From a virus: a stretch of DNA of 64,000 bases. The translations under genes were made by a program, and so were the position numbers. The notes beneath the pieces are model-generated. The model worked only from the letters and a program-made list of their open reading frames with translations. It ran no database searches and had not been told where the DNA came from. This document shows, piece after piece, positions 1-64,000 of the stretch. The stretch is taken from positions 1 to 64,000 of IMG/VR virus record IMGVR_UViG_3300044641_007991. One strand, given 5' to 3'. Numbering within the stretch: position 1 is the stretch's first letter; every line of letters begins with the position of its first letter.

Positions 1-590
1 ATACATCAAGAACCAATGCAGCTAATACTTTCCTACAAGCGAATGATGGAATCACATTAACCGCTGCTAGAAATTATACTGATCTAGCGAACAGTTTTAA
101 TACATCAAGAACCAATGCAGCTAATACTTTCCTACAAGCGAATGATGGAATCACATTAACCGCTGCTAGAAATTATACTGATCTAGCGAACAGTTTTAAT
201 ACATCAAGAACCAATGCAGCTAATACCTTCTTGCAGGCTAACGATGGGATTACATTAACTGCAGCTAGAGCATACACTGATCTAGCGAACAGTTTTAATA
301 CATCAAGATTAGCTGATGCTAATACCTTCTTGCAGGCTAACGATGGGATTACATTAACTGCAGCTAGAGCATACACTGATCTAGCGAACAGTTTTAATAC
401 ATCAAGAACCAATGCAGCTAATACTTTCCTACAAGCGAATGATGGGATTACATTAACTGCAGCTAGAGCATACACTGATCTAGCGAACAGTTTTAATACA
501 TCAAGAACCAATGCAGCTAATACTTTCTTACAAGCGAATGATGGAATCACATTAACTGCAGCTAGAAATTATACTGATTTAGCTAATACA
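1..590 (+). repeat. Coding tandem repeat, 99-nt (33-aa) unit, about 6 copies visible
   Basis: ATACATCAAG recurs at 1, 100, 199, 298, 397, 496; unit TSRTNAANTFLQANDGITLTAAR(N/A)YTDLANSFN. Confidence 0.95.
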
Positions 591-1910
591 TTTGCTAGAA
601 ATTATACTGATGCAGCTAATACTGCAATGAAAAATTATGTTGATGGTAAAACTAATTTTAATAATTCAATTTCATTCGGTAACGATGTAAATGTATCAGG
701 AAATCTTTATGTTCACGGTATTACAACTACATTTGATTCTACTAAATTAGTAATAAATGATAAAATTATTGAATTGGGTAATACTGCAGCCCCGACAGAC
801 TTAACAGCTGATGGTGGTGGATTACTCGTCAAAGGAACTACCGATAAAACATTTAATTGGTCAAATACAGCTGGTATTTCTAGTTGGGTAAGTTCTGAAA
901 ATTTAAATTTGGTTTCTGGTAAAACATATAAAATCGGTGGATCCGATGTTCTTTCTGCGACAACATTGAATTCCAGTGTAGTAAATTCTTCGCTTACTTC
1001 TGTTGGTAGGGTAACAAGTGGTATTTGGGTTTCTGCTATTGGTAATGTTACCGCAGCTAATTTGACGAATATTCCTTCTGCTAATTTAGCAGGAACTATT
1101 CCTTCTGTTGTTTTGGGGAATTCTTCTCATTATATTGGAACAACTGTAATAGCATTAAATCGTAGTTCTGGTAATTTGGGATTAACTGGAATTACTTCGG
1201 TTGCTCTTCCTGGTGCATCAAGCGGAACCATTACTTTACAACCTACAGCTGTTGCTGGTACAACAACATTAACATTACCTGCTAATACTGGTACATTAAT
1301 TTCTACTGGGGATACTGGTACTGTTACTTCAGCTATGTTATTGGACGGAACTATCGTTAATGCTGATATTAGTGCTACAGCTGCAATTTCTACCTCTAAA
1401 TTAGCTGCAAATACTATTTCTGGTATTGTATTAGGTTCTACATTAAATGCATTAGCTAATGGTTCAGGTTTGATCTGGAGTACCGGAACAAATTATACTG
1501 GTGCCGCAGCTGCAACATTAGGAATAGATAGTTCCGTAGTTACATTAACTGGATCTCAAACATTAACCAATAAAATTTTAACCGCTCCAACAATCACCGG
1601 CACAAAAGAAATTAAAGCAGCAATTGCTGCCTCTGACATCGATTGTGCAACTGGTAATTATTTTAGTAAAACCATTTCTGGTGTAACTACATTCACTGTG
1701 TCTAACGTTCCTTCTATCAACACTGCAATATCATTTGTATTGGATTTGACTAATGGTGGTTCATCTACTATTACTTGGTGGTCAGGTGTGAAATGGGCAT
1801 CCGGTATAGCACCAACGTTAACTGTTTCTGGTCGTGATGTATTGGGTTTCTTTACGCATGACGGTGGTACTACTTGGAGTGGGTTGGTTCTTGGTAAAGA
1901 CTTAAAATAA
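1..1910 (+). CDS. Tail fibre / virion structural protein, 5'-truncated by the window edge
   Basis: Frame of ORF 231..1910 is open back to base 3. N-terminal 33-aa repeats, T/S/G/A-rich body, C-terminal phage fibre motif (WWSGVKWASGIAPTLT...DVLGF..DGGTTW). Confidence 0.75.
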   Translation, partial: TSRTNAANTFLQANDGITLTAARNYTDLANSFNTSRTNAANTFLQANDGITLTAARNYTDLANSFNTSRTNAANTFLQANDGITLTAARAYTDLANSFNTSRLADANTFLQANDGITLTAARAYTDLANSFNTSRTNAANTFLQANDGITLTAARAYTDLANSFNTSRTNAANTFLQANDGITLTAARNYTDLANTFARNYTDAANTAMKNYVDGKTNFNNSISFGNDVNVSGNLYVHGITTTFDSTKLVINDKIIELGNTAAPTDLTADGGGLLVKGTTDKTFNWSNTAGISSWVSSENLNLVSGKTYKIGGSDVLSATTLNSSVVNSSLTSVGRVTSGIWVSAIGNVTAANLTNIPSANLAGTIPSVVLGNSSHYIGTTVIALNRSSGNLGLTGITSVALPGASSGTITLQPTAVAGTTTLTLPANTGTLISTGDTGTVTSAMLLDGTIVNADISATAAISTSKLAANTISGIVLGSTLNALANGSGLIWSTGTNYTGAAAATLGIDSSVVTLTGSQTLTNKILTAPTITGTKEIKAAIAASDIDCATGNYFSKTISGVTTFTVSNVPSINTAISFVLDLTNGGSSTITWWSGVKWASGIAPTLTVSGRDVLGFFTHDGGTTWSGLVLGKDLK

Positions 1911-1956
1911 TCTCTCTTGGGGGTTGGATGAATATTTTTTATAAAAAAGGATTATT

Positions 1957-3909
1957 ATGAGTGTTAGAGATATAGTACAAGCAGCAGCTGGCGCTAGTCC
2001 AGCAACTTATATTGAAGACGTGTTCAGCACCTATCTATATAGAGGTAACGGCTCTACACAGACGATCACAAACGGGATTGACCTGACAGGTAAGGGCGGG
2101 CTTACATGGGTTAAAAATAGAACAAATGCAACGGATAATGCTTTGTTCAATCTACCCAGCGGCGGCTACGCCACAATTGCGTATCAAGCATCAAACGCAA
2201 CGAACGCGAGCATAACCACATCACCAACAACCAGCATAACTACGACAGGTTCTGGGTTCACCCTAAACGGGTCAAGCACAGTCATAAATGCGTCCAGCAC
2301 CAACTACGCCTCATGGACATTCCGCAAGCAGCCGAAGTTCTTTGATGTGGTGACGTATACGGGGAACGGATCAGCTCAAAACATTCCGCATAACCTTGGC
2401 AGTGTTCCTGGCTGCATTATTGTCAAACGCACTGATAGCGCTGGTGATTGGTCTGTTTGGCATAAAGATGCCAGCACACTTTATTTAAACAGTACCGCAG
2501 CCCAAGGCTTTAACATTTTTGGTTCTGTTACATCTACAGCGTTTGGTGTGACATCAATCAGTTATTTAAACGCCTCTGGCGGCACATTTGTCGCCTACAT
2601 CTTCGCCCACAACGCTGGAGGTTTTGGTCTAACGGGTACGGACAATGTGATTTCGTGTGGGTCGTTTACGACTGATGGAAGTGGCAACGCGACTGTAACC
2701 CTTGGCTACGAACCGCAATGGGTTATGGTGAAGTCAAGTTCGGCAATAGATGGTTGGGTTATGCTTGACGTAGCTCGCGGTTGGTCAATGGCAACGAACG
2801 ATCAATATTTGTCGGCTAACATTGCATCTGCCGAATCGGTTCTAACTGGCGGCAATCCAACGGCGACAGGATTTGTTACACCAACTCTACAGGGTGGTAC
2901 CACATACATCTACATCGCCATCCGTCGCCCCAACAAGCCACCGACAACTGGGACGCAGGTTTACAGCATGATTGACCAAACCGGTGTTGACGCTCCATCT
3001 TTTCCGGTTTCAACGATTGGCTTTCAGCCAGATTTGGTCATGCAGTTGAATAAAGGGGTCATATCACCACATTATGGCCGCAGCTTCAAAACCAGACTGA
3101 CTGGATACGGGTTCGCAGACACACCAACAAGTTCGTTTGCTACAAGCCCGCACTTGGCTACGCATGTAACTTCCGCGGAGGGTAGCTACGCATGGAATAC
3201 GAACGGAACTGTGTTTGGGATGGGCAACACTTGGAATGCAAATGGGCCGTCTTTCTATGCAATAACAGCGCACTTCTTCAAACGCGCCCCTGGTGTGTTT
3301 GATGTGGTTTGCTATACGGCAACAGGTAGCACCGTAATGACAATCACTCACAACTTAACGGTTACGCCTGAGTTGATGATTATGAAAGCCCGTAGTTCTA
3401 GTGGCTGGAATTGGGCAGTTTATGCAGCGTCTCAAGGGGCAACAAAGAAGGGGTTGTTAAATTCAACCAATGCGTTCGGTCTTTCTACGCCTATGTGGAA
3501 TAATACCGCACCGACAAGCACAAGCTTTACCGTTGGTACAGGGGATGACACCAATCCGTCTGCGGGTGTTACGATGGTCGCCTACCTTTTTGCATCATGC
3601 CCAGGCGTTTCAAAAGTAGGCAGCTACACAGGCAACGGAAGCACTCAGACAATCAATTGCGGGTTTACTAGTGGGACGAGATTTGTTCTTATCAAGCGGG
3701 CTGATTCAACGGGCGATTGGTTTGTGTGGGACACCGTCAGGGGCATTGTTGCTGCTACCGACCCTCATCTAAGTTTAAATAACACCACTGCTGAAGTTAC
3801 AACCGATGATAGCATTGACCCAGATGCATTGGGATTTATCGTTAATCAAGTGGCGGCTACAAACATCAATGTTAATGCAGCAACTTACATATTTTTAGCC
3901 ATTGCTTAA
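1957..3909 (+). CDS. Virion/tail-associated beta-rich repeat protein (DUF7483-like), possible receptor-binding protein
   Basis: Repeated YTGNGS...H.LG..P...IVK modules, ends YIFLAIA; visibly higher GC than the flanks. Confidence 0.6.
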   Translation: MSVRDIVQAAAGASPATYIEDVFSTYLYRGNGSTQTITNGIDLTGKGGLTWVKNRTNATDNALFNLPSGGYATIAYQASNATNASITTSPTTSITTTGSGFTLNGSSTVINASSTNYASWTFRKQPKFFDVVTYTGNGSAQNIPHNLGSVPGCIIVKRTDSAGDWSVWHKDASTLYLNSTAAQGFNIFGSVTSTAFGVTSISYLNASGGTFVAYIFAHNAGGFGLTGTDNVISCGSFTTDGSGNATVTLGYEPQWVMVKSSSAIDGWVMLDVARGWSMATNDQYLSANIASAESVLTGGNPTATGFVTPTLQGGTTYIYIAIRRPNKPPTTGTQVYSMIDQTGVDAPSFPVSTIGFQPDLVMQLNKGVISPHYGRSFKTRLTGYGFADTPTSSFATSPHLATHVTSAEGSYAWNTNGTVFGMGNTWNANGPSFYAITAHFFKRAPGVFDVVCYTATGSTVMTITHNLTVTPELMIMKARSSSGWNWAVYAASQGATKKGLLNSTNAFGLSTPMWNNTAPTSTSFTVGTGDDTNPSAGVTMVAYLFASCPGVSKVGSYTGNGSTQTINCGFTSGTRFVLIKRADSTGDWFVWDTVRGIVAATDPHLSLNNTTAEVTTDDSIDPDALGFIVNQVAATNINVNAATYIFLAIA

Positions 3910-3968
3910 TAAATAATCATGGGGGAGGATTTCAACTCCCCCATACTTCAATCCAATAGGAGATTCAC

Positions 3969-4514
3969 ATGGAATATATCATCATTGATACCCAAGAAGT
4001 GGTGTCACAAGGTGAGCTGAGACGTCGTAATCCAGATATTAGCTTTCCAGCAGTTTGGGGGCAAGAAGTATTAGAATTTTTGGGCGTGGCTGTTGTATTT
4101 ACAACACCTCAGCCGGAATTTGATACTGTATCGCAAATAGTGGTCCAGGGTCCCCCAATATTGACTGCTAAAGGGCATTACGAACAATCGTGGGTTGTTG
4201 TTGATTTGGATCCAGTAATCGCCCAACAAAATCAAATAGCAAAAATGGAACAGGTAAAAGCGTCAATCGTTTCGGTTGTCCAATCAAACCTTGACGCATT
4301 TGCTAAAGAAAGAGGGTATGATGGTATCTTATCAGCATGTACTTATGTCAATTCTTCTAACGACCTTTTTAAAGCTGATGGATTAAAAGCGGTTGAGTTA
4401 CGGGATGCATCTTGGGCAATTTTGTATTCAATTTTAGCTGCCGTTGAAGCAGGTACACGAGTTGTTACATCATTTTCTGATATCGAAGCTGATTTGCCTG
4501 TTTTAGAATGGTAA
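3969..4514 (+). CDS. Tail fibre assembly/chaperone-like protein
   Basis: Follows the fibre genes; LDAFAKERGYDGILSACTY...LPVLEW resembles phage tail-assembly proteins. Confidence 0.55.
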   Translation: MEYIIIDTQEVVSQGELRRRNPDISFPAVWGQEVLEFLGVAVVFTTPQPEFDTVSQIVVQGPPILTAKGHYEQSWVVVDLDPVIAQQNQIAKMEQVKASIVSVVQSNLDAFAKERGYDGILSACTYVNSSNDLFKADGLKAVELRDASWAILYSILAAVEAGTRVVTSFSDIEADLPVLEW

Positions 4515-4535
4515 TTTGATAAATTAATTTATCAT

Positions 4536-4563
4536 AAAAAAGGGGCTTTTCAGCCCCTTTTTG
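4536..4563. terminator. Bidirectional intrinsic terminator
   Basis: AAAAAGGGGCT-TTTC-AGCCCCTTTTT between convergent genes. Confidence 0.85.
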
Positions 4564-4581
4564 ATTTCCAGAGAGATAATA

Positions 4582-5025
4582 TTAATTATCGATTTGGATA
4601 CACAATGTATTAGCTGCAAAACTAGGAGCAGCGTCCCCATTATTGATAGTTTTAGGAACAGTTAATGCTCCATAGAATAACAAGTTTCCGCCAGTGAATG
4701 CATCATACATACCAAAACCTTGAACAACGCCCCAGTTACCTGATGGAGCATTAAATGAAATTATTGACGCATTGTTAGCAAAACCACTTGTACCAGAACT
4801 TACTGCACCAGAACCACCGTGTGTACCTGTCCAACCGCTTAAACTTGCAGCAACATTAGCACGAGTATAGTTGTTAGAACTAGGAATTTCTGTGCCACCA
4901 CCTGTATCACTAGGTGTTGTTGTAAACAAAGCAATACAAACGTTTGTTGATGGTGCTGTATACGGTGTTCCTCTTAAAATATGATCAATGATTTTGTTTT
5001 CAAGATAATCGGACATTGCGCTCAT
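4582..5025 (-). CDS. Conserved phage virion/tail protein
   Basis: MSAMSDYLENKIIDH...GNLLFYGAL motif typical of phage tail-region proteins. Confidence 0.55.
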   Translation of the reverse strand: MSAMSDYLENKIIDHILRGTPYTAPSTNVCIALFTTTPSDTGGGTEIPSSNNYTRANVAASLSGWTGTHGGSGAVSSGTSGFANNASIISFNAPSGNWGVVQGFGMYDAFTGGNLLFYGALTVPKTINNGDAAPSFAANTLCIQIDN

Positions 5026-5064
5026 GTATAATTCCTTATTTAAGTTATTTAGTATTTAAGTTAT

Positions 5065-5853
5065 TTAGTATTTAAGTTTAAGTGATTCTAAATATTCATC
5101 TGATTTCATATATGTGCCTTTTGGTAATTTTAACCCATTAGCTTTGTATAATTCTTTTATTTCTTGATAAATTGGTCTGGCTGCTTTCGCTTTTTGAAAT
5201 GTGCCATGTAATCCTGGATTATTATTTACAAAAATGTTTTTTTCATTTTTAATTTGCGTATAAACTGGATTTGTATCTCCTAGGAAAAAATGCGTTCCAT
5301 CTTTTATTTTTACTTTAGATGGATGATTATCATTTAAAAAATTATGCGTACCATCTTTAATCCTTTTTTGCGCTAATTCCCGTTGAAATTCTCCGCCAAT
5401 CCAATTATGTGTACCGTCTTCAAGTCTTTTTTGTTGAATTTTTCTTTGAAATTCTCCATCTCCCAAACAATGATGCGTTCCATCATCAACTCGTTTTCTT
5501 TGTATTTTTTTCTGTTGTTCGGAAGTTGTTCCGCCATCTAATCCATTCTCTAATTTTAAATTAGCCCATTCTTCAGATTCAATTATATTATATTTTTTTG
5601 ATAGGTTAATTGCTGTAGCAACTAATACATTAATATCATTAAATAATTTGCACCATAGTGTATCAACATTCGTACCGTGTTTTTTTAAATGAGCTAACCA
5701 ATAATCTCCAGATCCATTATATTTAAATGGGTTTTTAGAATTAGTTTTACATAAATATTTTAAACCTGTTGATTTATGTTGTTTTATCATTAAATATGTT
5801 GGTTTAAAATTTTTCATTTGTTTTTCTGTTATATAAATATTTTCGCTAGACAT
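5065..5853 (-). CDS. Free-standing GIY-YIG-like (Seg-type) homing endonuclease A
   Basis: N-terminal FKPTYLMIKQH..TGLKYLCKT...Y.GSG.YW, followed by DGTH(N/F)F repeats; paralogous to 13126, 17600 and 25015. Confidence 0.75.
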   Translation of the reverse strand: MSSENIYITEKQMKNFKPTYLMIKQHKSTGLKYLCKTNSKNPFKYNGSGDYWLAHLKKHGTNVDTLWCKLFNDINVLVATAINLSKKYNIIESEEWANLKLENGLDGGTTSEQQKKIQRKRVDDGTHHCLGDGEFQRKIQQKRLEDGTHNWIGGEFQRELAQKRIKDGTHNFLNDNHPSKVKIKDGTHFFLGDTNPVYTQIKNEKNIFVNNNPGLHGTFQKAKAARPIYQEIKELYKANGLKLPKGTYMKSDEYLESLKLKY

Positions 5854-5925
5854 TATTCCTCCTTATAATTATAATGTTTAGTGCTGGTGGGATGTGGGAG
5901 TCCGCGACCAGCTATGTATTTATTA
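5832..5925 (-). promoter_or_regulatory. Endonuclease leader element, copy A
   Basis: Minus strand: TAATAAATA..GCTGG-TCGCG-GA..TC-CCA-CCAGC-ACTAAACATT..GGAGG..ATG TCT AGC GAA AAT ATT TAT A. Confidence 0.85.
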
Positions 5926-6432
5926 TATTACTTTGTTTACTGCAATTGAATTTCCAGCGCCAATATTAGTAATATTAAGTCTTCCATATGGCCAAGGAGT
6001 TGTTACTGTTGTATATGCAGTATTTGAATTAGCAACGGTAATTGGTAATGTGGCTAATGAGATCCAATGTTGTTGATCTGTTGATACTTCAATAGCAACA
6101 TTAGAACTGCCTCCAGTTGAGAATGCTTGAAGAACTGCATTAGGTGGATTAGTAAATTTAAAAGAAAATACTTCTTGTGGACCAGTTAAACCTGCTCCAT
6201 AATTTGGAGTTTTAGCAACCACACCCCACCCATCATACTGAGCATTTGAAAAATCAATAACGGCATTATTTCCAGAAACACTAGAAACTTTAGCTGCATA
6301 TCTAGCATCATTGTCTGTAAAATATAGAATTAAATCATTAGTTGCTTGAAGATATGGATTTGATTCAAAATTAATTTGTGTGTTGGCATAATCATATACA
6401 CCATATAAAGTTCTTGAAATTTCTGTTATCAT
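5923..6432 (-). CDS. Hypothetical, probably structural protein
   Basis: 169-aa ORF in the late structural operon. Confidence 0.5.
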   Translation of the reverse strand: MITEISRTLYGVYDYANTQINFESNPYLQATNDLILYFTDNDARYAAKVSSVSGNNAVIDFSNAQYDGWGVVAKTPNYGAGLTGPQEVFSFKFTNPPNAVLQAFSTGGSSNVAIEVSTDQQHWISLATLPITVANSNTAYTTVTTPWPYGRLNITNIGAGNSIAVNKVI

Positions 6433-6452
6433 TTAAAGATTTCCTATATTAT

Positions 6453-7718
6453 TTAAGCTGTAGCTGTTTTAATTGTTGCAAATGCGATTGTAATTGCTTC
6501 TGTTAATGATGCATCCGTTACATTTCTAATATTGATTGATGCTGATCCAGCTGCACATCGAGCATTTAAAAGATAAGATCCTGCAGTACCACCAGATAAA
6601 TGGTTAAGAACTAATACATCACCAGCTTTTAATGTTGAATTAGTCATTGTAAATGATACTGTTGTATTTCCTGCTAAAACAGCATTATTTGTTGTTATTT
6701 GTCCAGATGTTTTATTTAAAACAACTGTTGTTGCTTTGTTTGTAAGCTGAGTAATTGTTCCACCAGAACCAGGACCATACCCTATACCACCAGATCCACC
6801 AACTAAAACACTACTAATACCAGTTGTGTAAATATTTGTGTTGCTGTATATTATATTTGAACTAGAAAATGTTAAATTAGCGCCTAATAACCATGTTTGA
6901 GCACTATTTAAATAAATCCCGCCATTATTTAAATACAAAGAATAATTATTACCTGAACCACTGGCGCCAGATGCTTCACCAAATAACCCGACATTATGGC
7001 CACCTGTGTGTATGTCATTAGAATATCCACGAACACCAATTGCAGATCCTTGATCAGCAACTCCTAAAACATGTGCTTCACCAATAACTCCAGCGCATCT
7101 AGTTGCTGGGCTTGTATAACCTTTTCCATATACCCCAACCCCGTACACGTTTGCATCAGTTGCGTGCGCCACACCTTCTGCCAATAATCCTATATTATGT
7201 ATTTCAGATCGTTGATTAGCAGTAGCAGTTGATGATATGGTGACAGATGAATTAGGGAATTGTGTAGTATTTGCACTTGTTCCAACAAATATAGTGTTAG
7301 CGTTAATTTGCGTAATTGCTTCTACAACATTTACCCCATCACAATAAATTATTTTTGTAGAATTATTTAAAATAGTAACACCAGTTCCAGCCGCAGTTTT
7401 GACAACAATATTTTGTCCACCTGTTGTTTTATTTGATATAATATAAATTTTAGTAGAAGTTGGGATAATTATATTTCGGGTTGCTGTTAATGAGACAGAA
7501 GATGTAATCGTTAGAATAGCTTTTCTGGCTTCATCATCGCTTGCGTTAGCTGTAGTTAATGTATAATCTGCGTTTAACATTGAAACAGTTGCCATGCCAG
7601 CAATTGCAGCTTCGATAACAATATCCAAATTATTATTGGTTTTTGTTCCCCAAGTTCCCTTATTTTCTTTATTTGCCATTAACTCCAAGCGGAGTAAATC
7701 AGAATATGTAGATGCCAT
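6453..7718 (-). CDS. Phage structural/tail-fibre-like protein
   Basis: N-terminus MASTYS..LRLEL...E..GTWG.KTN.NL is common in phage virion proteins; TATAAATA late promoter at 7750-7757 (minus). Confidence 0.6.
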   Translation of the reverse strand: MASTYSDLLRLELMANKENKGTWGTKTNNNLDIVIEAAIAGMATVSMLNADYTLTTANASDDEARKAILTITSSVSLTATRNIIIPTSTKIYIISNKTTGGQNIVVKTAAGTGVTILNNSTKIIYCDGVNVVEAITQINANTIFVGTSANTTQFPNSSVTISSTATANQRSEIHNIGLLAEGVAHATDANVYGVGVYGKGYTSPATRCAGVIGEAHVLGVADQGSAIGVRGYSNDIHTGGHNVGLFGEASGASGSGNNYSLYLNNGGIYLNSAQTWLLGANLTFSSSNIIYSNTNIYTTGISSVLVGGSGGIGYGPGSGGTITQLTNKATTVVLNKTSGQITTNNAVLAGNTTVSFTMTNSTLKAGDVLVLNHLSGGTAGSYLLNARCAAGSASINIRNVTDASLTEAITIAFATIKTATA

Positions 7719-7749
7719 TTTAAACTCTATAAATTGGTTAATTTTATAG

Positions 7750-7757
7750 TATTTATA
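7750..7757 (-). promoter_or_regulatory. T4-type late promoter TATAAATA
   Basis: Exact match upstream of structural gene 6453..7718. Confidence 0.7.
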
Positions 7758-7788
7758 AAAATAAATAAGATATAAATGGAGAAAATCT

Positions 7789-7971
7789 ATGAGCGATCAA
7801 ATAACAAGTTTTGAAGAACGTTGTGATTTTTTAGAGAGTATGTTTGATGTAAAAGACTATTCGCAATACGTCAAATTTGATGATTTTTGTACTGCGAATA
7901 ATCTATTTACTAGAGATAAGATGCTTGAAGCGTTACCTAGAAATGCTATATGGATGATGGAAGAATTTTAG
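7789..7971 (+). CDS. Hypothetical protein
   Basis: 60-aa ORF with GGAG RBS. Confidence 0.5.
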   Translation: MSDQITSFEERCDFLESMFDVKDYSQYVKFDDFCTANNLFTRDKMLEALPRNAIWMMEEF

Positions 7972-8393
7972 ATTAAAGTTGTATAAACATTAACCAACAC
8001 ATTTCTTTGGACTTCAATACCGCTATCAGTTTTTTCTGCAATTGTAACTGAGGTGTTTAATGTGTTCCATTTCTTTTCAGGAACCATTACCAACATAATG
8101 TTATATTTTTTGTTATAAAGAATTGATTCACCAAAATCCAACACCTCATCGTTTAATTCCCAATTAACGTGTTTCTGTACACTTTCTTTGAAATCTGAGA
8201 AATTTCGTTTAGCCAATGCTTCTTGGTTTTCTTTAGAATCTTTTAGGAAAACATAATTCGCAAATCTGCGATATTCTAATTGTGAACCGTGTAAAAACGG
8301 TTTAATAACATGATAGTTATTTGCTTCTTTAATTTCTTTAAAAATTTTACGGCTTTCGAAATAGTGTTTGATTTTTTGCATAAAGTTTTCCAA
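7968..8393 (-). CDS. Hypothetical protein (early)
   Basis: ORF downstream of an early-promoter variant at about 8415-8450. Confidence 0.55.
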   Translation of the reverse strand: MENFMQKIKHYFESRKIFKEIKEANNYHVIKPFLHGSQLEYRRFANYVFLKDSKENQEALAKRNFSDFKESVQKHVNWELNDEVLDFGESILYNKKYNIMLVMVPEKKWNTLNTSVTIAEKTDSGIEVQRNVLVNVYTTLI

Positions 8394-8519
8394 GTTAAGT
8401 TAAGGTACAACTACATTATACCGTTTTTGCGGTAAAAAAGCAAGCACTTTTTTACGATTCGGTTAAAAAACCTGTTAAACCTAAATATAGAAAAAGCAAT
8501 TTGTTAAAAGAGGTGCGTT

Positions 8520-9401
8520 ATGCTAGATATGTTAAAAGGGTTATTGGACGAAAAACTTGAAGAAGTTTCTAAATCATTATCTGATGTTGTAGTTCCATCA
8601 GTTACTGAACCAAAAATGTCACCAAAAGGCGATCCGAAAATTTTTGAGTTACAAAAAAAATTAATTGCTCGCGGTGCAAAAATCACTGCTGATGGTCTTG
8701 ATGGTCCAGCTACTAGAAAAGCTGTGAAAGATTTTCCAGACGGTACTGCAACGCCTCCTGTAGAAGAAAAACCTAAACAAATTTCTGCTGGTGTTGTGTC
8801 ATTAGGTACAGTTAAATCATTATTCCCTAAACATAAAGATCCTAGTGGATTAACTGATGCATTAAATGTTGTTCTCCCAAAATATGATATTACAGGAACT
8901 GAAAGAGTTGCGTGTTTCTTGGCACAATGCGGACACGAAAGTGCTGGGTTTACAGTTTTTATTGAAAACTTAAATTATTCAGCTGAAGGTTTATGTAAAG
9001 TTTGGCCAAAACGGTTTACTGCGGCAACCGCAGGTGCTTATAATCGCAATCCAGAAAAAATCGCTAATAAAGTCTATTGTGATCGTATGGGAAATGGTTC
9101 TGAAGCCAGCGGAGAGGGTTGGAAATATCGTGGTCGCGGTGCGATTCAGTTAACTGGAAAAGATAATTATACAAAATTCTCTAAATCTTGTGGGAAATCC
9201 CTAGACGAAACTGTTGCTTATTGTGAAACTTTAGAAGGTGCTATTGCTAGTGGCGCATTTTTCTGGAAAGAAAATAGATTAAATGAGAGATTTGTTGATA
9301 AAAAAGATTTTGTTGGATTAACTAAGGCGATTAATGGTGGAACAACAGGATTGACCGACCGTCAACATCATTATGATGCAGCTAAGAAATTGTTAGGATA
9401 A
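8520..9401 (+). CDS. Endolysin: peptidoglycan-binding domain plus glycoside hydrolase family 19
   Basis: ADGLDGPATRKAV (PG-binding); FLAQCGHESAGF, ENLNYS, YRGRGAIQLTG, TKAINGG (GH19). Confidence 0.9.
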   Translation: MLDMLKGLLDEKLEEVSKSLSDVVVPSVTEPKMSPKGDPKIFELQKKLIARGAKITADGLDGPATRKAVKDFPDGTATPPVEEKPKQISAGVVSLGTVKSLFPKHKDPSGLTDALNVVLPKYDITGTERVACFLAQCGHESAGFTVFIENLNYSAEGLCKVWPKRFTAATAGAYNRNPEKIANKVYCDRMGNGSEASGEGWKYRGRGAIQLTGKDNYTKFSKSCGKSLDETVAYCETLEGAIASGAFFWKENRLNERFVDKKDFVGLTKAINGGTTGLTDRQHHYDAAKKLLG

Positions 9402-9404
9402 TCC

Positions 9405-9695
9405 ATGGATATCGGTATCCCTAATTTTTTTGATCTTGTAGAACAGTGTGGTGCACCAATAGCCATTGCTGTTGTTTGTGGTTGGTTTTTAATGCAGGCA
9501 ATTGAATTGGTTTTAGGTAGTGTTGTTAAAACAATTAAAAAATTAACAGGATTACTACGCTCAATGGATGGTCGCGTGCGTCAAATGAATGTTGATGTAC
9601 TAGATTTAGATAAATTAGTGTCAAAATCTTTAATGGTTGATCCGTTACCTAAAAAGGTACACCATGAAGTTGCTGCAGAAATGAACAAGGATTAA
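9405..9695 (+). CDS. Small membrane protein, holin-like (paralogue 1)
   Basis: One N-terminal TM segment plus amphipathic tail; next to the endolysin. Confidence 0.5.
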   Translation: MDIGIPNFFDLVEQCGAPIAIAVVCGWFLMQAIELVLGSVVKTIKKLTGLLRSMDGRVRQMNVDVLDLDKLVSKSLMVDPLPKKVHHEVAAEMNKD

Positions 9696-9696
9696 T

Positions 9697-9981
9697 ATGA
9701 ATCAAGCATATATTGGGTTTTTTTCTGATGTTATTATTCCTATTATTGCTAGTAGTGCACTAGGAAGTTTTATTTTCACAGCGTTAAAATTTGTTTTAGG
9801 TGATGTTATTACATCAGTTAGAACATTGGCGTCAATCGTTATGGCGCTGGAAAATAGAGTTAAAAATACTTCTAACGAATTAATTAAAATTGACGTTACT
9901 ATATCTGCTGTTTTAGGATTACGTCCAGATCTAGAACGTATTTCAAGATCAGATGGGCAACGAGACGCTCGCAGAGATTAG
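9697..9981 (+). CDS. Small membrane protein, holin-like (paralogue 2)
   Basis: Shares the L..RV....N....(L/I)D..(V/I)S..L pattern with 9405 and 10932. Confidence 0.5.
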   Translation: MNQAYIGFFSDVIIPIIASSALGSFIFTALKFVLGDVITSVRTLASIVMALENRVKNTSNELIKIDVTISAVLGLRPDLERISRSDGQRDARRD

Positions 9982-9986
9982 GGTTT

Positions 9987-10086
9987 TATAAATAAAGTAT
10001 AGGTCGCGAGTTCCGAGGCTCCACCTATTCTAAACATTCTTACAATCGTTCAAGGAGAACAATAATGCTCAGCAAAAATATTTATA
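9987..10086 (+). promoter_or_regulatory. Endonuclease leader element, copy B
   Basis: TATAAATA..ATAGG-TCGCG-AG..CT-CCA-CCTAT-TCTAAACATT..GGAG..ATG CTC AGC AAA AAT ATT TAT A. Confidence 0.85.
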
Positions 10087-10919
10087 TGCCATATTTTTAT
10101 ATTATCCGACATAAAGAAACGGGTAAACAATATGCTGGATCTAGATGGGCAAAAGGTTGTCACCCATCAGAATTTATGCAAAAAGGCGGATATACTACAT
10201 CATCTATAATAATTAATTCTATAATAGAACGGGAAGGCGTTGATGTATTTGAAATAATAGAAATTATAACTTTAGATGAACTTATAATTCCGTTTAGCGT
10301 ACAATCTGTATATCAATATGAAACATGGTTTTTAAACGAATATAATTGTGCAACTTCGCCTGATTGGTATAATAAACATAATAATGAGGGAATGGTATTT
10401 GGAACCTCAGAATTTTATGACAAATCTAAAACAACATGTTTAGAAAAATATGGTTACGAATATTGTTTACAAGCTCCAGAAATACAGGAAAAGTCTAAAC
10501 AAACTTTATTAGATAATTATGGAGTAGATTCTCCTGCAAAAAATGAAGAAATTTTAAATAGAATGAAAGACACCAATATAAAAAAATATGGTGTAGAATT
10601 TCCCTTACAATCTGACGTAATAAAAGAAAATACTAAATTAACTAATTTAGAAAGATATGGTTATGAATATGGGTTGCAATCGCCGATAATAAAAGAAAAA
10701 TCGAAACAGACTTGTTTGGAAGTATATGGAGTAGACCATCCATCAAAAGATCCAGAAATAAAAGAACGAATATTTAATACATTTAAAAAAACTAATTTAG
10801 AAAAATATGGCGTGGAATTTCATGTTAATATACAAGTTACTTGTCCATATTGTAATAAAATTGGCAATAAACCAATTATGATGCGATGGCATTTTAATAA
10901 TTGTAAATTAAAAACATAA
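10065..10919 (+). CDS. Free-standing GIY-YIG-like endonuclease B with LEKYG repeats and C-terminal CPYC/WHFNNC motif
   Basis: YFYIIRHKETGKQYAGSR N-terminus; repeated T(C/N)LEKYG(V/Y)E units. Confidence 0.7.
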   Translation: MLSKNIYMPYFYIIRHKETGKQYAGSRWAKGCHPSEFMQKGGYTTSSIIINSIIEREGVDVFEIIEIITLDELIIPFSVQSVYQYETWFLNEYNCATSPDWYNKHNNEGMVFGTSEFYDKSKTTCLEKYGYEYCLQAPEIQEKSKQTLLDNYGVDSPAKNEEILNRMKDTNIKKYGVEFPLQSDVIKENTKLTNLERYGYEYGLQSPIIKEKSKQTCLEVYGVDHPSKDPEIKERIFNTFKKTNLEKYGVEFHVNIQVTCPYCNKIGNKPIMMRWHFNNCKLKT

Positions 10920-10931
10920 TATGGACATAAT

Positions 10932-11228
10932 ATGGACATTACAGAAATAGGCGAGTTAATCTCAAAATACGGTTTTCCGACAGTTTCATCATTTTTTATG
11001 CTCAGAATGGTTCGTTACGTTTGGGATTTTACAATCAATGAGATTAACCCAGTTTTAGGTGAAGCTAATAAAGAGTTAATTGCTCTTATTGATAGAATAC
11101 GTCTTTGTGATAACGATCTTTTGAGATTAACTGCTAAATTAAATACAGTTCTTCAAATTCGTGAAAAGGCTTTATTACAACAAGATCAAGAAGAACCGCC
11201 AAAACCAAAACGTCCAAGATCAGGATAA
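10932..11228 (+). CDS. Small membrane protein, holin-like (paralogue 3)
   Basis: ISKYGFP TM segment, then LIDRIRLCDNDLLRL. Confidence 0.5.
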   Translation: MDITEIGELISKYGFPTVSSFFMLRMVRYVWDFTINEINPVLGEANKELIALIDRIRLCDNDLLRLTAKLNTVLQIREKALLQQDQEEPPKPKRPRSG

Positions 11229-11232
11229 TTAT

Positions 11233-11679
11233 ATGAGAAAACACCTATTAAAGTTGTTTTTTATTATGTGTTTTTCAATTGATGTTAACGCCTCTAATCT
11301 AGTTTATGAATTCAATAATCCATCATTTTCGGGAAATGGTTGGTCAACTCAAGTAATAACTCTAGAACAAATAGAATCCGCTCGAAAGCAAAAAATAAAA
11401 GATGATGCAGCAGCTGGCATAGCCAAAGCTGCAGCTGATGCTAAAAATAGCAATTTATCTAAATTTTTAGTTAATGTTGAGTCCAGGATTTACGCTCAAT
11501 TATCCAAACAATTAGCTGATCAAATGTTTACTGATAGTGGAGCAACATCAGGTACAATGGATTTTCAGGGAACATCTATTAATTGGGTTAAAGGTGCAAC
11601 TGATGTATCGTTAACAATTACAGAATCTAATGGTAATACCACTGATATTATAGTTCCTATTGGTCAGTTTGGATTTTAA
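11233..11679 (+). CDS. csgF: Curli assembly protein CsgF-like
   Basis: Signal peptide then LVYEFNNPSFSGNG (CsgF N-terminal NPSFGG motif); directly upstream of csgG; ATG at 11233 preferred over the track start. Confidence 0.75.
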   Translation: MRKHLLKLFFIMCFSIDVNASNLVYEFNNPSFSGNGWSTQVITLEQIESARKQKIKDDAAAGIAKAAADAKNSNLSKFLVNVESRIYAQLSKQLADQMFTDSGATSGTMDFQGTSINWVKGATDVSLTITESNGNTTDIIVPIGQFGF

Positions 11680-11680
11680 T

Positions 11681-12457
11681 ATGAAATATATGATTTTATC
11701 CATATTATTGCTTACAGGGTGTTCTCAAATTGCTTTGGATATTATGAGAGAAGATCCCGTTCCTATAACATCAAGAATCACATTAAGTAATAAATTACCG
11801 GAATTGGAAGGACCAGCAATACCAATTTCTATTTACGATTTTACTGATAAAACTGGGCAACGTAAACCATCAGACAAATTAGCTCAATTATCAACAGCTG
11901 TTCCACAGGGAGCAGAATCGTTTGTTATCAAAGCATTACAAGATTCAAAAAATTGGTTTAAGGTTGTTGAACGAGTTGGTTTAGATAATTTAGTTAAAGA
12001 GCGACAATTAATTCGCAATCAACGAGATGTTTACGAAGGAAAAGAATCTAAACCATTACCTCCATTATTAGTTAGTGGATTAATGGTAACAGGTAGCATT
12101 AGTGGATACGATTCTGATATTCGTACGGGTGGAATAGGGTTAAGGTTATTTAAACTTGGATTCACCCAAGAATATAGAGTTGATCAAATTACTATCTCGA
12201 TGAGATTAATTTCTGTTTCATCTGGGGAAGTATTAGTATCAGTGGCAACAACTAAAACGATTTATAGTTTTGCTAGTGATGCTGGTGTTATGATGTTTAT
12301 TGGAACTGGTAATGTAACTGCTCTAGAAGCAGAAGTTGGAAATAGCGTCAACGAACCTATTACTGAAGGTGTTAGAGTTGCTATTGAAGACAGTGTTTAT
12401 TCTATGATAATTGAAGGGGAAAAACGAGGTCTTTGGAAATTTAAAAAGGAAAAATAG
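11681..12457 (+). CDS. csgG: Curli secretion channel CsgG-like lipoprotein
   Basis: Lipobox LTGC; F.DKTGQRKP, STAVPQGA, WFKVVERVGLDNLVKERQLIR. Confidence 0.9.
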   Translation: MKYMILSILLLTGCSQIALDIMREDPVPITSRITLSNKLPELEGPAIPISIYDFTDKTGQRKPSDKLAQLSTAVPQGAESFVIKALQDSKNWFKVVERVGLDNLVKERQLIRNQRDVYEGKESKPLPPLLVSGLMVTGSISGYDSDIRTGGIGLRLFKLGFTQEYRVDQITISMRLISVSSGEVLVSVATTKTIYSFASDAGVMMFIGTGNVTALEAEVGNSVNEPITEGVRVAIEDSVYSMIIEGEKRGLWKFKKEK

Positions 12458-13048
12458 ATGAAAATCTTACAAACATATTTGATTATGTTTGTTATGCTCT
12501 TTGCTACTACTACATTTGCTAATGATATTTTTATTGAACAGGTTGGGAGTTTATCTGATATTACATTAACACAACAGGGTGTTGATAATCGTATTGGGAC
12601 AGCTCTTAATCCTTCATTTTTTGGTGGAAGTAGTGATGTGTCGACTATTGAACAAATTGGTTCTAGAAATGAATTAGATTTGATCGTAAATGGTGATAAT
12701 ACAACTGTTACATTAAGTACAACAGGTAATGATAATAAAGAAACAATTAATTGTGGAGTCAAAACTGCTGTGACATGTAACAATACTACAATCAATCATA
12801 CTATATCGGGTGATAATAATACTATTGACACTACAATTGGTGCTACAACTAATAGTAAAATGACTGTAACTGGTGATAGTAATGCTATTACTCATACAAG
12901 TACAAGTTCTGGTATTGTATCTGCTGATTTAACTTTAACTGGTAACAGTAATACAATTGATTTAACTCAAAGCGGAACTTTGGATAAGAGTATAAAAATT
13001 GAAAGTACTGGTTCTAACAATAATATTACTGTTAATCAATCCAATTAA
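12458..13048 (+). CDS. Curlin-like (CsgA/CsgB-type) secreted repeat protein
   Basis: Signal peptide plus repeated Q-x-G-x-x-N / G-D-x-N beta-arcade units; follows csgG. Confidence 0.65.
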   Translation: MKILQTYLIMFVMLFATTTFANDIFIEQVGSLSDITLTQQGVDNRIGTALNPSFFGGSSDVSTIEQIGSRNELDLIVNGDNTTVTLSTTGNDNKETINCGVKTAVTCNNTTINHTISGDNNTIDTTIGATTNSKMTVTGDSNAITHTSTSSGIVSADLTLTGNSNTIDLTQSGTLDKSIKIESTGSNNNITVNQSN

Positions 13049-13146
13049 TATAAATAGACGGTAGTCGCGGATCCCCCGATCCCACTACCTCTAAACATTT
13101 TTACACTTAATCAAGAGGATTAACAATGTCCAGCGCAAATATTTAT
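13049..13146 (+). promoter_or_regulatory. Endonuclease leader element, copy C
   Basis: TATAAATA..GGTAG-TCGCG-GATC..GATC-CCA-CTACC-TCTAAACATT..GAGG..ATG TCC AGC GCA AAT ATT TAT A. Confidence 0.85.
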
Positions 13147-13974
13147 ATTATCACAGAACAACAGCGTTTAAATTTTAAACCAACATATCTTTATATCAAA
13201 CAACATTCAGTTACTGGATTAAAATATTTCGGAAAAACGATTAAATCTGATCCAATAAAATATAAAGGATCTGGTATTAGGTGGTCAAAACATATAAAAA
13301 AACACGGAACTAAATTTGTTACCACTTTATGGTATAAATTATATACAGATATAGATGAATTATTATCCGTTGCTATAACTCTATCTGAAATTTATGATAT
13401 CGTGGATTCTGATTTTTGGGCGAATATTGTGCCAGAAAATGGGTTAACTGGCGGAGATTCTGAAACTGTTAGAAGGCAACAAAAAGAGAAAGTTGCAGAA
13501 GGAACCCATAATTTTTTAGGTGGGGAGATTGGGGGGAGTTTTTCAAGAGAACGAGTTTTAAATGGAACCCATAATTTTTTAGGTCCAGAATCAAATAGAA
13601 AGCGAATAGCTGATGGAACACATCCATTTTTAAATTCCGATTTTCAAAGAAATGTTCAATTAAAATTATTATCTGAAGGGACTCATATATTCCTTAATCC
13701 AGAATTTCGAGAAAATCAATCTAATAGAGTTAAAGAAATGAATGCAACAAACGTCTCTAATGGTACGCACCCTTTTTTAGGACCGGAGTTGAATAAAAAA
13801 CGAATAGCTGATGGGACACATCCTTTACTCACTTTATCCAAACAAAGATCTAATAGAAAAATATATCTTGACATAAAAGAATTAGCTAAAACATTAAAGA
13901 TTAAATTACCACCTGGGCTAAATATGAAATCTGATGAATTTTTATTGAAATTTAAAGACAAATATTTGACTTAA
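13126..13974 (+). CDS. Free-standing GIY-YIG-like homing endonuclease C
   Basis: FKPTYLYIKQHSVTGLKYFGKT...YKGSG; GTH(N/P)FL repeats; close paralogue of 5065..5853. Confidence 0.75.
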   Translation: MSSANIYIITEQQRLNFKPTYLYIKQHSVTGLKYFGKTIKSDPIKYKGSGIRWSKHIKKHGTKFVTTLWYKLYTDIDELLSVAITLSEIYDIVDSDFWANIVPENGLTGGDSETVRRQQKEKVAEGTHNFLGGEIGGSFSRERVLNGTHNFLGPESNRKRIADGTHPFLNSDFQRNVQLKLLSEGTHIFLNPEFRENQSNRVKEMNATNVSNGTHPFLGPELNKKRIADGTHPLLTLSKQRSNRKIYLDIKELAKTLKIKLPPGLNMKSDEFLLKFKDKYLT

Positions 13975-13975
13975 T

Positions 13976-15034
13976 ATGCAATTTTGTGTATTTGTATTTT
14001 TAACATTTATATCAGTGAATGTTTTATCTGATATAGGGAAAATCGAATACCAAACAGGATTAGCTGAAATTAATAGGAATAATAGATCCTATGCAACTAA
14101 AGAGCAATTTCCAGTAGAATCTAAAGATTCTATTATTACAGCTAATTCTAAACTTAATATTAAATTTGAAGATAATACACGAGTTGCTGTGTCTGAACAA
14201 AGTAAACTTATTATTGATGATTTTATATACGACCCTAAAAAAACAGCAGGGAAATTAGCTTTAAAGTTTGCTTTAGGAACTGTTAGATATACTTCAGGAC
14301 AAATTGCTAAACATAATCCTCAAACAGTATCTATTAATACGCCGACTTCCGTAATTTCAATTCGGGGCACTGATTTTAGCGCCACTGTTGATGAATTAGG
14401 TAAAAGTACAATTATTTTATTACCCAGTTGTGATATTACTGGTTGTGTTACAGGTGCTATTGAAGTTTCTACTGATGCAGGGTTTGTTTTAATGAACCAA
14501 GCATTCCAGACAACAGTTGTATCAGATAAAAATTCTGCTCCAACAAAACCTGTTATCATATCAATCGATGCAGCTAATATAGATAATACATTAATTGTAT
14601 CTCCTCCTGTAAAATCTACAGATAATTCAACAAAAGTAGAACAAATAAAAACTGATTTAGATATTAATTTTCTTGATCAAGATTTTTTATCATACAAACA
14701 ATTAGATTTAAATGTTTTAGATTTAAGCAGCGAATTAGATAAAAATTATCTTGAGGTTGCTTTAATGGAAGATATGTTGAACGCTACTAATCAAGTCGGC
14801 AGCGATTTATTAGCTGTTGGGGTAATGTTGCCTGGATATAATGAGGCTAGTAATTTAAAATATTATATTAATTCTATTGAACAATTAGTATTAAACAAAT
14901 CATCAAAACACCAATTTGAATTAAAAATTGATAAAAATTCAGATGCAACATTAAATTTAAATCAAGAAGGTGTTCCATTATCTCAAAGAATTAATATGGG
15001 TGTTGCAACAAAAATTACTATTATTCAAAAATAA
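13976..15034 (+). CDS. FecR-domain protein
   Basis: Signal peptide; I.F.D.T...SEQSKLIIDDFIYDP, TPTSVISIRGTDF, GAIEV. Confidence 0.8.
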   Translation: MQFCVFVFLTFISVNVLSDIGKIEYQTGLAEINRNNRSYATKEQFPVESKDSIITANSKLNIKFEDNTRVAVSEQSKLIIDDFIYDPKKTAGKLALKFALGTVRYTSGQIAKHNPQTVSINTPTSVISIRGTDFSATVDELGKSTIILLPSCDITGCVTGAIEVSTDAGFVLMNQAFQTTVVSDKNSAPTKPVIISIDAANIDNTLIVSPPVKSTDNSTKVEQIKTDLDINFLDQDFLSYKQLDLNVLDLSSELDKNYLEVALMEDMLNATNQVGSDLLAVGVMLPGYNEASNLKYYINSIEQLVLNKSSKHQFELKIDKNSDATLNLNQEGVPLSQRINMGVATKITIIQK

Positions 15035-15065
15035 ATAGTTTTTTTAAATATAACGTGAGGTAATC

Positions 15066-15779
15066 ATGAAAAAACTTGTTTTAGCACTATGTTTAGCGTT
15101 TTCTACTGCTGTATTTGCAGGAACTATTAACGAACAATGTCCGCAATTAACTGTAAACGGAACTCCACAATATGAATCTCAGCAAGGCGATCAAGAAATT
15201 TGTCATGCAAATTATGCAGTAATTCATAGATGCGGAGTAAAGGCTCCAGTTGCAGTATTTGAACATTTAACCAAAGAAGATATTACTGGTCCAGCTAAAC
15301 GAAAAGATAATTTTCACCCTGATTCTGATGTTTCCCCGCAATGTTCAGCTACTTTAGCCGATTATGCTACTGTTGGTAAAACTCATGATAGAGGACATTT
15401 ATCTCCAGCTGGAAACAATACTCAAAGTGCTGATATTATGAGCGAAAGTTTTGATTTGAGTAACATGGTAGCTCAGGTAGCAAACAATAATCGTGGGATC
15501 TGGAAACAATTAGAAACTAAAGAACGCGAAATGATTTCAACTGCAGGAACAGATTATTATATTATTTCTGGTGGCATTTTTGATCCTGGATACTCTGTAA
15601 CTGGTAATGGTTTGGGTATTCCAACTAGATTGTATAAAATAATTGTCGAGAAAAATAATAAATCCGTGCAAGCATATTTAATGCCAAATGCTGCGTTACC
15701 TGTGACAGATTTACCGAAATATCAAGTGTCGCTAGAAGAAGTTGAGCAAGCAACGCAAATGAAATTTAATTTAAAATGA
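15066..15779 (+). CDS. Secreted DNA/RNA non-specific endonuclease (NucA/Serratia family)
   Basis: Signal peptide; DRGHLSP, SNMVAQ...NRGIW..LE, IPT..YK. Confidence 0.9.
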   Translation: MKKLVLALCLAFSTAVFAGTINEQCPQLTVNGTPQYESQQGDQEICHANYAVIHRCGVKAPVAVFEHLTKEDITGPAKRKDNFHPDSDVSPQCSATLADYATVGKTHDRGHLSPAGNNTQSADIMSESFDLSNMVAQVANNNRGIWKQLETKEREMISTAGTDYYIISGGIFDPGYSVTGNGLGIPTRLYKIIVEKNNKSVQAYLMPNAALPVTDLPKYQVSLEEVEQATQMKFNLK

Positions 15780-17524
15780 GAAAAGTTTTATTATCTCCAT
15801 GGTTTTCGTTGGTAACTCTAGCATTAGTAATAGTGCTACGGGTTGCTGACCCTAGTTTCATAGAATCGATTCGACTTCGATATTTCGACACAATTATAAC
15901 AAGTCAGCAAGTTAAACCTTCTGAACAAATTCGTGTTGTTAATATTGATGATGAAACGATCAAACGCTATGGTCAATTCCCATTTCCGCGTGACAAATAT
16001 GCTGAGATAATCCAGACATTATTTGACCATCAAGCTGGATTAGTTGTTTTTAACGTATTCATGCCAGAATCTGATAGGTTTGGAAAGGACAATGAACTCA
16101 AAAAAATTATTGACACCTATCCAGTTATCTTACCTGAAGTTGGGGTTAATGATTCTACTGCTAGTGTTGCCCCTAAAATTGGCGTATCCGAAATCGGTGA
16201 ATCTGCCAGACCTTGGGCGCCACAGTACAAGGGAATACAATCTAACATCCCAGAATATCAGGGTGCAGCAGGCATTGGAGTCGTTAATACCCTCCCAGAA
16301 ATTGATGGAGTCACCAGAAGAATACCCATGGTTGTATCAGCCACAGATACTCTCTACCCGTCCATCTCGATGGAAACGCTTAGAGTTGCAGCTGGAGACC
16401 CTAGCTTTCAAATTAAGTCTAATGAATCGGGGATCGAAGCAGTTAGAATCCCTCAGTTTGGAAAAATTGATACTGATGAATTTGGAAGAATCTGGATCGA
16501 TTGGTCGAACATACCGATGGAATATTCCTTCAATAGATTACCCGATAGTTTTGATGGTGGAATTGTTATTGTCGGGCTTACTGGACGAGGACTCAATAAT
16601 CCTGTCGCAACAGCTAGAGGGAACGTCTATCCGCATCAACTTCAATCTACGGTATTAGATACAATTTTAAAAGGTACTAATATTTCTAGACCAGATTGGG
16701 CAACAGTTGTTGAATTATTATCAACATTATTATTGAGTATTGTTTCTATATTATTAGTGCGGTGGAAATATGGATTTATTCCTGTTATTACAGCTATTAC
16801 CTCTATACATTTTGGTGTTAGTTATATTTTTAACAATTATCATTACCTTTTGGACGCTACGATTCCTGTTCTGGGCATTTTTCTGGTGTATGCTCATAGT
16901 TTCACTGTTAAATTTATTACTGAACTAAACGCTAAATTGCAAATTAAACGACAATTTGGAACTTATTTAAGTCCTGCATTGGTAGAAAAGTTGCAAAAAA
17001 ATCCTGAGTTGTTAACTCTTGGTGGAGAATCTAGAGAATTGACAATTTATTTTTCTGATATTAGGTCATTTACAACGCTGTCTGAGCATTATAAAACTGA
17101 TCCCATGGGGTTAACCAATTTAATAACCCGATATATGGATAAAATGTTACCTATTATAATGAAAAATGAAGGTACTGTTGGAAAACTTATTGGTGATGCT
17201 ATTATGGCATGGTGGGGTGCTCCATTAGATGTAGAAAATCACGCATCAATGGCTATTAAAACTGCAAAAGAAATGGAAATAGCATTAGCAGAATTAAATG
17301 AAGAATTAATATCTGAAGGTAAACCTCCATTACATGTTGGTGCTGGTATTAGTACTGGAACTGTATTTGTTGGTAATATGGGATCTTCTGAAAGATTTAG
17401 TTATGATATATTAGGGGATGAGGTTAATCTTGCAGCAAGATTAGAAGGACAAACTAAAGGATACGGAGTATCTTTAATATTGAGTGAAAACGCATTAAAT
17501 AGATTAAAGTTTGAAAATGTATAA
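15776..17524 (+). CDS. CHASE2-domain adenylate/guanylate cyclase, N-terminal part of a fractured gene
   Basis: CHASE2 (VVNIDDE..GQFPFPRD, DGVTRRIP), three TM helices, class III cyclase motifs FSDIRSFT, KLIGDA, GNMGS, GDEVNLAARLE; stops before the ELD.V.VKGK segment. Confidence 0.88.
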   Translation: MRKVLLSPWFSLVTLALVIVLRVADPSFIESIRLRYFDTIITSQQVKPSEQIRVVNIDDETIKRYGQFPFPRDKYAEIIQTLFDHQAGLVVFNVFMPESDRFGKDNELKKIIDTYPVILPEVGVNDSTASVAPKIGVSEIGESARPWAPQYKGIQSNIPEYQGAAGIGVVNTLPEIDGVTRRIPMVVSATDTLYPSISMETLRVAAGDPSFQIKSNESGIEAVRIPQFGKIDTDEFGRIWIDWSNIPMEYSFNRLPDSFDGGIVIVGLTGRGLNNPVATARGNVYPHQLQSTVLDTILKGTNISRPDWATVVELLSTLLLSIVSILLVRWKYGFIPVITAITSIHFGVSYIFNNYHYLLDATIPVLGIFLVYAHSFTVKFITELNAKLQIKRQFGTYLSPALVEKLQKNPELLTLGGESRELTIYFSDIRSFTTLSEHYKTDPMGLTNLITRYMDKMLPIIMKNEGTVGKLIGDAIMAWWGAPLDVENHASMAIKTAKEMEIALAELNEELISEGKPPLHVGAGISTGTVFVGNMGSSERFSYDILGDEVNLAARLEGQTKGYGVSLILSENALNRLKFENV

Positions 17525-17621
17525 ATAATGTGTAGATCGCGATACTACTAATATCCATCTACTCTAAACATATTCTTAACACTATTACGAGGAACAGTTA
17601 TGTCCAGCGAAAATATTTATA
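17520..17621 (+). promoter_or_regulatory. Endonuclease leader element, copy D
   Basis: TATAAATA (contains the cyclase stop codon)..GTAGA-TCGCG-ATA..TAT-CCA-TCTAC-TCTAAACAT..GAGG..ATG TCC AGC GAA AAT ATT TAT A. Confidence 0.85.
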
Positions 17622-18511
17622 CACATACAATATCAGAATCACAACGATTAGAATTTAAACCTACTTGGTTATACATTAAATATCACCCAGTAACAGGCTT
17701 ATCTTATTTTGGTAAGACGATTAAAAATCCATACAAATATAAAGGATCTGGTCCATATTGGAAAAACCATATAAAAAAGTATAATAGTAAATTTGTAGAA
17801 ACTTTATGGTGTCATTTATTTGTGAATATTGATGAATTGGTTGAATATGCTTTATGGTTTTCTAGTGTGAACGATATTGTAGAATCCACATTATGGGCTA
17901 ATATGGTATTTGAAGATGGATTAGGTGGAAGAGGAGTAAGTGGTGCCGGTAATGGTATGTACAATAAACAGCACACAGAAGAAACGAAAAAATTAATTTC
18001 TGAAATAAAAACAGCTAATCCGGTAAAACTGTTTGCAGAAGATAATCCACGATTTGGGAAACCTGGAACATTTAAAAATAAAACCCACACTAAAGAATCT
18101 AAATTGAAAATTTCAAATTCTAAAAAGAATAAAACTTATGAAGAAATTTATGGCTCGGTTGAAAAAGCTCAAATAATGAGAGAAAAACGATCAACCGAAT
18201 CTAAAAATAGATCTGTATCTGAAATTACTAGAAAAAAATTAAGTTTAGCCAATATAGGAAAGACTAGAACTGAACAACAAAGATTAAATAATTCAAAAGC
18301 TCAAAAAGGATTACAAGCAGGATCCAATAACCCAAGAGCTTTAAAAATTAAAGCGATATCTCCAGAAGGCGAAATATTCCATATTCATGGAGAATTTAGA
18401 ATATTTTGCGAATCTAAATCATTATCTCAATCAATAGCAGGAAAAATATTGAAACATAACCATAAACCAAAATCCGGTAATTGTATTGGGTGGAGTTTTT
18501 CTTATGAATGA
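17600..18511 (+). CDS. GIY-YIG-like homing endonuclease D with NUMOD3-type motifs
   Basis: FKPTWLYIKYH..TGLSYFGKT; HTEETKKLIS, HTKESKLKIS. Confidence 0.78.
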   Translation: MSSENIYTHTISESQRLEFKPTWLYIKYHPVTGLSYFGKTIKNPYKYKGSGPYWKNHIKKYNSKFVETLWCHLFVNIDELVEYALWFSSVNDIVESTLWANMVFEDGLGGRGVSGAGNGMYNKQHTEETKKLISEIKTANPVKLFAEDNPRFGKPGTFKNKTHTKESKLKISNSKKNKTYEEIYGSVEKAQIMREKRSTESKNRSVSEITRKKLSLANIGKTRTEQQRLNNSKAQKGLQAGSNNPRALKIKAISPEGEIFHIHGEFRIFCESKSLSQSIAGKILKHNHKPKSGNCIGWSFSYE

Positions 18512-18770
18512 TTTTGTTGAACTCGATACAGTAGCAGTCAAGGGAAAAAAAGAAGGGATTAAGATTTTCACGGTAGCAAATCCACCACCAGAACATCAAT
18601 TATATCTAGAAGCATATTATGCTGGGGATTGGAAATCTGCTGCGATTATTTGTAAACATTTATCCGAACAACCAGGAGATCTTCAACATTATTATGAATT
18701 AATGTTAGAACGTATTTCTGGAGAATGTCCAGATAACTGGACTGGTACATATCACGCAACTTCCAAATGA
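18504..18770 (+). CDS. C-terminal part of the fractured adenylate cyclase
   Basis: MNDFVELDTVAVKGKKEGIKIF is the last strand of class III cyclases, followed by the usual Y..GDW..A...P..W.G....TSK tail; ATG overlaps the endonuclease stop. Confidence 0.8.
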   Translation: MNDFVELDTVAVKGKKEGIKIFTVANPPPEHQLYLEAYYAGDWKSAAIICKHLSEQPGDLQHYYELMLERISGECPDNWTGTYHATSK

Positions 18771-18795
18771 AAAAAGGGAGCCGAAGCTCCCTTTA
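18770..18795. terminator. Bidirectional intrinsic terminator
   Basis: AAAAAGGGAGC-CGAA-GCTCCCTTT between convergent genes. Confidence 0.85.
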
Positions 18796-18799
18796 TCTT

Positions 18800-20431
<1,632 letters not shown>

Positions 20432-20463
20432 TTATTGTGTAAATATAATTATTTAAATCTATA

Positions 20464-20817
20464 TTAACATCCATTGTTGTTATCTGAATCCATATCTCGT
20501 TCGACGATAGGACTGATTACTTGTTGATAAGTTTCCTCAAAGATGTCTGGCTTACATGCATAGAATTCTCCTTGGACACCACGAATAATATAATCACCTT
20601 CAGATGCAATATGATACGAATCACTTCTGTCTTCTAGAGTTTTGATTTCTAACCAAGCTTCATTCTCATCAGTATCGTACATTCCAGCATCACGATAAGC
20701 ATCACCAAGCCAGTTTTTCAAAAATAATAAACATTCTGATGTATATTCAAATACAACAGCTTCAATTACAACTGGTCGTTTTTTGTATTTTTTAATCATC
20801 TTCGCCGTAGATTGCAA
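20464..20817 (-). CDS. Conserved phage hypothetical protein
   Basis: KKRPVVIEAV...GDYIIRGVQGEFYACKPDIFEETY. Confidence 0.7.
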   Translation of the reverse strand: MQSTAKMIKKYKKRPVVIEAVVFEYTSECLLFLKNWLGDAYRDAGMYDTDENEAWLEIKTLEDRSDSYHIASEGDYIIRGVQGEFYACKPDIFEETYQQVISPIVERDMDSDNNNGC

Positions 20818-21034
20818 TAATATGCTCTGATTTAATTACATACAAATCATTTTTAATTTTCTTAGCTTCATTCCAATCAATCATGATTGTATCTTCCAAT
20901 TTTAAATCTTCAACCCACCCGCCAAATCCTAAGACTTTGGCTTTAATTGCATCATCACTCTCAACTCCTTGAATAAGACCTTGATACTCATCTTTTTGTT
21001 TCTTAACGATAACATAATCATTTAATACTTGCAT
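20792..21034 (-). CDS. groES: Divergent co-chaperonin GroES-like
   Basis: QVLNDYVIVK, GLI, KVLGFG, VIKSEHIIAI pattern; just upstream of groEL. Confidence 0.65.
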   Translation of the reverse strand: MQVLNDYVIVKKQKDEYQGLIQGVESDDAIKAKVLGFGGWVEDLKLEDTIMIDWNEAKKIKNDLYVIKSEHIIAIYGEDD

Positions 21035-21062
21035 AAGTTTCCTCTTTTAGTTAAAACAATAC

Positions 21063-21269
21063 TTATATTGCTGTTGATGGGATTAATTTTGGAATAGTTA
21101 ATTCCGGTTTTTGTTCTGGTTGAACAAATTCTGGTTGTGGTTTTGGATGCGCTGCTTTAAATGCCGCAACTAATTGCTCATTAATCTGAGCGGCAAATAT
21201 GAATAATAGAACAAATACGATAGGAAAAAATACGATTTTTAATAATGTTTCTATATGTTTCATGATCAC
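21063..21269 (-). CDS. Small membrane protein
   Basis: One TM segment. Confidence 0.5.
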   Translation of the reverse strand: MIMKHIETLLKIVFFPIVFVLLFIFAAQINEQLVAAFKAAHPKPQPEFVQPEQKPELTIPKLIPSTAI

Positions 21270-21289
21270 CTAATGAATTATAAATGTAA

Positions 21290-21635
21290 GAAAACGGTTT
21301 ATTCTGTTTCGAGGAAAACCGCAAAAACCCAACTATAATTTTAAGCTGCTAGAGCAGTAGAATTATAGAAAGCGTCGTTTTTAGCTTCGCCATTTACTTA
21401 TTTTATGCTGATTACGTCAGTCATCTCTCGATTCTCCAGTGTTCTTTGATCTCAACGTCGAATCTGTTCACCCCCATCAGAAACACACTTAAACTGGTCC
21501 GGCAGAATTTTTTCATTCCAGTTCGTTTATGTGACCGTCGTCACTACTTAGCTGCGGCAAAAGTATGTTTCTGGTGGAGGTGGGGGAATAATGCTATCCC
21601 CGTCCGCCAAAACTATTATAACACCTTCAACGAAT
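21290..21635 (-). ncRNA. ssrA: Circularly permuted (two-piece) tmRNA
   Basis: On the minus strand the 3' acceptor CACCTCCACCA (ends 21572) precedes the 5' GGGGGTGAACAGATTCGAC (starts 21475); G3-U70 pair; tag frame 21391-21341 reads GEAKNDAFYNSTALAA*. Outer ends approximate. Confidence 0.88.
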
Positions 21636-21895
21636 ACTTTAAAATCACACTGCATAAGGACATAACGGACTCAAACCGAGTTCTTTGATACTATCTTACC
21701 TTATCGAACCTGAACACCTAGTGTGATTTTAAAAAGAGCAATACATTTAACAGAAAGAGTGAGTCGTACCAATCTGCCACCCAACAGAAACGTCAATATA
21801 ACGGCATTGTCACTTTATCTAATAGACAGGGATATTTCCGGTTATATCATACGTCCCGTTCTCGCGATGCCCGAGGGTAAATGTATTAAATTTAT

Positions 21896-22477
21896 TTATT
21901 CTGGATATAAAAGTTGCAGTGCATCTAGTACAATGTCATCCAGAGGATTGTGTTTTATCACAACATTTCTATCCCATGTTCCTGGATATTTACTTGCATC
22001 AATATCACAATATCCGCGTTTTGGATTTGTAGCAACTAAATCTACATAAGTTCGCATATCACGATAATTGCTGTATCGCACTAATAAATCAACACCAACA
22101 GCTTTACACAAACTATCAATAGATATTTGATCAAGACCACCTCTAGTCCAGATTAATGTATTCTCTGGATCACAATGTTGATTGATATAATTTCGCAGGA
22201 TTTCAATTCCGTGTTTAGCTGGAAGATCGTCTTTCTTAGGAAAGAAACTCTGTTGTTTTACAAGATCACATTGTTTATTCCACCAAGCAATTGTATCTTT
22301 ATCAACAGTTCTACCATAATTTTCAATTTGATCTTTTACTGAAAATTTTACAAACAGCGCATCAGAATATAATGATTCCCAGGTATTTGGTTTTGTGATA
22401 TCGATATAAACAATAGCTGCAGATAAAATAACAGTTGTAGATTCAACACCCATGGTTTCTACGTCAAAAATTAACAC
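21896..22477 (-). CDS. 3'-5' exonuclease, DEDDh (T4 DexA-like)
   Basis: IFDVET, WTRG..D, RDMRT, HNPLDDIVLD. Confidence 0.8.
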   Translation of the reverse strand: MLIFDVETMGVESTTVILSAAIVYIDITKPNTWESLYSDALFVKFSVKDQIENYGRTVDKDTIAWWNKQCDLVKQQSFFPKKDDLPAKHGIEILRNYINQHCDPENTLIWTRGGLDQISIDSLCKAVGVDLLVRYSNYRDMRTYVDLVATNPKRGYCDIDASKYPGTWDRNVVIKHNPLDDIVLDALQLLYPE

Positions 22478-22502
22478 ATATCACCTCACTAATTAAAATA
22501 CT

Positions 22503-22540
22503 ATTGTACTATAAATTTTCCTGGGAGTCAAGCACTTTTT
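22503..22540 (-). promoter_or_regulatory. Phage early promoter, representative of about 20 copies (AAAGTGCTTGAC-N-TAnAAT)
   Basis: GTCAAGCAC on + at 22527, 26867, 27931, 32055, 36956, 39754, 40917, 44167, 44863, 45917, 46981, 50582, 53136, 55000, 57214, 60605, 62024, 62840; variants at about 8440 and 53929; sigma70-like -10 at normal spacing. Confidence 0.88.
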
Positions 22541-22629
22541 TCTGTTTTAACAGTGCAACGTACTCTTTTCGTTGCGCATCCGTTAATTTATCTTGATCAG
22601 CCAATTTTTTTAAGTATTCAAAACGATAT

Positions 22630-22863
22630 TCATTCATTGGATCTGTTTAAATTAGCAGCAGTATCCATTAGATTTTGTTTTTTCATTTTAACATTATCTT
22701 GAATTAAATTGTCTATTAAAGCTTTACTGAGCATAATCAATTCTTCTTGTTGGTCAGCAGTAATCTTACCTGTTTGTTTTAATGTTTGTAGAGTTTTATA
22801 TCTAGCATAAACTCGTTTTAATTTTGGATTAATATAATTTGATTTCATGTTATTGCCTGACAA
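22630..22863 (-). CDS. Hypothetical protein
   Basis: ORF in minus-strand operon. Confidence 0.5.
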   Translation of the reverse strand: MSGNNMKSNYINPKLKRVYARYKTLQTLKQTGKITADQQEELIMLSKALIDNLIQDNVKMKKQNLMDTAANLNRSNE

Positions 22864-23146
22864 CTAATCTAATATAATATTTAGACGGATATTTTTGGAT
22901 ATCAATCGGCAATCCGTATCTATCCCAGTGTACGGGCATTAATGTAAATTTATCTTTTAAGTTAATTCTAATTAACCCAGTAATAGTTTCTCCTCGTAAA
23001 CCCATGAAAATAAATTTATGGTTGCCGCCACATGCGATTGCAAGATCGTTAGAAAATTTAACATCAGATTGTAGCTCTTTTATTAAGTCTAGCATTTTTA
23101 ATGCTCTCCGGTTGTTTGATGTCAACAATAATAGAATCATCATCAA
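22850..23146 (-). CDS. Hypothetical protein (start probably near 23095)
   Basis: ORF in minus-strand operon. Confidence 0.45.
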   Translation of the reverse strand: MMMILLLLTSNNRRALKMLDLIKELQSDVKFSNDLAIACGGNHKFIFMGLRGETITGLIRINLKDKFTLMPVHWDRYGLPIDIQKYPSKYYIRLVVRQ

Positions 23147-23495
23147 CTAATTGCTGGAACAAATATTTTCTATCTTCTTTATAGATTAAATTTAATTTGG
23201 TAGCAATTTCTGTGGCTAATTTCCATTTACGGAAATATCCAGGTTCATCTGTTAATAAGATATTATAGACACCATATCTAAATGATACCATATCATCATC
23301 TGGATAACTATCGCCGCATTTATTATCTAATTGGTGCTGTTGTTCAAATTGCTCAATGTCATCTACTAATAACATAATATCAATATCATTGTGTTCTTGA
23401 GATGGACAAATATATTTTGAACCTGTTAATAATACAGCATTAGATGCTGCCATTAATTTACATACATATTCAGGAAAATCGCTCATCGTTGCCAC
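23064..23495 (-). CDS. Minimal nucleotidyltransferase-like protein
   Basis: LTGS...DIDIMLL (GS..DxD) motif. Confidence 0.55.
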   Translation of the reverse strand: MATMSDFPEYVCKLMAASNAVLLTGSKYICPSQEHNDIDIMLLVDDIEQFEQQHQLDNKCGDSYPDDDMVSFRYGVYNILLTDEPGYFRKWKLATEIATKLNLIYKEDRKYLFQQLVDDDSIIVDIKQPESIKNARLNKRATI

Positions 23496-23935
23496 TCCAC
23501 AATTGTATAATCAACCATACCTTCTAAATTATTTTTAATAATATCTCGAATAATGTTCCAGTCACCACCTGCTAAACCAGCACCAATTAATGGTAACCCA
23601 ATTTTTTTACCTTTAAAATCCGTAGCAATTAATCGCATAGAATCATTGATTGCTTGATAATTTTGCTTTAGGTCATTATATCCAGGCATGTATTGAGTGT
23701 ACGCATTTACAATTGTTAAACCCTTATCCATATAGGTATGTGCGCTATATGAACCCAATTTTGTTATATCACCCTGTTCTGTTGATTTGTCTGACAAATA
23801 CGCTTCTGGATATCTATTCCTAATTTGTAGAGCAATCCCTGCGCCCATAGCGCAAAAACAATTACAACCATGAACGATAACATCGAACTCGCCAGCATCA
23901 AATAAATCTAATAAATCACCTTTAATAATTTTCAT
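23483..23935 (-). CDS. Macro domain (ADP-ribose processing) protein, T4 Tk.4-like
   Basis: GDLL, VHGCNCF..MGAGIA, PLIGAGLAGGDW. Confidence 0.88.
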   Translation of the reverse strand: MKIIKGDLLDLFDAGEFDVIVHGCNCFCAMGAGIALQIRNRYPEAYLSDKSTEQGDITKLGSYSAHTYMDKGLTIVNAYTQYMPGYNDLKQNYQAINDSMRLIATDFKGKKIGLPLIGAGLAGGDWNIIRDIIKNNLEGMVDYTIVEWQR

Positions 23936-24882
23936 TCTATATCCTCTAAAGTATTAGCAACAGTTTTATCATCCCTAACGCGAGAAAAAATTGGTAGGAA
24001 TAAAGATTTAATATCTGAATCTCGGTTTGAAATAATACAATTATATTTTACCTCGATAATTTTACCAACATAAGATTCTGGGTTATCTCGCTCACCTCGT
24101 TTATGTTTAAATCCAGAACCAACATTTACTCGCAATCGACCACAAGCAGTTTCACAAATTAATGATCCCAACATACCTTCAAATTGAGTTCCTGGAGTAC
24201 CATATTCAAAACCAACAACCAATAGATCCATAGGGTCTTCTGCTTTTAATTTTAATTGGTATTTAGATCGTTTGGCTTCCCATACACCATCCATTGCTTT
24301 AAGAATTCCGCCTTCTTCGCCTCGTTCTAGATTACGCTGATATTTTTGCATAACTTCTTCGCGAGAATTTACAATCTCGGATTCAACAATTTGTAATTTA
24401 GTTTGATTTTCTGGAACTGCTAGCCCAACAAATTTAAATCTTGTAGCATAACCAACTGAACAATATTCGTTTAAAAAATCATCATAAGGAATATAATCCC
24501 AGAGAACAACATACAACCCCTTAGCTTCTTCTGAGGTAATTGTTCCACGAACAGCTTTTGTTACATAACCATTAGATACTTTGCGTTCTGCTACTCGACC
24601 ATCAGGATAGCGCCACATTAATTCGCCATCTAGAATACATCTTTCATGTGTTGCAATTTCAATATCATCAAAACATGAGATATCTAGAATATTACCATTT
24701 CTGGTTGTAGCCGATACGAATTTTCCACCATCAAACTCTAGATTAATTCTAGAACTATCCATTTTACAATTATGGACCAGAATATTGTCAGCAAAAAAAT
24801 TATTAGTATTTTCGACCGTTATATCGTATAACAAATTATCACACTCTATCTCAACTACATTTTCTATTTTCATAGTTCTCAT
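23932..24882 (-). CDS. lig: ATP-dependent DNA ligase, C-terminal half preceded by a split-intein C part (24769..24882)
   Basis: YDITVENTNNFFADNILVHN|C intein end; then KMD (motif I), LDGEL, EGGILK, KLK, SLFLPIF. Confidence 0.9.
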   Translation of the reverse strand: MRTMKIENVVEIECDNLLYDITVENTNNFFADNILVHNCKMDSSRINLEFDGGKFVSATTRNGNILDISCFDDIEIATHERCILDGELMWRYPDGRVAERKVSNGYVTKAVRGTITSEEAKGLYVVLWDYIPYDDFLNEYCSVGYATRFKFVGLAVPENQTKLQIVESEIVNSREEVMQKYQRNLERGEEGGILKAMDGVWEAKRSKYQLKLKAEDPMDLLVVGFEYGTPGTQFEGMLGSLICETACGRLRVNVGSGFKHKRGERDNPESYVGKIIEVKYNCIISNRDSDIKSLFLPIFSRVRDDKTVANTLEDIE

Positions 24883-24913
24883 AATAAATTTCCAATTTAA
24901 AGCTGTATATTGA

Positions 24914-25036
24914 TAATAAATAGTTGACCGTTTAAATGAATATTAAACGATGCTTATCGCGGAATAGCAGTTCCCATAAGCACTAATCATCAACTATCAA
25001 ATATAGGAATCGATATGACCAGCAATAATATTTATA
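24914..25036 (+). promoter_or_regulatory. Endonuclease leader element, copy E
   Basis: TAATAAATA..extra hairpin..TGCTTA-TCGCG-GAA..TTC-CCA-TAAGCA-CTAATCAT..AGGA..ATG ACC AGC AAT AAT ATT TAT A. Confidence 0.82.
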
Positions 25037-26103
25037 CTATTACCGAACAACAACGATTAAATTTTAAACCGACTTATTTAATGATTAAACAACATTCAAT
25101 AACAGGTAAAAAATATTTTTGTAAAACTGTAACATCCAACCCTTTAAAATATTCTGGGTCAGGGGATTATTGGTTAAAACATATAAAAAAGCACGGAGTT
25201 CAATTTGTCGAGACAATATGGTATAAATTGTATACTGATATAGACGAATTAGTAAACTATGCTTTACAATTTTCTATCGAAAATGATATTATTAAATCTA
25301 AACTCTGGGCGAATAAAATGTTAGAAAACGGGTTATCTGGCGGGTTATCTAAAGATTTGTTATCAGAACAGACCATATTAAATATGGTTAATGCTCAATT
25401 AAATAGATCCCCAGAAGCTAAATTTATCTCTAAAACAAAATATAAAAATACTATACAGAATAGATCAGAGTTTAAAAAATTAGAACTATCTAATAAAATT
25501 AGAAAAACAAAATTAGCTATGACTTCTGAACAAAAAGCAGAACAAAAACGTAAAGAATACGAAACAAAAGCAAATAGATCCCCTGAACAAAAAGCAGAAC
25601 AAAAACGTAAACAAAGCGAGTCTTATTTAAAGACATTTAATTCTAAATCTGATGACAGTAAACGCGAACAATATACAAAAAGAGCAAAAACAATGTCACT
25701 AAAATCTGAAGAAGAATTAGCTTCTATCTACGCAAAAATAAGTCGCCCAGGTAAATTAAATCCTATGTACGGTAAACCTCGCCCAGATTTAATTGAAAAT
25801 AATAAAAATCCTATAAAACGACAAAAACAAATACAAACGCGCAAAAAATTAGATCTTGAGAGAAAATTACGTAGATTTAAAATTGAAACTGAGATTAAAT
25901 TTTACGAGAAAATATTAGAATTATCTTCAATCCACTCAACGTACACTAAATCCGGAAAAATAAATTTTAATACATTAGCTAAATATTTTCCTGAGTATAA
26001 TGGTTCAACTCAAGCAACAACAGCAGCTCTGCGTAGATTTTATGAATATTACACATCAACTAAAATAATATCGGATGACGATAATTCATCTACTCTAATA
26101 TAG
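25015..26103 (+). CDS. GIY-YIG-like homing endonuclease E, antiparallel between the two ligase halves
   Basis: FKPTYLMIKQHSITGKKYFCKT...YSGSGDYW; SPEQKAEQKRK repeats. Confidence 0.78.
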   Translation: MTSNNIYTITEQQRLNFKPTYLMIKQHSITGKKYFCKTVTSNPLKYSGSGDYWLKHIKKHGVQFVETIWYKLYTDIDELVNYALQFSIENDIIKSKLWANKMLENGLSGGLSKDLLSEQTILNMVNAQLNRSPEAKFISKTKYKNTIQNRSEFKKLELSNKIRKTKLAMTSEQKAEQKRKEYETKANRSPEQKAEQKRKQSESYLKTFNSKSDDSKREQYTKRAKTMSLKSEEELASIYAKISRPGKLNPMYGKPRPDLIENNKNPIKRQKQIQTRKKLDLERKLRRFKIETEIKFYEKILELSSIHSTYTKSGKINFNTLAKYFPEYNGSTQATTAALRRFYEYYTSTKIISDDDNSSTLI

Positions 26104-26819
26104 GCGTCTTTATTGATACACCAAATTAAATGATTTCCAGTTAAAGGTTTGGTGTATTCTCCGTTTTCCATTTTAAGTTTATACCATTTATGGTGTATAG
26201 TTTGTTTATTAACAAATTTATCTAATACCGTATTATATTCAACTTTATTTGTATGGTGATTAAATGATTTAACTTTAATATCTTTAATATCAGATTCAAT
26301 TAATTGTTTTATCGTCATATTACCCTCTGTTGTATTAAGAACCCAATCTTCCGATAAACACTGAAAAATAGCTGGATATTTAATATTCTTTTCGGTTTTC
26401 TCATTGAATTTGCCGCACAATAAAACTGGATATTCTGGAATTAAATCTTTCCAAATTTTATTTACAGTTTTTGCGCTAACGCCACATTTTAAATCGCGTT
26501 CGATAATACGATATAAAACTTCTTGATCATCTACTGGCAATTTACCTAGTATCATAGATACATATTCGATAGCTTCATTACCAGTAAGCTCTCTATTACA
26601 AATATTAACTTTAATGCTGGATAAAGCGCCAATCAAATCTACGGTAATACCGTTATTTGGAGAAACTGGAGGACGTTTTTTAATCCAATATTTAATTCTT
26701 GGGTTATAAGCAAATAAAAATACAGCTCGCACAACCGGATTATCAACATATGATTTTAATAGAGCGATTTTGTCGTTAGTGCCTGATGTTGCTGCTAGTT
26801 GATTCAATAAATTTAACAT
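26049..26819 (-). CDS. lig: ATP-dependent DNA ligase, N-terminal half followed by a split-intein N part (26049..26360)
   Basis: T4 gp30-like N-domain (RDLKCGVS.KTVNKIW, YPAIFQ), then CLSEDW...LTGNHLIW...RVDEL intein blocks A/B. Confidence 0.9.
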   Translation of the reverse strand: MLNLLNQLAATSGTNDKIALLKSYVDNPVVRAVFLFAYNPRIKYWIKKRPPVSPNNGITVDLIGALSSIKVNICNRELTGNEAIEYVSMILGKLPVDDQEVLYRIIERDLKCGVSAKTVNKIWKDLIPEYPVLLCGKFNEKTEKNIKYPAIFQCLSEDWVLNTTEGNMTIKQLIESDIKDIKVKSFNHHTNKVEYNTVLDKFVNKQTIHHKWYKLKMENGEYTKPLTGNHLIWCINKDAYIRVDELSSSDIILVDV

Positions 26820-26850
26820 AATTTTTTCCGTAGTATACAGTTATTGTACT

Positions 26851-27888
26851 CTATTGTGCGCTAGAAGTCAAGCACTTTTTTGATAATTGCTGTACAGCTA
26901 AATTCTTGGCTTTACTTTCGCACATCATGTCTGCCCAGCTAAGGTGCGATAATGCCCAATCGTTGACGGCAGTGTTCCAGTAGAAATCTGAATGCGCACG
27001 CAATTTACTTTTAGTATGACCTGCGGCTATAAGAGCTGCGAGATCTGGTAGAGTATGGGGACAATGATTGGCGAGAGTATCTTCTCGGCTAATAGAATAA
27101 TGAATAACAGGGCGAACGCCTCGCCAACTTTGAATAACCTGAGCAATCCTCGGGTCATCTGGCGAGATGTATTCTCCAGTTTTAATAAAATGATGGTGAA
27201 TATCCAGAACGACAGGAATCCTGTCAGAAATACTAAGACAAGCATCAAGTCCATGAGCGAACTCCTCATTTTCAATAGTTATACAATTTTTAGCGACATC
27301 GCTGAGTCGGTCGTAGGCAAGTAAAAAACCTGCTGGACCAAGTTTACCCGAGATATGTACATTGATTTTCATATCTTGAAACACACGACCATAACCCATC
27401 CAACGAGCCATATCTGCATGGTATTCGAACTCGGCTATGCTATTTTCTACTACATCTGGACGATCACTGGCTAACACGCAAAATTGACCAGGATGAAAAG
27501 ACAAGCGCACACCACGAGCACGAGCAACGGATCCGATAGAGTCAAAGCCTGTTTGTAATAATTCTTTAACATGTGGTTGCTGATAAAAATAACTATAATC
27601 AGCATGAGTGTATACTGGAAGAATATCGCTGGATAAACGTACCATCCTTAATTTGTCATCAAGTGTTCCTACTTTTTCGACTAATCTGCGAGCGGCTGTA
27701 ATATTTTGTTTGACCAAAGATAATAATTTAGCTTCAGCAGTTGATTTGATTTGACGGTTAAGCCAAGCAACGGTGGTGGTTCCGGTATTATATTTCTTGC
27801 AATCGTCAGTTGATTTAATACCATCAACTTGATCAGGGCGATCGATCCATTTACAAGCAAAACCTAGACGAGACATAACAAACTCCAT
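26851..27888 (-). CDS. uvsE: UV-damage endonuclease UvsE
   Basis: RLGFACK, RLSSD, RLSFHPGQF, ITIENEE, LDIHHH, RAHSD, ESKAKN. Confidence 0.92.
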   Translation of the reverse strand: MEFVMSRLGFACKWIDRPDQVDGIKSTDDCKKYNTGTTTVAWLNRQIKSTAEAKLLSLVKQNITAARRLVEKVGTLDDKLRMVRLSSDILPVYTHADYSYFYQQPHVKELLQTGFDSIGSVARARGVRLSFHPGQFCVLASDRPDVVENSIAEFEYHADMARWMGYGRVFQDMKINVHISGKLGPAGFLLAYDRLSDVAKNCITIENEEFAHGLDACLSISDRIPVVLDIHHHFIKTGEYISPDDPRIAQVIQSWRGVRPVIHYSISREDTLANHCPHTLPDLAALIAAGHTKSKLRAHSDFYWNTAVNDWALSHLSWADMMCESKAKNLAVQQLSKKCLTSSAQ

Positions 27889-27947
27889 AAAAAAGGGTAT
27901 AGAGTTATTTTACTCTATACCCCTGTAGAAGTCAAGCACTTGTTAAA

Positions 27948-28214
27948 CTATTTTACAAATTCTTCTAACTTTTCTTTATTTAACATACCAACGGTGCGTT
28001 TTTCTTCTTTACCGTTGTTGAAAATAATCAACGTAGGCACTCCACGGACGTTATAGGAATGTGCCAACTCTGCATGCTCATCAATATCTACCTCAACAAC
28101 ATTAATTGCTGGTGGGTGTTCCTCGATGATTTTCGATAACATAGCACAAGGTGCACACCACGAAGCTCCAAGTTTAACCAACACTCTACCCTTAGACGGG
28201 ATAATATCACTCAT
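27948..28214 (-). CDS. trxA: Thioredoxin
   Basis: WCAPC active site, VRGVPTL. Confidence 0.9.
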   Translation of the reverse strand: MSDIIPSKGRVLVKLGASWCAPCAMLSKIIEEHPPAINVVEVDIDEHAELAHSYNVRGVPTLIIFNNGKEEKRTVGMLNKEKLEEFVK

Positions 28215-28551
28215 TTTCTTTTTCCTTTAATAATTTCTTTAAATGTTTAATTTCACGTTTTAAATTACCCATTTCATACACACTCCAACCAAGTTCTTCT
28301 GCTTGTTTACGAATATTAGCAAGGTAATCGTGATCGGATCTGCTTAGATCTTCTGTGGGATACAACATCAATTTGTTATTATCCCAATCAAAACCTAGAT
28401 GCACAGATTCAACGTCAATACACGGAGTTCCGCCAATTGCTGATGGAGTTTTAATTGGAATACAAACTCGAATATCTTCAGGGTTTCTGTTTCTTGATTG
28501 TTGCGATTCTACAATATAATTTATGCGTTGTTGAAATTCAAATAGATTCAT
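28207..28551 (-). CDS. Hypothetical protein
   Basis: GFDWD-containing phage ORF. Confidence 0.55.
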   Translation of the reverse strand: MNLFEFQQRINYIVESQQSRNRNPEDIRVCIPIKTPSAIGGTPCIDVESVHLGFDWDNNKLMLYPTEDLSRSDHDYLANIRKQAEELGWSVYEMGNLKREIKHLKKLLKEKENE

Positions 28552-28873
28552 GTTCTAGGTGTGTGATAAATGCATCAATTTCTGAACGTAATAATTTTAA
28601 TTTATCTATGAAAGCTGGCATATCTAAATTAGCATCATAGTGAATTCGAGATTTTCCATGACAATCTGCTAACTCTAAAAATGTATATCGTTCAGCTGGT
28701 TTACCTCTATTAGAGACAACTCCATCATGGCAACATACACTTCCTGTATAATGAGAATCCTCAGAATTTAACCACGTTCTTTTGTTATAAGTTTCCATAA
28801 ACAATAATTTAATGTTAAAACTACTATTTATTTTATTGTAATACAAAATGATATGCGATTGAAACAATAACAA
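28538..28873 (-). CDS. Hypothetical protein (start probably ATG near 28798)
   Basis: RTWLN...LELADC..K..IH phage family pattern. Confidence 0.55.
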   Translation of the reverse strand: MLLFQSHIILYYNKINSSFNIKLLFMETYNKRTWLNSEDSHYTGSVCCHDGVVSNRGKPAERYTFLELADCHGKSRIHYDANLDMPAFIDKLKLLRSEIDAFITHLEHESI

Positions 28874-29167
28874 TTAATGCTGCGGCTAAAATAGAGCCAA
28901 TAAACAGTCCATCGATAAATCGTTTTATTTTATCCATTTACAGGTTTTGAACCAAAAAGTTGATGTAACTTATATTTAGCATCAAGCCCTTCTTGTTGAG
29001 ATTTAACGGGGATATAAATCTCACAACCATTACCGATTTGCACATATTGTACACGTTCTGCTTGTGAAAATAAACAAGGATTAATACCAATATCTTCTAA
29101 TTTCATAGAGTCTCCAGGATTTGTTGTAATTAGTTACCAAAAGTGTTTACATATTCACCCGTTTTAG

Positions 29168-29350
29168 TTACAACTTTCCAACCTCCAAATGTAGATATTC
29201 AATAAGTGATTCTCGACTTTCTTTGTATTGTTTATACAATTCTTGAAATTTTGGATCAGGAATCTTTGAATAATCAGCATAATAATTCAAAGCATTATCA
29301 AATCCTTCGCACTCAATATCTTCAATTAATTCATCAATCGTTGTTCTCAT
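29168..29350 (-). CDS. Hypothetical protein
   Basis: ORF in operon. Confidence 0.5.
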   Translation of the reverse strand: MRTTIDELIEDIECEGFDNALNYYADYSKIPDPKFQELYKQYKESRESLIEYLHLEVGKL

Positions 29351-29352
29351 AT

Positions 29353-29811
29353 TTAATCCTCAAATTCAATTCTAAAACAAGTTTTATCTTTAAACGTACG
29401 CCAAGCAGTAATAACGAAACTTGGTTTTTTCTCGACTTTTTTGTAGTTATTTTTTACAAATTCATCGTAAAATTTTTGACGTTTAAGTTCTCTGCGGTCA
29501 GCAAGCCAATCAGAAACTAAAAACCAAACATAAATCAAAAGTAACCCAACATCAAGAACTAAACCAACTGCAACTTCTTTTGGTGGCTCAAAAAATTGAT
29601 ATTGTAGCCCTACAGCTAAATATAGCAACGGTGCTACTACAAGAATAAATAGACACATAGTGATCATTGCTAACATTAGCAGCAAAATACTACCGCTAAT
29701 AATAACATCCCAGAAATAACCACAGAAATTATCCGATATATGCCATTCATCTTTTACGGCTCGAACTAATTGATAATGCCAACTATTTTTGTTAAATTTT
29801 AGAGTATTCAT
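29353..29811 (-). CDS. Membrane protein
   Basis: SWHY..FCGYFW plus two TM segments. Confidence 0.55.
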   Translation of the reverse strand: MNTLKFNKNSWHYQLVRAVKDEWHISDNFCGYFWDVIISGSILLLMLAMITMCLFILVVAPLLYLAVGLQYQFFEPPKEVAVGLVLDVGLLLIYVWFLVSDWLADRRELKRQKFYDEFVKNNYKKVEKKPSFVITAWRTFKDKTCFRIEFED

Positions 29812-29812
29812 G

Positions 29813-30049
29813 TTAATTAATGCAAATTGCGTTAGCGATTAACTCTTCACCGTAGTCTTCTTGATGCTCTTCAAAATACGAATCAGCAGTAAACTCTCCA
29901 CGATCAAAAAATCCTAGAGTTGGAGTATAATGAACTTTTCGATATCCATTACCCTCATCATCTGCAGCATACACAACATCTAAGTTACCAAGACCTGGAC
30001 GTTCGTATAACATTGTATTTAATGTGTCAACGTATTCTTTAAATGTCAT
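29813..30049 (-). CDS. Hypothetical protein
   Basis: DDEGNGY motif common in phage ORFs. Confidence 0.55.
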   Translation of the reverse strand: MTFKEYVDTLNTMLYERPGLGNLDVVYAADDEGNGYRKVHYTPTLGFFDRGEFTADSYFEEHQEDYGEELIANAICIN

Positions 30050-30051
30050 AA

Positions 30052-30291
30052 TTAACCTCGTGCTCTAGGAGCTGATTTTTCTGTGATAGTAATATAAGAT
30101 TTTTGTTTAATCTCATCAATTGCTAAGGGTAAAGATTCGCGCATTTCTGCCACCTGAGCAGCAGAAATTTCGTCTAACAGATTTAATTCAACATGAAATC
30201 CATGATTAAATAAAAAATCATGCAATAAAATAGCAACTCGAGATTTTCCAGTTCCAGAAGTTCCTTCAATTGTAATATTTAAATTATTCAT
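30052..30291 (-). CDS. Small P-loop-containing protein
   Basis: GTSGTGKS. Confidence 0.5.
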   Translation of the reverse strand: MNNLNITIEGTSGTGKSRVAILLHDFLFNHGFHVELNLLDEISAAQVAEMRESLPLAIDEIKQKSYITITEKSAPRARG

Positions 30292-30293
30292 AA

Positions 30294-31997
30294 TTAAACC
30301 TTGTCAGTAATAGCTCTAATTTCCGCCAATGTTGTTGTTTTAACTAATTGACTATCTTTAAATACAGTTTCTAAACAACCGTGGCGTTCTTGATCAACAG
30401 ATACTTGATCAACTAATTTATAAACACCATCTGTTTGGGTAACCATTAATAACCCTTTAGCCGATTTCTTAATACCATTATCAGTTTTTGGATCTTTAAA
30501 GATTTCTACACCTGCACCATTAATCTCAGCATAGGTAGATTTCATGGCCATACCGTGAGTATCTCTGGTAACATATTGGAAACTGAATGAACCAATACCC
30601 AGCACAACATTACTTGATGCAAAACCTTTTTGTTCTAATCTACGGAAAATTTCCTCAGCACGTTTGTATGTGATAGAATCACCGTAAATAGCACCAATAT
30701 GAGTATCTAATACTTTGTAACCGTTTTCAGTTAAAGTGCCACCGAAAATATCCCATAAACATTCAATTAAACCTTTTTGTTCAGGCGAAATCTCAACTTC
30801 TTCAAATTCAAGCACCCTACTGTTATCAACATAATAGTATTGTTTATCATAACGATTCCACTCAATTTCTACTTTAGCTTTATAATATTTGTCGCCAGCT
30901 TTATAAATTCTGGTTACAATATCTTCACCGCATTCGCCATGAGGAGTATCATTACGAATTTCGGATTCTATATCGTTTAACATATAGTTTTTAATCGAAT
31001 CCAAACAGTCAATAGCAACATATTTTGCCGGCACAACTGGAATATCAATACCACACAGAATTTCAACTGGATCACCAGAATCTGGACGAATAATAACACG
31101 ACCATCTCTAGCCATAATATCAGATTTTAATCGCACCAAATAATCGGTAATAACTTGCCAGAAATCCCATGTATCACTAACAATAGATACCATACCGCTT
31201 GGATAAATTTCGGTAATTAATCGTTTATAAGTATCAAATTCATCTTCTTTAGTACCGCTGCACATAACACTGTGTTCTGTAGCAGGAACCGAAACGCCAA
31301 CAATTTCTGTATCGCTATCAGCAAAATAATAATCCTCAGCCAAATCAATTGCTGGGATATTATCTGTACCATAAGCGCCAGCTGCTAATACAGCAAAACC
31401 AGACGATGCAGCTGCGTGGCGACCTGCCATACCGCGAAAACCAAAATCATGGAACTGATACCGAACAAACTCTTTATCGGCTCCAGTAAGCTCTGCATAA
31501 CGCAAACCCAATTTCTTGTAAGCCATATAAGTTGTGGCTGATGTAATTGGTTGCCATAATTCAGCTGATAATACCGATTCTAACATATTAGTTACCCAGA
31601 AAAATTCTGGTTTAGTATTAACCACAGTTAACATTGGAACGCCATATGGAACCATAGAACCTTCTGGTAAGGCTTTAATCTCAATTGGTAAATAACCCAA
31701 TTTATGCAGCGCACGAATATGATCTACATTAACCTTATAACCAACGATATTTGAAACGCGACGTTGATATGAATTAACCACGCGATCAATTGATCGAGTA
31801 AAGAATGAATAATCCCAATCTTCAATCAAGTAATCTAAGATAAAATGTTGTAGACCAACAAAACAAATACCATCGGTTGGTACGTTTTGATTTTTACCTG
31901 AACGAGCGGTAAAGTTAGAATAAATTTTAGTTGTACCAGGAGCATACTGATCTTTATGGTTTACTTTATAGCTGTCTTTTTGGTGTAATGCGCTCAT
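30294..31997 (-). CDS. nadV: Nicotinamide phosphoribosyltransferase-like (NAMPT; Namat of NARP1)
   Basis: DSYK..H..QY, HDFGFRG, SVPATEHSVM, SIVSDTWD, IRPDSGDP, GDSIT, KKSAKG. Confidence 0.92.
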   Translation of the reverse strand: MSALHQKDSYKVNHKDQYAPGTTKIYSNFTARSGKNQNVPTDGICFVGLQHFILDYLIEDWDYSFFTRSIDRVVNSYQRRVSNIVGYKVNVDHIRALHKLGYLPIEIKALPEGSMVPYGVPMLTVVNTKPEFFWVTNMLESVLSAELWQPITSATTYMAYKKLGLRYAELTGADKEFVRYQFHDFGFRGMAGRHAAASSGFAVLAAGAYGTDNIPAIDLAEDYYFADSDTEIVGVSVPATEHSVMCSGTKEDEFDTYKRLITEIYPSGMVSIVSDTWDFWQVITDYLVRLKSDIMARDGRVIIRPDSGDPVEILCGIDIPVVPAKYVAIDCLDSIKNYMLNDIESEIRNDTPHGECGEDIVTRIYKAGDKYYKAKVEIEWNRYDKQYYYVDNSRVLEFEEVEISPEQKGLIECLWDIFGGTLTENGYKVLDTHIGAIYGDSITYKRAEEIFRRLEQKGFASSNVVLGIGSFSFQYVTRDTHGMAMKSTYAEINGAGVEIFKDPKTDNGIKKSAKGLLMVTQTDGVYKLVDQVSVDQERHGCLETVFKDSQLVKTTTLAEIRAITDKV

Positions 31998-32066
31998 TTC
32001 AAAATTCCTATCAAGTTAAGGTATAGAGTTATTGTACTCTAATTCAAGTCAAATGTCAAGCACTTT

Positions 32067-32303
32067 TTACAGATGCTTTAAAAATTGCATTTCTTGTTCT
32101 GTTGGGAAAAATTTATGGATAATTTCTACTCTAGGATCTGTTTGTTCAAAGGAATCTGTGGTGTAGATAGCATCAACACCACCTTCAAATAATGGATCTA
32201 ATCCACGCGAGAAAATACCATGAGTAACAAATAATCCAATTTTTCCTGCACCACGGTCTATTAACACTTTTGCCAATTCAGTGAAAGTAGCTCCGCCATC
32301 AGA
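32067..32303 (-). pseudogene. Displaced 3' fragment of the Prs-like gene
   Basis: Reads SDGGATFTELAKVLIDRGAGKIGLFVTHGIF...YTTDSFEQTDPRV, a diverged duplicate of the C-terminus of 33369..34211. Confidence 0.85.
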
Positions 32304-32314
32304 AAAGTAAATTT

Positions 32315-32413
32315 TATAAATATATTATGCTAGTCGCGGTGCTACCAACACCCACTAGCTCTAAACATTTTCATTCAGATAAGGATTACCTATGTTCAGC
32401 ACAGATATTTATA
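32315..32413 (+). promoter_or_regulatory. Endonuclease leader element, copy F
   Basis: TATAAATA..GCTAG-TCGCG-GTG..CAC-CCA-CTAGC-TCTAAACATT..AAGGA..ATG TTC AGC ACA GAT ATT TAT A. Confidence 0.85.
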
Positions 32414-33372
32414 CCATACTATCATCAAAACCTCATAATCAACATTATTTAAAACGATACGTTAAATTCATAGAATATTGTAACAATATTAATGCGCATT
32501 ATACTGGTTATGTAGAATATCATCACATATTACCAAAAGCTAAGACGCTATTCCCTGAATATAAAAATTTTAAACAAAACCCCTGGAATAAAATAAAACT
32601 AACTCCAAGGCAACACTTTATAGCTCATTGGATGTTGTGGAAAATATTCGGCGGTTTTATGGCTTACGCATTTTCTATAATGCGTAGAAAATCTAAAGTT
32701 CAATCAGAAAGATATTTTCGATTAAATAGCAAATCGTATGGAGAATTGAAAATAGCAGTTAGCAAATCTCAATCAACCAGAATCATATCAAAAAAAACGA
32801 TAGAGAAAATGAAAAAATCTCAAAAAAATAAACCTAAAATTCGATGCCCTCATTGCGATAAAATCGGGGATGAATCTAACATGAGAAGGTGGCATTTCGA
32901 TAATTGTAAAGTTTTTACTGATAAATCTGTACACGAAGTAAAACAAAAATCTGATATTGTAACTTGCCCTCATTGTGGAAAAACCGGAAAAGAACAAGGT
33001 ATGTTGGCTAACCATTTCTCAAATTGTAGTGTTATTAGAGGAGATTACCGAAAAGTAAAAGATAAGATAACATGTCCACATTGTAAAAAAGAAGGCGCGA
33101 ACACATATGGGTTTAAGGTTTATCATTTCGATAATTGTAAAATTTTAACGGGAAAGATTATACGCGCAGTAGAATATGATTTATCTATAGTTAAGTGTCC
33201 GCATTGCGATAAAGAAGGGACAATGCACGGAATGAAATCAAGTCATTTCGAACACTGTCCTACACTCAAACCAGAATTACCGAAAATACAATGCCCGCAC
33301 TGCAAAAAAGAAGGTAATAACAACGGCTATTTTAAATCTCATCATTTTGATAAGTGTAAACAAAAAATTTAA
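32392..33372 (+). CDS. HNH-like (Mob-type) homing endonuclease F with five CPHC zinc-ribbon repeats
   Basis: EYHHILPK...LTPRQHFIAHWML; (CPHC.K.G......HF..C) x5. Confidence 0.78.
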   Translation: MFSTDIYTILSSKPHNQHYLKRYVKFIEYCNNINAHYTGYVEYHHILPKAKTLFPEYKNFKQNPWNKIKLTPRQHFIAHWMLWKIFGGFMAYAFSIMRRKSKVQSERYFRLNSKSYGELKIAVSKSQSTRIISKKTIEKMKKSQKNKPKIRCPHCDKIGDESNMRRWHFDNCKVFTDKSVHEVKQKSDIVTCPHCGKTGKEQGMLANHFSNCSVIRGDYRKVKDKITCPHCKKEGANTYGFKVYHFDNCKILTGKIIRAVEYDLSIVKCPHCDKEGTMHGMKSSHFEHCPTLKPELPKIQCPHCKKEGNNNGYFKSHHFDKCKQKI

Positions 33373-34211
33373 TTAAAAAAGTTATAAATTACCTGAACTC
33401 TTGGATCTGTTTGTTCAAACGAATCTGTGGTGTAGATGTGATCAATATTATCGTTAAATAATACATCTACACCATAATCAAAAATTCCATGGGTAATAAA
33501 CAACCCAATTTTACCTGCACCCCTAGCTTTTAATTCCCTAGCCAATAATCGGAATGTCATACCGCCTGAACAAATATCATCGACGATCAAACAATCTGCG
33601 CCATCCAAGTTATCCGATAACAATTCTGTTTTAGTAATGTTACCAGTTGCAGGATCTCGTACTTTAAGAGCCTGCAGAACATCAATTTTTGATGATAAAT
33701 TATACCCTCGAGCAAAATCAACTGCTTTTTTACTGGCACCTGCATCCGGAGCAACGATATAACTGTAATTAGCTAATCCAAGAATTCCTAATCTAGAAGC
33801 CAATGGGAATGCAAAAGTAGATTGAGCTCGTTCTACAACATTATCTAATAATGCAGTAGCAACTGTGCTATGAGCATCTGTTACATGTACTCGAGAATAA
33901 CCCTGGGAATTAATTAAATTTGCAAAAATTTTAAGTGAAAATGAATCGCCTAGATTACAAACTCTATCCTGACGAGCATATGGAATATAAGGTAACACCA
34001 ATTCAATTGTTTTAATTCCCAGTCGTTTTAATGCATCAGTTACTAACAACAACCGCATTAATTCGCTAGAACTATCAATTCTTGCTAGAATTTCTACTGA
34101 GGAACTAACAATAGCTGGCGAGGGTAATACAACATTAACATGTTCTTCTCCACCAGAGAACGTATGAAATTTAATTTCTACAAAATTTTCTTGCTGTTTT
34201 ACAATAATCAT
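33369..34211 (-). CDS. prs: Ribose-phosphate pyrophosphokinase-like (Adps of NARP1)
   Basis: FSGGE, PYIPYARQDR, DAHS, APDAGA, IVDDICSGG. Confidence 0.9.
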   Translation of the reverse strand: MIIVKQQENFVEIKFHTFSGGEEHVNVVLPSPAIVSSSVEILARIDSSSELMRLLLVTDALKRLGIKTIELVLPYIPYARQDRVCNLGDSFSLKIFANLINSQGYSRVHVTDAHSTVATALLDNVVERAQSTFAFPLASRLGILGLANYSYIVAPDAGASKKAVDFARGYNLSSKIDVLQALKVRDPATGNITKTELLSDNLDGADCLIVDDICSGGMTFRLLARELKARGAGKIGLFITHGIFDYGVDVLFNDNIDHIYTTDSFEQTDPRVQVIYNFFN

Positions 34212-34213
34212 TA

Positions 34214-35278
34214 TTAATCCTCGAATTTCATTAAAAATTTATTAGAAATTGCTTTAAAGTGGACGCGTGTATCGGTAATACATTTAAATACCAAACCTTC
34301 TCGTTCAGTTTTAACATTTAATTCACTTTTGCTTTCAGCTAATTGTAATAGACTATCAATAGTTTGATTTTCAAGAGTCATTGTACCTAGAACTGGAACG
34401 TGTTTCAAACCTAATTTCTCACACAATTCTAATCGTTCTGCTGATGATAGATATTCACCCTTATCAATATCATAAATGGTAAACACATAGAAATCAATAT
34501 CATTTAATTTATATTTGTTACCTTGAATTCCCACGCCACACAATTCACCTTGAATTGCAATATTTCTATCTAGAGCAGTTAATTTTTCTTCAAGAGTATA
34601 TTTTCTAGCAGCACCCCAAAAAGAATTACCTTCAGTTTCTTTTAATTGTAGGTTACGAGAACAAACGCCAAATTCAGCAATAAAATCATCTGCGTCAGTC
34701 ATAGCATTATTTCTAAAGAATACAGTCATAGATGAGCCATCTAATTTTTCAGAAATTTCCCATTGATCATCCGATTGTGACCATTTACCTAAATTTTTTG
34801 ATAAATTTTGAACACGTTCTTCGTCAGTTTTTGGAATAAAACTTGGGAAATTACCTTTAGCTTGACCAGCTAATTGTGCTGGCAATGGTCGTTCGTATTT
34901 CAAGATACCCAATAATTCAGTAACGTCGTCATCTTCATTCCAATCGGATGATGTTGCTTCGCCAACATAGTTTGACATCACAACACCAAATGGTAACAAC
35001 AAACCTTGGCTACAAGTTCCGCGCAATTTAATTGTACGCAATCGTTCACCTTTAACACCTTCAAACTCTCTTGGTTCTTTACCATTGGATAAGAATGGAG
35101 CTAACTCGTGCGGGATCCATGAATCAATAGAAAAATATACTGCTAATTGTCCAGTATTAAATTCACCCAATTTAGTTACAACTTTCCACCCACCAATAGT
35201 ACAAATATCCAATGCATCAGCATTAGGATGTTTCTCAACATTATCAATTCTAGCAATCCACGCCATTTTTCTACTCAT
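34214..35278 (-). CDS. RNA ligase, DRB0094/Rnl2-like family
   Basis: HPNADAL, RTIKLRG..SQG, FPSFIPKTDEER, EKLDGSS, IQGE, REGLV, FKAISN. Confidence 0.88.
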   Translation of the reverse strand: MSRKMAWIARIDNVEKHPNADALDICTIGGWKVVTKLGEFNTGQLAVYFSIDSWIPHELAPFLSNGKEPREFEGVKGERLRTIKLRGTCSQGLLLPFGVVMSNYVGEATSSDWNEDDDVTELLGILKYERPLPAQLAGQAKGNFPSFIPKTDEERVQNLSKNLGKWSQSDDQWEISEKLDGSSMTVFFRNNAMTDADDFIAEFGVCSRNLQLKETEGNSFWGAARKYTLEEKLTALDRNIAIQGELCGVGIQGNKYKLNDIDFYVFTIYDIDKGEYLSSAERLELCEKLGLKHVPVLGTMTLENQTIDSLLQLAESKSELNVKTEREGLVFKCITDTRVHFKAISNKFLMKFED

Positions 35279-35304
35279 AATACAACACCTCAAGTTTCAA
35301 TTTA

Positions 35305-35417
35305 TATAAATAAAGTATAGATTAAAAATGTCTATACAACACAAAAAAAGCCAATCGCGATACTGGTAATATCCATTGGCACTAATACTAATCAGGAGTA
35401 TCAGCATGAATATTTAT
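35305..35417 (+). promoter_or_regulatory. Endonuclease leader element, copy G
   Basis: TATAAATA..extra hairpin..GCCAA-TCGCG-ATA..TAT-CCA-TTGGC-ACTAATAC..GGAG..TCAGC ATG AAT ATT TAT. Confidence 0.8.
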
Positions 35418-36626
35418 TACGTTTACGTTTATCGCCATCCAACAACAAATATACCATTTTATGTCGGCATGGGTAAAAAAGATAGATATCTTTCGCATTT
35501 AAAAGAAGCAATTAAGCATCCAACCCCAGTCCGCAGTCAAGGAAAATTAAATACTATCAGAAAAATTATTCGAGAAGGTTCACAACCAGTTATACAGTTA
35601 ATAGACACAAAATTATCAAAAGAGGATGCTATTGAACTAGAAATATTTTTGATAGAATTGATAGGAAGAAAAGATTTAAAAAACGGGTCACTTACCAATC
35701 TAACGTCTGGCGGAGACGGGTATTCTGGGTGGTCTGACTTCCACCGAGAAGAACAATCTAATAGAATGAAAACTACAATAGCAGTAAAAAATCCAGTTAC
35801 CGGAGAAAAATTTCGTGTTTCTGATAATGATCCTAGATGGTTGTCCGGAGAACTTGTTGGACAAAACCTTGGAGAATGTAATAGTAACATAAATGGTAAA
35901 TTAGACGGTTATATACAAGCAAAAGATAAAAACGGTAATATTTTTAGAATAAAACCGACCGATCCTAGATGGTTGTCCGGAGAACTTGTTGGGATTAATA
36001 AAAATAGACCTGCACATGAAAACACTAAAATAGCTGCAAGTAAAACACATAAAGGTGTACCAAAATCAAAAGAACATAATAAAAAAGTGTCTGAATCAAC
36101 TAAAGGTTCAATATGGATCCATAACTTTGATACAGGAAAAACATCCAGACTAACGAAAATTAATCCAAATATACCAAACGGGTTTGTAATTGTTTGTGGG
36201 CCACATAAATTATTAACTTTAGAACAACGAGAAGAAGAACGTATAACAGTTAAAAATAACAAAAAACAAATACGATCAGAAACAGCTTTGTTAAGAAAGC
36301 AAAATAATTCTCTCGCCCAAAAACAATTTAGAAAAGATAATCCATTTTTCGGGTTAACAGAAAAACAAATCCAATTTTCAATTGAAATAGTAGAATTATT
36401 TTCTACAAAACCTACAGTCCCATTAATAGGTAGAAGAGGAAACGGAATACGTCAACTCTCGTATATTAGAGCATTTTCCTTATTTGTATCAAAACAATAT
36501 AATGTTACACTACATACAATACATTCTATTGTAAATGGAAAAAAGCCTAATTTAATTCACGAAATTATTAAAATTCGCCCAGATTTATCAGATATTTGTC
36601 AAGAAATATTGCAAAATTGCCACTAG
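35406..36626 (+). CDS. GIY-YIG endonuclease G
   Basis: YYVYVYRHP...PFYVGMG...R, E..LI..IGR...G.LTNLT.GG; DPRWLSGELVG repeat. ATG at 35406 follows GGAG. Confidence 0.8.
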   Translation: MNIYYVYVYRHPTTNIPFYVGMGKKDRYLSHLKEAIKHPTPVRSQGKLNTIRKIIREGSQPVIQLIDTKLSKEDAIELEIFLIELIGRKDLKNGSLTNLTSGGDGYSGWSDFHREEQSNRMKTTIAVKNPVTGEKFRVSDNDPRWLSGELVGQNLGECNSNINGKLDGYIQAKDKNGNIFRIKPTDPRWLSGELVGINKNRPAHENTKIAASKTHKGVPKSKEHNKKVSESTKGSIWIHNFDTGKTSRLTKINPNIPNGFVIVCGPHKLLTLEQREEERITVKNNKKQIRSETALLRKQNNSLAQKQFRKDNPFFGLTEKQIQFSIEIVELFSTKPTVPLIGRRGNGIRQLSYIRAFSLFVSKQYNVTLHTIHSIVNGKKPNLIHEIIKIRPDLSDICQEILQNCH

Positions 36627-36757
36627 AATAAACAATAATTTTAGTTACCAATTTTGTAAGAATATACGTTCTGTGTTAATTAATATTAACTGTATTGAAA
36701 TTTTATTTTTAACACAGAACATAATAAATAATATCTATATTTCCATTATGAACTCAA

Positions 36758-36901
36758 TCAATAGACGACTAAATCACCAACGCTATATTTTTCTTTTTGG
36801 TCAACAATCCACCAACCATCTACTCTATACGCACAAATTAAATCTGCACCTTCGATCAATTTAATTTCTTGAATTCGTTTAATACTCGCTAATTTTCTCA
36901 C
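36758..36901 (-). pseudogene. Displaced 5' stub of the RNA ligase gene (47 codons)
   Basis: GTG start with GAGG RBS and early promoter; MRKLASIKRIQEIKLIEGADLICAYRVDGWWIVDQKEKYSVGDLVVY* aligns with the N-terminus of 34214..35278. Confidence 0.8.
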
Positions 36902-36976
36902 AATCTACCTCTCATTGTTTAGTATAGAGTTATTGTAACCTATGCTACTCTAAAAGTCAAGCACTTTATAAAAAAG

Positions 36977-38242
36977 TTAAACATAAGCATGCTCCGCCCA
37001 ATCTCTAATAATAGTCAACCGTTCTTGTTCAGGAATTTCCAAAAATTGGTCCTTAGTATAATTTTTCTGTAAATATTCGCATAAACTATAGAACTCTTCC
37101 TCAAAATGCTGTTTGTAATTTCTATCAAAAATTAAATCTAATTTTTTGGTTCTAGCAATAAATTTTGATGTCAAATAGTATGGGGTTTTTAATTTCAATA
37201 CAGTATCAGATTCTTGATCATACACAACATAGCCTTCTCGTTTATAAGTTTTAGCTTGTTCAAGTAAGTCTGAGAAACGAATATATTCCCATTTTGGGCG
37301 AAACACACCAAAATCTAAGGCAATTGCATCTAAAAACACTTCAGATTGTTTTGCGGAACCTAATACTTTCTCACGAGCACCAATAAGATAAACACCCTCA
37401 TATTCCGGAATAATATGCGGATCATTTGGATGTACAATCTCAAAACAAAAAGATAAATTTTGATACGATTCTAATACAAGTTTCATACGGTCTAAAGGCA
37501 ATATTTCTTTTGCCATATCAACATGTTCGCTGGTTAGAGAACCAGTTGTTGAAACTAAAATATCACCGTTATACCATGTAACAGCCGCTAAAAATCCATT
37601 AATTTTATCTACTGCTATTACTTGATGGTCTAATGGAATATCTGTACCATTCTCGTGTCTGTTAAATATTTTGGTAAATGGATATTGTACGACATTACCA
37701 TCTGCGTCTCTAATTAAACCCCGAGCATCAACTAATTCTGGATGCATATTCCATAAATTTTGGTAAAATACAGATCTCTTGTATTTGTGTACAAACAATC
37801 CGTTTTGTTCTTTAATCTGAACAAAATCTGTATACTCAACATCTGGCGCTAATTTAATTTCAAATCGATCAGTCATTTTCTTAATAGTTTCCGCTGGAAC
37901 ATTATGTACTGATTTAGAACCATGACGATTTTCTACGATTAAAGTTGTCACACGATAACCATATGTTTTAGCTAAATCAAAATAAGGTTGCATTTCCCGC
38001 TCTGTAGTAAAAGTATTATGTACAGCAACATTTTCTTCATACTCCATCCATTTCTCGGTTTGGGCTTGACACCATTCATGCGCTTGTTTGACATTCTCTG
38101 GTTTCCACGCATAATTACCTTTTTCATCAGTATGATAATCATCTGCTGCAACGCAAATATAATTGTCTAATGATTGTAACAGAGTAGTTTTACCTGCACC
38201 TGGGATTCCCCTAATAAGAATAAGGTTTTTCATTTTACTCAC
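36977..38242 (-). CDS. P-loop polynucleotide kinase fused to an Rnl1-like RNA ligase
   Basis: RGIPGAGKTT...HNVP kinase domain; ARGL, PFTKIFN, KINGFL, FEIVHP.DPHI, EGYV, KLKTPYY ligase motifs. Confidence 0.8.
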   Translation of the reverse strand: MSKMKNLILIRGIPGAGKTTLLQSLDNYICVAADDYHTDEKGNYAWKPENVKQAHEWCQAQTEKWMEYEENVAVHNTFTTEREMQPYFDLAKTYGYRVTTLIVENRHGSKSVHNVPAETIKKMTDRFEIKLAPDVEYTDFVQIKEQNGLFVHKYKRSVFYQNLWNMHPELVDARGLIRDADGNVVQYPFTKIFNRHENGTDIPLDHQVIAVDKINGFLAAVTWYNGDILVSTTGSLTSEHVDMAKEILPLDRMKLVLESYQNLSFCFEIVHPNDPHIIPEYEGVYLIGAREKVLGSAKQSEVFLDAIALDFGVFRPKWEYIRFSDLLEQAKTYKREGYVVYDQESDTVLKLKTPYYLTSKFIARTKKLDLIFDRNYKQHFEEEFYSLCEYLQKNYTKDQFLEIPEQERLTIIRDWAEHAYV

Positions 38243-38438
38243 CTGACCAACTAGAAATAAAAGAATCTCGATTTAAATATCTTGGAGAAAGGACAGAATT
38301 TGATACATTAAATTCTGTACCATTATCCATCCAGATAGAATATTTTTCTGCATCACCCCAAGGTCTGGTTACATGCGAGACTTTATCTAAGTCAATAGTT
38401 GCTGGAGTATAGTCCGGCATTTCGTATAATCTAGGCAT
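38235..38438 (-). CDS. Hypothetical protein
   Basis: ORF in operon. Confidence 0.5.
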   Translation of the reverse strand: MPRLYEMPDYTPATIDLDKVSHVTRPWGDAEKYSIWMDNGTEFNVSNSVLSPRYLNRDSFISSWSGE

Positions 38439-38457
38439 AATATAATTCTCAAGTTGT

Positions 38458-38661
38458 TTAGCGTTTCATTCCAAGGTAATTCTCATACGAGAGTTCCCGA
38501 TCATTTTCATCATAAGTTTTGCGAATCCAAAATCCAGTGGAATCTTCGTGATACACAACATTACCACGATTATCGTATTCTTTGCGCCACCAAAAACCTA
38601 ATTCATTTCCATAAAATATTAGATGACCATTTGAATCGTATTCTATTTTGTATGTGTCCAT
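38458..38661 (-). CDS. Small YD-like repeat protein
   Basis: Three YD..G...Y.E...G.W units. Confidence 0.55.
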   Translation of the reverse strand: MDTYKIEYDSNGHLIFYGNELGFWWRKEYDNRGNVVYHEDSTGFWIRKTYDENDRELSYENYLGMKR

Positions 38662-38663
38662 GT

Positions 38664-38846
38664 TTATACTTTTAAAGTTTTGAAAGTTCTGCCACGAGTA
38701 TCAAATTGTAATGGAGTTTTAAATATATGAGCACGCTCTTCACCATATTTGATATAACCTAGTGTTTTAAATTTATCGTCTGTGACCAGATATGTGTGAC
38801 GTTGAGTTTCAGGAAAAGATTTGGTTGTTTCTTGTAATACTATCAT
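38664..38846 (-). CDS. Hypothetical protein
   Basis: LQETT...HTY...FDTRGRTF. Confidence 0.55.
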   Translation of the reverse strand: MIVLQETTKSFPETQRHTYLVTDDKFKTLGYIKYGEERAHIFKTPLQFDTRGRTFKTLKV

Positions 38847-39519
38847 GTTGATCCATTAATTCGCTATATTTTTGCCAATATTGTCTATTAATACCAAAAT
38901 CGCAAATAACAGGATAACCTTTATTTGTATTTGGATTATAGAAAATTCCCATATTTTTTAAAATTAAATCATTAGCTTCAAAATCAACTAATTTCATCCA
39001 AGAAATAAAATTGGCTACCCAAGGATGGGTAATAACAACCTCATATTCGCTGTCAGAGATTTGATTTGGATACACCGTATCTTCTGGGTGAATAATACCA
39101 TGTATTTCTCTATACTTTTTTTGAGCCGAAAATACAAAATCATTAAACGATATTCCATCTGGATAAGTATCGGTTATTGTTAAACAAGTAAATAAAAAAT
39201 CAGTTAATTTAGAAACAAAACCCATTTCTAACCATTCAAACTCAGCATCAAAATCAAATATTGGAGCTAAGCAGCCGATCTCATTGAGAGAATAAAAACC
39301 ATGGTTATCTTTTATTAAGATAGAATAATCATTATTTCTTGGGTCGCATTCAATTTTATTTTGCATTAAACCAAATGAACCTGTGGTTAAATAATGATCA
39401 AATTTATTTGTAATTCTAGATTTAATAATTGTATTAACTTGAGTTAATACTCCATCTAAACTAATATAGTGTTGATTTAAACCTTTAATTTCTCGGGAAG
39501 AACCTTTTGCTATAATCAT
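38809..39519 (-). CDS. Protein kinase-like fold protein
   Basis: KGSSR, QN..E, DL...NMG, ICDFG. Confidence 0.5.
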   Translation of the reverse strand: MIIAKGSSREIKGLNQHYISLDGVLTQVNTIIKSRITNKFDHYLTTGSFGLMQNKIECDPRNNDYSILIKDNHGFYSLNEIGCLAPIFDFDAEFEWLEMGFVSKLTDFLFTCLTITDTYPDGISFNDFVFSAQKKYREIHGIIHPEDTVYPNQISDSEYEVVITHPWVANFISWMKLVDFEANDLILKNMGIFYNPNTNKGYPVICDFGINRQYWQKYSELMDQHDSITRNNQIFS

Positions 39520-39725
39520 CGTTTAAAATCAGCTGAAACAATAATTGATTTAGAATTATCATACTTTACAACAGCAATAGTTTTATTATCTTGACTTAAA
39601 TAAGTCACTTCATCGGAAACTGAAAAATAACGACCACGCCAACCAAGGTCAGTTAATTTTCGAGTTAAATCAAAATCAGAAAATTTACGAGATTTAATCA
39701 TGTTTCCTCCACAAAGTAGATACAA
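39516..39725 (-). CDS. Hypothetical protein
   Basis: ORF after early promoter 39754. Confidence 0.5.
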   Translation of the reverse strand: MYLLCGGNMIKSRKFSDFDLTRKLTDLGWRGRYFSVSDEVTYLSQDNKTIAVVKYDNSKSIIVSADFKR

Positions 39726-39765
39726 TTATATTATACTAGGTTTTTGGTGCAGTGTCAAGCACTTT

Positions 39766-40137
39766 TTAAGTGATAACAAAAATTATCCCAAGATAGGTCA
39801 GATAGTGCAGATATTGATCCCCGCCAAGTTGAATCCAGTACCGTTTTTCTTGCATGTCTTTTTCACCAAAACGCATCTTACACCAGTCAATCACATAATG
39901 AATGTGTGTTTCGAGAACGCCAATAGCGACAGCAAGGCGAAAATCTACCCAGAATACCAGTATAGCAGCTGTCCAAATCCCTTGCTCTAGACTGTGAGAG
40001 AAGCCTACAGGATGACCCCAGATACCTTTTGTTCGTACTTGAGGCATTGTTTGTAGAATAAAATCTACGATATAATGTTTGGTAAATAGCAGTAAAAATA
40101 AAATTAAAACATCATTAATTGTCATAATGTTTCCCAA
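39766..40137 (-). CDS. DUF3307-like membrane protein
   Basis: KH..VDF.LQ, HS..(Q)G, HY.IDW.K, GDQYLH. Confidence 0.7.
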   Translation of the reverse strand: MGNIMTINDVLILFLLLFTKHYIVDFILQTMPQVRTKGIWGHPVGFSHSLEQGIWTAAILVFWVDFRLAVAIGVLETHIHYVIDWCKMRFGEKDMQEKRYWIQLGGDQYLHYLTYLGIIFVIT

Positions 40138-40346
40138 TTAATCCATTTTGTTAATCTAAACGAAGTTTCCTCGCGAATTAACTCACCATCAATATCATAT
40201 GAATTCGGAATATCTATTCTTATTCCTTCAACCATCGCTCCCCACTCAGACATTTGAACATCAACATCTATTTCGGCATCATATTTTTTTAGTAATGTTT
40301 TTAAATCTTGTTTAAAATTTTTCCTTACAATATCGGCTGTTTGCAT
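40122..40346 (-). CDS. Hypothetical protein
   Basis: ORF in operon. Confidence 0.5.
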   Translation of the reverse strand: MQTADIVRKNFKQDLKTLLKKYDAEIDVDVQMSEWGAMVEGIRIDIPNSYDIDGELIREETSFRLTKWINWETL

Positions 40347-40455
40347 AATAACCTTAAAAGAAGAACCCCAGATTTCCTGGGGGTTTTAATAAAAGCGACA
40401 TCAACGAAAATCGCCTATAATACTCCATTAATTATTTTCATTATTGGAGTTGAAC

Positions 40456-40779
40456 CTAAATCAGGACAGTAGCTTCGTCCATATAAAAATTTCGTTCTTT
40501 ACCTTCAGGTAGATCATCAGTAAAGAAGCCAAGGTATTTAGTACCAAATACAATTTCTTTGTAATTATCTTGTAAAAATTTACTTGCAAATTCAGGATAA
40601 TTTAATTCCGCATTTTTATCAATTTTGTAATAATATTCAACACATCTTTCAATTCTAGCAGCTTCAGCGTCAATGTTTTCGTTATCTAATGGTTCATTGT
40701 TTTCTTTTAAAGAAGCAAATGCAATAATAGTAAATGCTTTTTGTAAGCCTTCAACAGATGGTGATTTAATTTTAGTCAT
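40456..40779 (-). CDS. Hypothetical protein
   Basis: ORF after early promoter 40917 and leader hairpins. Confidence 0.55.
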   Translation of the reverse strand: MTKIKSPSVEGLQKAFTIIAFASLKENNEPLDNENIDAEAARIERCVEYYYKIDKNAELNYPEFASKFLQDNYKEIVFGTKYLGFFTDDLPEGKERNFYMDEATVLI

Positions 40780-41135
40780 AATATAATTTATTTAGAATTT
40801 ATTAGCGGGAACCGAAACTCCCGCGCAATTAACAAAAGCTCTAGAATTACCTAGACAATTCTAGATTACCGTTTTCAACAACAGACAATACAATTATAAC
40901 GTATTTTGTCTGGAAGGTCAAGCACTTCTATGGTTTTTCAGTAATAAATTCAGCAAGTTCTGGGTGATTGTCTACGAAATTTTGATCAAGCGTTATCCCC
41001 AATGAAGATAAGATAAAACTCAATTCCTCAAGAGTTGTTACTCTATCAAATGCAAATTCGTATAATTTCATTTCTAACGGTTTAGTTTCTTCTAACATTT
41101 TTACCTCATTTTAGTTTAAATTAATCGTGTTAATA

Positions 41136-41651
41136 TTAGTCATGACTATACTCTTCTACATCAAAACCATCACGGGTTGCGATAACTTTACTGTGGTTAT
41201 CGAACATTGCTAACATAACATCCTCAAATTCCGAACTCTGAATCATGCTAGAGAATAAATCACATGATTCTACATCAACTGCAGGACCAGCTAAGATTTT
41301 TCGTCTATCTGATTCATAATAATCTCGATCGCTGTTTAATGCATATTTTAAATTATCTACAGCCCAAATATCATCGTTATCTCCGTCATATTCACCATAA
41401 CCAGTAACATCACGTAAATCGTCGCCTGTAGCATTGGTAAATGTTGGATCATTAACGTTAAACACACACTCTTCGCCATCGTTCCAATAAGGTGTATACT
41501 GAGTCCAAACAACAGCATTAATACCTGGATTCAAATTAAAAAATTCTGTAGTGGTTTCTTTAAACAAAGCCTGAGCTTGTTCTTGGAATTGACGTTGTAA
41601 TTCACGTTGATCCGCAATTAATTTATTATATTTTTGTTGTAATTCGCTCAT
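41136..41651 (-). CDS. Conserved phage hypothetical protein
   Basis: WTQYTPYWNDGEECVF...EEYSHD. Confidence 0.65.
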   Translation of the reverse strand: MSELQQKYNKLIADQRELQRQFQEQAQALFKETTTEFFNLNPGINAVVWTQYTPYWNDGEECVFNVNDPTFTNATGDDLRDVTGYGEYDGDNDDIWAVDNLKYALNSDRDYYESDRRKILAGPAVDVESCDLFSSMIQSSEFEDVMLAMFDNHSKVIATRDGFDVEEYSHD

Positions 41652-41739
41652 ATTATTTTACCCTTTTAAATTTAAAAATTGTTAACCAAACAGCAGTTGA
41701 TATAAGAATACCTGCTAACATAGCAATAAAGATCATGTG

Positions 41740-42048
41740 TTACTCCAATTGAGATTCATCAAATTCCGGAAATGAAAGTTCAGCTCTATCATATTTCACG
41801 AGACCGTTTTTAAAATACTTCCGCCAAATATCACCCGATTCCTCACCTTCACCAGTTAAAATAAACAGAATATCCGGATATTCCTGAGAAATAACTTCCA
41901 TATGGTGGTCATGCTCATACCATTTAACATCAGGTAAGGTTAAATCATCGTCCCAACCATACCCCGAAACTTCTGATAATCTTGCAACTAAAGTTTCTTG
42001 ATCTAAATCGCCTTTATATCCTAATTTGTAGTGCGTGTAATATCCCAT
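41740..42048 (-). CDS. Conserved phage hypothetical protein
   Basis: MGYYT...KWY...GEGEESGDIWR.YF. Confidence 0.65.
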   Translation of the reverse strand: MGYYTHYKLGYKGDLDQETLVARLSEVSGYGWDDDLTLPDVKWYEHDHHMEVISQEYPDILFILTGEGEESGDIWRKYFKNGLVKYDRAELSFPEFDESQLE

Positions 42049-42051
42049 GTT

Positions 42052-42405
42052 TTAATCCACCAATTTAATATGTTTTCTGTTATGTTTAACCGAGCCACTC
42101 ATCCATGGCTGAATTTCCATGTTATTCAAATAATGTTCCATTGTGGGAAGGAAGCCAAGGTCGGCAATAATATGCAGTTCTGCAACATCTCTAGGGCTAT
42201 ATTCTTTTCCATCACTATTAATTCTAGTCCTACCAAATACTTGTTCAACAATAAAACAACCAAAAGCAGAGTGTAGGATAGCTCTGTGACGAACATCCGC
42301 TACTGCAGCTTTAGATGAATCAATAAAATCATCAATATCAGCGTAATCCGCAGGAACACCTCCGAATTTTTTCGCCGCGATTTTGCTGTGTAAGTACGGT
42401 TTCAT
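42052..42405 (-). CDS. Conserved hypothetical protein (DUF6915-like)
   Basis: PYLHS...KKFGG...DY, DSSK....D.RHRA..HS.FG, AE.HI..DLG. Confidence 0.6.
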   Translation of the reverse strand: MKPYLHSKIAAKKFGGVPADYADIDDFIDSSKAAVADVRHRAILHSAFGCFIVEQVFGRTRINSDGKEYSPRDVAELHIIADLGFLPTMEHYLNNMEIQPWMSGSVKHNRKHIKLVD

Positions 42406-43079
42406 TTTCTGCGACTCGAACTAGAAAAACTGCTAGAACTACGAGATAATGCACTCATATTCATTGAAGAACTACGACTAGAACTCAAACTGGTGCTAGG
42501 TTTATACGAACTAGACTGACTGAGTTTATTCATGTCCATATAATTAGGTTTCGGAGCCGTTGCAATCGGTGCTGCAGGTGTTACTGGAGCCGCTTGATTA
42601 ATGGTTACATTTTTGGTTACATTAGTTGTGCTACGAGTAGAATTGTATCTGCTATCGTACCCAGATGGTCTGCTATCATAATAATGATTGTTGTTACCAC
42701 CAGAGTTATTACTCATAGCACTACCAAGTGCATGTCCCACCAAACCACCAACCAACATATCAGTTACAGCTGAATGTCCGCTAGGTTGTTGAACTACCAC
42801 AGGCTGTTGCGCAACTGCAGGCTGTTGAACGATAACTGGAGCTTGACCCTGAATTACAGGTTGTTGCGAATATTGCTGTTGTGCATATTGTTGCTGCTGA
42901 CCCTGTTGTTGAATATAAGCATTTTGCTGCTCAATTTCTTGCTGTTGTTGAGCTTGCTGAGCCAAGATTTGTTGCTGCTGTTGTAGAATTTGCTGCTCAC
43001 GTTTTTTCTGAGCTTCTTCAGGACTATCACCACAACCAACCAATGAAATTAAAGTCAATACCAAAATAATTTTTTTCAT
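42402..43079 (-). CDS. Lipoprotein with Q-rich and S-rich low-complexity regions
   Basis: Lipobox LVGC. Confidence 0.65.
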   Translation of the reverse strand: MKKIILVLTLISLVGCGDSPEEAQKKREQQILQQQQQILAQQAQQQQEIEQQNAYIQQQGQQQQYAQQQYSQQPVIQGQAPVIVQQPAVAQQPVVVQQPSGHSAVTDMLVGGLVGHALGSAMSNNSGGNNNHYYDSRPSGYDSRYNSTRSTTNVTKNVTINQAAPVTPAAPIATAPKPNYMDMNKLSQSSSYKPSTSLSSSRSSSMNMSALSRSSSSFSSSSRRK

Positions 43080-43255
43080 GTTTATCCCTCAATTAAAATA
43101 TGTACACATTCTGCACGGTGCATATGTTTGTATGCACCATTATCAATTTGTTCTAACAACTCAGCTCGACAGGTTGCTAGATCAGGCATTTGTTTGTATG
43201 ATACCTGTCCACTAAAAAATACAATCGCTAATACATAACCCATAATTTTCTCCAA

Positions 43256-44128
43256 TTAGAAAACTATCCCATCACATACACCAATGACAAATAATCTCTT
43301 ACATCTAATCTTGCCTTCTTGTACTGCTATAATATCATCAACTGATACCTTACAAAATAATATCTTTTCACCAGACTTATTATTCCAATATTGAGCATTT
43401 GATACATGTAATCCATTGGCGCATGATTTAGTTTCATCTAAATCAACATCACCCACGGATACATAATCACCAATGACATATTTAAAATTGGCATCATGTA
43501 ATGAACTTAAATCTGCTCTGACATGTTTATAACAATAAATTTCGTTATTAAATGATTTTAATCCTGTTTGAGCCTCGATATTCTCTAATATATTATCTTT
43601 ATTAGTTAAATTATTGATTACCCTATTAAATGCTATATGCTGTTTTTGCGCTATTTTAGCATTGCCAGAGACACTTGCATTGCCAGAGACACTTGCATTG
43701 TCAGATACCCAAGCATTACCAGATACATGTGCATTGCCAGAGACACTTGCATTGTCAGAGACACTTGCATTGCCAGAGACACTTGCATTGTCAGATACCC
43801 AAGCATTACCAGATACATGTGCATTGCCAGAGACACTTGCATTGTCAGAGACACTTGCATTGCCAGAGACACTTGCATTGCCATAGACACTTGCATTGTC
43901 AGATACCCAAGCATTGCCATAGACCCTTGCATTGCCATAGACCCTTGCATTGCCATAGACCCAAGCATTGTCATCATGGTTTAAATTAGATTCGGTTTCA
44001 ACCCAGCCGCCAACATCACCAGCTTTTATATCGCCAAAATCTTTAAGTGCTTGAATTTGATATAAAGTTACGTTATTGACTTCGATAGTAGTTGTTAATT
44101 TGTATTTCATAATAAAATTCCTCATCAA
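43256..44128 (-). CDS. Hexapeptide-repeat (left-handed beta-helix-like) phage protein
   Basis: QIQALKDFGDIKAGDVGGW, about 17 NA(S/W/R/H)V(S/Y)(G/D) repeats, C-terminal CANGLH...GKIRC domain. Confidence 0.75.
   Translation of the reverse strand: MMRNFIMKYKLTTTIEVNNVTLYQIQALKDFGDIKAGDVGGWVETESNLNHDDNAWVYGNARVYGNARVYGNAWVSDNASVYGNASVSGNASVSDNASVSGNAHVSGNAWVSDNASVSGNASVSDNASVSGNAHVSGNAWVSDNASVSGNASVSGNAKIAQKQHIAFNRVINNLTNKDNILENIEAQTGLKSFNNEIYCYKHVRADLSSLHDANFKYVIGDYVSVGDVDLDETKSCANGLHVSNAQYWNNKSGEKILFCKVSVDDIIAVQEGKIRCKRLFVIGVCDGIVF
43660..43970 (-). repeat. 18-nt coding tandem repeat
   Basis: GCATTGCCAGAGACACTT-type units. Confidence 0.9.
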
Positions 44129-44145
44129 TTAAGTACAGTTATATT

Positions 44146-44712
44146 TTAACTGTTTTCTGATTGTAAGTCAAGCACTTTTTGCTGCTCTATAGCATCTCGT
44201 AAAATAGAATCTGTTAACTCATCAAGGGTAATCGCCTGTGCAGCAGCAATTTCTTCCAGAAGATCTAGAGATTTATCGGGCAAATTAACTGGAACCATGA
44301 TTCTAGTATCGTATTCTCTACCAGCATAGATATGTGTAATCTTCTCAACGATATCTTCTAAGATAACATCTGTATAGGTTTGATCATCAAATGCTACTGT
44401 AAAATCAAAACCGCGATTTGCGTTTTCCGCTATAACTGCATCTAATTTATTTTCAGCAATCCAGCGATAAAAATGCCCACGTTCGTAATCATATAATTCC
44501 AGAGAATATAATTCTTCAGTTTCTGTATCGAAAACACAAACAACATTCATGTTACTAGCGGGCGTATCTAGATCTAGGAATCTAACATTTGAACCAAAAC
44601 ATTCCCACTCATAAGGAGTAGATTCAATAATTTGGTATTTTGCTACTTTTAACAATTCATCAATTTTCATAAAATTCTGCAACCCCAATAATAATATTAA
44701 TACAACCACCAA
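44146..44712 (-). CDS. Hypothetical protein (start probably near 44670)
   Basis: Y.WECFG...YDTRI.VP. Confidence 0.6.
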   Translation of the reverse strand: MVVVLILLLGLQNFMKIDELLKVAKYQIIESTPYEWECFGSNVRFLDLDTPASNMNVVCVFDTETEELYSLELYDYERGHFYRWIAENKLDAVIAENANRGFDFTVAFDDQTYTDVILEDIVEKITHIYAGREYDTRIMVPVNLPDKSLDLLEEIAAAQAITLDELTDSILRDAIEQQKVLDLQSENS

Positions 44713-44883
44713 TCCAGTTTGAATAATATAAAAGTTTAAACACTACTGGATCATATCCATCTTTATTTTCGCGCATGTACTCACACGTCCATGCGTTTAA
44801 ACCTGCAATCAAAAAATTCATAATTTCACCTCAAGGTTATTATACCTTATTCCATGTTAGATGTCAAGCACTTTATCCCACAT

Positions 44884-44909
44884 AAAAAAAACCCGCCGAA
44901 GCGGGTTTC
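44884..44909 (-). terminator. Intrinsic terminator with UUCG loop
   Basis: Minus: AAACCCGC-TTCG-GCGGGTTTTTTTT. Confidence 0.9.
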
Positions 44910-45209
44910 ATATGTCCACTGGGGGAGGGGTTGCCCGCAAGTCCGGTGGCACGCAACAATAACAAATCAAAGAAAAGTCAGCAATTGACATGACAAAATA
45001 CAACAAACAGCCATATAATTGGATCAAAAGACAAACAACAAAAGCCCACATATACCCTGAGAACAAATGACAGGTTTAGCAATTAAGCGATACTCAGGAG
45101 CACGTCAGGCAAATAACTGTATCTGGTAGCAAGTTTCCACTCGCTTCCAAAAAAATTCGTCAATTCTGGTTCTTTTCTTTAATCTGGGAAGAGTTTTCTA
45201 ACCCTTGCC
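44910..45209 (-). ncRNA. Candidate ~300-nt non-coding RNA / long 3' UTR
   Basis: No ORF in the track between the stop of 45210..45776 and the terminator; UUGU-rich. Confidence 0.45.
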
Positions 45210-45776
45210 TTAAATAATTCCTTCCGATGTTAAGGTGGTTACATCACTATCGCTTAACTCAATCTCAGTTTTAAAGTTTAACTCTAAGATTTTATCCTGA
45301 AGTTTTTGTTTATCTTTTTTCAAATCTTTAATTGATTTGGTATAAAAGTCAATATCTACTTGAGATAAAATACCTGTTGTAACTTCAGTTTTTGAGTAAT
45401 ATGAATCTTTTACTGCGCTATTTTTAATTTTATTTAACTGACCATTAATAACAGTTAAATCCGCTTGTAGATGAGTTGGAGCAATAAATGCTGATAATAA
45501 ATTGATTTCTTTATCAAGCCAAGCTAATGTCGCTAAACAAGCATTAATATCAGAGGTTTCGTTAGCTGCTCCAACTTTAGTTCTAATTTCAACCAACGCT
45601 TCTAATAATGATAATTTACGAGAAACTCCAGTCATAAATGCGTCTTTGGCAGAGCGCAATACAGTTTCTGGATCTTGAAATTCATTAATATTAATCTGAG
45701 CTTTCGTCTCGATTGATTTTAATACTTCATTAATAGAAGTTTGAATAGCATTTGCTTTTCTTAGTGTAATTTTCAT
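45210..45776 (-). CDS. Helical coiled-coil protein (possibly DIP1984-like)
   Basis: MKITLRKANAIQ..I, AN...I, K.KLQD.ILELN..TEIEL; all-helical heptad pattern. Confidence 0.55.
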   Translation of the reverse strand: MKITLRKANAIQTSINEVLKSIETKAQININEFQDPETVLRSAKDAFMTGVSRKLSLLEALVEIRTKVGAANETSDINACLATLAWLDKEINLLSAFIAPTHLQADLTVINGQLNKIKNSAVKDSYYSKTEVTTGILSQVDIDFYTKSIKDLKKDKQKLQDKILELNFKTEIELSDSDVTTLTSEGII

Positions 45777-45804
45777 TTTAACCTCAACAATTTATAATAA
45801 AATT

Positions 45805-45880
45805 AGAATAATGCTGCCTGGGATTCGAACCCATATTTTCGTTAGTTTTCCGCACGATTTTCGCGTGGCAACATTATTCC
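45805..45880 (-). ncRNA. tRNA-like element (T-arm on a 14-bp closing stem)
   Basis: GGAATAATGTTGCC...TGGG-TTCGAAT-CCCA-GGCAGCATTATTCT; no canonical D or anticodon arm, no CCA. Confidence 0.55.
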
Positions 45881-45917
45881 AAATACACAGTTATTGTACT
45901 ATACTTAGGTAAAAAAG

Positions 45918-46238
45918 TCAAGCACTTTTTAAAAATTCTTCAGCAGCGACAATTCTAATCTCACCTTTACCTGCAGCAGAATCCTCGAATTGTTGATAAA
46001 TTTCGCTCATGTACATAGTCATGCCTTCATTTTCAGTAAAACCAACGTATTTGCTGCCGCTTTCATTAACAAAAGCATATCCACTTTCCCATGTATCGCT
46101 ATCAACAATTGCTGAACTTAATCTCCAGGAATCTCCTGAGGTAAATCCACCACGCCAACCAGCCAATATTTTATAGACACATTCTGCGGATGTTTTAATT
46201 TCTAGGATAACCCAGCGATCAGGAGTATAAGTGTTCAC
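45918..46238 (-). CDS. Conserved phage hypothetical protein
   Basis: YTPDRWV...YKILAGW.GG...GDSWRLSS. Confidence 0.65.
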   Translation of the reverse strand: MNTYTPDRWVILEIKTSAECVYKILAGWRGGFTSGDSWRLSSAIVDSDTWESGYAFVNESGSKYVGFTENEGMTMYMSEIYQQFEDSAAGKGEIRIVAAEEFLKSA

Positions 46239-46602
46239 GATATTTAATTTCCTCTAAAATGGTATCAACAATTGCTGGTCTAACATAACCTAAATCTAAT
46301 AGGGCATTCATATGAGCATCGGTCATTTCCGCAACTGAAATTACATGATAAGAGTCATCACCGTTTTTACCATAAGTTCCCCAAACAGGAATTTCTCTTT
46401 TAATTTCATGAGGATCATCAGTATAAACAGTGATATTTGTTGCTGGAACTCGATTAACAGAACTTCTAAAATAATCATAACCGCCATCAATCATATAAGT
46501 TTCGCCATTTGCGTCTGTATATGTTTTATAATCGTGACGATGCTGACTACGCAAAATTGTACCATCTGGAGTTTTAATTTGACTCGCGTAAATAGTTCTC
46601 AT
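46219..46602 (-). CDS. Conserved phage hypothetical protein
   Basis: TPDGTIL.S.HRHDY...MIDGG.DY.R...WGTYGK.G. Confidence 0.65.
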   Translation of the reverse strand: MRTIYASQIKTPDGTILRSQHRHDYKTYTDANGETYMIDGGYDYFRSSVNRVPATNITVYTDDPHEIKREIPVWGTYGKNGDDSYHVISVAEMTDAHMNALLDLGYVRPAIVDTILEEIKYREHLYS

Positions 46603-46937
46603 TATTCTACCTCAAATTCGTAATAAGATTTAACCAATTCCAAAAAATCATCCAGCGTTTTAATTGTAATTTCTGTATCATTTTGAACAGCTATTGACCC
46701 AGTTTCCCGATTAACTTCATACAAGAACCAATCAATATCATACAACAATGTTGCGGGAATTAATTGTTCTTTTAAAAATCCAATTTCTCGACACAAAGAA
46801 TTTACATAAGTATTCTCGAAAAATGCTGCATTAATTTCGCTAGGAACCGTATCAATCCAGGTATCACGGATTTGATTTTGTTTATCTAAAACCGTCAAAA
46901 TTTTAACAAAATCGCTGTATTTCATATTCATCTCCAA
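46602..46937 (-). CDS. Hypothetical protein
   Basis: ORF after early promoter 46981. Confidence 0.5.
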   Translation of the reverse strand: MEMNMKYSDFVKILTVLDKQNQIRDTWIDTVPSEINAAFFENTYVNSLCREIGFLKEQLIPATLLYDIDWFLYEVNRETGSIAVQNDTEITIKTLDDFLELVKSYYEFEVE

Positions 46938-46994
46938 AAATTCAAATTATACAACTATTGTACTATACAACAGGTAAAAAGTCAAGCACTTTGC

Positions 46995-47024
46995 AAAAAA
47001 AAGCCCATCTATAGATGGGCTTTT
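46995..47024 (-). terminator. Intrinsic terminator
   Basis: AAAAGCCCATCT-AT-AGATGGGCTTTT with U-tract on the minus strand. Confidence 0.8.
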
Positions 47025-47045
47025 CAGAGTTATAATAAAATTTTA

Positions 47046-48059
47046 TTATGCATCTGGGAATGTTAAATCATCAACTGCGTCAGTTGTAATAGAACCAGTT
47101 GCAACCAATGTTTCGTATTGAATACGACCAGCACGACCACCAGTTCCTACAGTTTTCTTAACCCAACCAGCATGAGCTAATTTGCTCTTAGCAGTTGATG
47201 CATTACCAACACCTAATGAAGCAACAGCAGTAGCAGCACCACTGGTTAAAGTTACTTTATGAGCAGCACCAACACCAGCACCTGTAATATCAGTTTGAAC
47301 ATTAGCAGTAGCATTTGCTAATGATTCTGCTAGAGCGAAAGCATTGTTCGTAAATTTAATAATATAATATGTATTACCAGTTGTTAAACCTGTTACAGAA
47401 GTTCCACCACCATTAGTATAAACAGCAGCATCACCTGTAGCAAATAAATGACCAGTATAATTGATTGTGTTTGAAATAGCATTTGCAGCAGTTGCACCAT
47501 TAAACGTAATATAAGGTGCACCGATTGTAACAGTTGGTGCGCTTGAATACGAATTACCAGTTGCAGTTAATGTTACATTAGCAACAGCACCACCGCTTAC
47601 ATAAGCAGTTGCTGCAGCTGCACCTGTTGAGAAAGTTACAGCAGGAGCTTCTACATATTTTGAACCAGCTGACTGAATCAATACAGCAGTTACATTTGCG
47701 CTACCAGCATCAATTTCGCTAGTATCGACCCCATAAACAGTTTGAATTGAATCAAAACCGCTTACATTATCACCGTCTTGATAAACATATTTTGGTTGTT
47801 GATTATGTTTTACAAACGAAATCGGTAAAGTTGTATTTGAAGTTCCTGTAAAAAGATCTGCCAAAGTTAAAATTGTGTTATTAGAAATAGCAGCAATTCT
47901 ATTTTTAGTAAATAAATCTGAGTGAATACCTAAAACATCACCAATAACTAAATTAGCTGTAAACTGTGTACCCACACCAATAACTGTGTTCGAACCATTT
48001 GTAACGGAAACACTTGTTCCGTAAATAGTTTTTGCGTCGTAAATACCCCATTCTGACAT
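47046..48059 (-). CDS. Late-expressed virion structural protein
   Basis: A/T/G-rich; GS.Y..AP.VT repeats; C-terminal HAGWV...GRAGRIQYETLVA; TATAAATA at 48098-48105. Confidence 0.65.
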   Translation of the reverse strand: MSEWGIYDAKTIYGTSVSVTNGSNTVIGVGTQFTANLVIGDVLGIHSDLFTKNRIAAISNNTILTLADLFTGTSNTTLPISFVKHNQQPKYVYQDGDNVSGFDSIQTVYGVDTSEIDAGSANVTAVLIQSAGSKYVEAPAVTFSTGAAAATAYVSGGAVANVTLTATGNSYSSAPTVTIGAPYITFNGATAANAISNTINYTGHLFATGDAAVYTNGGGTSVTGLTTGNTYYIIKFTNNAFALAESLANATANVQTDITGAGVGAAHKVTLTSGAATAVASLGVGNASTAKSKLAHAGWVKKTVGTGGRAGRIQYETLVATGSITTDAVDDLTFPDA

Positions 48060-48140
48060 TATTATTTCTCCTTATGAAAAAGACTGATTTTATAAACTAT
48101 TTATAGTTATAAGTGATTGTCTTTCATAGGAGACATAATA

Positions 48141-48578
48141 TCAAAAATTGCCTAAATCATACGACTCAGTTTTTGTTGGTGCAGGATAGAACACTAATTT
48201 ATTTCTACCAATTTTTTCTGCATAATCGTGTGTATACCAAGTCCCACCACGAGTTTGGTGTTGCATCTGATATGGAACCACAAACAACAAATCTACGGCT
48301 TGTACGATCGCTCTGTTACGTGCAAAATTGGTATTTGATTCAAGTATCACATCACTTGTATGCCATGCTCTAAGATCCTCTCCCACTGAAGGATACGCGA
48401 TTGTTTTATAACCTAATTCCTGAGCAATTTCTGCTGCTTGAACATCAACGCCAACACAATCCCCATGATGAAATTCTGAATCTGGATATTGTTCTATAAA
48501 ATAACGTAAATTATTTTGTACTGTATTAAATTGGAAAACAGTCATTCCCGATCGAGTTCCGGTGATACCAATTTTCAT
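48141..48578 (-). CDS. SLOG/DprA-like nucleotide-binding protein
   Basis: IGITGTR.G, HHGDC.GVD, ARN..IV, GGTWYT..YA. Confidence 0.6.
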   Translation of the reverse strand: MKIGITGTRSGMTVFQFNTVQNNLRYFIEQYPDSEFHHGDCVGVDVQAAEIAQELGYKTIAYPSVGEDLRAWHTSDVILESNTNFARNRAIVQAVDLLFVVPYQMQHQTRGGTWYTHDYAEKIGRNKLVFYPAPTKTESYDLGNF

Positions 48579-49427
48579 GTTGTTTCCTCTAATAAATCTC
48601 GTTCATCAATTACATAAAGATTTCTGGTATAACCCTCAACAAGGACTAATTGACGCCAGAGGTCTATGGGATACACAGCGTTGGTTACTCGCGCCTTGCC
48701 AGCGGGTTCGTGTCCGTACCATTTTTCCCAATAAGATTCATAAATTAATAAAGTTTTCATGAGATTTAACTGTTAAAATTGTTCTAGACAGTTCAGGTAA
48801 TGCTGCCAAATCATTTTCGCTAAATGTTTGTACAATATTATTAGCAAATTCGTTACGTTCGGTTTCAGTCATGTATCTCCAAATTAATTGGATTAATTGA
48901 TAATCAAATTCAGTTGGTTCGGTTAAATTTTGAAACATTATGTTTTCCAGCAATGATTAGTATAATCCCAATCTTGTTCGGTGTAAAAATCTAAACCAAT
49001 AGAATATCCAAATAAACCTAGATTAATACTTATTTCGTTGGCTAATTGAAACGACAATGCAACACTAATAATATCCGAAGATTTGTAAATTCCGATATAA
49101 CAATTTGTCGTTTTTGTTATAGGATATTTAAATTCTTTAAGCGTTTTCCATGCAGTTTTATATGGATTAATTAAGGTAAAATTAAAAGTAAACATTATAA
49201 CCCCCAAAAGGCATAACATAAAGCTGCAGCAACTGCTGTGATTATAATAATCTCAATCAATGGAGCCTCCTTCTATATGTTCTACGACACAAATTGTTTC
49301 GTCATATCCCATAAAAATTAATTCATCTCGTACCATTTCTGACGTAAAAGTATTATGGAAATATACAGTATCAATTAATTCTAAATCACCACTATTAACA
49401 TGAGCATAGACATCAAATACTCGCATA

Positions 49428-49835
49428 TTAACTCCAGCTACGATGACGTTCATGAATCGATTCCATACCATCATAGTCGTCGATTTCAAATTCGATAGAT
49501 TCAGGAATTTCTACGATTTTTAATTCAGCAAAAGGTCCATTAGCAGTTTCGCCCAATTCTTCGATTACACGAATTAATATTGGATCATCTCGCGGAATAT
49601 CATCTACACTAAAATATAGTGCATTAGAAGCTGTAAATCTACCTGGACCATTTGGTGTTTTACAGTCTTCAGCATAGACCGCTTCATATTCTTCAGGAGG
49701 ACACAAATAATATGAATCACAAATTTTATCAGGTACGTGATATAAGGTAATTCCTTTTAATTCGCCATATCTAAGTACAGCTTCGTTAGATAAACCAAAA
49801 CCACCATAACGACGATTAATCGCTACTTTTCTCAT
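49428..49835 (-). CDS. Conserved phage hypothetical protein
   Basis: INRRYGGFGLS...RDDP.L..V.EELG...EIDDYDGME. Confidence 0.7.
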   Translation of the reverse strand: MRKVAINRRYGGFGLSNEAVLRYGELKGITLYHVPDKICDSYYLCPPEEYEAVYAEDCKTPNGPGRFTASNALYFSVDDIPRDDPILIRVIEELGETANGPFAELKIVEIPESIEFEIDDYDGMESIHERHRSWS

Positions 49836-51844
49836 AATACACCCTCAAATTGCTCATCATCAAATATAAAACCGCACAAATTTAAATCCAAACTAACAGG
49901 AAAATATAATGTTTCTGCTGGACTTCCTTCATTAGCATAAAAATCATCATCTTCTAATAAGCGTTCAACAATATTTAGATTTCTAAACCAACACATAGAA
50001 CCGCTACCATCGCCATTATCTCTAATCAAACCATAAATTACTTGTTGTGTCATATTATTTCTCCAGAGTAGTTGTTTCGTAACTGGTAATCAATTTGTAA
50101 AGTTCTACAGTATGATAATCTAATTTTTGCCGTAATTCTCGATCACCAACCCATGCAATTTTTCTATTCAATTTATCTAATTTCTTTAGTAATTTTTCTT
50201 GCAAAATATCATCAATAAGTTTCATGTTTTTATCCGGTTCTAAATTTTGTTTGTAGCTTGGATCCCATAACTGTAGAGAACGTTCATATGTTAAACCACG
50301 AAATCCGCGTTTTGATAAATGTAAAGACTGTTCAAATGTTAGCATCTGACCACGCTCCGCAGCAACATTCAGTTTCGCTATGCGCAGCACAAATACAAAC
50401 TCTGCTCAAATTACCAGTGGAAAGATCCAAATCGTATCCAATCGAACCGAATTCATCGCTACGCAAAACCAGAGTAGGGTATCTAGGATCTTCATAGGAT
50501 ACCCATGCTTCTATACCTAACTGCTTATCAATAATCATAATCAACCTCCATACAGCAATTATACTTTAGTTTGACTATAAAGTCAAGCACTTTTAACCGT
50601 TGCCGAAATTTCTGGTATACAAGGAACAGGAATATTTGCTGACAAAATTGAAATTTGCCAACTATGATACGCATCATCTTTGAGATTTTGTTTCCATTTT
50701 AAATATGTTTGATGACACTGAACATTATATGGTTCATAAGGAATACACTCAACCATTCCAATATCGCTGACGGCAACTGCTATTTTAACTTCTGTGGTGG
50801 GTAACGTCATATCAATCATCCCAACCATTTTTACCCATACTATATTTCGGTTCAGGTTGTTTATTTACAGGTTTACCCATCCAATCTCTACTAAAACTAT
50901 CAGAAGTAGAAAATGAAGTTTCACCTTGAAACAATCCAGTTTTAGAATTATATTCTTTACGACCCCAACCATATCTTCGTTTATAAATTGCCATTAGTTT
51001 CCACCCGATTAATTTCAATTAATTCTTGTTCAACACGTTGAGGTTCAGGTACTGCTGGAGCATATTTAGTTGCCACAGTATAAACTGCCCATGTTAAACA
51101 AATCATTACCACAACGCTATAAATTATTTCACTTATTTTCATTACCAGATTCCCACGCCCAATTTACAACAACCCAATCATCAATACAATCATGTTCAGT
51201 ATAATTTTGATTGACATATTCTGTGCCAAATTTATTACACATTTGAGTGTACCAATAAGACCAATATTGTGTAATAATTTCGCCTTCAGATAATGTTACT
51301 ACAACTGGATTACCTAATTCATTAAACGGACTGTAACACCAATATTTCATGCATTTTCTCGTAAATAATCATACGCAAAATCTCTGAACACGGTATCAGA
51401 TAAACCCCAGCAAAACGCAATTCCCTGAATTTCTGGCGGCAATTGTTCAAATATTTCTTGTAGGGATTCTGGGGTATGACTAATATCTGTTGCTAATACT
51501 ACGCAATCATGGAAATTATCCACTGCATTATGCTCGTTGTCTAAATCAAATAATTGTTCAAGAGTAAACATAATTATAACCTATATCCGTACATTTTGTT
51601 TATAATCGTTGGGTTAACAGGAGCTACGCCCATTTTAATTCTAAGTAAATTCATAGATCTAATTGGTCGTTTAGCGTAAAATGGTAGAATTTCTTCGCTA
51701 TATCTAGCACGTTTTTCTGCTAACCACAATTTAATTGGTTTAGAAACAAATGTTACAACTTCAAATGGTTCCCAACCCCAAGGTCTAATTCTGCGTTCGA
51801 TTCTTTTTTTAACGCTATTATACATTTTCCAACGAATTCTAGCT

Positions 51845-52210
51845 TTAATTTTCATTTAACTGCCTCATTTGAAGTAATTGTTGTATTACTGCTGCATCTA
51901 TTTCTGCTCGCATTTCATCTGCCATAACAGTAATCATCTCTCGTTCTTTAGCCATTCTAGATCTATGAGCTAGAATATCTCTATTATACGAACCTAGAAA
52001 ATGATTACATAATAATTTGTTGCGTTGTTTAACAGTTCTAGCTGCAATTTTAAACTTAGGTTTTAATCGCTGTTTATCTCGTTTTGGGTAATACCCAAAT
52101 AAACGTCTGGCATAATCTATAGAGTCAACTTCCCAAGTAGCTTTAAGCATCCTAGGAGGTGCAGATACCACCGACGAATCTATCATAATTTCTTTAAGCG
52201 TTTCTGTCAT
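51845..52210 (-). CDS. Small protein with major-capsid (gp23)-like motifs
   Basis: PRMLKATWEVD and MADEMRAEIDAAVI resemble gp23 RKLKA.(W/Y) and EI.AEI(N/D)REV(I/L). Confidence 0.4.
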   Translation of the reverse strand: MTETLKEIMIDSSVVSAPPRMLKATWEVDSIDYARRLFGYYPKRDKQRLKPKFKIAARTVKQRNKLLCNHFLGSYNRDILAHRSRMAKEREMITVMADEMRAEIDAAVIQQLLQMRQLNEN

Positions 52211-53216
52211 AAAATTCTCGTGCTGCTAAAAATTCCTCAAAAAATTCCTGTGCTGTAATTTCTATTCCATGTTTACCCAACATATCCATTAATTGTTCAG
52301 GATCAAAAACTAATGTAAGTTCTACTGTTGGAGTGAAATATTCAGTTAATCCAGTTTTTACGTTTTTAATTTTTTGAATAATCATTATTTAACCCCAAAA
52401 TAACGGTTAATATCAGAGTTAATCCAAGCAGAATTTTCTAATACAGTTCGACCAAGATCTGCGGATTCATTAGAAGTTGCCTCTACTATATTCAAACATT
52501 CTTGAATAATCAACTGTGCGAATTTTTCCGTGTAGCATTGCAACAGAGTAGGCGAATAAATGCTATATTGTTCAGCGAAAATATATGCTTCATCAGATAA
52601 AGTTTTAAGGTTTTCGTTCATAATTTAATCCCAAAATTTATGATAAATTTCTTCTGCTAATGCATCAGCTTTGTTATAGTTTGAACCGTATACCACACTA
52701 ATACATTTTGTAACAATTAACTCAGCAAATTGATTAATTTCTTCTTCTGTCATACCATACAGTTTAGATGTTTCATATATGGTAGTGGGTATAACTAATG
52801 GACTATAAGTTTCGCCTTTTATTTGCTGTAATAATCTTTTAATTTTCTCGTTCATGATCTCCCCAAAAATAACCAAGGAACGCCATTACCGTCATCTCCA
52901 CCATAATCTACATTTTGTGTCGACCACCAATATTTACCGTCTTTCTTTTTCGCAGGAAGCTCTAATTCTTCAAATAAATTATAGTCGCCTTGTCGGCCAC
53001 CAACAACTCCGATATCCGTTTCTGGAGGTAGGGATTGCAAGTATTCAATCAATTCGGCTGCAGTGGTCATAATTTTCTCCAATTAATCAAGATAAAGTTA
53101 AGTATAGATTCATTATACTTGAGTCGCATGTTAAAGTCAAGCACTTTTTTCAAAATATCTTGCATATGATTGTTCTGAATATTAATATTTTTTTCTGTCA
53201 TCGCTGTTCTCCTAAT

Positions 53217-53855
53217 CTACTCCGCAATATAAGGTGTTGTAACATAACATACTGATTTACCATCAAAAGCGGATTTAAATGTGATCTTACCATCGCGCTT
53301 AACAACTAATTCAAATTCTACTCCTGGGGCATCCATATGACTAAAATCCTCGAACATTTCTTGCCACTGATAACCAAATTTATAAACATAAGATTTAATT
53401 AATTTTTTGGTATTAAAAATCCATGTTTTAGATACAGTATGTTCATTGGCTAAGACAATTTGACGATCAACTGTAGGTAAAATTTTTTCCAGAGCAGTTT
53501 TTTCTGCTCGAGTTACCTGCGCATAATAATACCCAATCTCTGTATTATCCACTATCCAAGTTTTGCCTAGAGATCCGCGCACAATTTCCTGTAATTGCGA
53601 CTCAACTGTTTTCGCTATTTTAATTTTAAGAGAATAAGATTTTGCTGTATTTTCTTCATCTTCAGGTAAATATTGTCCACCTAGATAACGATTACCATCA
53701 ATCCAGATGTAATTATCGCAAGGAGCGTGCTGACGACCGCTACGATCAAGAGTTGGTTTACGGTCATAGTTGTCAACAATCGCGCCTTGCACACGAGCTT
53801 CGTAAGCTGCATTAACAGCGTCAACACAGGTTTTGATATCAGCGATAGTAGTCAT
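53217..53855 (-). CDS. Hypothetical protein
   Basis: GR.HAPCD.Y...Y.GGQYLP motif. Confidence 0.6.
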   Translation of the reverse strand: MTTIADIKTCVDAVNAAYEARVQGAIVDNYDRKPTLDRSGRQHAPCDNYIWIDGNRYLGGQYLPEDEENTAKSYSLKIKIAKTVESQLQEIVRGSLGKTWIVDNTEIGYYYAQVTRAEKTALEKILPTVDRQIVLANEHTVSKTWIFNTKKLIKSYVYKFGYQWQEMFEDFSHMDAPGVEFELVVKRDGKITFKSAFDGKSVCYVTTPYIAE

Positions 53856-54301
53856 AATATTCTCTCCAGAGTAGAAGGTCAGGACAAACCCAACCTATGC
53901 ACCTATTGTACCGCAACTGAATCTAGAAGTCAAACACTTTCATCCGCTGGCGCTAAGTTTTATTTCAGAAATACAATTTCTAAGAACTTCCATAGAATGA
54001 ACCGAACCATGTGTAAACCAAATCCTCACACTAGATTCCCCTGTATCAACTGCAATACAATGTTGACCGTGTAAATGAAATAGTGGTTGTGCGGTACTTG
54101 GTTGATTTATCCAAGCTCTATACATTCTTTGAGTCATAACTTATTCATCCAAATTAACAGATAACACTTCCCATTGAATATCTTCATCGTCATCCATTAA
54201 TTTAATAGCATTCAAACGAGCTAGAGCATAATTACTATATGCTCTATACACATCAATATAACCGTCTGCATCTGTTCTAGCAACAATATAAATTTTCATA
54301 A

Positions 54302-54751
54302 TTAATCCAACCTTGATTCAGCATAAGCATCAAAACCATAACCTTGTAACACAGCAGCATAAGCTGCAGCACCAGCATATAAACAGTCTACGTTCTGTAC
54401 AGGCATTGAAGCAGGATTCCATAAGTAGATACCTCGACTCCAAGATTTTTGAAAACCTACAGCAGCCATGGCTCGGCCAATTTTGGTGTTTAATCGAACA
54501 CCCTGTACAGTTACCCACGAAAATCCACAAGCATATTGATCTCGACCACCCAACTTTTCGGTAAAATATTTTTCAGCGGCTGCACGAGCAGCAGCAGTTG
54601 CTTCAGCATGGATCGTTTCAATACTATATTCACCAGATTTAATATCTAACATCTTCATCTCCAATTTACATTTAATATTCTTTTTTGATTTTGGTTTAAT
54701 ATCGTCAATATTTTGCCACATATTATTTTGAAATCGCTCTGTAGAGATCAT
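54302..54751 (-). CDS. Conserved phage hypothetical protein (start probably near 54650)
   Basis: ACGFSWV...Q......AGA.AYA.VL..YG..AY..SRLD. Confidence 0.65.
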   Translation of the reverse strand: MISTERFQNNMWQNIDDIKPKSKKNIKCKLEMKMLDIKSGEYSIETIHAEATAAARAAAEKYFTEKLGGRDQYACGFSWVTVQGVRLNTKIGRAMAAVGFQKSWSRGIYLWNPASMPVQNVDCLYAGAAAYAAVLQGYGFDAYAESRLD

Positions 54752-55678
54752 AATAATATCCTAAAGTAAATTTAATTTTCGTAATAAATGTTCAAAAGAT
54801 TCGTGTAATGTTCGTTCTTGCGTACCCACATATTTTCCGTTATAACTCCGCCAATAATTTTCTCGCATTGATCTACGATAACCATTCGTTTCAAGAGCTT
54901 TAACCATCATTTCTTCAGTAAAATTATACATCTTCATCTCCAAGTAAGTAGAAACGACTGTTTCAGTATAGAACAATTATACATGTATCAGCACCGCAGG
55001 TCAAGCACTTTTTTCTTGCGCTAAAAATTCTTGATACTGTTTAGGTGTACTGTAAAATCGGATAACCTGTTTTAATGCAGGACCAAAATCTGGATCATCA
55101 TGATCAAATTTATAAGATTCAATCAAATCTTTACGAATAATTTCCGATACTTGTTCATTGTCTAGCTCTAATTCAATTTTCATGTTTATTCCACCCTGCT
55201 GTTTGACATTTTCTCTAACAAATTTTCAATATATTTAATTCGATTTCTGTAATAGAGAATATCTGCTTCTCTATTTCCTTCTGACATACAATCCATAATT
55301 TCCATGTTACAGACACTAATTTCATCATGAATTAAGTGCATAACAGTTTCGGCTTCACGATCGTCTACTATAAAATCAAAATGAATCATGTTGCATACCT
55401 TATTCCTCTGTGATAATTAATTTCGGAACATATCTAAATCTATATACACCCGCTCCTATAATATCAGACAATTCTGATACCGTAATATTACCAATATCGT
55501 TTACAGCTGTTGAGTCATCCCATATAGCACCTGAGTGTAAATTTATCAAACTGACGCCACCTACGCTACCGCGATCAAAACTGCTAACATATAATATATA
55601 TTTTCATATACAAAAACGTCACCAACAGTATATGAGTCTTTACCTAAAGGTTTATTTTGAAATAATTTTTGAGTCATA

Positions 55679-56470
55679 TTACCAATCCCATTGTTGATCA
55701 CACAAAATCCAACCACCAGCTGCATAAATTTCATGAATAGTATCAATTTCGTATGTTTTGCTACGAATACCAATATAAACAAATTCACTATCGCTTAATG
55801 GCTCAGAACAACTTTTAAATCCATAACAAATACTCTGCATCTGTGAAGTTAATTCAACAGGTGCTTTTAATACCGGAAATAATCTACTACCAAATAAATC
55901 GTCTTCAACGGTACATTCTGCAATTGCTCTATCAGCATCTGACCAGACTGCGCATTTACCTAATCCAACGATTGTATCTGCATGAAATTCATTTAACCAC
56001 TCTTGAGGAACAATACTATCCCAGCTAGAAGTAGAAACATCAAATTCTAGTGGAAATTCAGCCCATCTACAAGTATTGATATAATCAATTTTATCTGGAT
56101 CACCACCAAAATCGCCACCAAGTGTATAAGCCAACCCACCAGTAATAACTTGACGACATTTTTCTTTTACTGCAGGATCTGCTAGATATTCTGTTAAACT
56201 GGAATATTCTCGTGGATTAGATCTACCACCATTCATATGTTCCATAACAACGGTTTTAACTAATTTACCAGAAAAGGCTCGTCGTTGGAATTCCTCACCT
56301 GCAGCACCAAAATAATTTAGCGGAAATGGATTAGGAATATAACCTGCACCAATGCATTCGCTATCATCGTCATCGGTGTAAACACCTACCCAGATTCTAG
56401 ATTGATCTGGAGTTTTAAAATCCGCGTTAGTTGGAGCATAATGTGCAACGTTAATTTCAATTTTATTCAT
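55679..56470 (-). CDS. Hypothetical protein
   Basis: 263-aa ORF. Confidence 0.6.
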   Translation of the reverse strand: MNKIEINVAHYAPTNADFKTPDQSRIWVGVYTDDDDSECIGAGYIPNPFPLNYFGAAGEEFQRRAFSGKLVKTVVMEHMNGGRSNPREYSSLTEYLADPAVKEKCRQVITGGLAYTLGGDFGGDPDKIDYINTCRWAEFPLEFDVSTSSWDSIVPQEWLNEFHADTIVGLGKCAVWSDADRAIAECTVEDDLFGSRLFPVLKAPVELTSQMQSICYGFKSCSEPLSDSEFVYIGIRSKTYEIDTIHEIYAAGGWILCDQQWDW

Positions 56471-56670
56471 ATTTTAATTTCCTCTAGGATTTCGTATTGC
56501 TCGTCAAATGTTTGCTGAGATAGCGGCTCTTCCCAACCAAATCTGTACCATTCACTTCGCCAATTTTTCCCATAATAGATCAATTGTTTCATTATTTGAA
56601 TTTGATTAAATTTTAATAATTTAACCTTGTAATATTTAATTGCCCAGTTTTGCGCCATATATTTTTCCTA

Positions 56671-57159
56671 TTAAATTAAACCGGATTCAGCAAAACTATA
56701 TGTTGTATCACCAATAATAATATGATCCAACACGCGAATATCAAATAACTCTAGAGCGGATTTTAATTTATGAGTGATATTTCTATCTGCGCTACTTGGA
56801 ACCGAAATACCGGATGGGTGGTTATGAGCTAGAATAACCGCTGCAGCATTCAATTCCAGAGCCAGTTTCGCTACTTCTCGTGGATAAACCGCAGCCGAAT
56901 CAATTGTTCCGCGAAACATTTCTGTATAGTCAATTAAATAATTTTGATTATCTAGGAATAATACAGAGAAAACCTCATGTTCTAATTGTTGTAATTTACA
57001 TCTTACAAATTGTTTTGATTGATTAGGACTGGTAAAAGCAGTTGTTTTGGTGCGTAGACGCGATTCCAGGATACTCATTGCCTGGGCGATAACAGCGTCT
57101 TCAGCAACAGTTGAGGTTACAGCATAGGTTGCAGCAGATTCAGTTTTCACGGTATTCAT
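56671..57159 (-). CDS. radC: RadC-like JAB-domain protein
   Basis: EVFSVLFLD, GTID...VYPREV, AHNHPSG...PS.AD, LDHIIIG. Confidence 0.92.
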   Translation of the reverse strand: MNTVKTESAATYAVTSTVAEDAVIAQAMSILESRLRTKTTAFTSPNQSKQFVRCKLQQLEHEVFSVLFLDNQNYLIDYTEMFRGTIDSAAVYPREVAKLALELNAAAVILAHNHPSGISVPSSADRNITHKLKSALELFDIRVLDHIIIGDTTYSFAESGLI

Positions 57160-58225
57160 AGATCTCTCCTCAGTTCAAAGTATAGATTCATTATACGCTT
57201 TTTTGGTTGGAGAGTCAAGCACTTTTTAAAAAATTTACACTACATCGCCATTTTTATATCTATCATGCCAAATTGACATAAGATCCTGTTGACGTTTCTC
57301 CTCTTGTAAGCGCAGCATTCTAGCTTCATATTCAGCATCTGTTTCATATCGCCATGTTACGAGATCTAGATCTCCATCACCGAAACATAAACAATGATCG
57401 TATCCTTCTGGTATCATATTTTGCAATTCTTCTAGATATTCAACTACCTCAGGAATAGTGTGCTCTTCAAATTTAACATATAGATCAATAGAATGGAATT
57501 TTACGTCTCTTTGTCTTCTATTTTGCGTCATTATTTTACCTCAAAATGTTTTTTAACCCAACCAGTTATTTCTTTCGCATAACCGCTTGAGAAGTTGTAT
57601 TGAAGGTGATCATAGAATTCTTCTATAACATCTTGGATAATTAACTCGGCAAATTTTTCTTCATTTAATCGTGTTCCGCGATTATTATCGCCATCACAAT
57701 CACTGTAGGTATAAGTTTCCATTGCCTGTTTTCTAAGTTCTGCAATTCTATCGTTCATTTTCAAAATACTCTTTAAGTGCGGTTAATGAAGCAGCATGTA
57801 CACAATAAGATCCTACAGGAGTATCTGGATACCATCTAATTTCCCATAATTCATCGGTTTGGACTGATAAGTTTTGTTGTTCAGTTGAGATAAATTCGCT
57901 ACTATAATCTTTAAAATATTGCTCTACTGTTTCATAATAATCTTTATGTGGGTTGTGGGAAATATACAACCCACATTTATGTTCTGGTAACCAATTCATT
58001 ATTCAAGTCCAAAATGTTGTTTAATTGAATCATGAACTGCTCTAACACCGTTATAGTATTGATTTCTTTGGAGTTGAGAATGTATATCACAAAGATGTAA
58101 ACATTCCTGAATAATTAACTCAGCGAAATATTGATCTTCTGGATATATGTCCAACTCACAATTTTTATATTCTTCCCCAAAATATTCATACAATGCTCTA
58201 TTGTACAATTGTTTAATTTTCTCGT

Positions 58226-58603
58226 TCATTCTTTATCCTCAAAATGTTCTGATGCCCAACGAATTTTTGGATTAATCTTTTCATATTCTTCGACTAATTG
58301 ATTCAAAGTCCACATTGTTTCTGTTTTAAATTTTCTTAACCATACCGAAAACCGTGCATAATCTTCGCCGTGCATAATTGGTAAACCAAGTTCATCACCA
58401 TACGGTTCACCTGTACCATAAACGTCTATTCTACCACCTGACCAACGTTCAGTGATGTCTGTATAAGAAAATACATCACCTTTTTTCTTAGCAGTAAATG
58501 CACTATCTTCAGTTAAGGTTTTGGTGACAGTTTCGGTTAAACCACGTTCGTGATACCAGTTTATGTTGACTGGTCCCATCCAATTTGTACTATAACTGAT
58601 CAT
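58226..58603 (-). CDS. Conserved phage hypothetical protein
   Basis: YSTNWMGP...W...RG. Confidence 0.6.
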   Translation of the reverse strand: MISYSTNWMGPVNINWYHERGLTETVTKTLTEDSAFTAKKKGDVFSYTDITERWSGGRIDVYGTGEPYGDELGLPIMHGEDYARFSVWLRKFKTETMWTLNQLVEEYEKINPKIRWASEHFEDKE

Positions 58604-60013
58604 TATTCAAGTCCAAAATGTTGTTTGATATCATAAACGCAATGTAATCTTCCGGTATTGTAATCGCTATTACTAACACCACCAGTTTTACAAACAATAA
58701 CACATTCTTTAATAATTAACTCGGCAAATTTTTCCAATTCCTCTGAGAAATTATCATTTCCATACCCATCGGTTTTAACATAAACATGGGATGTGCATTC
58801 TTCATACAATTCTTTAATTTTCTCATTCATTATTCAACTCCAAAATGTTTTAAAATTCTATTGGCGGATTGTAATTCTATACTATCCCTAGGATCAGGAT
58901 TTTCTTGAACGCATACTCTAGCGCATTCTTTAATAATCAACTCGGCAAATTTTTCTAATTCCTCTGAGAAATTATCATCAGAATCCGCACCCCATTCTAT
59001 AAGTTTCGGTGATAACAATTCTTTAATTTTACTGTTCATTATTTAATCCTGTAATTTCGCTATAGGTTCTGCTCGTTTAATTAATTCTGCAATTTTATCG
59101 TTCATTAATTTTCCAGCGTAATAGTACCGTTAAATTCTTGAAAATCACCCATATTCCACTTAGTAGAATAATATCCAACACTTGGAAGGAAATCCGTACC
59201 AGGACTTCTTAATACAGTTCCCATATTATCTGCATAAAATAACACTACAAAATTATGGGCATTAATTCCTAACCAAGGATAAATGTGTTGTTTGGGTTTT
59301 GCGTTTGTTGTAATAATCATAATTTATAAGTTAATTGGTTTAAAATCATTGATAGATCGATGCCTGCCCCAACCTGAACGTTGGTTAACATAATAACGGT
59401 ACTGTACATGACTGACTCTAACTGTAGAACCGATTCCTCGTTTGATAATGGCGAGTTTTAATGATTTTAGAGCAGGGAGAATATCATTATATGCGGGAAC
59501 TTTTGCATGGGAACTCTCGCCGCGATAATCCCATAAATGTGAACTATCATCATCAATATGTCCCCATTTAATTCTATTAATTTTAGAAGACACTACCCAA
59601 TATCCACTAGCAGTAATCCAATATTGTTCTTTAGTCGGTTTCATCATAAAGTACCACCAATAAAATAATATGACTAAGTGCACCAAATATAAAACCATAA
59701 AGTGCCCAATAAGCTGGGTGAGTAATAATCTGATGTTCCTGTAAATGCATCCCACCAAAACTAAATGCTACGGCAAATGCTATTATCATAATCGCTTTTT
59801 TCATAATTATTCCTCGACAATCCAACCCCAACATTCCCAACTTTCTGGATATGATAAAATAGAATATGCTTTAGCAGCCACCAATTCTGGGCTAAGATCA
59901 TTACAACGAACATACCATAAATTCTTATCGCTATCACGAAATGTCATTTCAGCGACCCAATGATTACTGTTGTGATATCGTTCGGTAATTATAATTTGTT
60001 CAACTCGGTTCAT

Positions 60014-60556
60014 TTAATACCCCAAATCAATATAAATTCGCTCAGCATTATTTGCTGCAACCTTTTCCACCAAACTATCTGGAACAGTATCCATAATTAC
60101 ATCACTAGCATCCCAGCTCCATAAATATGGAAAATGTTTTCTGCTATAATACAATTCGTATATGTTAGATTTAAACTCTTCTTTACCGCCAATATACCCT
60201 AAAGATTTAGCAGCAATACTATTAACCCTAGCAACAGCGGTTTTTACTGGATGAGGAACTCTGATTAAGAATTCTTCATCTCGATTAAGAGCATTGTATT
60301 CTTCTTCAGGCAAATAAGCTATACCATCTACGCTATCCCAACTATACAAAATTAATGTAGGATCGTTGAATAATTCACGATAATATTGGTCGTCGATAAC
60401 CTCAACATCTATTTGTTGAATAAATTGATGTAAATGTTCGGGTAAAAATTCATATAATGTAATGTCGCTATTCAAATCATCAATAGTTCGATCGCCGTTA
60501 CCAAACTCAATTAAATCTGCACTAATTCCCATTATTATCTCCAGTAACAGAGTCAA
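60014..60556 (-). CDS. Hypothetical protein
   Basis: Acidic ORF after early promoter 60605. Confidence 0.55.
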   Translation of the reverse strand: MTLLLEIIMGISADLIEFGNGDRTIDDLNSDITLYEFLPEHLHQFIQQIDVEVIDDQYYRELFNDPTLILYSWDSVDGIAYLPEEEYNALNRDEEFLIRVPHPVKTAVARVNSIAAKSLGYIGGKEEFKSNIYELYYSRKHFPYLWSWDASDVIMDTVPDSLVEKVAANNAERIYIDLGY

Positions 60557-62879
60557 CCCCAGCGGTCAACCTATAGATCAATTTTACACGTTTCTGTCTA
60601 GCATGTCAAGCACTTTTTACAATTTTTTTAGGATCCGTATTTTTCCCGTAACCTAGCATATTCAGCTCGTTCTGCAGCCTCCTCTACAGCTTGCTTAGCG
60701 AGTTTTTTCTCTAACTTAGCCAAACGTAACCGTTCTGATTTTTCGAGCTGCTCTCGCTCGCGTTCTAGTCTAGCAGAGTATTCCTCATCCGTTTCTAGTC
60801 TATACAAAATCAAAGATAAATTATATCCGCCATCATAACCATAATTATTTCTATAAATTTCATGACGAGTATGATACTCTCGGATATATTTTTCTTTAAT
60901 ATCAGCAATATTTTTAGCAATACGGCACAAAAATTCATCTAGTGTTTCATCAGATTCTGGGGATAAATCATCAGTAATGTCAATGTATTCATCATATAGT
61001 ACTTCTTGTTTCATAAATTAATCCAGTAAATATGGTGCAATTTCTAAGACAACCGGTTCTGATTCAAATTCGTGAATTTCGCAAGATTTATAAATTTTCC
61101 ATTGCGCTTGACATCTATATTTTGATTGACGTTTTACACAATTAATATGAGCTTTTAATCCAGCTTCGGTCCAAGTTTTCCATTTTTAGTCCAAACATTA
61201 TGTAATCCACCTGTGGAATATAATTTACTCACAGGATCATAAATTCTATAAACTTTCATAACCACCCTCATAACACCTACACAATAAAATAAAAGTGTCA
61301 CATAATTCACATTTTTGTACGATAATCATATTAATTCTCCAACACTATTCTACCAGCAAATCTACTAAAATCGCCCATTACCCAATCTTTTCGGAATTGA
61401 CCTAGATGATAAAGTTGGTCATTAGGTGTTGGGCTTATTGATACAACCATTCCTTGATTACGTTCAGTAAATAATACCACAGGATAACCTGAATTAGCAA
61501 CCCCAAGATATGGATAAATTGATGCATCGTATAATTTTGTACTTTTCATTATTTTCTCCGATTTAAACCTGGATTATAAACCTGTGATTCTACCCAACAA
61601 GGGATTCCTAATGTACCAGCATAATTACATGCCTCATTATTTGTTGAGAATACTATAACAGCACCAGATGCATCGCGAATAATTTCGTGAGTTTTTGTAT
61701 TAACAAGATATAACATTTTAATTATCCATTCTGTGGTAAACAATACAAATCATTTGATTAGCGGATTTGCTAATTAAATCGAATCCGTCGGTAAAGGTTA
61801 ATCCATAATCATAACAAAATTGGTTCTCAGCATATTCCTGAGCTGCACCATAATCCAGAAAACCATCATCTACGCCAGTTAAAAGGATATATGAATCTCT
61901 ACCGTTAGATTGAATAATATCACCAATATGTGTATGGTTAATTTCCATTTTTCTCTCCAAGAAGGGAGGTTGACCGCTGAGGGGTCAACCTATGATTCAA
62001 TTTTACTAAAATCCCACCCAGAAGTCAAGCACTTCTTTCTCGCAGCAGGTTTTTCTAATTCAGTTTCTGTAAATAACACACCATCGTGTCTACCCAACGC
62101 AATTACATCAAATACAGCACCAGCGGCTAATTGTTTAATCTTCTCGTTCATAATCTAATCCTGTAATTTCGCTAAAGTTTCACGAGCTTGTTTAATTGCG
62201 CTATCAATTAAATCCTGAATTAAACCTGGATCATCTGTTAAAATATCTGAATAATCCGGATATAAATGTCCACCTGAATATTCCGCACCTAATTCAATTC
62301 CGCAGCGTAACGCACGAACTCGTAACAAAAACCATTTTAAATTACCCGATTCAATATCAGCTAGAATCTGACCCATATTCTCACATTCAGCATATGTATC
62401 ATTTGGCGGATAAATATCCCATGTATAATCAATAATGATATCGAAATTATCCTGAGTGCGGGTGGTTAAAACTGTGTACATATCGTATGACATATTATAT
62501 TTCTCCAGATTATATTTTAAGCACTTGTTGCTGTAGATTCTAAGATCTCATCAATTCTTCTCATAACAGCGTATTCGTACCATTCTGCTCTAAATAAATC
62601 TCCAAAGAATTTAATTGCCAATAAACGATTTTGTCTGTAAACATATAATAATGTTTCTAAGCTCAATTGACCTTGCGAATATTCATATTCAGCACAGACA
62701 ACATTTGAGATTAATGCATTAAACATTGATTGTCTTTTAGAATTTCTAGCCATTGCTCTCTCCAGTAATCTTCGATAAGGGTTGGTCAGGGAACCGTTCC
62801 CCAACCTATAGATCAATTTTACTCTAGACCGAGACTAATGTCAAGCACTTTTTTAAAATTTCAAAAAATTTTTACTCGT

Positions 62880-63435
62880 GCTAGCAGCGCGTTTTGGTAG
62901 GAGCGGGGGAATGGTATTAAAAAACGATTATCGAGGCGCTCGCAAGAGCTAGAGCAGGAAAATAGACCTGCAGGGTACAAACAGCAGGTCAGATGCCTTA
63001 GGAGAGCATAAACTAGAAGGACTCAACCTAAATGAGGAGAGAGTTCATTTAGGGAGTCCCGTATCAACCCTAGAGCCGGAGAGAGGAGGCTCTAGAGTCA
63101 GAATAGGGAGCTCAACGCGATTCGGCTGGAGAGTAACCTAATCGCGGAGCTAAAACGGTGCTAGCAAGAGGGAGAGAGCTCTAAGCGCCAGCACCGGAAT
63201 AAGGTTTGGGCTTATTGTAAAGAATAAGCCCGATAATAACCATTTATCGTAAAGAAAATAAATGGTCTCAGTATGGCGGCCATATTGCAGTATGCATACT
63301 GGAGTAGAATTAGGTTGCTCAACTGAATATACCAATTAAAAACGCATGAAATTCGCAGTAACTTGTATTTTATAGGTTTGGTATATTCAGGAGCATACAG
63401 TCTATTAAGGTTGGGAGAGAGTCAACCTTAACGAG
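62880..63435 (+). ncRNA. Structured non-coding region with six GGAGAG-loop hairpins
   Basis: GC-richer than the flanks, no credible ORF; GGAGAG in loops at 63001, 63036, 63078, 63128, 63171, 63414. Confidence 0.55.
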
Positions 63436-63442
63436 TGTTCAA

Positions 63443-63886
63443 TTAAACCCAATCTATAGATCGCTTTACAGATAATCTATATTCACAATCCGGTCCTTCT
63501 TGGTATTGTTCAATATCAGAATAATCCTCACCCATACGGATATATTCAACATTTAAGTTTAATCTTAAAGCGCAGTGAATCATGTGATTAAAGAAATCAG
63601 CACCAGATGTAATTTTTAACCAATAATCACCCCATCTAATGCTTTCACCGATAAATAAGAATTCATAACCATATTCTTCAGAGGTAAAAAATACATCTTT
63701 ATTGAGAGTGATGTTATTTGATTTACATTCTAGAGCTAAGATTTCATTTTGAATATCCTGAGATAATGAATCAAAGGTATTGGAATATAATTCACCAAAC
63801 TCAAGCATTAAATCCTGATCACCATAAATTCTAATTGCAACATCTGAACGATAACTCATATTAACGATCTCTAAGTAATTTAGCAA
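63443..63886 (-). CDS. Conserved phage hypothetical protein
   Basis: MSYRSDV...YIRMGEDYSDIE. Confidence 0.65.
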   Translation of the reverse strand: MLNYLEIVNMSYRSDVAIRIYGDQDLMLEFGELYSNTFDSLSQDIQNEILALECKSNNITLNKDVFFTSEEYGYEFLFIGESIRWGDYWLKITSGADFFNHMIHCALRLNLNVEYIRMGEDYSDIEQYQEGPDCEYRLSVKRSIDWV

Positions 63887-64000
63887 GCATGTGCATTGCT
63901 ACAATTGTTGCTGCAATAATCATAATACTAAAACAGAATCCATATACTGTTAAAATTAAATCATTAGTACACATATTAATTACCCCAGAACAACTAATTT

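Follow-up and report, generated by a model that had tools for sequence, protein, structure and literature searches.

A portable cassette with two facing late-promoter boxes heads endonuclease genes of uncultured T4-like phages and is a candidate source of antisense RNA

To understand why endonuclease genes of different protein families would begin with one and the same leader, we analyzed a 64-kb window (positions 1 to 64,000 of IMG/VR record IMGVR_UViG_3300044641_007991) from an uncultured T4-like phage. An initial annotation of this window, made from the letters alone, had proposed that seven endonuclease genes share a hairpin leader with two covarying stems, and our searches bear this out. 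A strict scan pattern (5-bp stem1, TCGCG, 12-13 nt, CCA, stem1′) matched exactly seven sites in the window, one per endonuclease gene start (7/7) and 25-70 nt from it. Stem1 has a different sequence in each of the seven copies and pairs at five of five positions in every one; stem2 pairs as the annotation had listed. With a covariance model of the hairpin, the seven copies score 43-56 bits and the next-best site in the window 15.6 bits. For the looser string TCGCG-N4-14-CCA we counted 17 occurrences where 4.9 were expected. Beyond the window, at contig positions 70021-70061, an eighth copy stands upstream of a 313-amino-acid GIY-YIG-like open reading frame, bringing the cassette-headed genes of the contig to eight; all eight stem1 sequences within this one genome differ.

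Related uncultured phages carry the same cassette at hundreds of endonuclease genes. Each of two viral-contig scans returned at least 120 loci (an approximate count), and no cultured phage carrying the cassette was found. Among the matches listed, a Pfam search of 106 downstream open reading frames gave NUMOD3 (39), HNH types (18), GIY-YIG types (11), and DUF7487 (4). The leader is conserved independently of the protein family, as the annotation had argued from the seven window proteins, whose classes also stand: four Seg-like paralogues, one GIY-YIG protein with DUF7487, one HNH-like zinc-ribbon protein, and one LEM-3-like GIY-YIG protein. The comparison with Rfam that the annotation had suggested gave no family: at the gathering threshold of Rfam 15, a tmRNA is the sole match in the window, and at an E value of ≤10 neither of the two leaders in region 9950-13160 matched.

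The conserved unit extends well beyond this hairpin. It begins with a late-promoter box, followed after 5 nt by hairpin 1 (with its UCGCG/CCA core) and NCUAA, and continues with hairpin 2, CAGC, 5 nt, and a late-promoter box on the opposite strand within the first codons of the nuclease gene. Both facing boxes carry the sequence NATAAATA; the downstream motif AGC NNN RATATTTAT noted in the annotation is real, and its TATTTATA is the late-promoter box in reverse complement. Hairpin 2, which lies between CTAA and CAGC, covaries as well and contains the Shine-Dalgarno (SD) sequence, in its apical, loop-side half, or the AUG. The cassette runs to roughly 90 nt, and its common form to about 80 nt; from box to box, six of the seven window copies measure 92-122 nt and short-form copy 7 measures 114 nt. 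Among the matches listed, the ATG follows CAGC (short form) in 168 copies and precedes it in 16, and the downstream box occurs in all three codon phases (145/23/16). The box, found in every phase and with the ATG on either side of CAGC, is held at the nucleotide level. Hairpin 2, the reverse-complement late box, and the wobble pairs of the opposite strand described below had been overlooked in the annotation, whose statement that the ribosome-binding site lies outside the hairpin holds for hairpin 1 and fails for hairpin 2.

Cassette 1 (5832..5924) is on the minus strand and precedes endonuclease gene 1 (5065..5853, minus strand), a Seg-like GIY-YIG paralogue of 262 amino acids. Its sense box, AATAAATA, lies at 5917-5924 and hairpin 1 at 5883-5912; hairpin 2 contains the AUG, TAGC (5845-5848) takes the place of CAGC, and the antisense box at 5832-5839 reads TATAAATA on the plus strand. 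The other six cassettes and their genes are on the plus strand. Cassette 2 (9987..10086; sense box 9987-9994, hairpin 1 9999-10028, CAGC 10070-10073, antisense box 10079-10086) heads gene 2 (10065..10919), which has a GIY-YIG-like N terminus and DUF7487. Cassette 3 (13049..13147; sense box 13049-13056, hairpin 1 13060-13089, CAGC 13131-13134, antisense box 13140-13147) heads the Seg-like GIY-YIG paralogue gene 3 (13126..13974), and cassette 4 (17520..17621; sense box 17520-17527, hairpin 1 17532-17562, CAGC 17605-17608, antisense box 17614-17621) heads gene 4 (17600..18511), Seg-like GIY-YIG with NUMOD3. In cassette 5 (24915..25036), an extra hairpin (24929-24949) lies between the sense box, again AATAAATA (24915-24922), and hairpin 1 (24952-24981), followed by CAGC (25020-25023) and the antisense box (25029-25036); gene 5 (25015..26103), a Seg-like GIY-YIG paralogue, is antiparallel to a split DNA ligase. 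Cassette 6 (32315..32413; sense box 32315-32322, hairpin 1 32329-32359, CAGC 32397-32400, antisense box 32406-32413) heads gene 6 (32392..33372), with an HNH-like N terminus and several zinc ribbons. Cassette 7 (35305..35418) is of the short form, with the ATG after CAGC, and the downstream motif is shifted relative to the ATG: its sense box (35305-35312) is followed by an extra hairpin (35315-35337), an A7 run (35343-35349), hairpin 1 (35350-35380), hairpin 2 with the SD sequence, CAGC (35402-35405), and the antisense box TATTTATT (35411-35418), and it heads gene 7 (35406..36626), LEM-3-like GIY-YIG. Two of the window's cassettes lie in fractured genes, a DNA ligase and a cyclase.

Which strand folds is answered by the wobble pairs. 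Stem1 was counted in 109 unique copies, for which the selecting pattern made no demand on pairing: read on the gene's strand, it has 527 Watson-Crick, 0 G·U, and 17 A·C cells, and these A·C cells are G·U on the opposite strand. The corresponding numbers are 380, 3, and 17 in 80 further copies for whose selection neither box was used. In hairpin 2, the gene's strand shows one invariant A·C, followed by two pairs that are A·C in 20/94 and 35/94 copies; these positions make one continuous 8-bp helix when the opposite strand is read. Over the same 1,761 cells, standard pairs account for 97.9% on the opposite strand (180 G·U) versus 88.2% on the gene's strand (9 G·U). Minimum free energy favors the antisense fold in 91/94 relatives (means of −13.4 for sense and −18.8 for antisense) and in 7/7 window copies. 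Mean energy z-scores against shuffles (−2.4 antisense, −1.9 sense) do not separate the strands, and the strand call therefore rests on the wobble asymmetry. Compensatory changes occur in 13 of 19 pairs, 386 cells changed on both sides (shuffles gave 102), pairing in slid controls is 28-50%, and the top nine column pairs by mutual information are all helix pairs. Together, the wobble counts, paired cells, and compensatory changes point to an antisense RNA as the selected, structured molecule. The annotation was right about a conserved, covarying nucleic-acid element, which is a two-hairpin module with variation that fits the opposite strand and not a single mRNA-leader hairpin. Read in the antisense direction, hairpin 1 has a UGG/CGCGA core with two bulged G residues, and base pairing alone is insufficient to explain the invariance of UGG/CGCGA, GCUG, and UUAG.

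The boxes behave differently from the helices. Their departures from consensus amount to 66 cells, none of which is compensated in the other box, and the position that varies, the first A of ATAAATA, is shared by both boxes. The 5-nt spacing between box and structure is kept by 59 of 75 sense boxes and by 54 of 74 antisense boxes, the latter measured from CAGC. In the 80 copies chosen regardless of boxes, 74 have an antisense NATAAATA box with a match of at least 6/7. By this behavior the two boxes are two signals of one kind, not helix arms, and the second forms a putative facing promoter on the opposite strand that would overlap the 5′ end of the nuclease mRNA. The exact TATAAATA occurs 13 times in the 64 kb (∼17 expected from base composition); 11 of these are cassette boxes, and the other two lie 32 and 38 nt upstream of tail-fiber-like and baseplate-like genes. 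Judged from sequence, TATAAATA is a real signal in the phage analyzed.

We consider the cassette most likely, with moderate confidence, to be the source of a cis-antisense small RNA that restrains the nuclease in the manner of IS10 RNA-OUT. Of the three roles offered in the annotation, a small cognate RNA comes closest to the evidence; nothing supports binding of the motif by each nuclease, whose DNA-binding domains vary between copies, or a single-stranded DNA recognition end. The left box would drive the nuclease mRNA, with a predicted +1 at the first base of hairpin 1, and the right box, on the opposite strand in the first nuclease codons, would drive an RNA whose first base is the G of GCUG (complementary to the invariant CAGC). 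This RNA would fold into two hairpins, the 5′ one carrying the SD complement and, in the long form, the AUG complement too; the 3′ one would be hairpin 1 read backwards, followed by a terminator-like U-rich tail. Such a small RNA, ∼70-90 nt long, would be fully complementary to the nuclease mRNA across its translation-initiation region, with a predicted overlap that includes the SD sequence and the start-codon region. The AUG falls inside the overlap in six of seven window copies (long form) and, in the short form, 0-3 nt past the point where the antisense RNA is predicted to start. We infer that both boxes fire, that the RNA ends after hairpin 1, and that the nuclease is repressed.

The predicted antisense RNA of cassette 1 (5845..5924, plus strand) has its +1 at 5845, two hairpins, and a U-rich tail across the complement of the sense box; its minimum free energy is −24.2, versus −17.8 for the sense strand. 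The others are on the minus strand: RNA 2 at 9987..10073 (−20.9 versus −12.3), RNA 3 at 13049..13134 (−22.6 versus −18.3), RNA 4 at 17520..17608 (−17.4 versus −10.3), RNA 6 at 32315..32400 (−21.5 versus −16.0), and RNA 7 at 35340..35405 (−17.3 versus −11.7), with U7 directly after hairpin 1. For RNA 5 we give the structured part only (24952..25023), and the actual 3′ end may lie elsewhere. Antisense hairpin 1 is followed by 10 nt that contain a mean of 6 U residues, and where the sense box is displaced, a U run still adjoins the hairpin (U7 in copy 7, U6 in copy 8, U5 in loci L153 and L167). A terminator scan did not flag antisense hairpin 1, whose stem has two bulges and whose tail is moderately U-rich.

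The cassette also travels with its gene. Two close relatives lack window positions 13051-14135 and with them endonuclease gene 3; the left end of this insertion, at 13050, falls within the sense box of cassette 3. As the junction lies inside the box and two relatives are without the segment, the cassette belongs to the mobile unit.

The arrangement of neighboring genes raises a second reading, in which the antisense box is an outward promoter and the hairpins a 5′ leader for the adjacent phage gene, repression of the nuclease being incidental; the box would serve mainly to restore transcription of a host gene or fragment severed by an antiparallel insertion, and the hairpins would stabilize the leader. 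Among the matches listed, the upstream neighbor is antiparallel in 61 of 85 classifiable cassettes (∼70%; 61 versus 24). In the window, the antisense direction leads into the C-terminal half of the DNA ligase (23932-24882, minus strand) from copy 5, into a NAMPT operon from copy 6, and into an RNA ligase from copy 7, and in copies 5 and 7 the neighboring gene starts 12-33 nt beyond the sense box. Copies 5 and 7 aim at essential-looking host genes, where efficient termination would be costly, which counts against the antisense reading. An outward promoter fits the antiparallel bias at least as well as antisense restraint does, and the wobble asymmetry and box data suit both equally. However, the upstream gene runs in the same direction as the cassette in four of the eight contig copies and in 24 from elsewhere, with box and fold intact, and there the transcript would merely be antisense to that gene; a hairpin and U run right after the start resemble a small-RNA gene rather than a leader, and the SD-complementary loop is left without a role. 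We regard this reading as unlikely on its own, and serving the neighboring gene as an outward promoter may be an additional role of the cassette.

Less probable still, in our view, is a leader acting in the nuclease mRNA, which is close to the initial annotation and to T4 precedent: a translational mask of read-through mRNA in which the promoter box pairs with TATTTAT to close the structure, a common regulator's binding site, or a stabilizer of the 5′ end. Late-promoter-in-hairpin masks are established for I-TevI, I-TevII, I-TevIII, segB, and Aeh1 mobE (PMC2988022). The gene's strand retains 88% pairing, its hairpin 2 includes half of the SD sequence or the AUG, and RNAfold, given the isolated segment, closes a box-box helix in six of the window's seven copies. 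The wobble asymmetry (180 G·U versus 9) argues against such a leader, and sense-strand hairpin 2, although it holds the SD sequence or AUG, has the invariant A·C and frequent other mismatches. Against a T4-type late-promoter mask in particular, 0/66 consensus departures are compensated, no covarying extension prolongs the box-box helix, and a late +1 at the first base of hairpin 1 would retain both hairpins, unlike T4 masks. A DNA-level element, with the inverted repeats forming single-stranded hairpins or a cruciform for mobility, intercassette recombination, or replication and the boxes as terminal inverted repeats, would suit a mobile cassette whose left edge is at the box, the G·T wobbles possible in DNA, and eight different stem1 sequences in one genome that would limit ectopic recombination, but it is very improbable given that free-standing T4 seg/mob homing needs no cis hairpin (PMC2988022), that the fixed 5-nt spacing of both boxes matches promoter-to-start geometry, and that the SD sequence in the apical half of hairpin 2 and the U run after hairpin 1 are RNA features.

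The antisense reading has its closest parallel in IS10/Tn10, where a short structured antisense RNA (RNA-OUT) covers the translation-initiation region of a selfish gene: its promoter faces that of the transposase, and pairing with RNA-IN over a 35-nt overlap blocks ribosome binding (PMC5006887). The cassette, as predicted from sequence, differs in occurring in lytic T4-like phages with homing endonucleases instead of a transposase, in having two promoters of phage late type, in a predicted RNA of two hairpins with invariant cores, and in an overlap of about 56-77 nt. The T4 and Aeh1 masks likewise place an TATAAATA late promoter beside a structure involving the ribosome-binding site in genes for homing endonucleases, and those of I-TevI, I-TevII, I-TevIII, segB, and mobE limit expression to late times (PMC2988022); in these idiosyncratic, gene-by-gene structures the promoter lies inside the hairpin and late transcripts lose one arm, whereas the cassette is one shared, portable family with an opposite-strand fold and a predicted start before both hairpins. 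CfrI of cyanophage S-PM2 is an experimentally observed antisense RNA of ∼225 nt over psbA and a free-standing homing endonuclease gene of a T4-like phage (Millard et al. 2010, as described in PMC2984593); it is longer than the predicted cassette RNA and is not a portable multicopy cassette. Hairpin model R1 gave zero matches to S-PM2 (NC_006820) at an E value of ≤10. Dassa et al. (2009, PMC2677866) described hairpins, TATAAATA, and two complementary motifs upstream of "fractured gene" endonucleases in ocean metagenomes and read the hairpins as sense-strand translational attenuators. Their free-standing GIY-YIG and other endonucleases, from uncultured phages and in some cases between split-intein halves, share a conserved hairpin and T4 late box with ours, whereas a second promoter and an antisense fold go unmentioned. 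Compared by description rather than motif sequence, these hairpins may be an earlier glimpse of the cassette. Both sets of genes are free-standing endonucleases of uncultured phages. The PeSL cassettes of T4-type phages, attributed to Arbiol et al. in 2010, reportedly join an early promoter to a terminator-like stem-loop and flank miscellaneous open reading frames. They too are small conserved modules, each a promoter plus a stem-loop, that move with variable genes and may be a means of modular shuffling; the present cassette is set apart by two late boxes, two covarying hairpins, and its specificity for endonuclease genes.

On the antisense reading, the cassette would be a portable control module carried by the mobile endonuclease unit. 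Pairing of the antisense RNA with the nuclease mRNA would block ribosome binding, by analogy with RNA-OUT and RNA-IN, and the facing promoters would interfere with each other. If this is true, blocked ribosome binding and promoter interference together would limit how much of a potentially harmful nuclease is made.

A strict scan of the window for a 5-bp stem1, TCGCG, 12 to 13 nt, CCA, and the complement of stem1 returned exactly seven sites, which are the hairpin leaders that the initial annotation had reported ahead of seven named endonuclease genes (here cassettes 1 to 7, numbered as the genes). Stem1 had been described as different in each copy yet always pairing, and indeed 7/7 stems are distinct and 7/7 are perfectly paired. 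A covariance model of this hairpin (hairpin 1) plus CTAA, designated R1, agrees: it scores the seven leaders at 43 to 56 bits and the next best site in the 64 kb at 15.6 bits. The downstream proteins do belong to unrelated endonuclease families (four Seg-like paralogues, one GIY-YIG protein with DUF7487, one HNH-like protein with zinc ribbons, and one LEM-3-like GIY-YIG protein). The window has a G+C content of 34%; its parent IMG/VR viral contig (74,280 bp) carries an eighth copy further along, ahead of another GIY-YIG-like open reading frame (ORF) and with a stem1 that is different again.

Cassettes 5 and 7 are antiparallel insertions immediately adjoining the start of a host gene; in both, the box upstream of hairpin 1 (the sense box) is displaced, and an extra small hairpin (24929-24949 and 35315-35337, respectively) lies between box and hairpin 1. 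In a wastewater contig (runs X1/X2) matching at window position 17561, the shared CTAAACAT... part of cassette 4 is joined to a different hairpin 1 (stem GTTAG/CTAAC, with a different loop), so this site holds other hairpin variants in close relatives. One wastewater contig jumps from 17612 back to 13139; the starts of endonucleases 4 and 3, which this join spans, are nearly identical.

Two close relatives, L298 and L299 (97 to 98% identity on the left flank), lack window positions 13051-14135, and with them endonuclease 3 and its cassette. The left junction of the empty site falls inside the sense box of cassette 3; at the right-hand end, the FecR-like gene that follows has its first 160 nt, encoding the N-terminal signal-peptide region, exchanged in the window for a divergent sequence whose encoded N terminus is similar. 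In the two relatives (L298 2508-2621 and L299 1642-1755, corresponding to window 13050-14136), the curlin-repeat and FecR-like genes overlap by about 50 nt. This pattern looks like that expected of homing with a co-conversion footprint, and by such sequence comparison the cassette is part of the mobile endonuclease unit.

Two further insertions interrupt genes. The N-terminal (26049-26819, minus strand) and C-terminal (23932-24882, minus strand) halves of an ATP-dependent DNA ligase are separated by endonuclease 5 (25015-26103, plus strand), which lies antiparallel between them and shares 55 nt with the N-terminal half; the first 38 residues of the C-terminal half match the C-terminal end of an intein splicing domain. 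This split ligase (23932-26819) is a fractured gene of the kind described by Dassa et al. (2009). A gene combining CHASE2 and a class III cyclase (15776-17524) stops at the cassette 4 sense box; its cyclase domain can be matched no further than position 156 of the 183 in the profile, and a short ORF (18504-18770) follows endonuclease 4; this cyclase, cut by endonuclease 4 (15776-18770), may be a second fractured gene.

The neighborhood carries unusual phage cargo in two regions (8520-20419 and 30294-38242): an endolysin, a curlin-repeat protein, a FecR-like protein, the CHASE2 cyclase, GroEL, NAMPT and ribose-phosphate pyrophosphokinase (NAD salvage), an RNA ligase, and a second RNA-ligase gene with kinase-like (ATPase/polynucleotide-kinase) PHROG matches. 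A permuted two-piece tmRNA gene of alphaproteobacterial type (21293-21683, minus strand; Rfam tmRNA_permuted, 85.5 bits; alpha_tmRNA, 65.2 bits), at which ARAGORN made no tmRNA call, hints at an alphaproteobacterial host.

The cassette is widespread in uncultured viruses. A first IMG/VR pattern scan (TATAAATA, TCGCG, CCA, and CTAA, with stem1 pairing not demanded) matched at least 119 loci, and stem1 is paired at 5/5 positions in 107 of 124 copies among the matches listed. A second scan, demanding neither promoter box, matched at least 120 loci; here stem1 is paired in 166 of 176 unique copies among the matches listed. The copies compared share one order: a late-promoter box, about 5 nt, hairpin 1 (stem1, UCGCG, stem2, loop, stem2', CCA, stem1'), N-CUAA, a second covarying hairpin that contains half of GGAG (hairpin 2), (N)CAGC, about 5 nt, and TATTTAT. 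Among the matches listed, the commoner short form has its ATG after CAGC (168 copies), and in the long form it precedes CAGC, lying within the 3' arm of hairpin 2 (16 copies; six of the window's copies have this form); because the start codon moves between the two forms, the architecture is conserved independently of it. The TATTTAT box is seen in every codon phase (145/23/16 among the matches listed) and is present alike in GIY-YIG, HNH, and zinc-finger ORFs, so the Met-x-Ile-Tyr start that these nucleases share reflects a nucleotide-level rather than a protein constraint.

Tabulating 106 downstream ORFs among the matches listed extended the association with nuclease genes beyond the window (Pfam: NUMOD3, 39; HNH, 11; SegE_GIY-YIG, 7; HNH_3, 4; GIY-YIG, 4; DUF7487, 4; HNH_5, 2); DNA-binding modules of I-TevI and I-HmuI are also among the Pfam matches. 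Genomes carry 8 to 11 copies each, and hundreds of copies occur across lake, marine, and wastewater viromes. A jumbo-phage genome in IMG/VR (the L050/L189 record; 360,683 bp, complete with terminal repeats) has 11 R1 matches on both strands and makes a good reference for the cassette.

The leaders had not been recognized as a described family, and they give no Rfam match at the gathering threshold, nor at E ≤ 10 for the two leaders within 9950-13160. A preQ1-I riboswitch, which has a similar stem-UCGC...-stem-tail order, was rejected: there is only 1 nt between stem1' and CUAA, the loop contains an additional helix, and Rfam returned no match. In cultured phages, blastn of one cassette against 50,697 phage records found no match, tblastn of endonuclease 3 found distant matches only, and R1 found none in S-PM2, pelagiphage HTVC008M, or Vibrio phage SRILMA. 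In bacterial genome collections, 11 of 78 pattern matches look real; all 11 are on short contigs of metagenome-assembled genomes and are probably misbinned phage DNA, and the remaining matches are chance. Our literature search found no paper describing an antisense module for homing endonuclease genes. The cassette has no Rfam family and no copy in the cultured phages searched; the class of mechanism discussed below is already known.

To read the strand of the fold, we used the rule that an A.C mismatch on the gene's strand is a G.U pair on the opposite strand. On the gene's strand, stem1 shows 527 Watson-Crick, 0 G.U, and 17 A.C pairs in 109 unique copies, and 380, 3, and 17, respectively, in 80 copies from the box-free scan (both among the matches listed). 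Hairpin 2, read the same way, has an invariant A.C between CUA[A] and [C]AGC, its next two pairs are A.C in 20/94 and 35/94 copies among the matches listed, and G.U is nearly absent; on the opposite strand, all of these become wobble pairs and the helix is continuous for 8 bp. Were a bias from deamination of the non-template strand at work, the asymmetry should run the other way.

We then aligned 93 box-to-box cassettes, read on the opposite strand (alignment A5). RNAalifold recovered both hairpins, with 19 pairs, 13 of which show compensatory change. Pairing holds in 97.9% of cells versus 77.7% when shuffled and 28 to 50% with partners slid, and double changes number 386 versus 102 in shuffles. 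The same columns on the gene's strand are 88.2% paired with 9 G.U, versus 180 G.U on the opposite strand. The minimum free energy is lower for the antisense fold in 91 of 94 relatives among the matches listed and in 7/7 window copies. Energy z-scores, used as a strand test, gave no separation (−2.4 versus −1.9), which leaves the wobble asymmetry as the basis of the strand call. Mutual information on the alignment gave no pairs beyond the two hairpins, with no pseudoknot or tertiary covariation among the top pairs.

Both ends of the cassette carry boxes with late-promoter geometry. In T4-type late promoters, the box lies at about −13 to −6. The distance from box to structure is 5 nt in 59/75 sense and 54/74 antisense cases among the matches listed; since this spacing fits that geometry, the predicted sense +1 is the first base of stem1 and the predicted antisense +1 is the G of GCUG. 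Both boxes vary at one shared motif position, the first A of ATAAATA (among the matches listed: sense box, A 45, C 19, G 5; antisense box, A 37, G 17, C 3, T 2). These features argue for two promoters rather than a helix. RNAfold does draw a TATAAATA-TATTTATA helix between the boxes in six of the seven window copies, which would close an AUG-masking three-way junction on the model of T4 masking of the AUG and ribosome-binding site on read-through transcripts (PMC2988022). We rejected this helix: it has no covarying extension, and 66 cells off consensus in one box are compensated in the other in 0 cases (box-free sample, among the matches listed).

Exact TATAAATA octamers number 13 in the window, where about 17 are expected from base composition, and 11 of them are cassette boxes. 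The only two others lie at 7750-7757 (minus strand), 32 nt ahead of a tail-fiber-like gene (6453-7718), and at 48098-48105 (minus strand), 38 nt ahead of a baseplate/tail-like gene (47046-48059). The octamer is thus strongly avoided outside cassettes (2 seen versus about 17 expected), and this placement together with the deficit elsewhere marks it as a used, otherwise avoided signal.

Read from the antisense box, hairpin 1 is followed by the complement of the spacer and sense box (e.g., ACUUUAUUUAUA), with a mean of 6 U in the first 10 nt. Where the sense box is displaced, a U-run nevertheless adjoins hairpin 1 (U7 in copy 7, U6 in copy 8, and AUUUUUG in the related loci L153 and L167). This arrangement resembles a terminator, but a terminator and promoter consensus scan did not flag the antisense hairpin, the stem of which has two bulged G residues; bulged nucleotides in antisense hairpins reportedly speed pairing and protect against RNase III, as Hjalt and Wagner found for CopA in 1995. 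Termination after antisense hairpin 1 is plausible from the sequence. A search for RNA data sets containing this DNA listed none; two wastewater runs labeled RNA-Seq/METAGENOMIC contain 29% of sampled words, in the form of contigs and hence without starts, ends, or strand.

The most economical reading is a small-RNA gene overlying the start of the nuclease gene. Its order would be a late promoter, +1, a 5' hairpin with the complement of the Shine-Dalgarno sequence in its apical, loop-side half, a 3' hairpin, and a U-tail. The predicted RNA, of about 70 to 90 nt, would be fully complementary to the 5' untranslated region of the late nuclease mRNA, and the facing promoters, about 80 bp apart, may also interfere with one another. 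The layout is that of IS10, with its facing pIN and pOUT promoters and RNA-OUT, which stops ribosome binding by pairing with the translation-initiation region (PMC5006887). Antisense RNA has been seen over the homing endonuclease gene of cyanophage S-PM2 (CfrI; PMC2984593), which lacks this cassette. On balance, we lean toward an antisense small RNA that restrains the nuclease.

The backward box could instead chiefly serve the neighboring gene: of the 85 classifiable cassettes among the matches listed, 61 have their upstream neighbor on the opposite strand, and at copies 5 and 7 that neighbor starts 12 to 33 nt past the cassette. We consider this unlikely as the main role; the two roles are compatible with each other. 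A bolder and rather doubtful extension of antisense restraint is that the cassette encodes a new, very widespread phage small-RNA family in which an invariant handle for a phage or host factor lets one regulator, or trans-acting RNAs, govern all homing endonucleases of a genome, while variable stems keep gene specificity and prevent recombination between copies. The handle would be the non-helical invariants (the bulged-G UGG/CGCGA core, the 5' GCUG, and UUAG). Dassa et al. (2009; PMC2677866) described hairpins with TATAAATA and two complementary motifs before the endonucleases of fractured genes and read them as sense-strand attenuators; by description, these recall the fractured-gene cassettes of the window. 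Set beside the wobble asymmetry, a sense-strand role for the hairpins seems improbable here. A role of the cassette at the DNA level is very improbable.

The selfish elements of T4-like phages are chiefly homing endonucleases. To our knowledge, the only examples of their restraint are a few hairpins, each particular to one gene, in T-even phages, and the cassette looks like a general, portable solution: one module of about 80 bases gives a promoter, a ribosome-binding-site context, and probably an antisense leash, and it heads GIY-YIG, HNH, and other nucleases. In practice, it serves as a marker by which fractured genes and insertions of free-standing endonucleases can be located in metagenomic phage contigs. 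Should the antisense RNA prove real, phages would have in it a counterpart of IS10 RNA-OUT and one of their most abundant small-RNA families, and the Met-x-Ile-Tyr start of unrelated nucleases would be explained, those codons being the promoter of the opposite strand.

Follow-up and report, generated by a model that had tools for sequence, protein, structure and literature searches.

Why do seven endonuclease genes of one phage begin with the same leader, and why does each of these leaders end in a late-promoter octamer that points back, on the opposite strand, towards the promoter of the gene itself? The question arises at positions 13,049 to 13,146 of the window, i.e. the whole stretch of 64,000 nucleotides analyzed here, which comprises the first 64 kb of a 74,280-bp phage contig from IMG/VR (estimated completeness 29%). 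The window has a G+C content of 34%, and its gene content includes tail-fibre-like, baseplate-like, endolysin, GroEL, NAMPT and RNA-ligase genes. Seven free-standing endonuclease genes were identified, with starts at 5853 (minus strand), 10065, 13126, 17600, 25015, 32392 and 35406 (copies A to G, respectively), and all seven match homing-endonuclease families. The endonuclease of copy G matches the GIY-YIG Pfam domain, others match NUMOD3, DUF7487 or PHROG homing-endonuclease families, and the product of copy F is, by appearance, of the HNH type, not GIY-YIG. In T4-like phages, the principal mobile elements are free-standing homing endonucleases; to our knowledge, their harmlessness to the carrier has been explained only in a few T-even cases, by sense-strand hairpins and autorepression.

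A common leader between converging octamers

One leader is common to all seven endonuclease genes. It starts with the octamer NATAAATA, followed by P1 (5 bp), TCGC, P2, CA and P1', and continues with the box nCTAAACAT, a spacer that contains the SD, and the coding start ATG yyC AGC nnn nnT ATT TAT. In agreement with the initial annotation, which placed a late-promoter core opposite the 3' end of each leader, all seven genes carry an opposite-strand late-promoter octamer within their first codons (an exact TATAAATA in six copies and AATAAATA in copy G).

At copy C, the forward octamer TATAAATA is located at 13049–13056 on the plus strand and the antisense octamer, also TATAAATA, at 13140–13147 on the minus strand, in codons 5–8 of the gene 13126–13974. 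The corresponding positions, again with TATAAATA on both sides, are 9987–9994 (plus) and 10079–10086 (minus) in copy B (gene 10065–10919), 17520–17527 (plus, overlapping the stop codon of a cyclase gene) and 17614–17621 (minus) in copy D (gene 17600–18511), and 32315–32322 (plus) and 32406–32413 (minus) in copy F (gene 32392–33372). For copy A, whose gene (5065–5853) is on the minus strand, the antisense octamer TATAAATA lies at 5832–5839 on the plus strand, and the forward octamer is AATAAATA (5917–5924, minus). Copy E has its forward octamer, AATAAATA, far upstream of the hairpin (24915–24922, plus) and the antisense octamer TATAAATA at 25029–25036 (minus; gene 25015–26103). The forward octamer of copy G, TATAAATA at 35305–35312 (plus), is separated from the main hairpin by an extra perfect hairpin (TATAGA-N9-TCTATA), which, together with an A7 run, occupies 35313–35349 between the forward promoter and P1; the antisense octamer AATAAATA is at 35411–35418 (minus), and the ATG (35406) directly follows the untranslated CAGC. 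The first 16 bases of copies B and G are identical (TATAAATAAAGTATAG).

The 3' end of the leader is read, in six copies, as codons 3–7 of an M-x-S-x-N/D-I-Y block, and in copy G the ATG occupies the NNN slot and AGC (35403–35405) is untranslated; both points had been described correctly in the initial annotation. The S-x-N-I-Y block is distinct from the catalytic GIY motif, which lies further downstream, and is common to GIY-YIG and HNH enzymes.

Exact TATAAATA octamers occur at 13 sites in the window, 11 of which are in the cassettes (5 forward and 6 antisense). The two others, at 7750–7757 and 48098–48105 (both on the minus strand), are located 32–45 nt upstream of tail-fibre-like and baseplate-like genes, a position consistent with T4-type late promoters. 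This distribution is not due to chance: compared with 8-mers of the same composition, for which the median is 19 sites, TATAAATA is one of the scarcest, with 2 sites outside the cassettes. As proof of promoter avoidance, this scarcity is weak, other TATA-rich 8-mers being equally rare. An eighth cassette of the same phage lies outside the window, at contig positions 69990–70140 (around 70026). It has the box CTAGACAT, an A-run before the hairpin, a forward TATAAATA 23 nt upstream and the antisense octamer TATAAGTA, which is read there as the codons ACA AAT ACT TAT.

Three of the cassettes have neighbors of some interest in their own right. Directly upstream of cassette C, after the endolysin gene, there is a curli-like module (11161–13048), with CsgF-like and CsgG-like ORFs, so named from the look of their sequences, followed by a curlin-repeat protein (Pfam PF07012). 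At 15776–18770, the forward octamer TATAAATA of cassette D contains the end of a CHASE2-adenylate/guanylate cyclase ORF, the cyclase domain of which breaks off at position 156 of the 183 in the profile; a short ORF (18486–18770) that overlaps the 3' end of endonuclease D may be the remainder of the cyclase. At 23932–26819, a DNA ligase is encoded in two minus-strand halves, with endonuclease E between them on the opposite strand. The C-half (23932–24882, minus) has ligase and OB domains and a weak intein-splicing match, and endonuclease E overlaps the ORF of the N-half by 55 nt. This split of a DNA ligase with intein pieces resembles the layout of the 'fractured genes' described by Dassa et al. 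2009 (PMC2677866).

Nucleotide constraint and promoter spacing among relatives

Relatives of the leader were collected by pattern scans of viral contigs, and all counts refer to the matches listed; because the relatives share ancestry, these counts exceed the number of independent events. Scanning for the hairpin and the CTAAACAT box yielded at least 46 distinct standard-type leaders; among the 46 listed, the antisense octamer was TATAAATA in 15, TATAAGTA in 16 and AATAAATA, GATAAATA or CATAAATA in 11, and the forward octamer was NATAAATA in 39. A variant-box scan yielded at least 112 distinct leaders, most of them compact, i.e. with CAGC directly before ATG as in copy G, and this arrangement is the commonest among the relatives in the matches listed. 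An unbiased sample was drawn by scanning with the RNA body alone, which avoids circularity (76 distinct true leaders among the 80 matches listed); it replaced a regular-expression search for unbiased extra copies, which had given only 2. The genes preceded by the compact cassette are highly diverse (GIY-YIG, HNH, Cys-rich and others). This form is present in well over 150 distinct contigs, many of them from freshwater samples, and a single genome, among the few checked, may contain as many as 4 copies.

When the reading of the core TA(T/C)TTA was compared across 212 distinct leaders among the matches listed, the translation proved to be x-I/T-Y for 158 of them, Y-L for 17 and I-F-I for 12. The core is thus kept in three reading frames among the relatives listed, and the constraint therefore acts on nucleotides, not protein, as had been argued earlier from copy G. 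Conservation of codons 3–7 across homologues agrees with this conclusion: in the standard-type leaders listed, codon 7 is TAT in 46 of 46, codon 5 ends in T in 46 of 46, across ten different codons, and codon 3 is AGC in 45 of 46, and the encoded amino acids vary.

These data bear directly on our initial reading of the block, according to which the antisense octamer is a by-product of an N-terminal S-x-N-I-Y peptide encoded in AT-rich codons. The preferred codons of this phage are indeed those that such a by-product would use (AAT, 79%; ATT, 62.5%; TAT, 81% of Tyr codons). However, AGC, which accounts for only 10% of the Ser codons in this phage, is used in all six translated copies, and TCC is rare as well; the invariant third base of codon 5 persists under ten different codons in the leaders listed; and the block is shared by GIY-YIG and HNH enzymes, apart from the catalytic GIY motif. 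Contradicted, in addition, by the three frames and by the presence of the core beside an untranslated CAGC, codon bias was ruled out as the source of the octamer, and we regard it as extremely improbable.

The spacing between the cores and the body of the leader is similarly constrained. Among the 76 unbiased leaders listed, the antisense core TAAATA is exact in 58, located 4–6 nt from the G of GCUG (5 nt in 45), and the forward core is exact in 71, located 3–6 nt from the first G of P1 (5 nt in 50); the background rate for such a core match is 0.5%. Within one mismatch, the core was found in 74 of the 76 leaders listed on the antisense side and in 71 of the 76 on the forward side. On both sides, T is at the predicted position −1 and G at +1, and the invariant G next to the antisense core is the first base of the conserved antisense fold. 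Because the octamer of T4 late promoters spans positions −13 to −6 (PMC2988020) and the modal gap here is 5 nt, the conserved G is the expected +1 on both strands. The antisense transcript is therefore predicted to start at the G opposite the C of CAGC.

In 16–39% of the relatives listed, the antisense core is TAAGTA instead of TAAATA (16 of the 46 standard-type and 12 of the 76 unbiased compact leaders listed), and the eighth copy of the same phage has this form, too; the change was never observed in the forward promoters of the leaders listed. Of 50 T4 late promoters listed, 32 match the octamer perfectly, A is found at −13 in 9, and the majority of the remainder deviate at a single position (PMC2988020). 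Since T4 promoters themselves deviate, the 16% share of TAAGTA is not out of range for late promoters of T4.

Strand of the conserved helices

The CTAAnnnn box pairs with eight bases ending in CAG, and this pairing, which joins the box behind the hairpin to the region of the start codon, constitutes helix P3; CAG provides its last three bases, which pair with CU(A) of the CTAAACAT box. Variant boxes (CGCT, TGCT, CAGT, CATA, TATA, TGTT and others) have matching partners, indicative of compensatory changes. CAGC is kept in copy G because it is part of P3. The pairing of AGC with GCT near the forward promoter, which the initial annotation had suggested, was rejected in view of the pairing of CAG with the box and of the compensatory changes in the variants; GCT at the 5' end is an inconsistent feature and, in some copies, is the start of hairpin P1.

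To which strand the helices belong can be read from the distribution of wobble pairs. Among 91 distinct leaders in the matches listed, 98.6% of the 1542 cells of the whole structure pair in the antisense orientation, with 178 G-U pairs; in the sense orientation, 87.5% of the cells pair, with 7 G-U pairs. For P3 alone, 98.3% of the cells are paired in antisense vs. 69.1% in sense (same 91 leaders). As controls, column shuffles gave 80.7% paired cells, and sliding partners gave at most 50.6%. P1 is nearly all Watson-Crick among the leaders listed (473 of 495 cells), and its non-Watson-Crick pairs on the gene strand are 21 A-C and 0 G-U. In P3, the gene-strand mismatches of the compact leaders listed number 64 A-C and 7 G-U; for the standard leaders listed, the figures are 19 A-C and no G-U. 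An A-C mismatch on the gene strand is a G-U pair on the opposite strand. P2 was uninformative as a strand indicator, with about equal counts of G-U and A-C (11 vs. 8), so that P1 and P3 decide. By their wobble-pair pattern, these two helices show, at the level of predicted pairing, that the conserved structure belongs to the antisense strand.

Energy-based predictions point in the same direction. In the antisense orientation, RNAalifold predicted both hairpins (−18.1 kcal/mol); in the sense orientation, only P1/P2 was predicted (−13.1 kcal/mol), without P3. The single-sequence MFE was lower for the antisense strand in 94 of 100 relatives among the leaders listed. In the window, 7 of 7 copies have the same predicted antisense fold, with P3 starting from base 1–2, the anti-SD in the loop, P1/P2 and a U-rich tail, and the antisense MFE (−18.5 to −25.7 kcal/mol) is below that of the sense strand in 7 of 7. 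The predicted RNA spans the SD in all window copies and the AUG in six of them.

The RNA predicted for copy C extends over 13050–13134 (minus), with +1 at the G opposite C13134, and has an MFE of −23.8 vs. −21.5 kcal/mol for the sense strand. It would fold into the 5' hairpin P3 (CUGGACAU paired with AUGUUUAG, anti-SD in the loop), the P1/P2 hairpin (13060–13089) and the U-rich tail, of which the forward octamer at 13049–13056 forms part. For the other copies, the predicted RNA and the antisense vs. sense MFE values (kcal/mol) are as follows: copy A, 5845–5926, plus (−25.7 vs. −17.6); copy B, 9987–10073, minus (−21.6 vs. −14.1); copy D, 17520–17608, minus (−18.7 vs. −10.5); copy F, 32315–32400, minus (−22.8 vs. 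−16.0); and copy G, which has the compact form, 35338–35405, minus (−18.5 vs. −11.5; z = −3.19). The predicted RNA of copy E (24940–25023, minus) has a poor U tail and faces the DNA ligase C-half (23932–24882, minus).

The 3' end of the fold also differs between the strands. Of 48 leaders listed, 22 have a forward core that is set apart from P1, and there P1 is bordered by a run of A (longest run 5.7 on average, 9 at most), which on the antisense strand is a U-run straight after the hairpin; on the sense strand, only 2–3 T follow the hairpin in the leaders listed. In copy G, U7 directly follows the antisense hairpin. A simple terminator scan did not call these hairpins because of their internal loop.

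Conceivably, the antisense fold could act as single-stranded DNA, or within a longer antisense transcript begun elsewhere, with TATTTAT serving as a binding or processing site. The near-complete Watson-Crick pairing of P1 noted above would suit a DNA hairpin, in which G-T is the least harmful mismatch. However, the core is the phage's own late-promoter core, at the same spacing to the G that opens the conserved structure, and the U-run after the hairpin suits an RNA terminator; we therefore consider this explanation very improbable.

The tail and the neighboring genes are also pertinent to the possibility that the antisense promoter is mainly an outward promoter for a gene displaced or split by the insertion (the DNA ligase C-half at copy E, the RNA ligase at copy G), the structured RNA being the leader of that gene. 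Copy E faces the intein-bearing ligase C-half, copy G the RNA ligase and copy F NAMPT, all on the minus strand; the tail of the hairpin in copy E is a poor terminator, and endonuclease insertions are known to embed promoters of host genes (PMC2988022). However, an antisense transcript of copies A to D would be directed against the neighboring genes instead of leading into them, copy G has its U7 straight after the hairpin, and the A-run (U-run in antisense) abuts the hairpin in the relatives listed. This makes the outward promoter a rather improbable explanation of the cassette, and a role in the expression of neighboring genes would be at best occasional. Thus, of the outward transcription of cut-off genes proposed in the initial annotation for copies E and G, the former is possible, given the poor tail, and the latter is unlikely, given the U7.

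A further alternative dispenses with the antisense RNA altogether. Under this scenario, the two ends of the leader pair as the closing stem of a T4-style translational mask, with the forward UAUAAAUA pairing with UAUUUAUA in codons 5–8 of a read-through RNA; the start region would be locked in read-through transcripts and free in late transcripts, which start after the 5' arm. Folding predicts this stem in 6 of the 7 read-through RNAs of the window (pair probability 0.41–0.99), and the design is known for I-TevI, segB, mobE and gene e of T4 (PMC2988022); hairpins containing TATAAATA are interpreted in this way by Dassa et al. (PMC2677866). Part of the pattern is expected in any case because two converging cores of the same sequence will always be complementary within a read-through RNA. 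However, among the leaders listed, the complementarity between the 5' flank and the 3' block of the same leader was no better than in shuffled pairings (permutation p = 0.32), core positions −12 and −13 showed no covariation (56 of 90 matches vs. 57.8 expected, p = 0.87; and p = 0.08), and position −5 matched in only 15 of 90. Such a stem would consist of 6–10 A-U pairs around a loop of ~80 nt and would leave the SD uncovered; it fails in the 22 of 48 leaders listed in which the forward promoter is 8–39 nt away, and it leaves unexplained why G-U pairs are found on the antisense strand only. The closing stem, which had been put forward earlier as an alternative to an antisense RNA, is thus predicted by folding but, lacking covariation, was rejected as a conserved feature, and a mask of this kind is an unlikely account of the leader.

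A putative antisense RNA and known regulatory systems

The reading that we favor is that a late antisense RNA, complementary to the endonuclease leader, most likely restrains the nuclease. That an antisense RNA starting near GCU would cover the start region, as the initial annotation proposed, is supported by the observed motif, its 5-nt spacing, its independence of the reading frame and the strand of the fold as judged from wobble pairs, along with the predicted U-run. Under this model, TATTTATA in the start region would be a T4-type late promoter on the opposite strand, from which an antisense RNA of 65–90 nt would be made late in infection, starting at the G opposite CAGC. This RNA would begin with the 5' hairpin P3, whose loop holds the anti-SD, and continue with the P1/P2 hairpin, at which transcription would terminate, and a U-rich tail overlapping the forward promoter. 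Being a perfect complement of the 5' leader in the late mRNA of the same endonuclease, the RNA would pair with this leader and so lower its translation or trigger its cleavage, with the result that a potentially harmful nuclease would be restrained. Collision of the two converging polymerases may add to the repression.

On balance, we lean towards a broader interpretation, in which the ~85-nt leader would be a complete, portable small-RNA gene, nested head-on in the promoter and start region of the endonuclease, and would have spread, in T4-like phages, to hundreds of mutually unrelated genes for GIY-YIG, HNH and other endonucleases. The stems of the cassette differ between copies within one genome, and such copy-specific stems would make each RNA a private, antitoxin-like brake. 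If this is the case, a self-contained antisense brake would represent a new level in the regulation of such selfish genes and would be among the very few regulatory small RNAs of lytic phages. It would also explain the DNA-level identity of the first codons in unrelated nucleases, the movement of the cassette as a unit and, provided that the element is the same, the conservation of the hairpins of Dassa et al. 2009. Nucleases of unrelated families share the cassette, which occurs in many uncultured phages from marine and freshwater habitats.

Several known systems resemble the proposed arrangement in part. In IS10/Tn10, a promoter on the opposite strand, within the 5' end of the gene, drives RNA-OUT, a short stem-loop RNA that limits translation of RNA-IN. 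The analogy lies in a mobile, potentially harmful gene and in an RNA, predicted in the present case, that is complementary to the ribosome-binding region of the mRNA. Unlike in IS10, the gene here encodes a homing endonuclease and belongs to a lytic phage, and the promoters on both sides are predicted to be T4-type late promoters; the RNA would have two hairpins and would apparently extend over the entire leader, the first base of the mRNA included; the stems differ between copies in one genome; and the arrangement is predicted from sequence. Similarly, in type I toxin-antitoxin systems such as hok/sok, a cis-encoded antisense RNA over the 5' region of a harmful gene's mRNA blocks translation. 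In contrast to hok/sok, there is here no evidence of toxicity of the endonuclease to phage or host, nor of a differential-stability logic, and the two RNAs would be synthesized simultaneously, late in infection.

Among phage homing endonucleases, I-TevI, I-TevII, I-TevIII, segB and mobE of Aeh1 have translational masks in which the late promoter lies within a hairpin (PMC2988022). As in the present leaders, the homing-endonuclease genes concerned are immediately preceded by a late promoter, and a conserved RNA structure, which restricts expression in the I-TevI-type masks, is found at their ribosome site. However, masking is due to a hairpin of the sense RNA in which the SD is sequestered and whose 5' arm contains the promoter, whereas here the main hairpin is downstream of the promoter, the SD is in a loop, and the start-region helix pairs well in antisense only (98.3% vs. 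69.1% in the leaders listed). In the leaders listed, no sense-strand hairpin sequestering the SD was found, P3 being absent also from the RNAalifold prediction for that strand.

The closest description of the leader itself appears to be that of Dassa et al. 2009 (PMC2677866), who report hairpins in 15 of 16 leaders of free-standing endonucleases from marine metagenomes, ten of them with TATAAATA, and two mutually complementary conserved motifs, for GIY-YIG and other endonucleases that split phage genes. The element is probably the same as, or related to, the cassette analyzed here. It was interpreted as a sense-strand translational hairpin, and no antisense promoter, strand test or small RNA is mentioned in the paper. 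Hairpins and TATAAATA ahead of such genes were thus already on record in 2009.

An antisense RNA over a homing-endonuclease gene has been detected in cyanophage S-PM2, namely CfrI (Millard et al. 2010, as summarized in PMC2984593). CfrI resembles the RNA proposed here in belonging to a T4-like marine phage, the late promoter of which is NATAAATA. It differs in its length (~225 nt) and in linking the endonuclease gene to psbA; furthermore, it is not a portable 5' cassette, and no two-hairpin fold common to many genes is described for it. Our literature search found no paper presenting the cassette as an antisense RNA gene. A search of the whole window against Rfam 15 gave no gathering-score match except for tmRNA, region 9900–13300 gave no match at E ≤ 1 on either strand, and megablast against a phage collection gave no match.

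The tmRNA gene, located at 21293–21683 (minus), is a permuted two-piece gene (Rfam RF04321, 85.5 bits; alpha_tmRNA, 65.2 bits) and is unusual cargo for a phage. Between 26828 and 62862, on the minus strand, there are at least 13 copies of a ~55-nt repeat (e.g. 32031–32059, 36932–36960 and 26843–26871), which reads AAAAAGTGCTTGAC-N17-TACAAT on that strand, often followed by an inverted repeat; this set looks like the early, sigma-70-type promoters of the phage. Tandem repeats within ORFs were observed at 43605–44023 and at 1–692, consisting of an 18-nt unit present 16 times and, in a tail-fibre-like ORF, of a 99-nt unit present 5 times.

Follow-up and report, generated by a model that had tools for sequence, protein, structure and literature searches.

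A structured RNA with UG steps in a seven-nucleotide register, linked to the gene for a helical-bundle protein in jumbo phages

The approximately 300 non-coding nucleotides that follow the gene for a 188-aa helical protein in this viral DNA (the window, meaning the whole analysed stretch of 64,000 nucleotides) are part of a widespread, previously uncatalogued structured RNA family, here called the UG-step RNA. The coupling between this RNA and the protein gene is near-obligate and tighter than for almost any gene pair. The two products probably form a ribonucleoprotein, because the RNA always has the gene of this one 188-residue protein as its neighbour. The evidence tilts towards a unit that encodes, on one transcript, both components of a jumbo-phage ribonucleoprotein not described before, whose protein docks on the UG steps. 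The initial annotation had proposed a ribonucleoprotein of this kind with a tRNA mimic attached to it: of that proposal, a conserved, covarying RNA coupled to a protein family is upheld, contact between the two is a prediction, and the mimic as a conserved component had to be given up. The features of the unit are collected in Table 1.

Table 1. Features of the UG-step RNA unit in the window, in the direction of transcription
Feature	Position	Strand	Remarks
Sigma-70-type promoter, TTGACT-17 nt-TACAAT	45893..45921	−	10/12 consensus matches
5′ leader fold, tRNA-like	45803..45882	−	MFE −30.1 kcal/mol, z = −4.35
T-arm UGGG-UUCGAAU-CCCA in leader	45819..45833	−	
188-aa helical-bundle protein gene	45210..45776	−	phrog_25230
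UG-step RNA core	44957..45209	−	nhmmer profile match 45199–44957, E = 1e-24
Closing helix, 5′ strand (P2a, P2b)	45159..45181	−	pairs with 44970–44989
P5 hairpin	45044..45101	−	loop with two UG steps (UG at 45072, 45065)
UG-step track, single-stranded: UUGY motifs in 7-nt register	44990..45041	−	
Closing helix, 3′ strand	44970..44989	−	
Lineage-specific 3′ extension, weak hairpin	44910..44956	−	missing from family alignment
Intrinsic terminator	44880..44909	−	9-bp stem, UUCG loop, U-tract

Architecture of the UG-step RNA

The profile of the UG-step RNA has a single match within the window, in the non-coding stretch of about 300 nt that the initial annotation had singled out and that is indeed present at 45209–44884 (fold z = −3.4). 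Members of the family are ∼250–270 nt long and are characterized by a 5′ hairpin (P1), a long closing helix of ∼20 bp, three internal hairpins and single-stranded UG tracks. The consensus folds into a closed, multi-branched structure that has neither a rod-and-bubble nor an acceptor end. In an alignment of 28 sequences, 35 of the 51 consensus pairs show two-sided compensatory change and 94.2% of cells are paired, as against 30–45% when the partners are slid; none of 500 shuffles matches any of these measures. The closing helix (columns 50–74 with 301–321) is paired in 95–98% of cells and includes 11 pairs with two-sided changes. A search of homologues for conservation and covariation of the downstream ∼300 nt, the check suggested at the outset, has therefore come out in favour of a conserved RNA.

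The defining hallmark of the family is a set of eight near-invariant UG steps, mostly UUGY, at an exact spacing of 7 nt and in blocks of 2, 4 and 2. The steps lie in regions predicted to be single-stranded and the bases between them are variable. Across the family, a UG-to-UG distance of 7 nt is counted 150 times, compared with ∼25 for other distances. The two steps in the P5 loop (columns 201–202 and 208–209) are invariant in 27–28 of the 28 sequences, and UG is likewise invariant at columns 233/240/247/254 and 288/295. The window sequence passes the criteria of the family: it matches the profile, has the closing helix and P5, and keeps seven of the eight aligned UG steps in register, its track consisting of two blocks with a short variable hairpin between them. 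The repeated U/G motifs seen in the single sequence are real and ordered. The related ends described alongside them are not conserved: the 5′ one is the P1 hairpin and the 3′ one lies in a variable, lineage-specific extension, with three changes in 96%-identical relatives. The 7-nt register is the pattern to be expected if a repeated or oligomeric ligand bound along the track.

It is barely credible that the U/G-rich stretch is a gene for a small hydrophobic peptide (ORF 45066–44908, 52 aa; 47 aa from an internal ATG). The frame is open, its content is hydrophobic and a weak AGGG precedes the internal ATG, but the conservation has a period of 7 nt and not 3 nt, the helices covary and the peptide has no PHROG match. 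Over the 28 family members the longest ORF varies in start, frame and length (21 to 80 aa), and the coding reading was rejected for want of a consistent ORF.

No family among the 4227 models of Rfam 15 matches the RNA, even at E ≤ 10. A scan of 44700–46000 at this cut-off returned chance-level matches on the terminator alone, and a canonical family member (L058:1960–2290) returned none. Gathering scans of the window and ten loci recovered only tRNA, tmRNA and GOLLD, all outside the RNA region. Identity with tmRNA, RNase P RNA or 6S RNA was rejected, as there is no covariance-model match and the architecture differs. In the full-text literature searched, including a comparative review of jumbo phages (PMC7824862), the RNA, the protein and a phage omega are all unmentioned; preprints from 2026 that were examined proved unrelated.

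Signs of expression and constraint fall on the same segment. In metatranscriptomes (three runs from two studies) the sole contigs matching the 1.4-kb region at at least 99% are 164–220 nt long and lie inside the RNA; they span 44979–45203, end at the RNA borders and do not enter the ORF. Low in depth, these contigs are a weak hint that the RNA is present alone, and the lack of a contig on the ORF, the leader and the 3′ extension is not taken as evidence of absence. In close relatives the RNA core has accumulated one substitution over 245 nt, compared with 17 over 567 nt in the ORF.

Linkage and distribution of the pair

Homologues devoid of similar flanking non-coding regions had been named as the observation that would speak against the ribonucleoprotein. 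The loci do not bear this out: of 80 viral loci with a homologue, 75 have the RNA near the protein gene at threshold, on the same strand and 4–470 nt away; four of the five misses have divergent, weaker copies and the fifth locus is cut off. The reverse search, starting from the RNA motif, found the gene in 75 of 81 cases, the remaining six being cut by the locus edge. No locus was found that holds one partner with space for the other and yet is without it. The RNA is located either upstream or downstream of the gene, depending on the clade, and in some loci omega, a 139-aa ORF, a tRNA or a promoter stands between the two. The adjacency persists through this repeated rearrangement, across proteins that are ∼40% identical and genomes of 31–60% GC.

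The protein family is large: 525 homologues have full-length coverage, and 1652 clusters at 50% identity (E ≤ 1e-3) are recognized, with matches in 412 viral loci. Among prokaryote genomes of 185,579 species there are three matches, every one on MAG contigs, and we read the family as viral. The 1.4-kb region itself matched nothing by blastn in 50,697 phage records. Cultured phages of Caulobacter (CcrColossus, CcrPW) and Brevundimonas (Bambus and Gurke among those that infect this host) carry the pair. In GC-rich cultured phages an unannotated gap of 285–315 nt follows the homologous gene, coming after gp272 in CcrColossus and gp279 in CcrPW, and displays the same architecture, with a covarying closing helix; the nhmmer profile finds no match in them. 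Inspection by eye and an alignment made separately both show the architecture clearly, and sequence profiles therefore under-count the family.

Most loci are situated inside the tRNA arrays of jumbo phages, frequently with a homologue of the RNA polymerase omega subunit. The largest clade shows translational coupling of the protein gene to the omega homologue, has the RNA between the promoter and the omega-protein operon, and carries an initiator-like tRNA (C1xA72, A73) at the flank of the pair. In nine loci only 0–1 nt separates the 3′ end of a tRNA from the 5′ end of the RNA, and in several clades a U-run follows the closing helix. A search for the omega homologue (PF01192) in the 74-kb record to which the window belongs, ∼29% of the genome, did not find one.

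This arrangement invites the question of whether the RNA acts in cis, as an untranslated part of the mRNA for the protein and not as a free-standing RNA gene, serving as an autoregulatory operator and/or as a nuclease-resistant cap for an mRNA amid heavily processed tRNA precursors. The RNA is always co-oriented with the gene and apparently co-transcribed, its position ahead of the omega-protein operon in the largest clade suits a leader, and the U-runs are attenuator-like. We nevertheless judge this reading quite unlikely: clades differ in whether the RNA precedes or follows the gene, and in some loci a promoter, a tRNA or another ORF comes between the two. Moreover, a protective hairpin would need far less than the five covarying helices of this RNA and its eight invariant UG steps in single strands, and the RNA-library contigs stop short of the ORF.

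The transcription unit and its tRNA-like leader

Promoter and UUCG terminator were both located where the initial annotation had placed them, and the unit is self-contained, as it had claimed, because the terminator, called at 44909–44888, is followed by the next promoter (44867–44839, 12/12 matches). The promoter at 45921–45893 is the driver of the whole unit. Its context is repeated at four further places in the record, and close relatives show one substitution in its spacer. Tandem repeats were sought within 44880–45930 and none was found.

At the 5′ end of the transcript the tRNA-like fold with a perfect T-arm is likewise present. A stem of ∼16 bp closes a junction that contains a small hairpin and the consensus T-arm; none of 200 shuffles folds equally well. 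The T-arm adjoins the 3′ strand of the long stem in both the MFE and the centroid folds, and the leader displays the tRNA trait of a consensus T-arm (GGTTCGAATCC loop and stem) stacked on a terminal stem. The exact GGTTCGAATCC occurs at 45831–45821 as a single copy in 64 kb, where the chance expectation with one mismatch is 0.57. These two elements, the T-arm and an acceptor-like stem, are the only tRNA features of the leader. A genuine tRNA is ruled out, as there is no anticodon arm and no free 3′ CCA and the stem extends to ∼16 bp; ARAGORN called no tRNA in the window or in the other 10 kb of the record, and the Rfam tRNA model does not match the leader even at E ≤ 10. The absence of an anticodon arm also makes the proposed role as a decoy for anticodon nucleases unlikely.

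The leader is specific to this lineage, that is to the phage and its near-identical relatives, and not a conserved component of the unit as first supposed. A search of 80 other loci found no such element ahead of the protein gene; genuine tRNAs lie near the gene in related loci, where the window has the leader. It is conceivable, if doubtful, that the leader is the decaying, functionless remnant of an Asp or Met tRNA gene, its source being the tRNA gene that related phages have 20–70 nt ahead of the gene for the protein. A tRNA-Met and/or a tRNA-Asp directly precedes the gene in related loci with the gene-then-RNA order, the leader has kept only the T-arm and the acceptor-like stem, and it has no counterpart at this place in the other loci. 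Decay is difficult to reconcile with the pattern of substitution: over 77 nt the leader is free of changes in two relatives and a third contig in which the ORF differs at 2–3% of sites, although ∼3.8 substitutions would be expected. The stability of the fold, given by its z-score, also argues against a remnant, as does the lengthened stem at the extreme 5′ end of the transcript, a position in which stems are known to protect mRNAs. A role in 5′ processing or stabilisation is possible.

The helical-bundle protein and the candidate ribonucleoprotein

The ORF encodes the 188-aa helical protein that had been predicted, a member of phrog_25230 by a full-length profile match (E = 2.5e-6, residues 1–177). 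AlphaFold2 models it as a helical bundle with a mean pLDDT of 92.8. Oligomer structure prediction, another of the checks suggested initially, yields a homodimer: the ipSAE of the model is 0.61, against 0.00 for the best control, a mark passed by 20 of 30 proteins solved as one-chain pairs and by one of 23 solved as single chains. The runs show at least 93% contact agreement and a partner pLDDT of at least 89. The 188-aa protein is thus predicted to form a homodimer, the invariant NEFQ loop making up the interface together with the strand that contains V132/T134. With a pI put at 5.0–7.9, or more narrowly at ∼5–6.7, the protein ranges from acidic to near-neutral and is not basic; 14 K/R columns are conserved in the family. 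An acidic pI is unusual for RNA-binding proteins, except that base readers of the TRAP and HutP type are likewise not strongly basic.

Structure searches returned no RNA-binding fold of known type among their matches. Among solved structures the uncharacterised protein 3kdq matches best, at Z 10.4, a score range in which helical bundles may match trivially; the remaining matches are generic coiled coils and BAR domains. Structural look-alikes occur in giant viruses rich in translation genes, and the neighbours in the ESM Atlas are unnamed viral clusters. By sequence, Pfam, PADLOC and the PDB gave sub-threshold or chance matches (RecA, CARF and Cas13a fragments). Membership of the Pfam family DUF6847 (PF20935) was rejected, the score of 17.2 bits being below the 27-bit gathering cut-off (E = 0.005, C-terminal half). 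DUF6847 is found in 19% of the members of a cluster neighbouring the protein in feature space, and a distant relationship short of membership is possible. A type III toxin–antitoxin system (ToxI-like, with ∼34–36 nt repeats) was discarded, there being no tandem repeat and only chance-level PADLOC matches for the protein.

In the proposed ribonucleoprotein, the helices would hold together a scaffold that displays the eight UG steps, 7 nt apart. Copies of the dimeric protein would dock base-specifically on these steps, one site every 7 nt, in a manner modelled on the ring proteins HutP and TRAP that read spaced triplets, and a defined, stable particle would be the outcome. In most relatives, where the pair is embedded in tRNA operons, the 5′ end of the RNA would be freed by the cleavage that matures the 3′ end of the upstream tRNA. 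In the phage described here, the pair instead has its own sigma-70-type promoter and terminator, the tRNA-like leader standing in the place of the tRNA of the relatives and probably acting as a processing or stabilising 5′ structure. In the cell, the particle would probably act on host translation, on RNA metabolism or on RNA polymerase, given that the pair sits in tRNA islands and is often coupled to an omega homologue.

Direct binding of the protein through the UG steps is inferred, and the conserved adjacency could reflect co-regulation instead of contact. The RNA might function without the 188-aa protein, as a stable RNA-only particle or as a sponge whose UG steps are offered to some factor of the host, for example a nuclease, an RNA chaperone or a component of the machinery of initiation; the neighbouring gene would then be merely co-regulated, or would act in the same pathway without contact. 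The tRNA islands that harbour the pair also contain GOLLD, which is reported to assemble free of protein (PMC12286853). The protein is not basic and the RNA-library contigs cover the RNA by itself; furthermore, omega or RNA polymerase could be the protein's physical partner, given the coupling in the largest clade. A dispensable protein is hard to square with an adjacency that has survived repeated rearrangement and wide divergence, and with the lack of any locus that has one partner and room for the missing other. An RNA acting on its own is accordingly viewed as unlikely, and the ribonucleoprotein remains the preferred reading.

The likeness to HutP–hut mRNA and to the TRAP–trp leader is one of form alone: a short invariant motif recurs at a fixed spacing along single-stranded RNA, and the spacers vary. 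The motif is UAG every 7 nt for HutP and (G/U)AG every 5–6 nt for TRAP; the UG-step RNA offers UG/UUGY every 7 nt in place of these triplets, without homology. The RNAs bound by HutP and TRAP are mRNA leaders that control attenuation, whereas the UG-step RNA is a multi-helix structure of ∼270 nt on either side of its gene. The HutP and TRAP proteins are alpha/beta or beta-sandwich rings, in contrast to the predicted all-helical dimer, and neither fold is among the matches listed in the structure searches. As a side observation, the UG steps can be read as start-codon-like triplets (UUG, GUG, CUG), which fits a translation-initiation reading; the initiator-like tRNA, the omega coupling and the giant-virus look-alikes likewise fit a reading in terms of initiation or RNA polymerase.

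Species 1 and 2 of phage T4 (rnaC and rnaD), small stable RNAs of unknown function that are cut from a tRNA precursor, resemble the UG-step RNA in their place within a phage tRNA cluster, immediately behind a tRNA: rnaD begins 1 nt past tRNA-Arg. In addition, rnaC has a GGGUUCGAAUCCC T-arm, like the leader in the window. At 119 and 139 nt and without UG steps, the two T4 RNAs show no likeness of sequence or architecture to the UG-step RNA. No homologue of the 188-aa protein was found in T4 by tblastn, and e.5/e.6 were rejected as candidates (hhalign probability <1%).

GOLLD and ROOL are, like the UG-step RNA, structured, of unknown function and located beside tRNAs in phages and prophages; three of the ten related loci scanned have GOLLD no more than a few kb from the pair. 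We know of no protein gene obligately linked to either. They are different families, with no Rfam match to connect them to the UG-step RNA, and are two to three times larger. Both assemble as RNA-only cages (PMC12286853). With tmRNA–SmpB and RNase P the pair shares a concept, a stable RNA and one dedicated protein in tRNA or translation biology, and phages of this group also encode tmRNA. The UG-step RNA differs from tmRNA in having no tRNA-like acceptor end, and the protein has no relation in fold to SmpB or RnpA. A possible RNA polymerase link, through the omega encoded between the RNA and the protein gene in many loci, is shared with 6S RNA; this last forms one rod, ∼185 nt long and opened by a central bubble, unlike the multi-branched UG-step RNA, and the link has no omega to rest on in the window's own record.

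To our knowledge, only a handful of stable structured RNAs have a protein dedicated to them, namely RNase P, tmRNA–SmpB, SRP, Ro–Y RNA and OLE, each of which opened a field. The tRNA islands of large phages keep translation going despite attack by the host. The most far-reaching interpretation, an improbable one at present, is that the pair represents a new class of virus-encoded stable ribonucleoprotein in which several protein copies occupy eight NUG steps and act on host translation initiation or RNA polymerase control. The protein family is abundant, in clusters and viral loci alike, the RNA is missing from Rfam 15, and the exact 7-nt UG register constitutes an unusual and testable recognition code. 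As cultured Caulobacter and Brevundimonas jumbo phages carry the pair, the system is directly accessible to experiment, and it bears on the old question, raised by species 1 and 2 of T4, of the role of stable RNAs other than tRNAs in phage tRNA clusters.

Layout and constraint of the transcription unit

The 188-aa gene (phrog_25230 family) lies in a minus-strand unit with its own promoter, a UUCG-loop terminator and a separate promoter for the next gene, so that the self-contained unit proposed in the initial annotation stands (table). The source record measures 74 kb, of which the window is the first 64 kb, and is ~29% complete by CheckV, which implies a phage of jumbo size. GC content is ~34% and the phage is found repeatedly in lake-water metagenomes. 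Four further sites, all on the minus strand, share the unit's promoter context (AAAAAGTGCTTGAC...), which suggests a common class of sigma-70-type promoters. A 290-aa protein encoded in the window consists mostly of GNA[S/W/H]VS repeats of the YdcK/bactofilin beta-solenoid type, and its C-terminal part matches RIIB-annotated PHROGs; its repetitive DNA generates spurious ORFs in every frame.

Features of the unit, the window and related viral loci (L-numbered, from the set of 80 protein-homologue loci)
Feature	Position	Strand	Details
Promoter TTGACT-17-TACAAT	45921-45893	-	10/12 matches
tRNA-like leader fold, 80 nt	45882-45803	-	-30.1 kcal/mol, z = -4.35
ORF, 188-aa protein	45776-45210	-	ORF reading
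Non-coding stretch, ~325 nt	3′ of ORF, terminator included	-	without conserved frame
Terminator, 9-bp stem + UUCG loop	44909-44888	-	ends non-coding stretch
Promoter of next gene	44867-44839	-	perfect match
Other copies of promoter context	46940-46992, 32027-32068, 26834-26880; record 65290-65342	-	
290-aa beta-solenoid protein	43256-44128	-	
Permuted (two-piece) tmRNA gene	21293-21683	-	RF04321 85.5 bits, alpha_tmRNA 65.2 bits
Omega homologue	L058:2272-2520, L012:2289-2504, many other largest-clade loci		PF01192 Rpb6
Initiator-like tRNA(CAU)	L058:3288-3363, L024:3371-3446, L060:3431-3504 and others		C1xA72, A73
GOLLD RNA	L023:4699-5165, L038:1247-1711, L052:813-1276		208-214 bits
Permuted tmRNA, beta-type	L049:4069-4427		
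~120-nt element	L013:~2320-2440, L010:~960-1090		between tRNA-Met and 188-aa gene
First uncalled T-arm element	L027:~3383, L048:~1692, L061:~3380, L068:~2665		conserved across loci
Second uncalled T-arm element	L052:~360, L053:~572, L060:~1192, L078:~201		conserved across loci

Compared with the window, two metagenome relatives whose proteins are 96% identical show 17 changes in 567 ORF positions, 1 in ~245 of the RNA core, 0 in 77 of the leader and three in ~75 nt of the 3′ extension; the leader is likewise unchanged in a third relative's contig. Metatranscriptomes (three runs, two studies), searched with 1.4 kb, yielded only whole contigs, 220, 191 and 164 nt long and ≥99% identical. These all fall within the RNA (44979-45203), and none on the ORF or leader. 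As such contigs are unable to prove ends or levels, they point only weakly to an abundant, discrete RNA.

The UG-step RNA and its linkage to the protein gene

The non-coding stretch of the window belongs to a large family of RNAs, here called the UG-step RNA. Used as a single-sequence nhmmer query against the fetched protein-homologue loci, it matches 34 of 80, on the gene's strand, and the matches have a plainly common architecture. Structural alignment of 28 of these sequences, the window copy included, yields a consensus structure with seven helices and 51 pairs, 35 of which show two-sided compensatory changes. Standard pairs occupy 94.2% of cells, against 30–45% when partners are slid by 1–3 columns, and on each of five measures all 500 column shuffles fall short of what is observed. 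The RNA comprises a 5′ hairpin (P1), a bipartite closing helix of ~20 bp that joins distant strands, a pair of small hairpins, the larger P5 hairpin with its conserved loop, and a 3′ single-stranded tract broken by a variable hairpin. Neither the window copy nor a canonical one matches a family in Rfam 15, with the threshold relaxed to E ≤ 10.

At columns 201/208, 233/240/247/254 and 288/295, which lie in the P5 loop and the 3′ tract, UG is invariant in 27–28 of the 28 sequences; the bases between these steps vary. The step usually takes the form UUGY, and the window copy retains seven of the eight aligned steps. Family-wide, two UG dinucleotides lie 7 nt apart in 150 cases and 14 nt apart in 70, against ~25 for other distances. 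A peptide gene is a rival reading of this U/G-rich stretch, and the window contains a hydrophobic 52-aa ORF. Because the register of the steps is 7 nt, not 3 nt, and the longest ORF differs in start, frame and length among family members, this ORF is rejected as a gene and put down to the richness in U and G.

A word-indexed search gives 525 full-length homologues of the protein, and an exhaustive one 1652 clusters at 50% identity. Among prokaryote genomes the protein occurs on three MAG contigs only, across 185,579 species, and the family therefore appears viral. Linkage was assessed in 80 of the 412 viral loci matched by the protein. The alignment profile, which matches the window exactly once (45199-44957), detects the RNA in 75 of these 80, always on the gene's strand and 4–470 nt away. 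Of the five misses, one locus stops 244 nt past the gene and the other four carry divergent copies directly upstream, seen by eye and, in three cases, as sub-threshold matches. Conversely, a 20-nt degenerate RNA motif run against viral contigs returned >120 stretches: the gene lies on the same strand for 75 of the 81 matches in fetched loci, and for the remaining six the DNA towards the gene runs for <540 nt.

This association persists across several gene orders: RNA-omega-gene in the largest clade, RNA-gene, gene-RNA in the window's clade, gene-tRNA-Met-RNA and gene-139-aa ORF-RNA. To our knowledge, few gene-RNA pairs stay together so consistently through rearrangement. Functional coupling of RNA and protein gene is taken here as established, and physical association of the two products would be the most economical reading. 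Two rivals are less likely: that the RNA is a cis-acting UTR or operator, which its constant co-orientation with the gene favours and the variety of gene orders speaks against; and that it acts alone or as a sponge, which the constant company of the gene speaks against.

Cultured phages harbour the pair too. Homologues were found by tblastn in seven Brevundimonas and two Caulobacter jumbo phages, and a BFVD structure search places the fold in Caulobacter phage CcrColossus, Erwinia phage pEa_SNUABM_47 and Vibrio phage Vp_R1. All five cultured-phage records examined have an unannotated gap of 285–315 nt 3′ of the gene. These GC-rich gaps, undetected by the AT-rich sequence profile, are mutually alignable: they share a 5′ hairpin and a closing helix with compensatory changes, in which GGGUGGGAGCGAGG, GGGUGGAAGCGG and GGGGCGGGGACGG each pair with their own complement, and a run of UUGY or UGC steps, one per 7 nt.

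tRNA islands and the tRNA-like leader

All 582 tRNA genes across the 80 loci are co-oriented with the pair. In nine loci the RNA starts 0–1 nt past a tRNA's CCA, so that its 5′ end must arise from the cut maturing that tRNA. A tRNA(CAU) is among the nearest neighbours of the pair in 46 of 59 distinct tRNA-bearing loci, CAU accounting for 15% of tRNAs. In the largest clade this tRNA (CGCGGG...CCCGCAACCA), which lies close downstream of the pair, displays the bacterial-initiator hallmarks of a C1xA72 mismatch and A73; the three G-C pairs found in an initiator's anticodon stem are missing. In this clade, the small ORF that separates RNA from gene encodes an RNA polymerase omega/Rpb6 homologue (PF01192, E = 7e-12), whose stop usually overlaps the start of the 188-aa gene by 4–20 nt. 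No omega was found in the window's partial record, nor any paper on a phage omega in the literature.

Other RNAs also occur in these islands. An Rfam scan of ten related loci finds GOLLD nearby in three, each copy with an embedded tRNA-like match, and tmRNA in one. Two further conserved T-arm elements, uncalled as tRNAs, may be more tRNA-like stable RNAs; one lies ~300 nt 3′ of the 188-aa gene, immediately ahead of tRNA-Met. The conserved ~120-nt element of two loci (GAGUAGUAUG ... GACCACCG ... GUGCUACUUA) looks, from its sequence, like another structured RNA. ARAGORN finds no tRNA genes in the 74 kb of the window's own record, despite its tmRNA.

In the leader, a long stem closes a junction from which a small hairpin and a fully canonical T-arm project; GGTTCGAATCC has a single exact occurrence in the 64-kb window. 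ARAGORN and the Rfam tRNA model both refuse it as a tRNA: it has neither anticodon arm nor free CCA end. The missing anticodon arm speaks against the suggestion, made initially, that this tRNA mimic is a decoy for anticodon nucleases. All other loci examined lack a T-arm element immediately ahead of the 188-aa gene; in relatives within the window's clade, tRNA-Met and/or tRNA-Asp end 20–70 nt ahead of the start codon. Most simply, the leader is a descendant of, or stand-in for, that upstream tRNA, retained as the transcript's structured 5′ terminus and possibly as a signal for RNase P or RNase E. The nearest precedent is T4 rnaC, a stable RNA at the end of a tRNA cluster with an identical T-arm sequence.

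The protein and a proposed particle

Known sequences offer no match to the 188-aa protein in Pfam, PHROGs of known function, PADLOC, PDB or ESM Atlas. Searches turned up neither an Rfam family nor a named homologue, and Pfam matches stayed below threshold; full-text literature searches and a dedicated jumbo-phage review gave no paper on RNA or protein. AlphaFold2 models a confident helical bundle (pLDDT 92.8) whose two termini join in a small sheet. The best solved structure, the uncharacterised 3kdq (Foldseek E = 6e-3; VIA Z 10.4 over 143 residues, rmsd 6.4), is a match that is not decisive for a helical bundle. Weaker BFVD matches by Foldseek occur in giant viruses, A0A1V0SA40 (Catovirus CTV1, E = 1.6e-6) and A0A5K0UAD2 (Yasminevirus, E = 3.6e-5), structural look-alikes at TM 0.6–0.7 from viruses hosting many translation genes.

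Prediction with two copies gives ipSAE of 0.61, 0.60 and 0.61 in three runs, against 0.00 for the best control, with at least 93% of contacts in common and partner pLDDT of at least 89. This mark is attained by 20 of 30 proteins solved as same-chain pairs and 1 of 23 solved as single chains, counts that are only rough here as our own alignment served as input. The models support a symmetric homodimer, with a predicted interface that sets a loop carrying an invariant NEFQ motif against a strand with invariant V132/T134. K/R is conserved in fourteen columns, but the protein's overall charge is close to neutral.

We propose the following scheme. One early transcript yields both the mRNA and the RNA, whose helices display eight UG steps, 7 nt apart. 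By inference, protein dimers would read these steps base-specifically, forming a stable particle that may act on host translation, RNA metabolism or RNA polymerase.

Follow-up and report, generated by a model that had tools for sequence, protein, structure and literature searches.

The window analyzed here is the first 64 kb (64,000 nucleotides) of a 74,280-base IMG/VR virus record with a CheckV completeness of about 29% and a GC content of 34%, which derives from a large uncultured T4-like phage. Tail-fiber and baseplate proteins, GroEL, a nicotinamide phosphoribosyltransferase, an RNA ligase and homing endonucleases are encoded in it, with structural genes on the + strand at 1-18.6 kb and all genes between 18.8 kb and the window end (64 kb) on the - strand. 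A permuted (two-piece) tmRNA of the alpha type was located at 21293-21683 (-), where it scored 85.5 bits against RF04321 and 65.2 bits against the alpha-proteobacterial model; it was not called by ARAGORN, which also reported no tRNA. The presence of an alpha-type tmRNA on the phage hints at an alphaproteobacterial or similar host. At a promoter at 45924 (-), the 5' end of the transcript forms a long hairpin enclosing the T-arm-like sequence GGGUUCGAAUCCCA (45810-45924), which resembles a tRNA-like element and likewise received no ARAGORN call.

Between a small gene without assigned function, here called gene X, and the early gene that follows it lies a non-coding array of about 560 bases (62877-63441), in which 12 hairpins (H1-H12) were identified and no credible ORF was found (Table 1). 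The GC content of the array is 0.50, compared with 0.34, and its + strand carries more G than C and more A than T. H12 starts 12 nt past the stop codon of gene X, and at the other end the array is bounded by the early promoter that drives the downstream gene. Within the AT-rich tract next to this promoter, a + strand TAAAAT at 62854-62859, preceded by the poor -35 sequence GAGACT, was the sole candidate for a + strand promoter. In the left tract, a U6 run on the - strand (62919-62924) stands behind weak hairpins and is a possible 3' end.

Table 1. Features of the hairpin array and its immediate surroundings (window coordinates)
Feature	Position	Strand	Remarks
Downstream early gene, 78 aa	62517..62763	-	ATG at 62753; ribosome-binding site CUGGAGAGAGC
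Early promoter TTGACA-17-TAAAAT	62816..62844	-	One of 33 TGCTTGAC copies on the - strand
AT-rich tract	62845..62876		UP-element-like for the - strand promoter; read from the sequence
Left tract	62877..62962		G-rich on +, C-rich on -; small hairpin at 62877-62891
H1, 7-bp hairpin	62965..62990		12-nt loop, different in relatives
H2, weak 4-bp hairpin	62993..63009		Loop CUUAGGAGA (+) / UCUCCUAAG (-)
H3, 6-bp outer stem, AA bulge, 9-bp inner stem	63019..63059		Loop GGAGAGAGU (+) / ACUCUCUCC (-)
H4, 8-bp stem plus extension	63067..63098		Loop GGAGAGAGGA (+) / UCCUCUCUCC (-)
H5, 5-bp stem, AA bulge, 10-bp stem	63109..63151		Loop CUGGAGAGUAA (+) / UUACUCUCCAG (-)
H6, 7 bp + 2 bp, interior A.C (+) / G.U (-)	63156..63196		Tip GGAGAGAG (+) / CUCUCUCC (-)
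H7 and H8, two 9-bp hairpins	63208..63266		GUAAAGAA common to both loops; H7 loop variable in relatives
H9 (8 bp, interior G.U on +) and H10 (5 bp)	63269..63301		
H11, GCUC, AA bulge, perfect 13-bp stem	63316..63395		Variable 42-nt tip
H12, 9-bp hairpin	63405..63431		Loop GGAGAGAGU (+) / ACUCUCUCC (-)
Gene X, 138 aa, no assigned function	63443..63859	-	Beside the array in both relatives

The motif GGAGAG(AG) is displayed in loops of 8-11 nt in H3, H4, H5, H6 and H12, with H2 as a weak 4-bp version, and is absent from H1 and from H7 to H11. On the - strand, a U.G pair allows H5 to gain 4 bp, leaving a 7-nt loop, ACUCUCC. The stems are nearly all perfect Watson-Crick helices with few wobbles on either strand, and they have no sequence in common, so that the hairpins look like one repeated design rather than recent copies. 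All of the hairpins listed in a preliminary description of this DNA, which had noted unlike stems with one GGAGAG loop, were present at their reported places, and by comparison with shuffles they exceed chance. A further feature, absent from that description, is a junction common to H3, H5 and H11, which consists of CUC, an AA bulge, C, a variable stem and then G-GAG.

Six perfect hairpins with stems of at least 7 bp were observed in the array, compared with a mean of 0.20 and a maximum of 2 in 1000 shuffles. Likewise, the array holds six copies of GGAGAG against a mean of 0.34, a number reached in none of 5000 shuffles. Six of the nine + strand copies of GGAGAG in the 74-kb record are inside the array, each of them in a loop, as are all four + strand copies of GGAGAGAG. 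Two of the three copies outside it were found in the spacers of early promoters (window 57209 and record 69645), where the - strand sequence reads TTGACTCTCC and TTGACTTCTCTCC, respectively. Folding of the array was strongly non-random on both strands, with z-scores of -8.9 (+) and -11.2 (-), the left tract (62873-62962) being non-significant on either (z -0.8 and -0.6).

Ribosome-binding sites of the early region

The main clue beyond the preliminary description is that the phage itself uses GGAGAG for ribosome binding at its early genes. Of the 19 GGAGAG sites on the - strand, 16 are followed after 6-10 nt by the ATG of an ORF with 30 codons or more, and one further site stands ahead of a shorter frame; these sites have the consensus (C/U)UGGAGAGA. 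The distribution of the motif was compared between the small-gene region from 53 kb onward (window 53-64 kb and the record up to 74 kb) and the remaining sequence. GGAGAG preceded 13 of 60 ORFs in the former, whereas it preceded 0 of the 94 ORFs in the latter (Fisher p = 2e-6), among them the structural genes of the + strand at 1-18.6 kb. When sites of the GGAGA type (GGAGA or GGAGAG) were counted, the corresponding figures were 23 of 60 and 7 of 94. On the gene strand, GGAGAG is thus the signature ribosome-binding site of the early-gene region that surrounds the array.

Early-type promoters of the form AAAAAG-TGCTTGAC(T/A)-N17-TA(A/T)AAT were found in 33 copies, all on the - strand, in the window from 22.5 to 64 kb and in the record up to 74 kb. 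A conserved leader is common to about ten of these promoters; it begins with AUAGGUUG(G/A), folds at its 5' end into a hairpin whose stems covary, and ends in the largely unpaired CUGGAGAGA before the ATG. The late-promoter octamer TATAAATA was not found near the array on either strand. As the array is located inside the early region, its loops correspond to the early ribosome-binding site when read on the + strand and to the complement of that site when read on the - strand. Just upstream of three of the early promoters, at record 67990-68010, 68790-68810 and 71945-71965 (-), a motif TTTATCGCTGGCGCT was also noticed, the core of which (GCTGGCGCT) recurs on the - strand within H6 (window 63183-63192).

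Conservation of the array in close relatives

The array was compared among three near-identical sequences, namely the window and the contigs L005 and L006, which were the sole matches from a profile search of metagenome contigs with gene X. In both contigs the array follows gene X, and its identity to the window is 97.2% (L005) and 97.5% (L006), compared with about 93% for the flanking genes. Nineteen positions vary, and these are confined to the left tract, the junctions and the loops of H1, H7 and H11; none of the 19 falls on a Watson-Crick stem position or within a GGAGAG hexamer. At one of them, 63096, a mismatch in H4 (C.A on the + strand, G.U on the -) is replaced by a C-G pair in the relatives. 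As stems and motif hexamers make up about 276 of 565 array positions by our own count, the chance that 19 independent changes would all avoid them comes, by our own arithmetic, to about 3e-6; counting clustered changes as about 12 events raises it to roughly 3e-4. This avoidance indicates that the hairpins and their shared loop are under constraint. In the relatives, the gene immediately downstream has a ribosome-binding site other than GGAGAG, yet H6 is unchanged there. In L006, an extra small gene (4060-4240) separates the downstream gene from the early promoter/leader, at a place that maps to the gap between window 62754 and 62806, with both array and promoter intact.

Gene X itself has 20 homologue clusters at 71-93% identity, with 18 more distant ones among P0002-P0020 (71-90% identity), and matched no Pfam or PHROG family. 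Its AlphaFold model had a mean pLDDT of 55, and a Foldseek search with this model returned generic ferredoxin-like matches only (best E = 0.05), which do not show RNA binding. The conserved C-terminus of the protein, RSIDW, is encoded at window 63446-63466 (-) by CGATCTATAGATTGG, which is close to the -10/leader start of the early cassettes, TGATCTATAGGTTGG, and may represent a fossil cassette or chance.

Searches for further copies were made at several levels. No match was obtained among GenBank phages by blastn and megablast, no homologue was recovered from IMG/VR with the flanking proteins, and a DNA pattern that describes the structure of the H3 module had no match in IMG/VR. Two matches to the H3 pattern in GTDB genomes were leucine-rich-repeat coding regions and were attributed to chance, and the 66 matches of a three-loop spacing pattern in IMG/VR were all tandem or coding repeats without hairpins. 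Seven related phage fragments, found via a structural protein, contained neither a copy of the array nor a similar one. The array was found only in the phage of this record and its two close relatives, IMG/VR, GenBank phages and GTDB genomes having added no others.

Proposed anti-Shine-Dalgarno loops on the - strand

With GGAGAG or its complement shown in six loops, the array probably controls translation of the phage's early genes. The - strand is tentatively favored as the active one, at somewhat less than even confidence. No terminator-like site was found between the promoters at 65338 and 65556 and the array, so the - strand of the array is transcribed whenever gene X is transcribed. On this strand CUCUCC is predicted to be unpaired with a probability of at least 0.97 in five of the six loops, compared with 0.52-1.0 for GGAGAG on the + strand, where the first G of the motif often pairs. 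Furthermore, the block H3-H6 folds with -80.3 kcal/mol on the - strand and -72.1 kcal/mol on the + strand (z -7.8 and -4.6), and inside H4, H5 and H6 the three positions that depart from Watson-Crick pairing read G.U on the former and A.C on the latter, the one in H4 being G-C in the relatives. The - strand also encodes the tmRNA and all genes between 18.8 and 64 kb, and the constraint on stems and motif loops counts in favor of this reading. None of H1-H12 is followed by a U-run on either strand, and no canonical terminator that would end a - strand RNA was found, leaving the U6 run in the left tract as the sole candidate 3' end.

The reading that we prefer, though only tentatively, is accordingly that of a structured - strand RNA whose anti-Shine-Dalgarno loops limit early-gene translation. 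Such an RNA would arise by read-through from gene X and might end near the U-run at 62919-62924. It would present six single-stranded loops of the CUCUCC type on hairpins with unrelated stems, and the sequence of these loops exactly complements GGAGAG(A), the site for ribosome binding that marks the early region. Pairing with early sites would take place in trans, and perhaps in cis on read-through transcripts, and each loop could engage 6-10 nt in an early start region. Ribosome binding would thereby be blocked, and early-gene translation would be limited or shut off, genes with other ribosome-binding sites being left untouched. A stable folded RNA that is made together with the early mRNAs could also outlast them and progressively close their sites, a parallel to the action of RegB/S1, which cleaves T4 early mRNAs at GGAG sites (PMC1702504). 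In this reading the hairpins, their conservation, the confinement of the motif to early ribosome-binding sites, the complementarity and the lack of an upstream terminator are observed, the active strand, the pairing and the translational effect being inferred. In agreement with a preference for early targets, predicted duplexes between loops and start regions averaged -8.0 kcal/mol for early genes and -6.0 kcal/mol for the rest (Mann-Whitney p = 0.001), and the best of these duplexes joined the H6 tip on the - strand to the gene immediately downstream, with its site CUGGAGAGAGC.

In the CcaF1-CcsR operon, a small protein gene is followed by Cuckoo hairpins on the same strand, and the array likewise follows a small protein gene on its - strand. 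The Cuckoo RNAs of Alphaproteobacteria (RSs0680/CcsR1-4, SmelC397/NfeR1) consist of 2-4 adjacent hairpins, or more where clustered, with one anti-Shine-Dalgarno loop motif, CCUCCUCCC, and variable stems (PMC4615179); the CcaF1-CcsR operon is treated in PMC8034643. On the - strand the array similarly consists of adjacent hairpins that carry the same pyrimidine loop on differing stems, six in number (H2-H6 and H12). It differs in that its loops are ACUCUCUCC, UCCUCUCUCC, UUACUCUCCAG and (A)CUCUCUCC rather than CCUCCUCCC, in that it is phage-borne, about 560 nt long and has the motif on only six of 12 hairpins, and in that neither a promoter nor a terminator of its own was found. RNAIII of Staphylococcus aureus and other sRNAs with C-rich loops use these loops to pair with the ribosome-binding sites of many targets (PMC4615179). 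The array resembles RNAIII as a long multi-hairpin RNA with several C/U-rich motif loops, whereas the loop motif of RNAIII is UCCC, there is no sequence relationship between the two, and the presumed targets of the array are the phage's own early genes.

The array was assigned to no Rfam family when the whole window was searched at gathering score. With cmscan of 62700-63600 on both strands and E values up to 10, the models for ar14, CsrB, CsrC, RsmX, RsmY and RsmZ remained unmatched, and only three weak microRNA-precursor rows were returned, on H11. The array would work like the Cuckoo/ar14 and CsrB/RsmZ families and is a member of neither: it lies outside the first because loop motif and model are unmatched, and outside the second because motif context and model are unmatched.

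The + strand and other readings

Activity of the + strand is less probable, and so is the reading that depends on it, in which an antisense RNA would serve as a decoy by showing six early ribosome-binding motifs in its loops. It would draw away whatever reads this motif, be it the 30S subunit, a RegB-like nuclease, a translational repressor made by the phage or, as the least likely target, CsrA/RsmA of the host. The loops do copy the early site together with its flank (CUGGAGAG in H5), and several properties of the + strand suit a structured RNA. It is purine-rich, with positive GC and AT skew; 49% of its unpaired bases are A, a trait of many structured RNAs; and the free energy of the whole array is lower on this strand (-201.9 against -182.9 kcal/mol). 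The interior G.U of H9 and an extension of H7 are also particular to the + strand. In addition, a 6-bp helix links the array ends (62874-62879 with 63431-63436), withstands a C-to-U change in L006 on the + strand only and is preceded by TAAAAT at a distance of about 14 nt. Two further points were considered and rejected as evidence for the + strand: the stability of the left tract (62873-62962) was no better than that of shuffles, and the extra + strand pairing in the H11 tip is broken by two of three substitutions in L005.

Against the decoy, no consensus promoter and no terminator serving a + strand RNA were found. The candidate GAGACT-17-TAAAAT was read by eye, outside the output of the promoter scan, and its -35 element matches at 3 of 6 positions; the small hairpin at 62877-62891 (+) was the only report of the terminator scan. 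The pairing of the first G of GGAGAG and the A.C mismatches in H4, H5 and H6 likewise speak against the + strand. The preliminary description had proposed a + strand sRNA opposite all neighboring genes. The neighbors are indeed encoded on the - strand, but the choice of the + strand could not be established for want of a promoter and terminator, and it is countered further by read-through of the - strand from gene X and by the cleaner display of CUCUCC. The more general idea of a regulatory nucleic acid that displays loops was of the right kind, given a conserved non-coding array with unlike stems and one loop motif.

Among the decoy targets, CsrA/RsmA had been singled out in the preliminary description, which suggested a sponge. 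CsrA sites follow the consensus A(N)GGA, with GGA centered in a short loop, and CsrA is uncommon in the host group at which the alpha-type permuted tmRNA hints. On the + strand, the array shares with CsrB/RsmZ the display of six GGA-containing hairpin loops on one RNA. It differs in keeping GGAGAG rather than A(N)GGA and in that GGA opens a loop of 9-11 nt. The base 5' of GGA in the array loops is A, C, U, G and G, conservation running instead in the 3' direction as GAG(AG), and with this base variable the loops lack the A(N)GGA setting in which CsrA binds. Together with the unmatched Csr and Rsm models and the absence of a CsrA match (PF02599) from the 74-kb record, about 29% of the genome, this makes a CsrA/RsmA sponge unlikely.

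RegB/S1 cleaves T4 early mRNAs at GGAG sites, so that GGAG tags T4-type early genes for this nuclease, and it needs 11 nt of single-stranded GGAGRAYARAA (PMC1702504). The present phage is T4-like, its early genes have a distinctive site of the GGAG(A) type that resembles the RegB/S1 site, and this site could serve as a shut-off tag. The array loops, however, are 9-11 nt long and continue as GAGU, GAGGA or GUAAC rather than as an A-rich run and so do not fit the RegB/S1 site, which the preliminary description had mentioned for GGAG. Furthermore, RegB is a protein nuclease, whereas the element described here would be an RNA that displays this motif or the complement of it, and no RegB match (PF10715) was obtained in the fragment, with about 70% of the genome lying outside it.

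It is improbable that the array is a passive structure in an early polycistronic mRNA, acting as a 3' exonuclease barrier, as a set of processing sites or as an insulator between transcription units; in that case the shared loop would simply have been inherited from a single hairpin that was duplicated. The position of the array between two transcription units with no terminator ahead, its nearly perfect Watson-Crick stems with few wobbles on either strand, and the free duplication of promoter-leader cassettes by this phage are all consistent with this reading. They leave aside that the loops are identical while the stems share no sequence, that the loops of H1, H7 and H11 vary among relatives and the GGAGAG loops never do, and that early genes have this very motif as their ribosome-binding site. 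Least probable is an element acting as DNA, with single-stranded hairpins at a replication origin, priming site or packaging site, of which the preliminary description had offered a replication or packaging site: the stems are perfect, the wobbles are split (three favoring the - strand and two or three the +) and an AT-rich tract adjoins the array, but there are no iterons and no direct repeats beyond the loops, gene orientation is unchanged, the skew shows no lasting switch, only a blip that mirrors array composition, and the loop motif has an obvious meaning at the RNA level.

Returning to the - strand RNA with anti-Shine-Dalgarno loops, both it and the + strand decoy would be instances of one arrangement, in which a private early tag, GGAGAG(A), is paired with one stable multi-loop RNA that either recognizes the tag (-) or imitates it (+). 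This arrangement is regarded as possible rather than likely. In temporal control of the T4 type, RegB cleaves early mRNAs and RegA represses them at their ribosome-binding sites. If the proposed arrangement is correct, the array would be an RNA-only counterpart of this RegB/RegA early shut-off, and a whole temporal gene class would be switchable at the level of translation. A conserved RNA with six copies or complements of the early site would then represent a different, RNA-based way of sorting mRNAs by class, for which the restriction of GGAGAG sites to the early region provides a concrete and testable set of targets. The small group of regulators that present the same loop on many stems, to which the Cuckoo RNAs, RNAIII and CsrB belong, would thereby be joined by a phage member.
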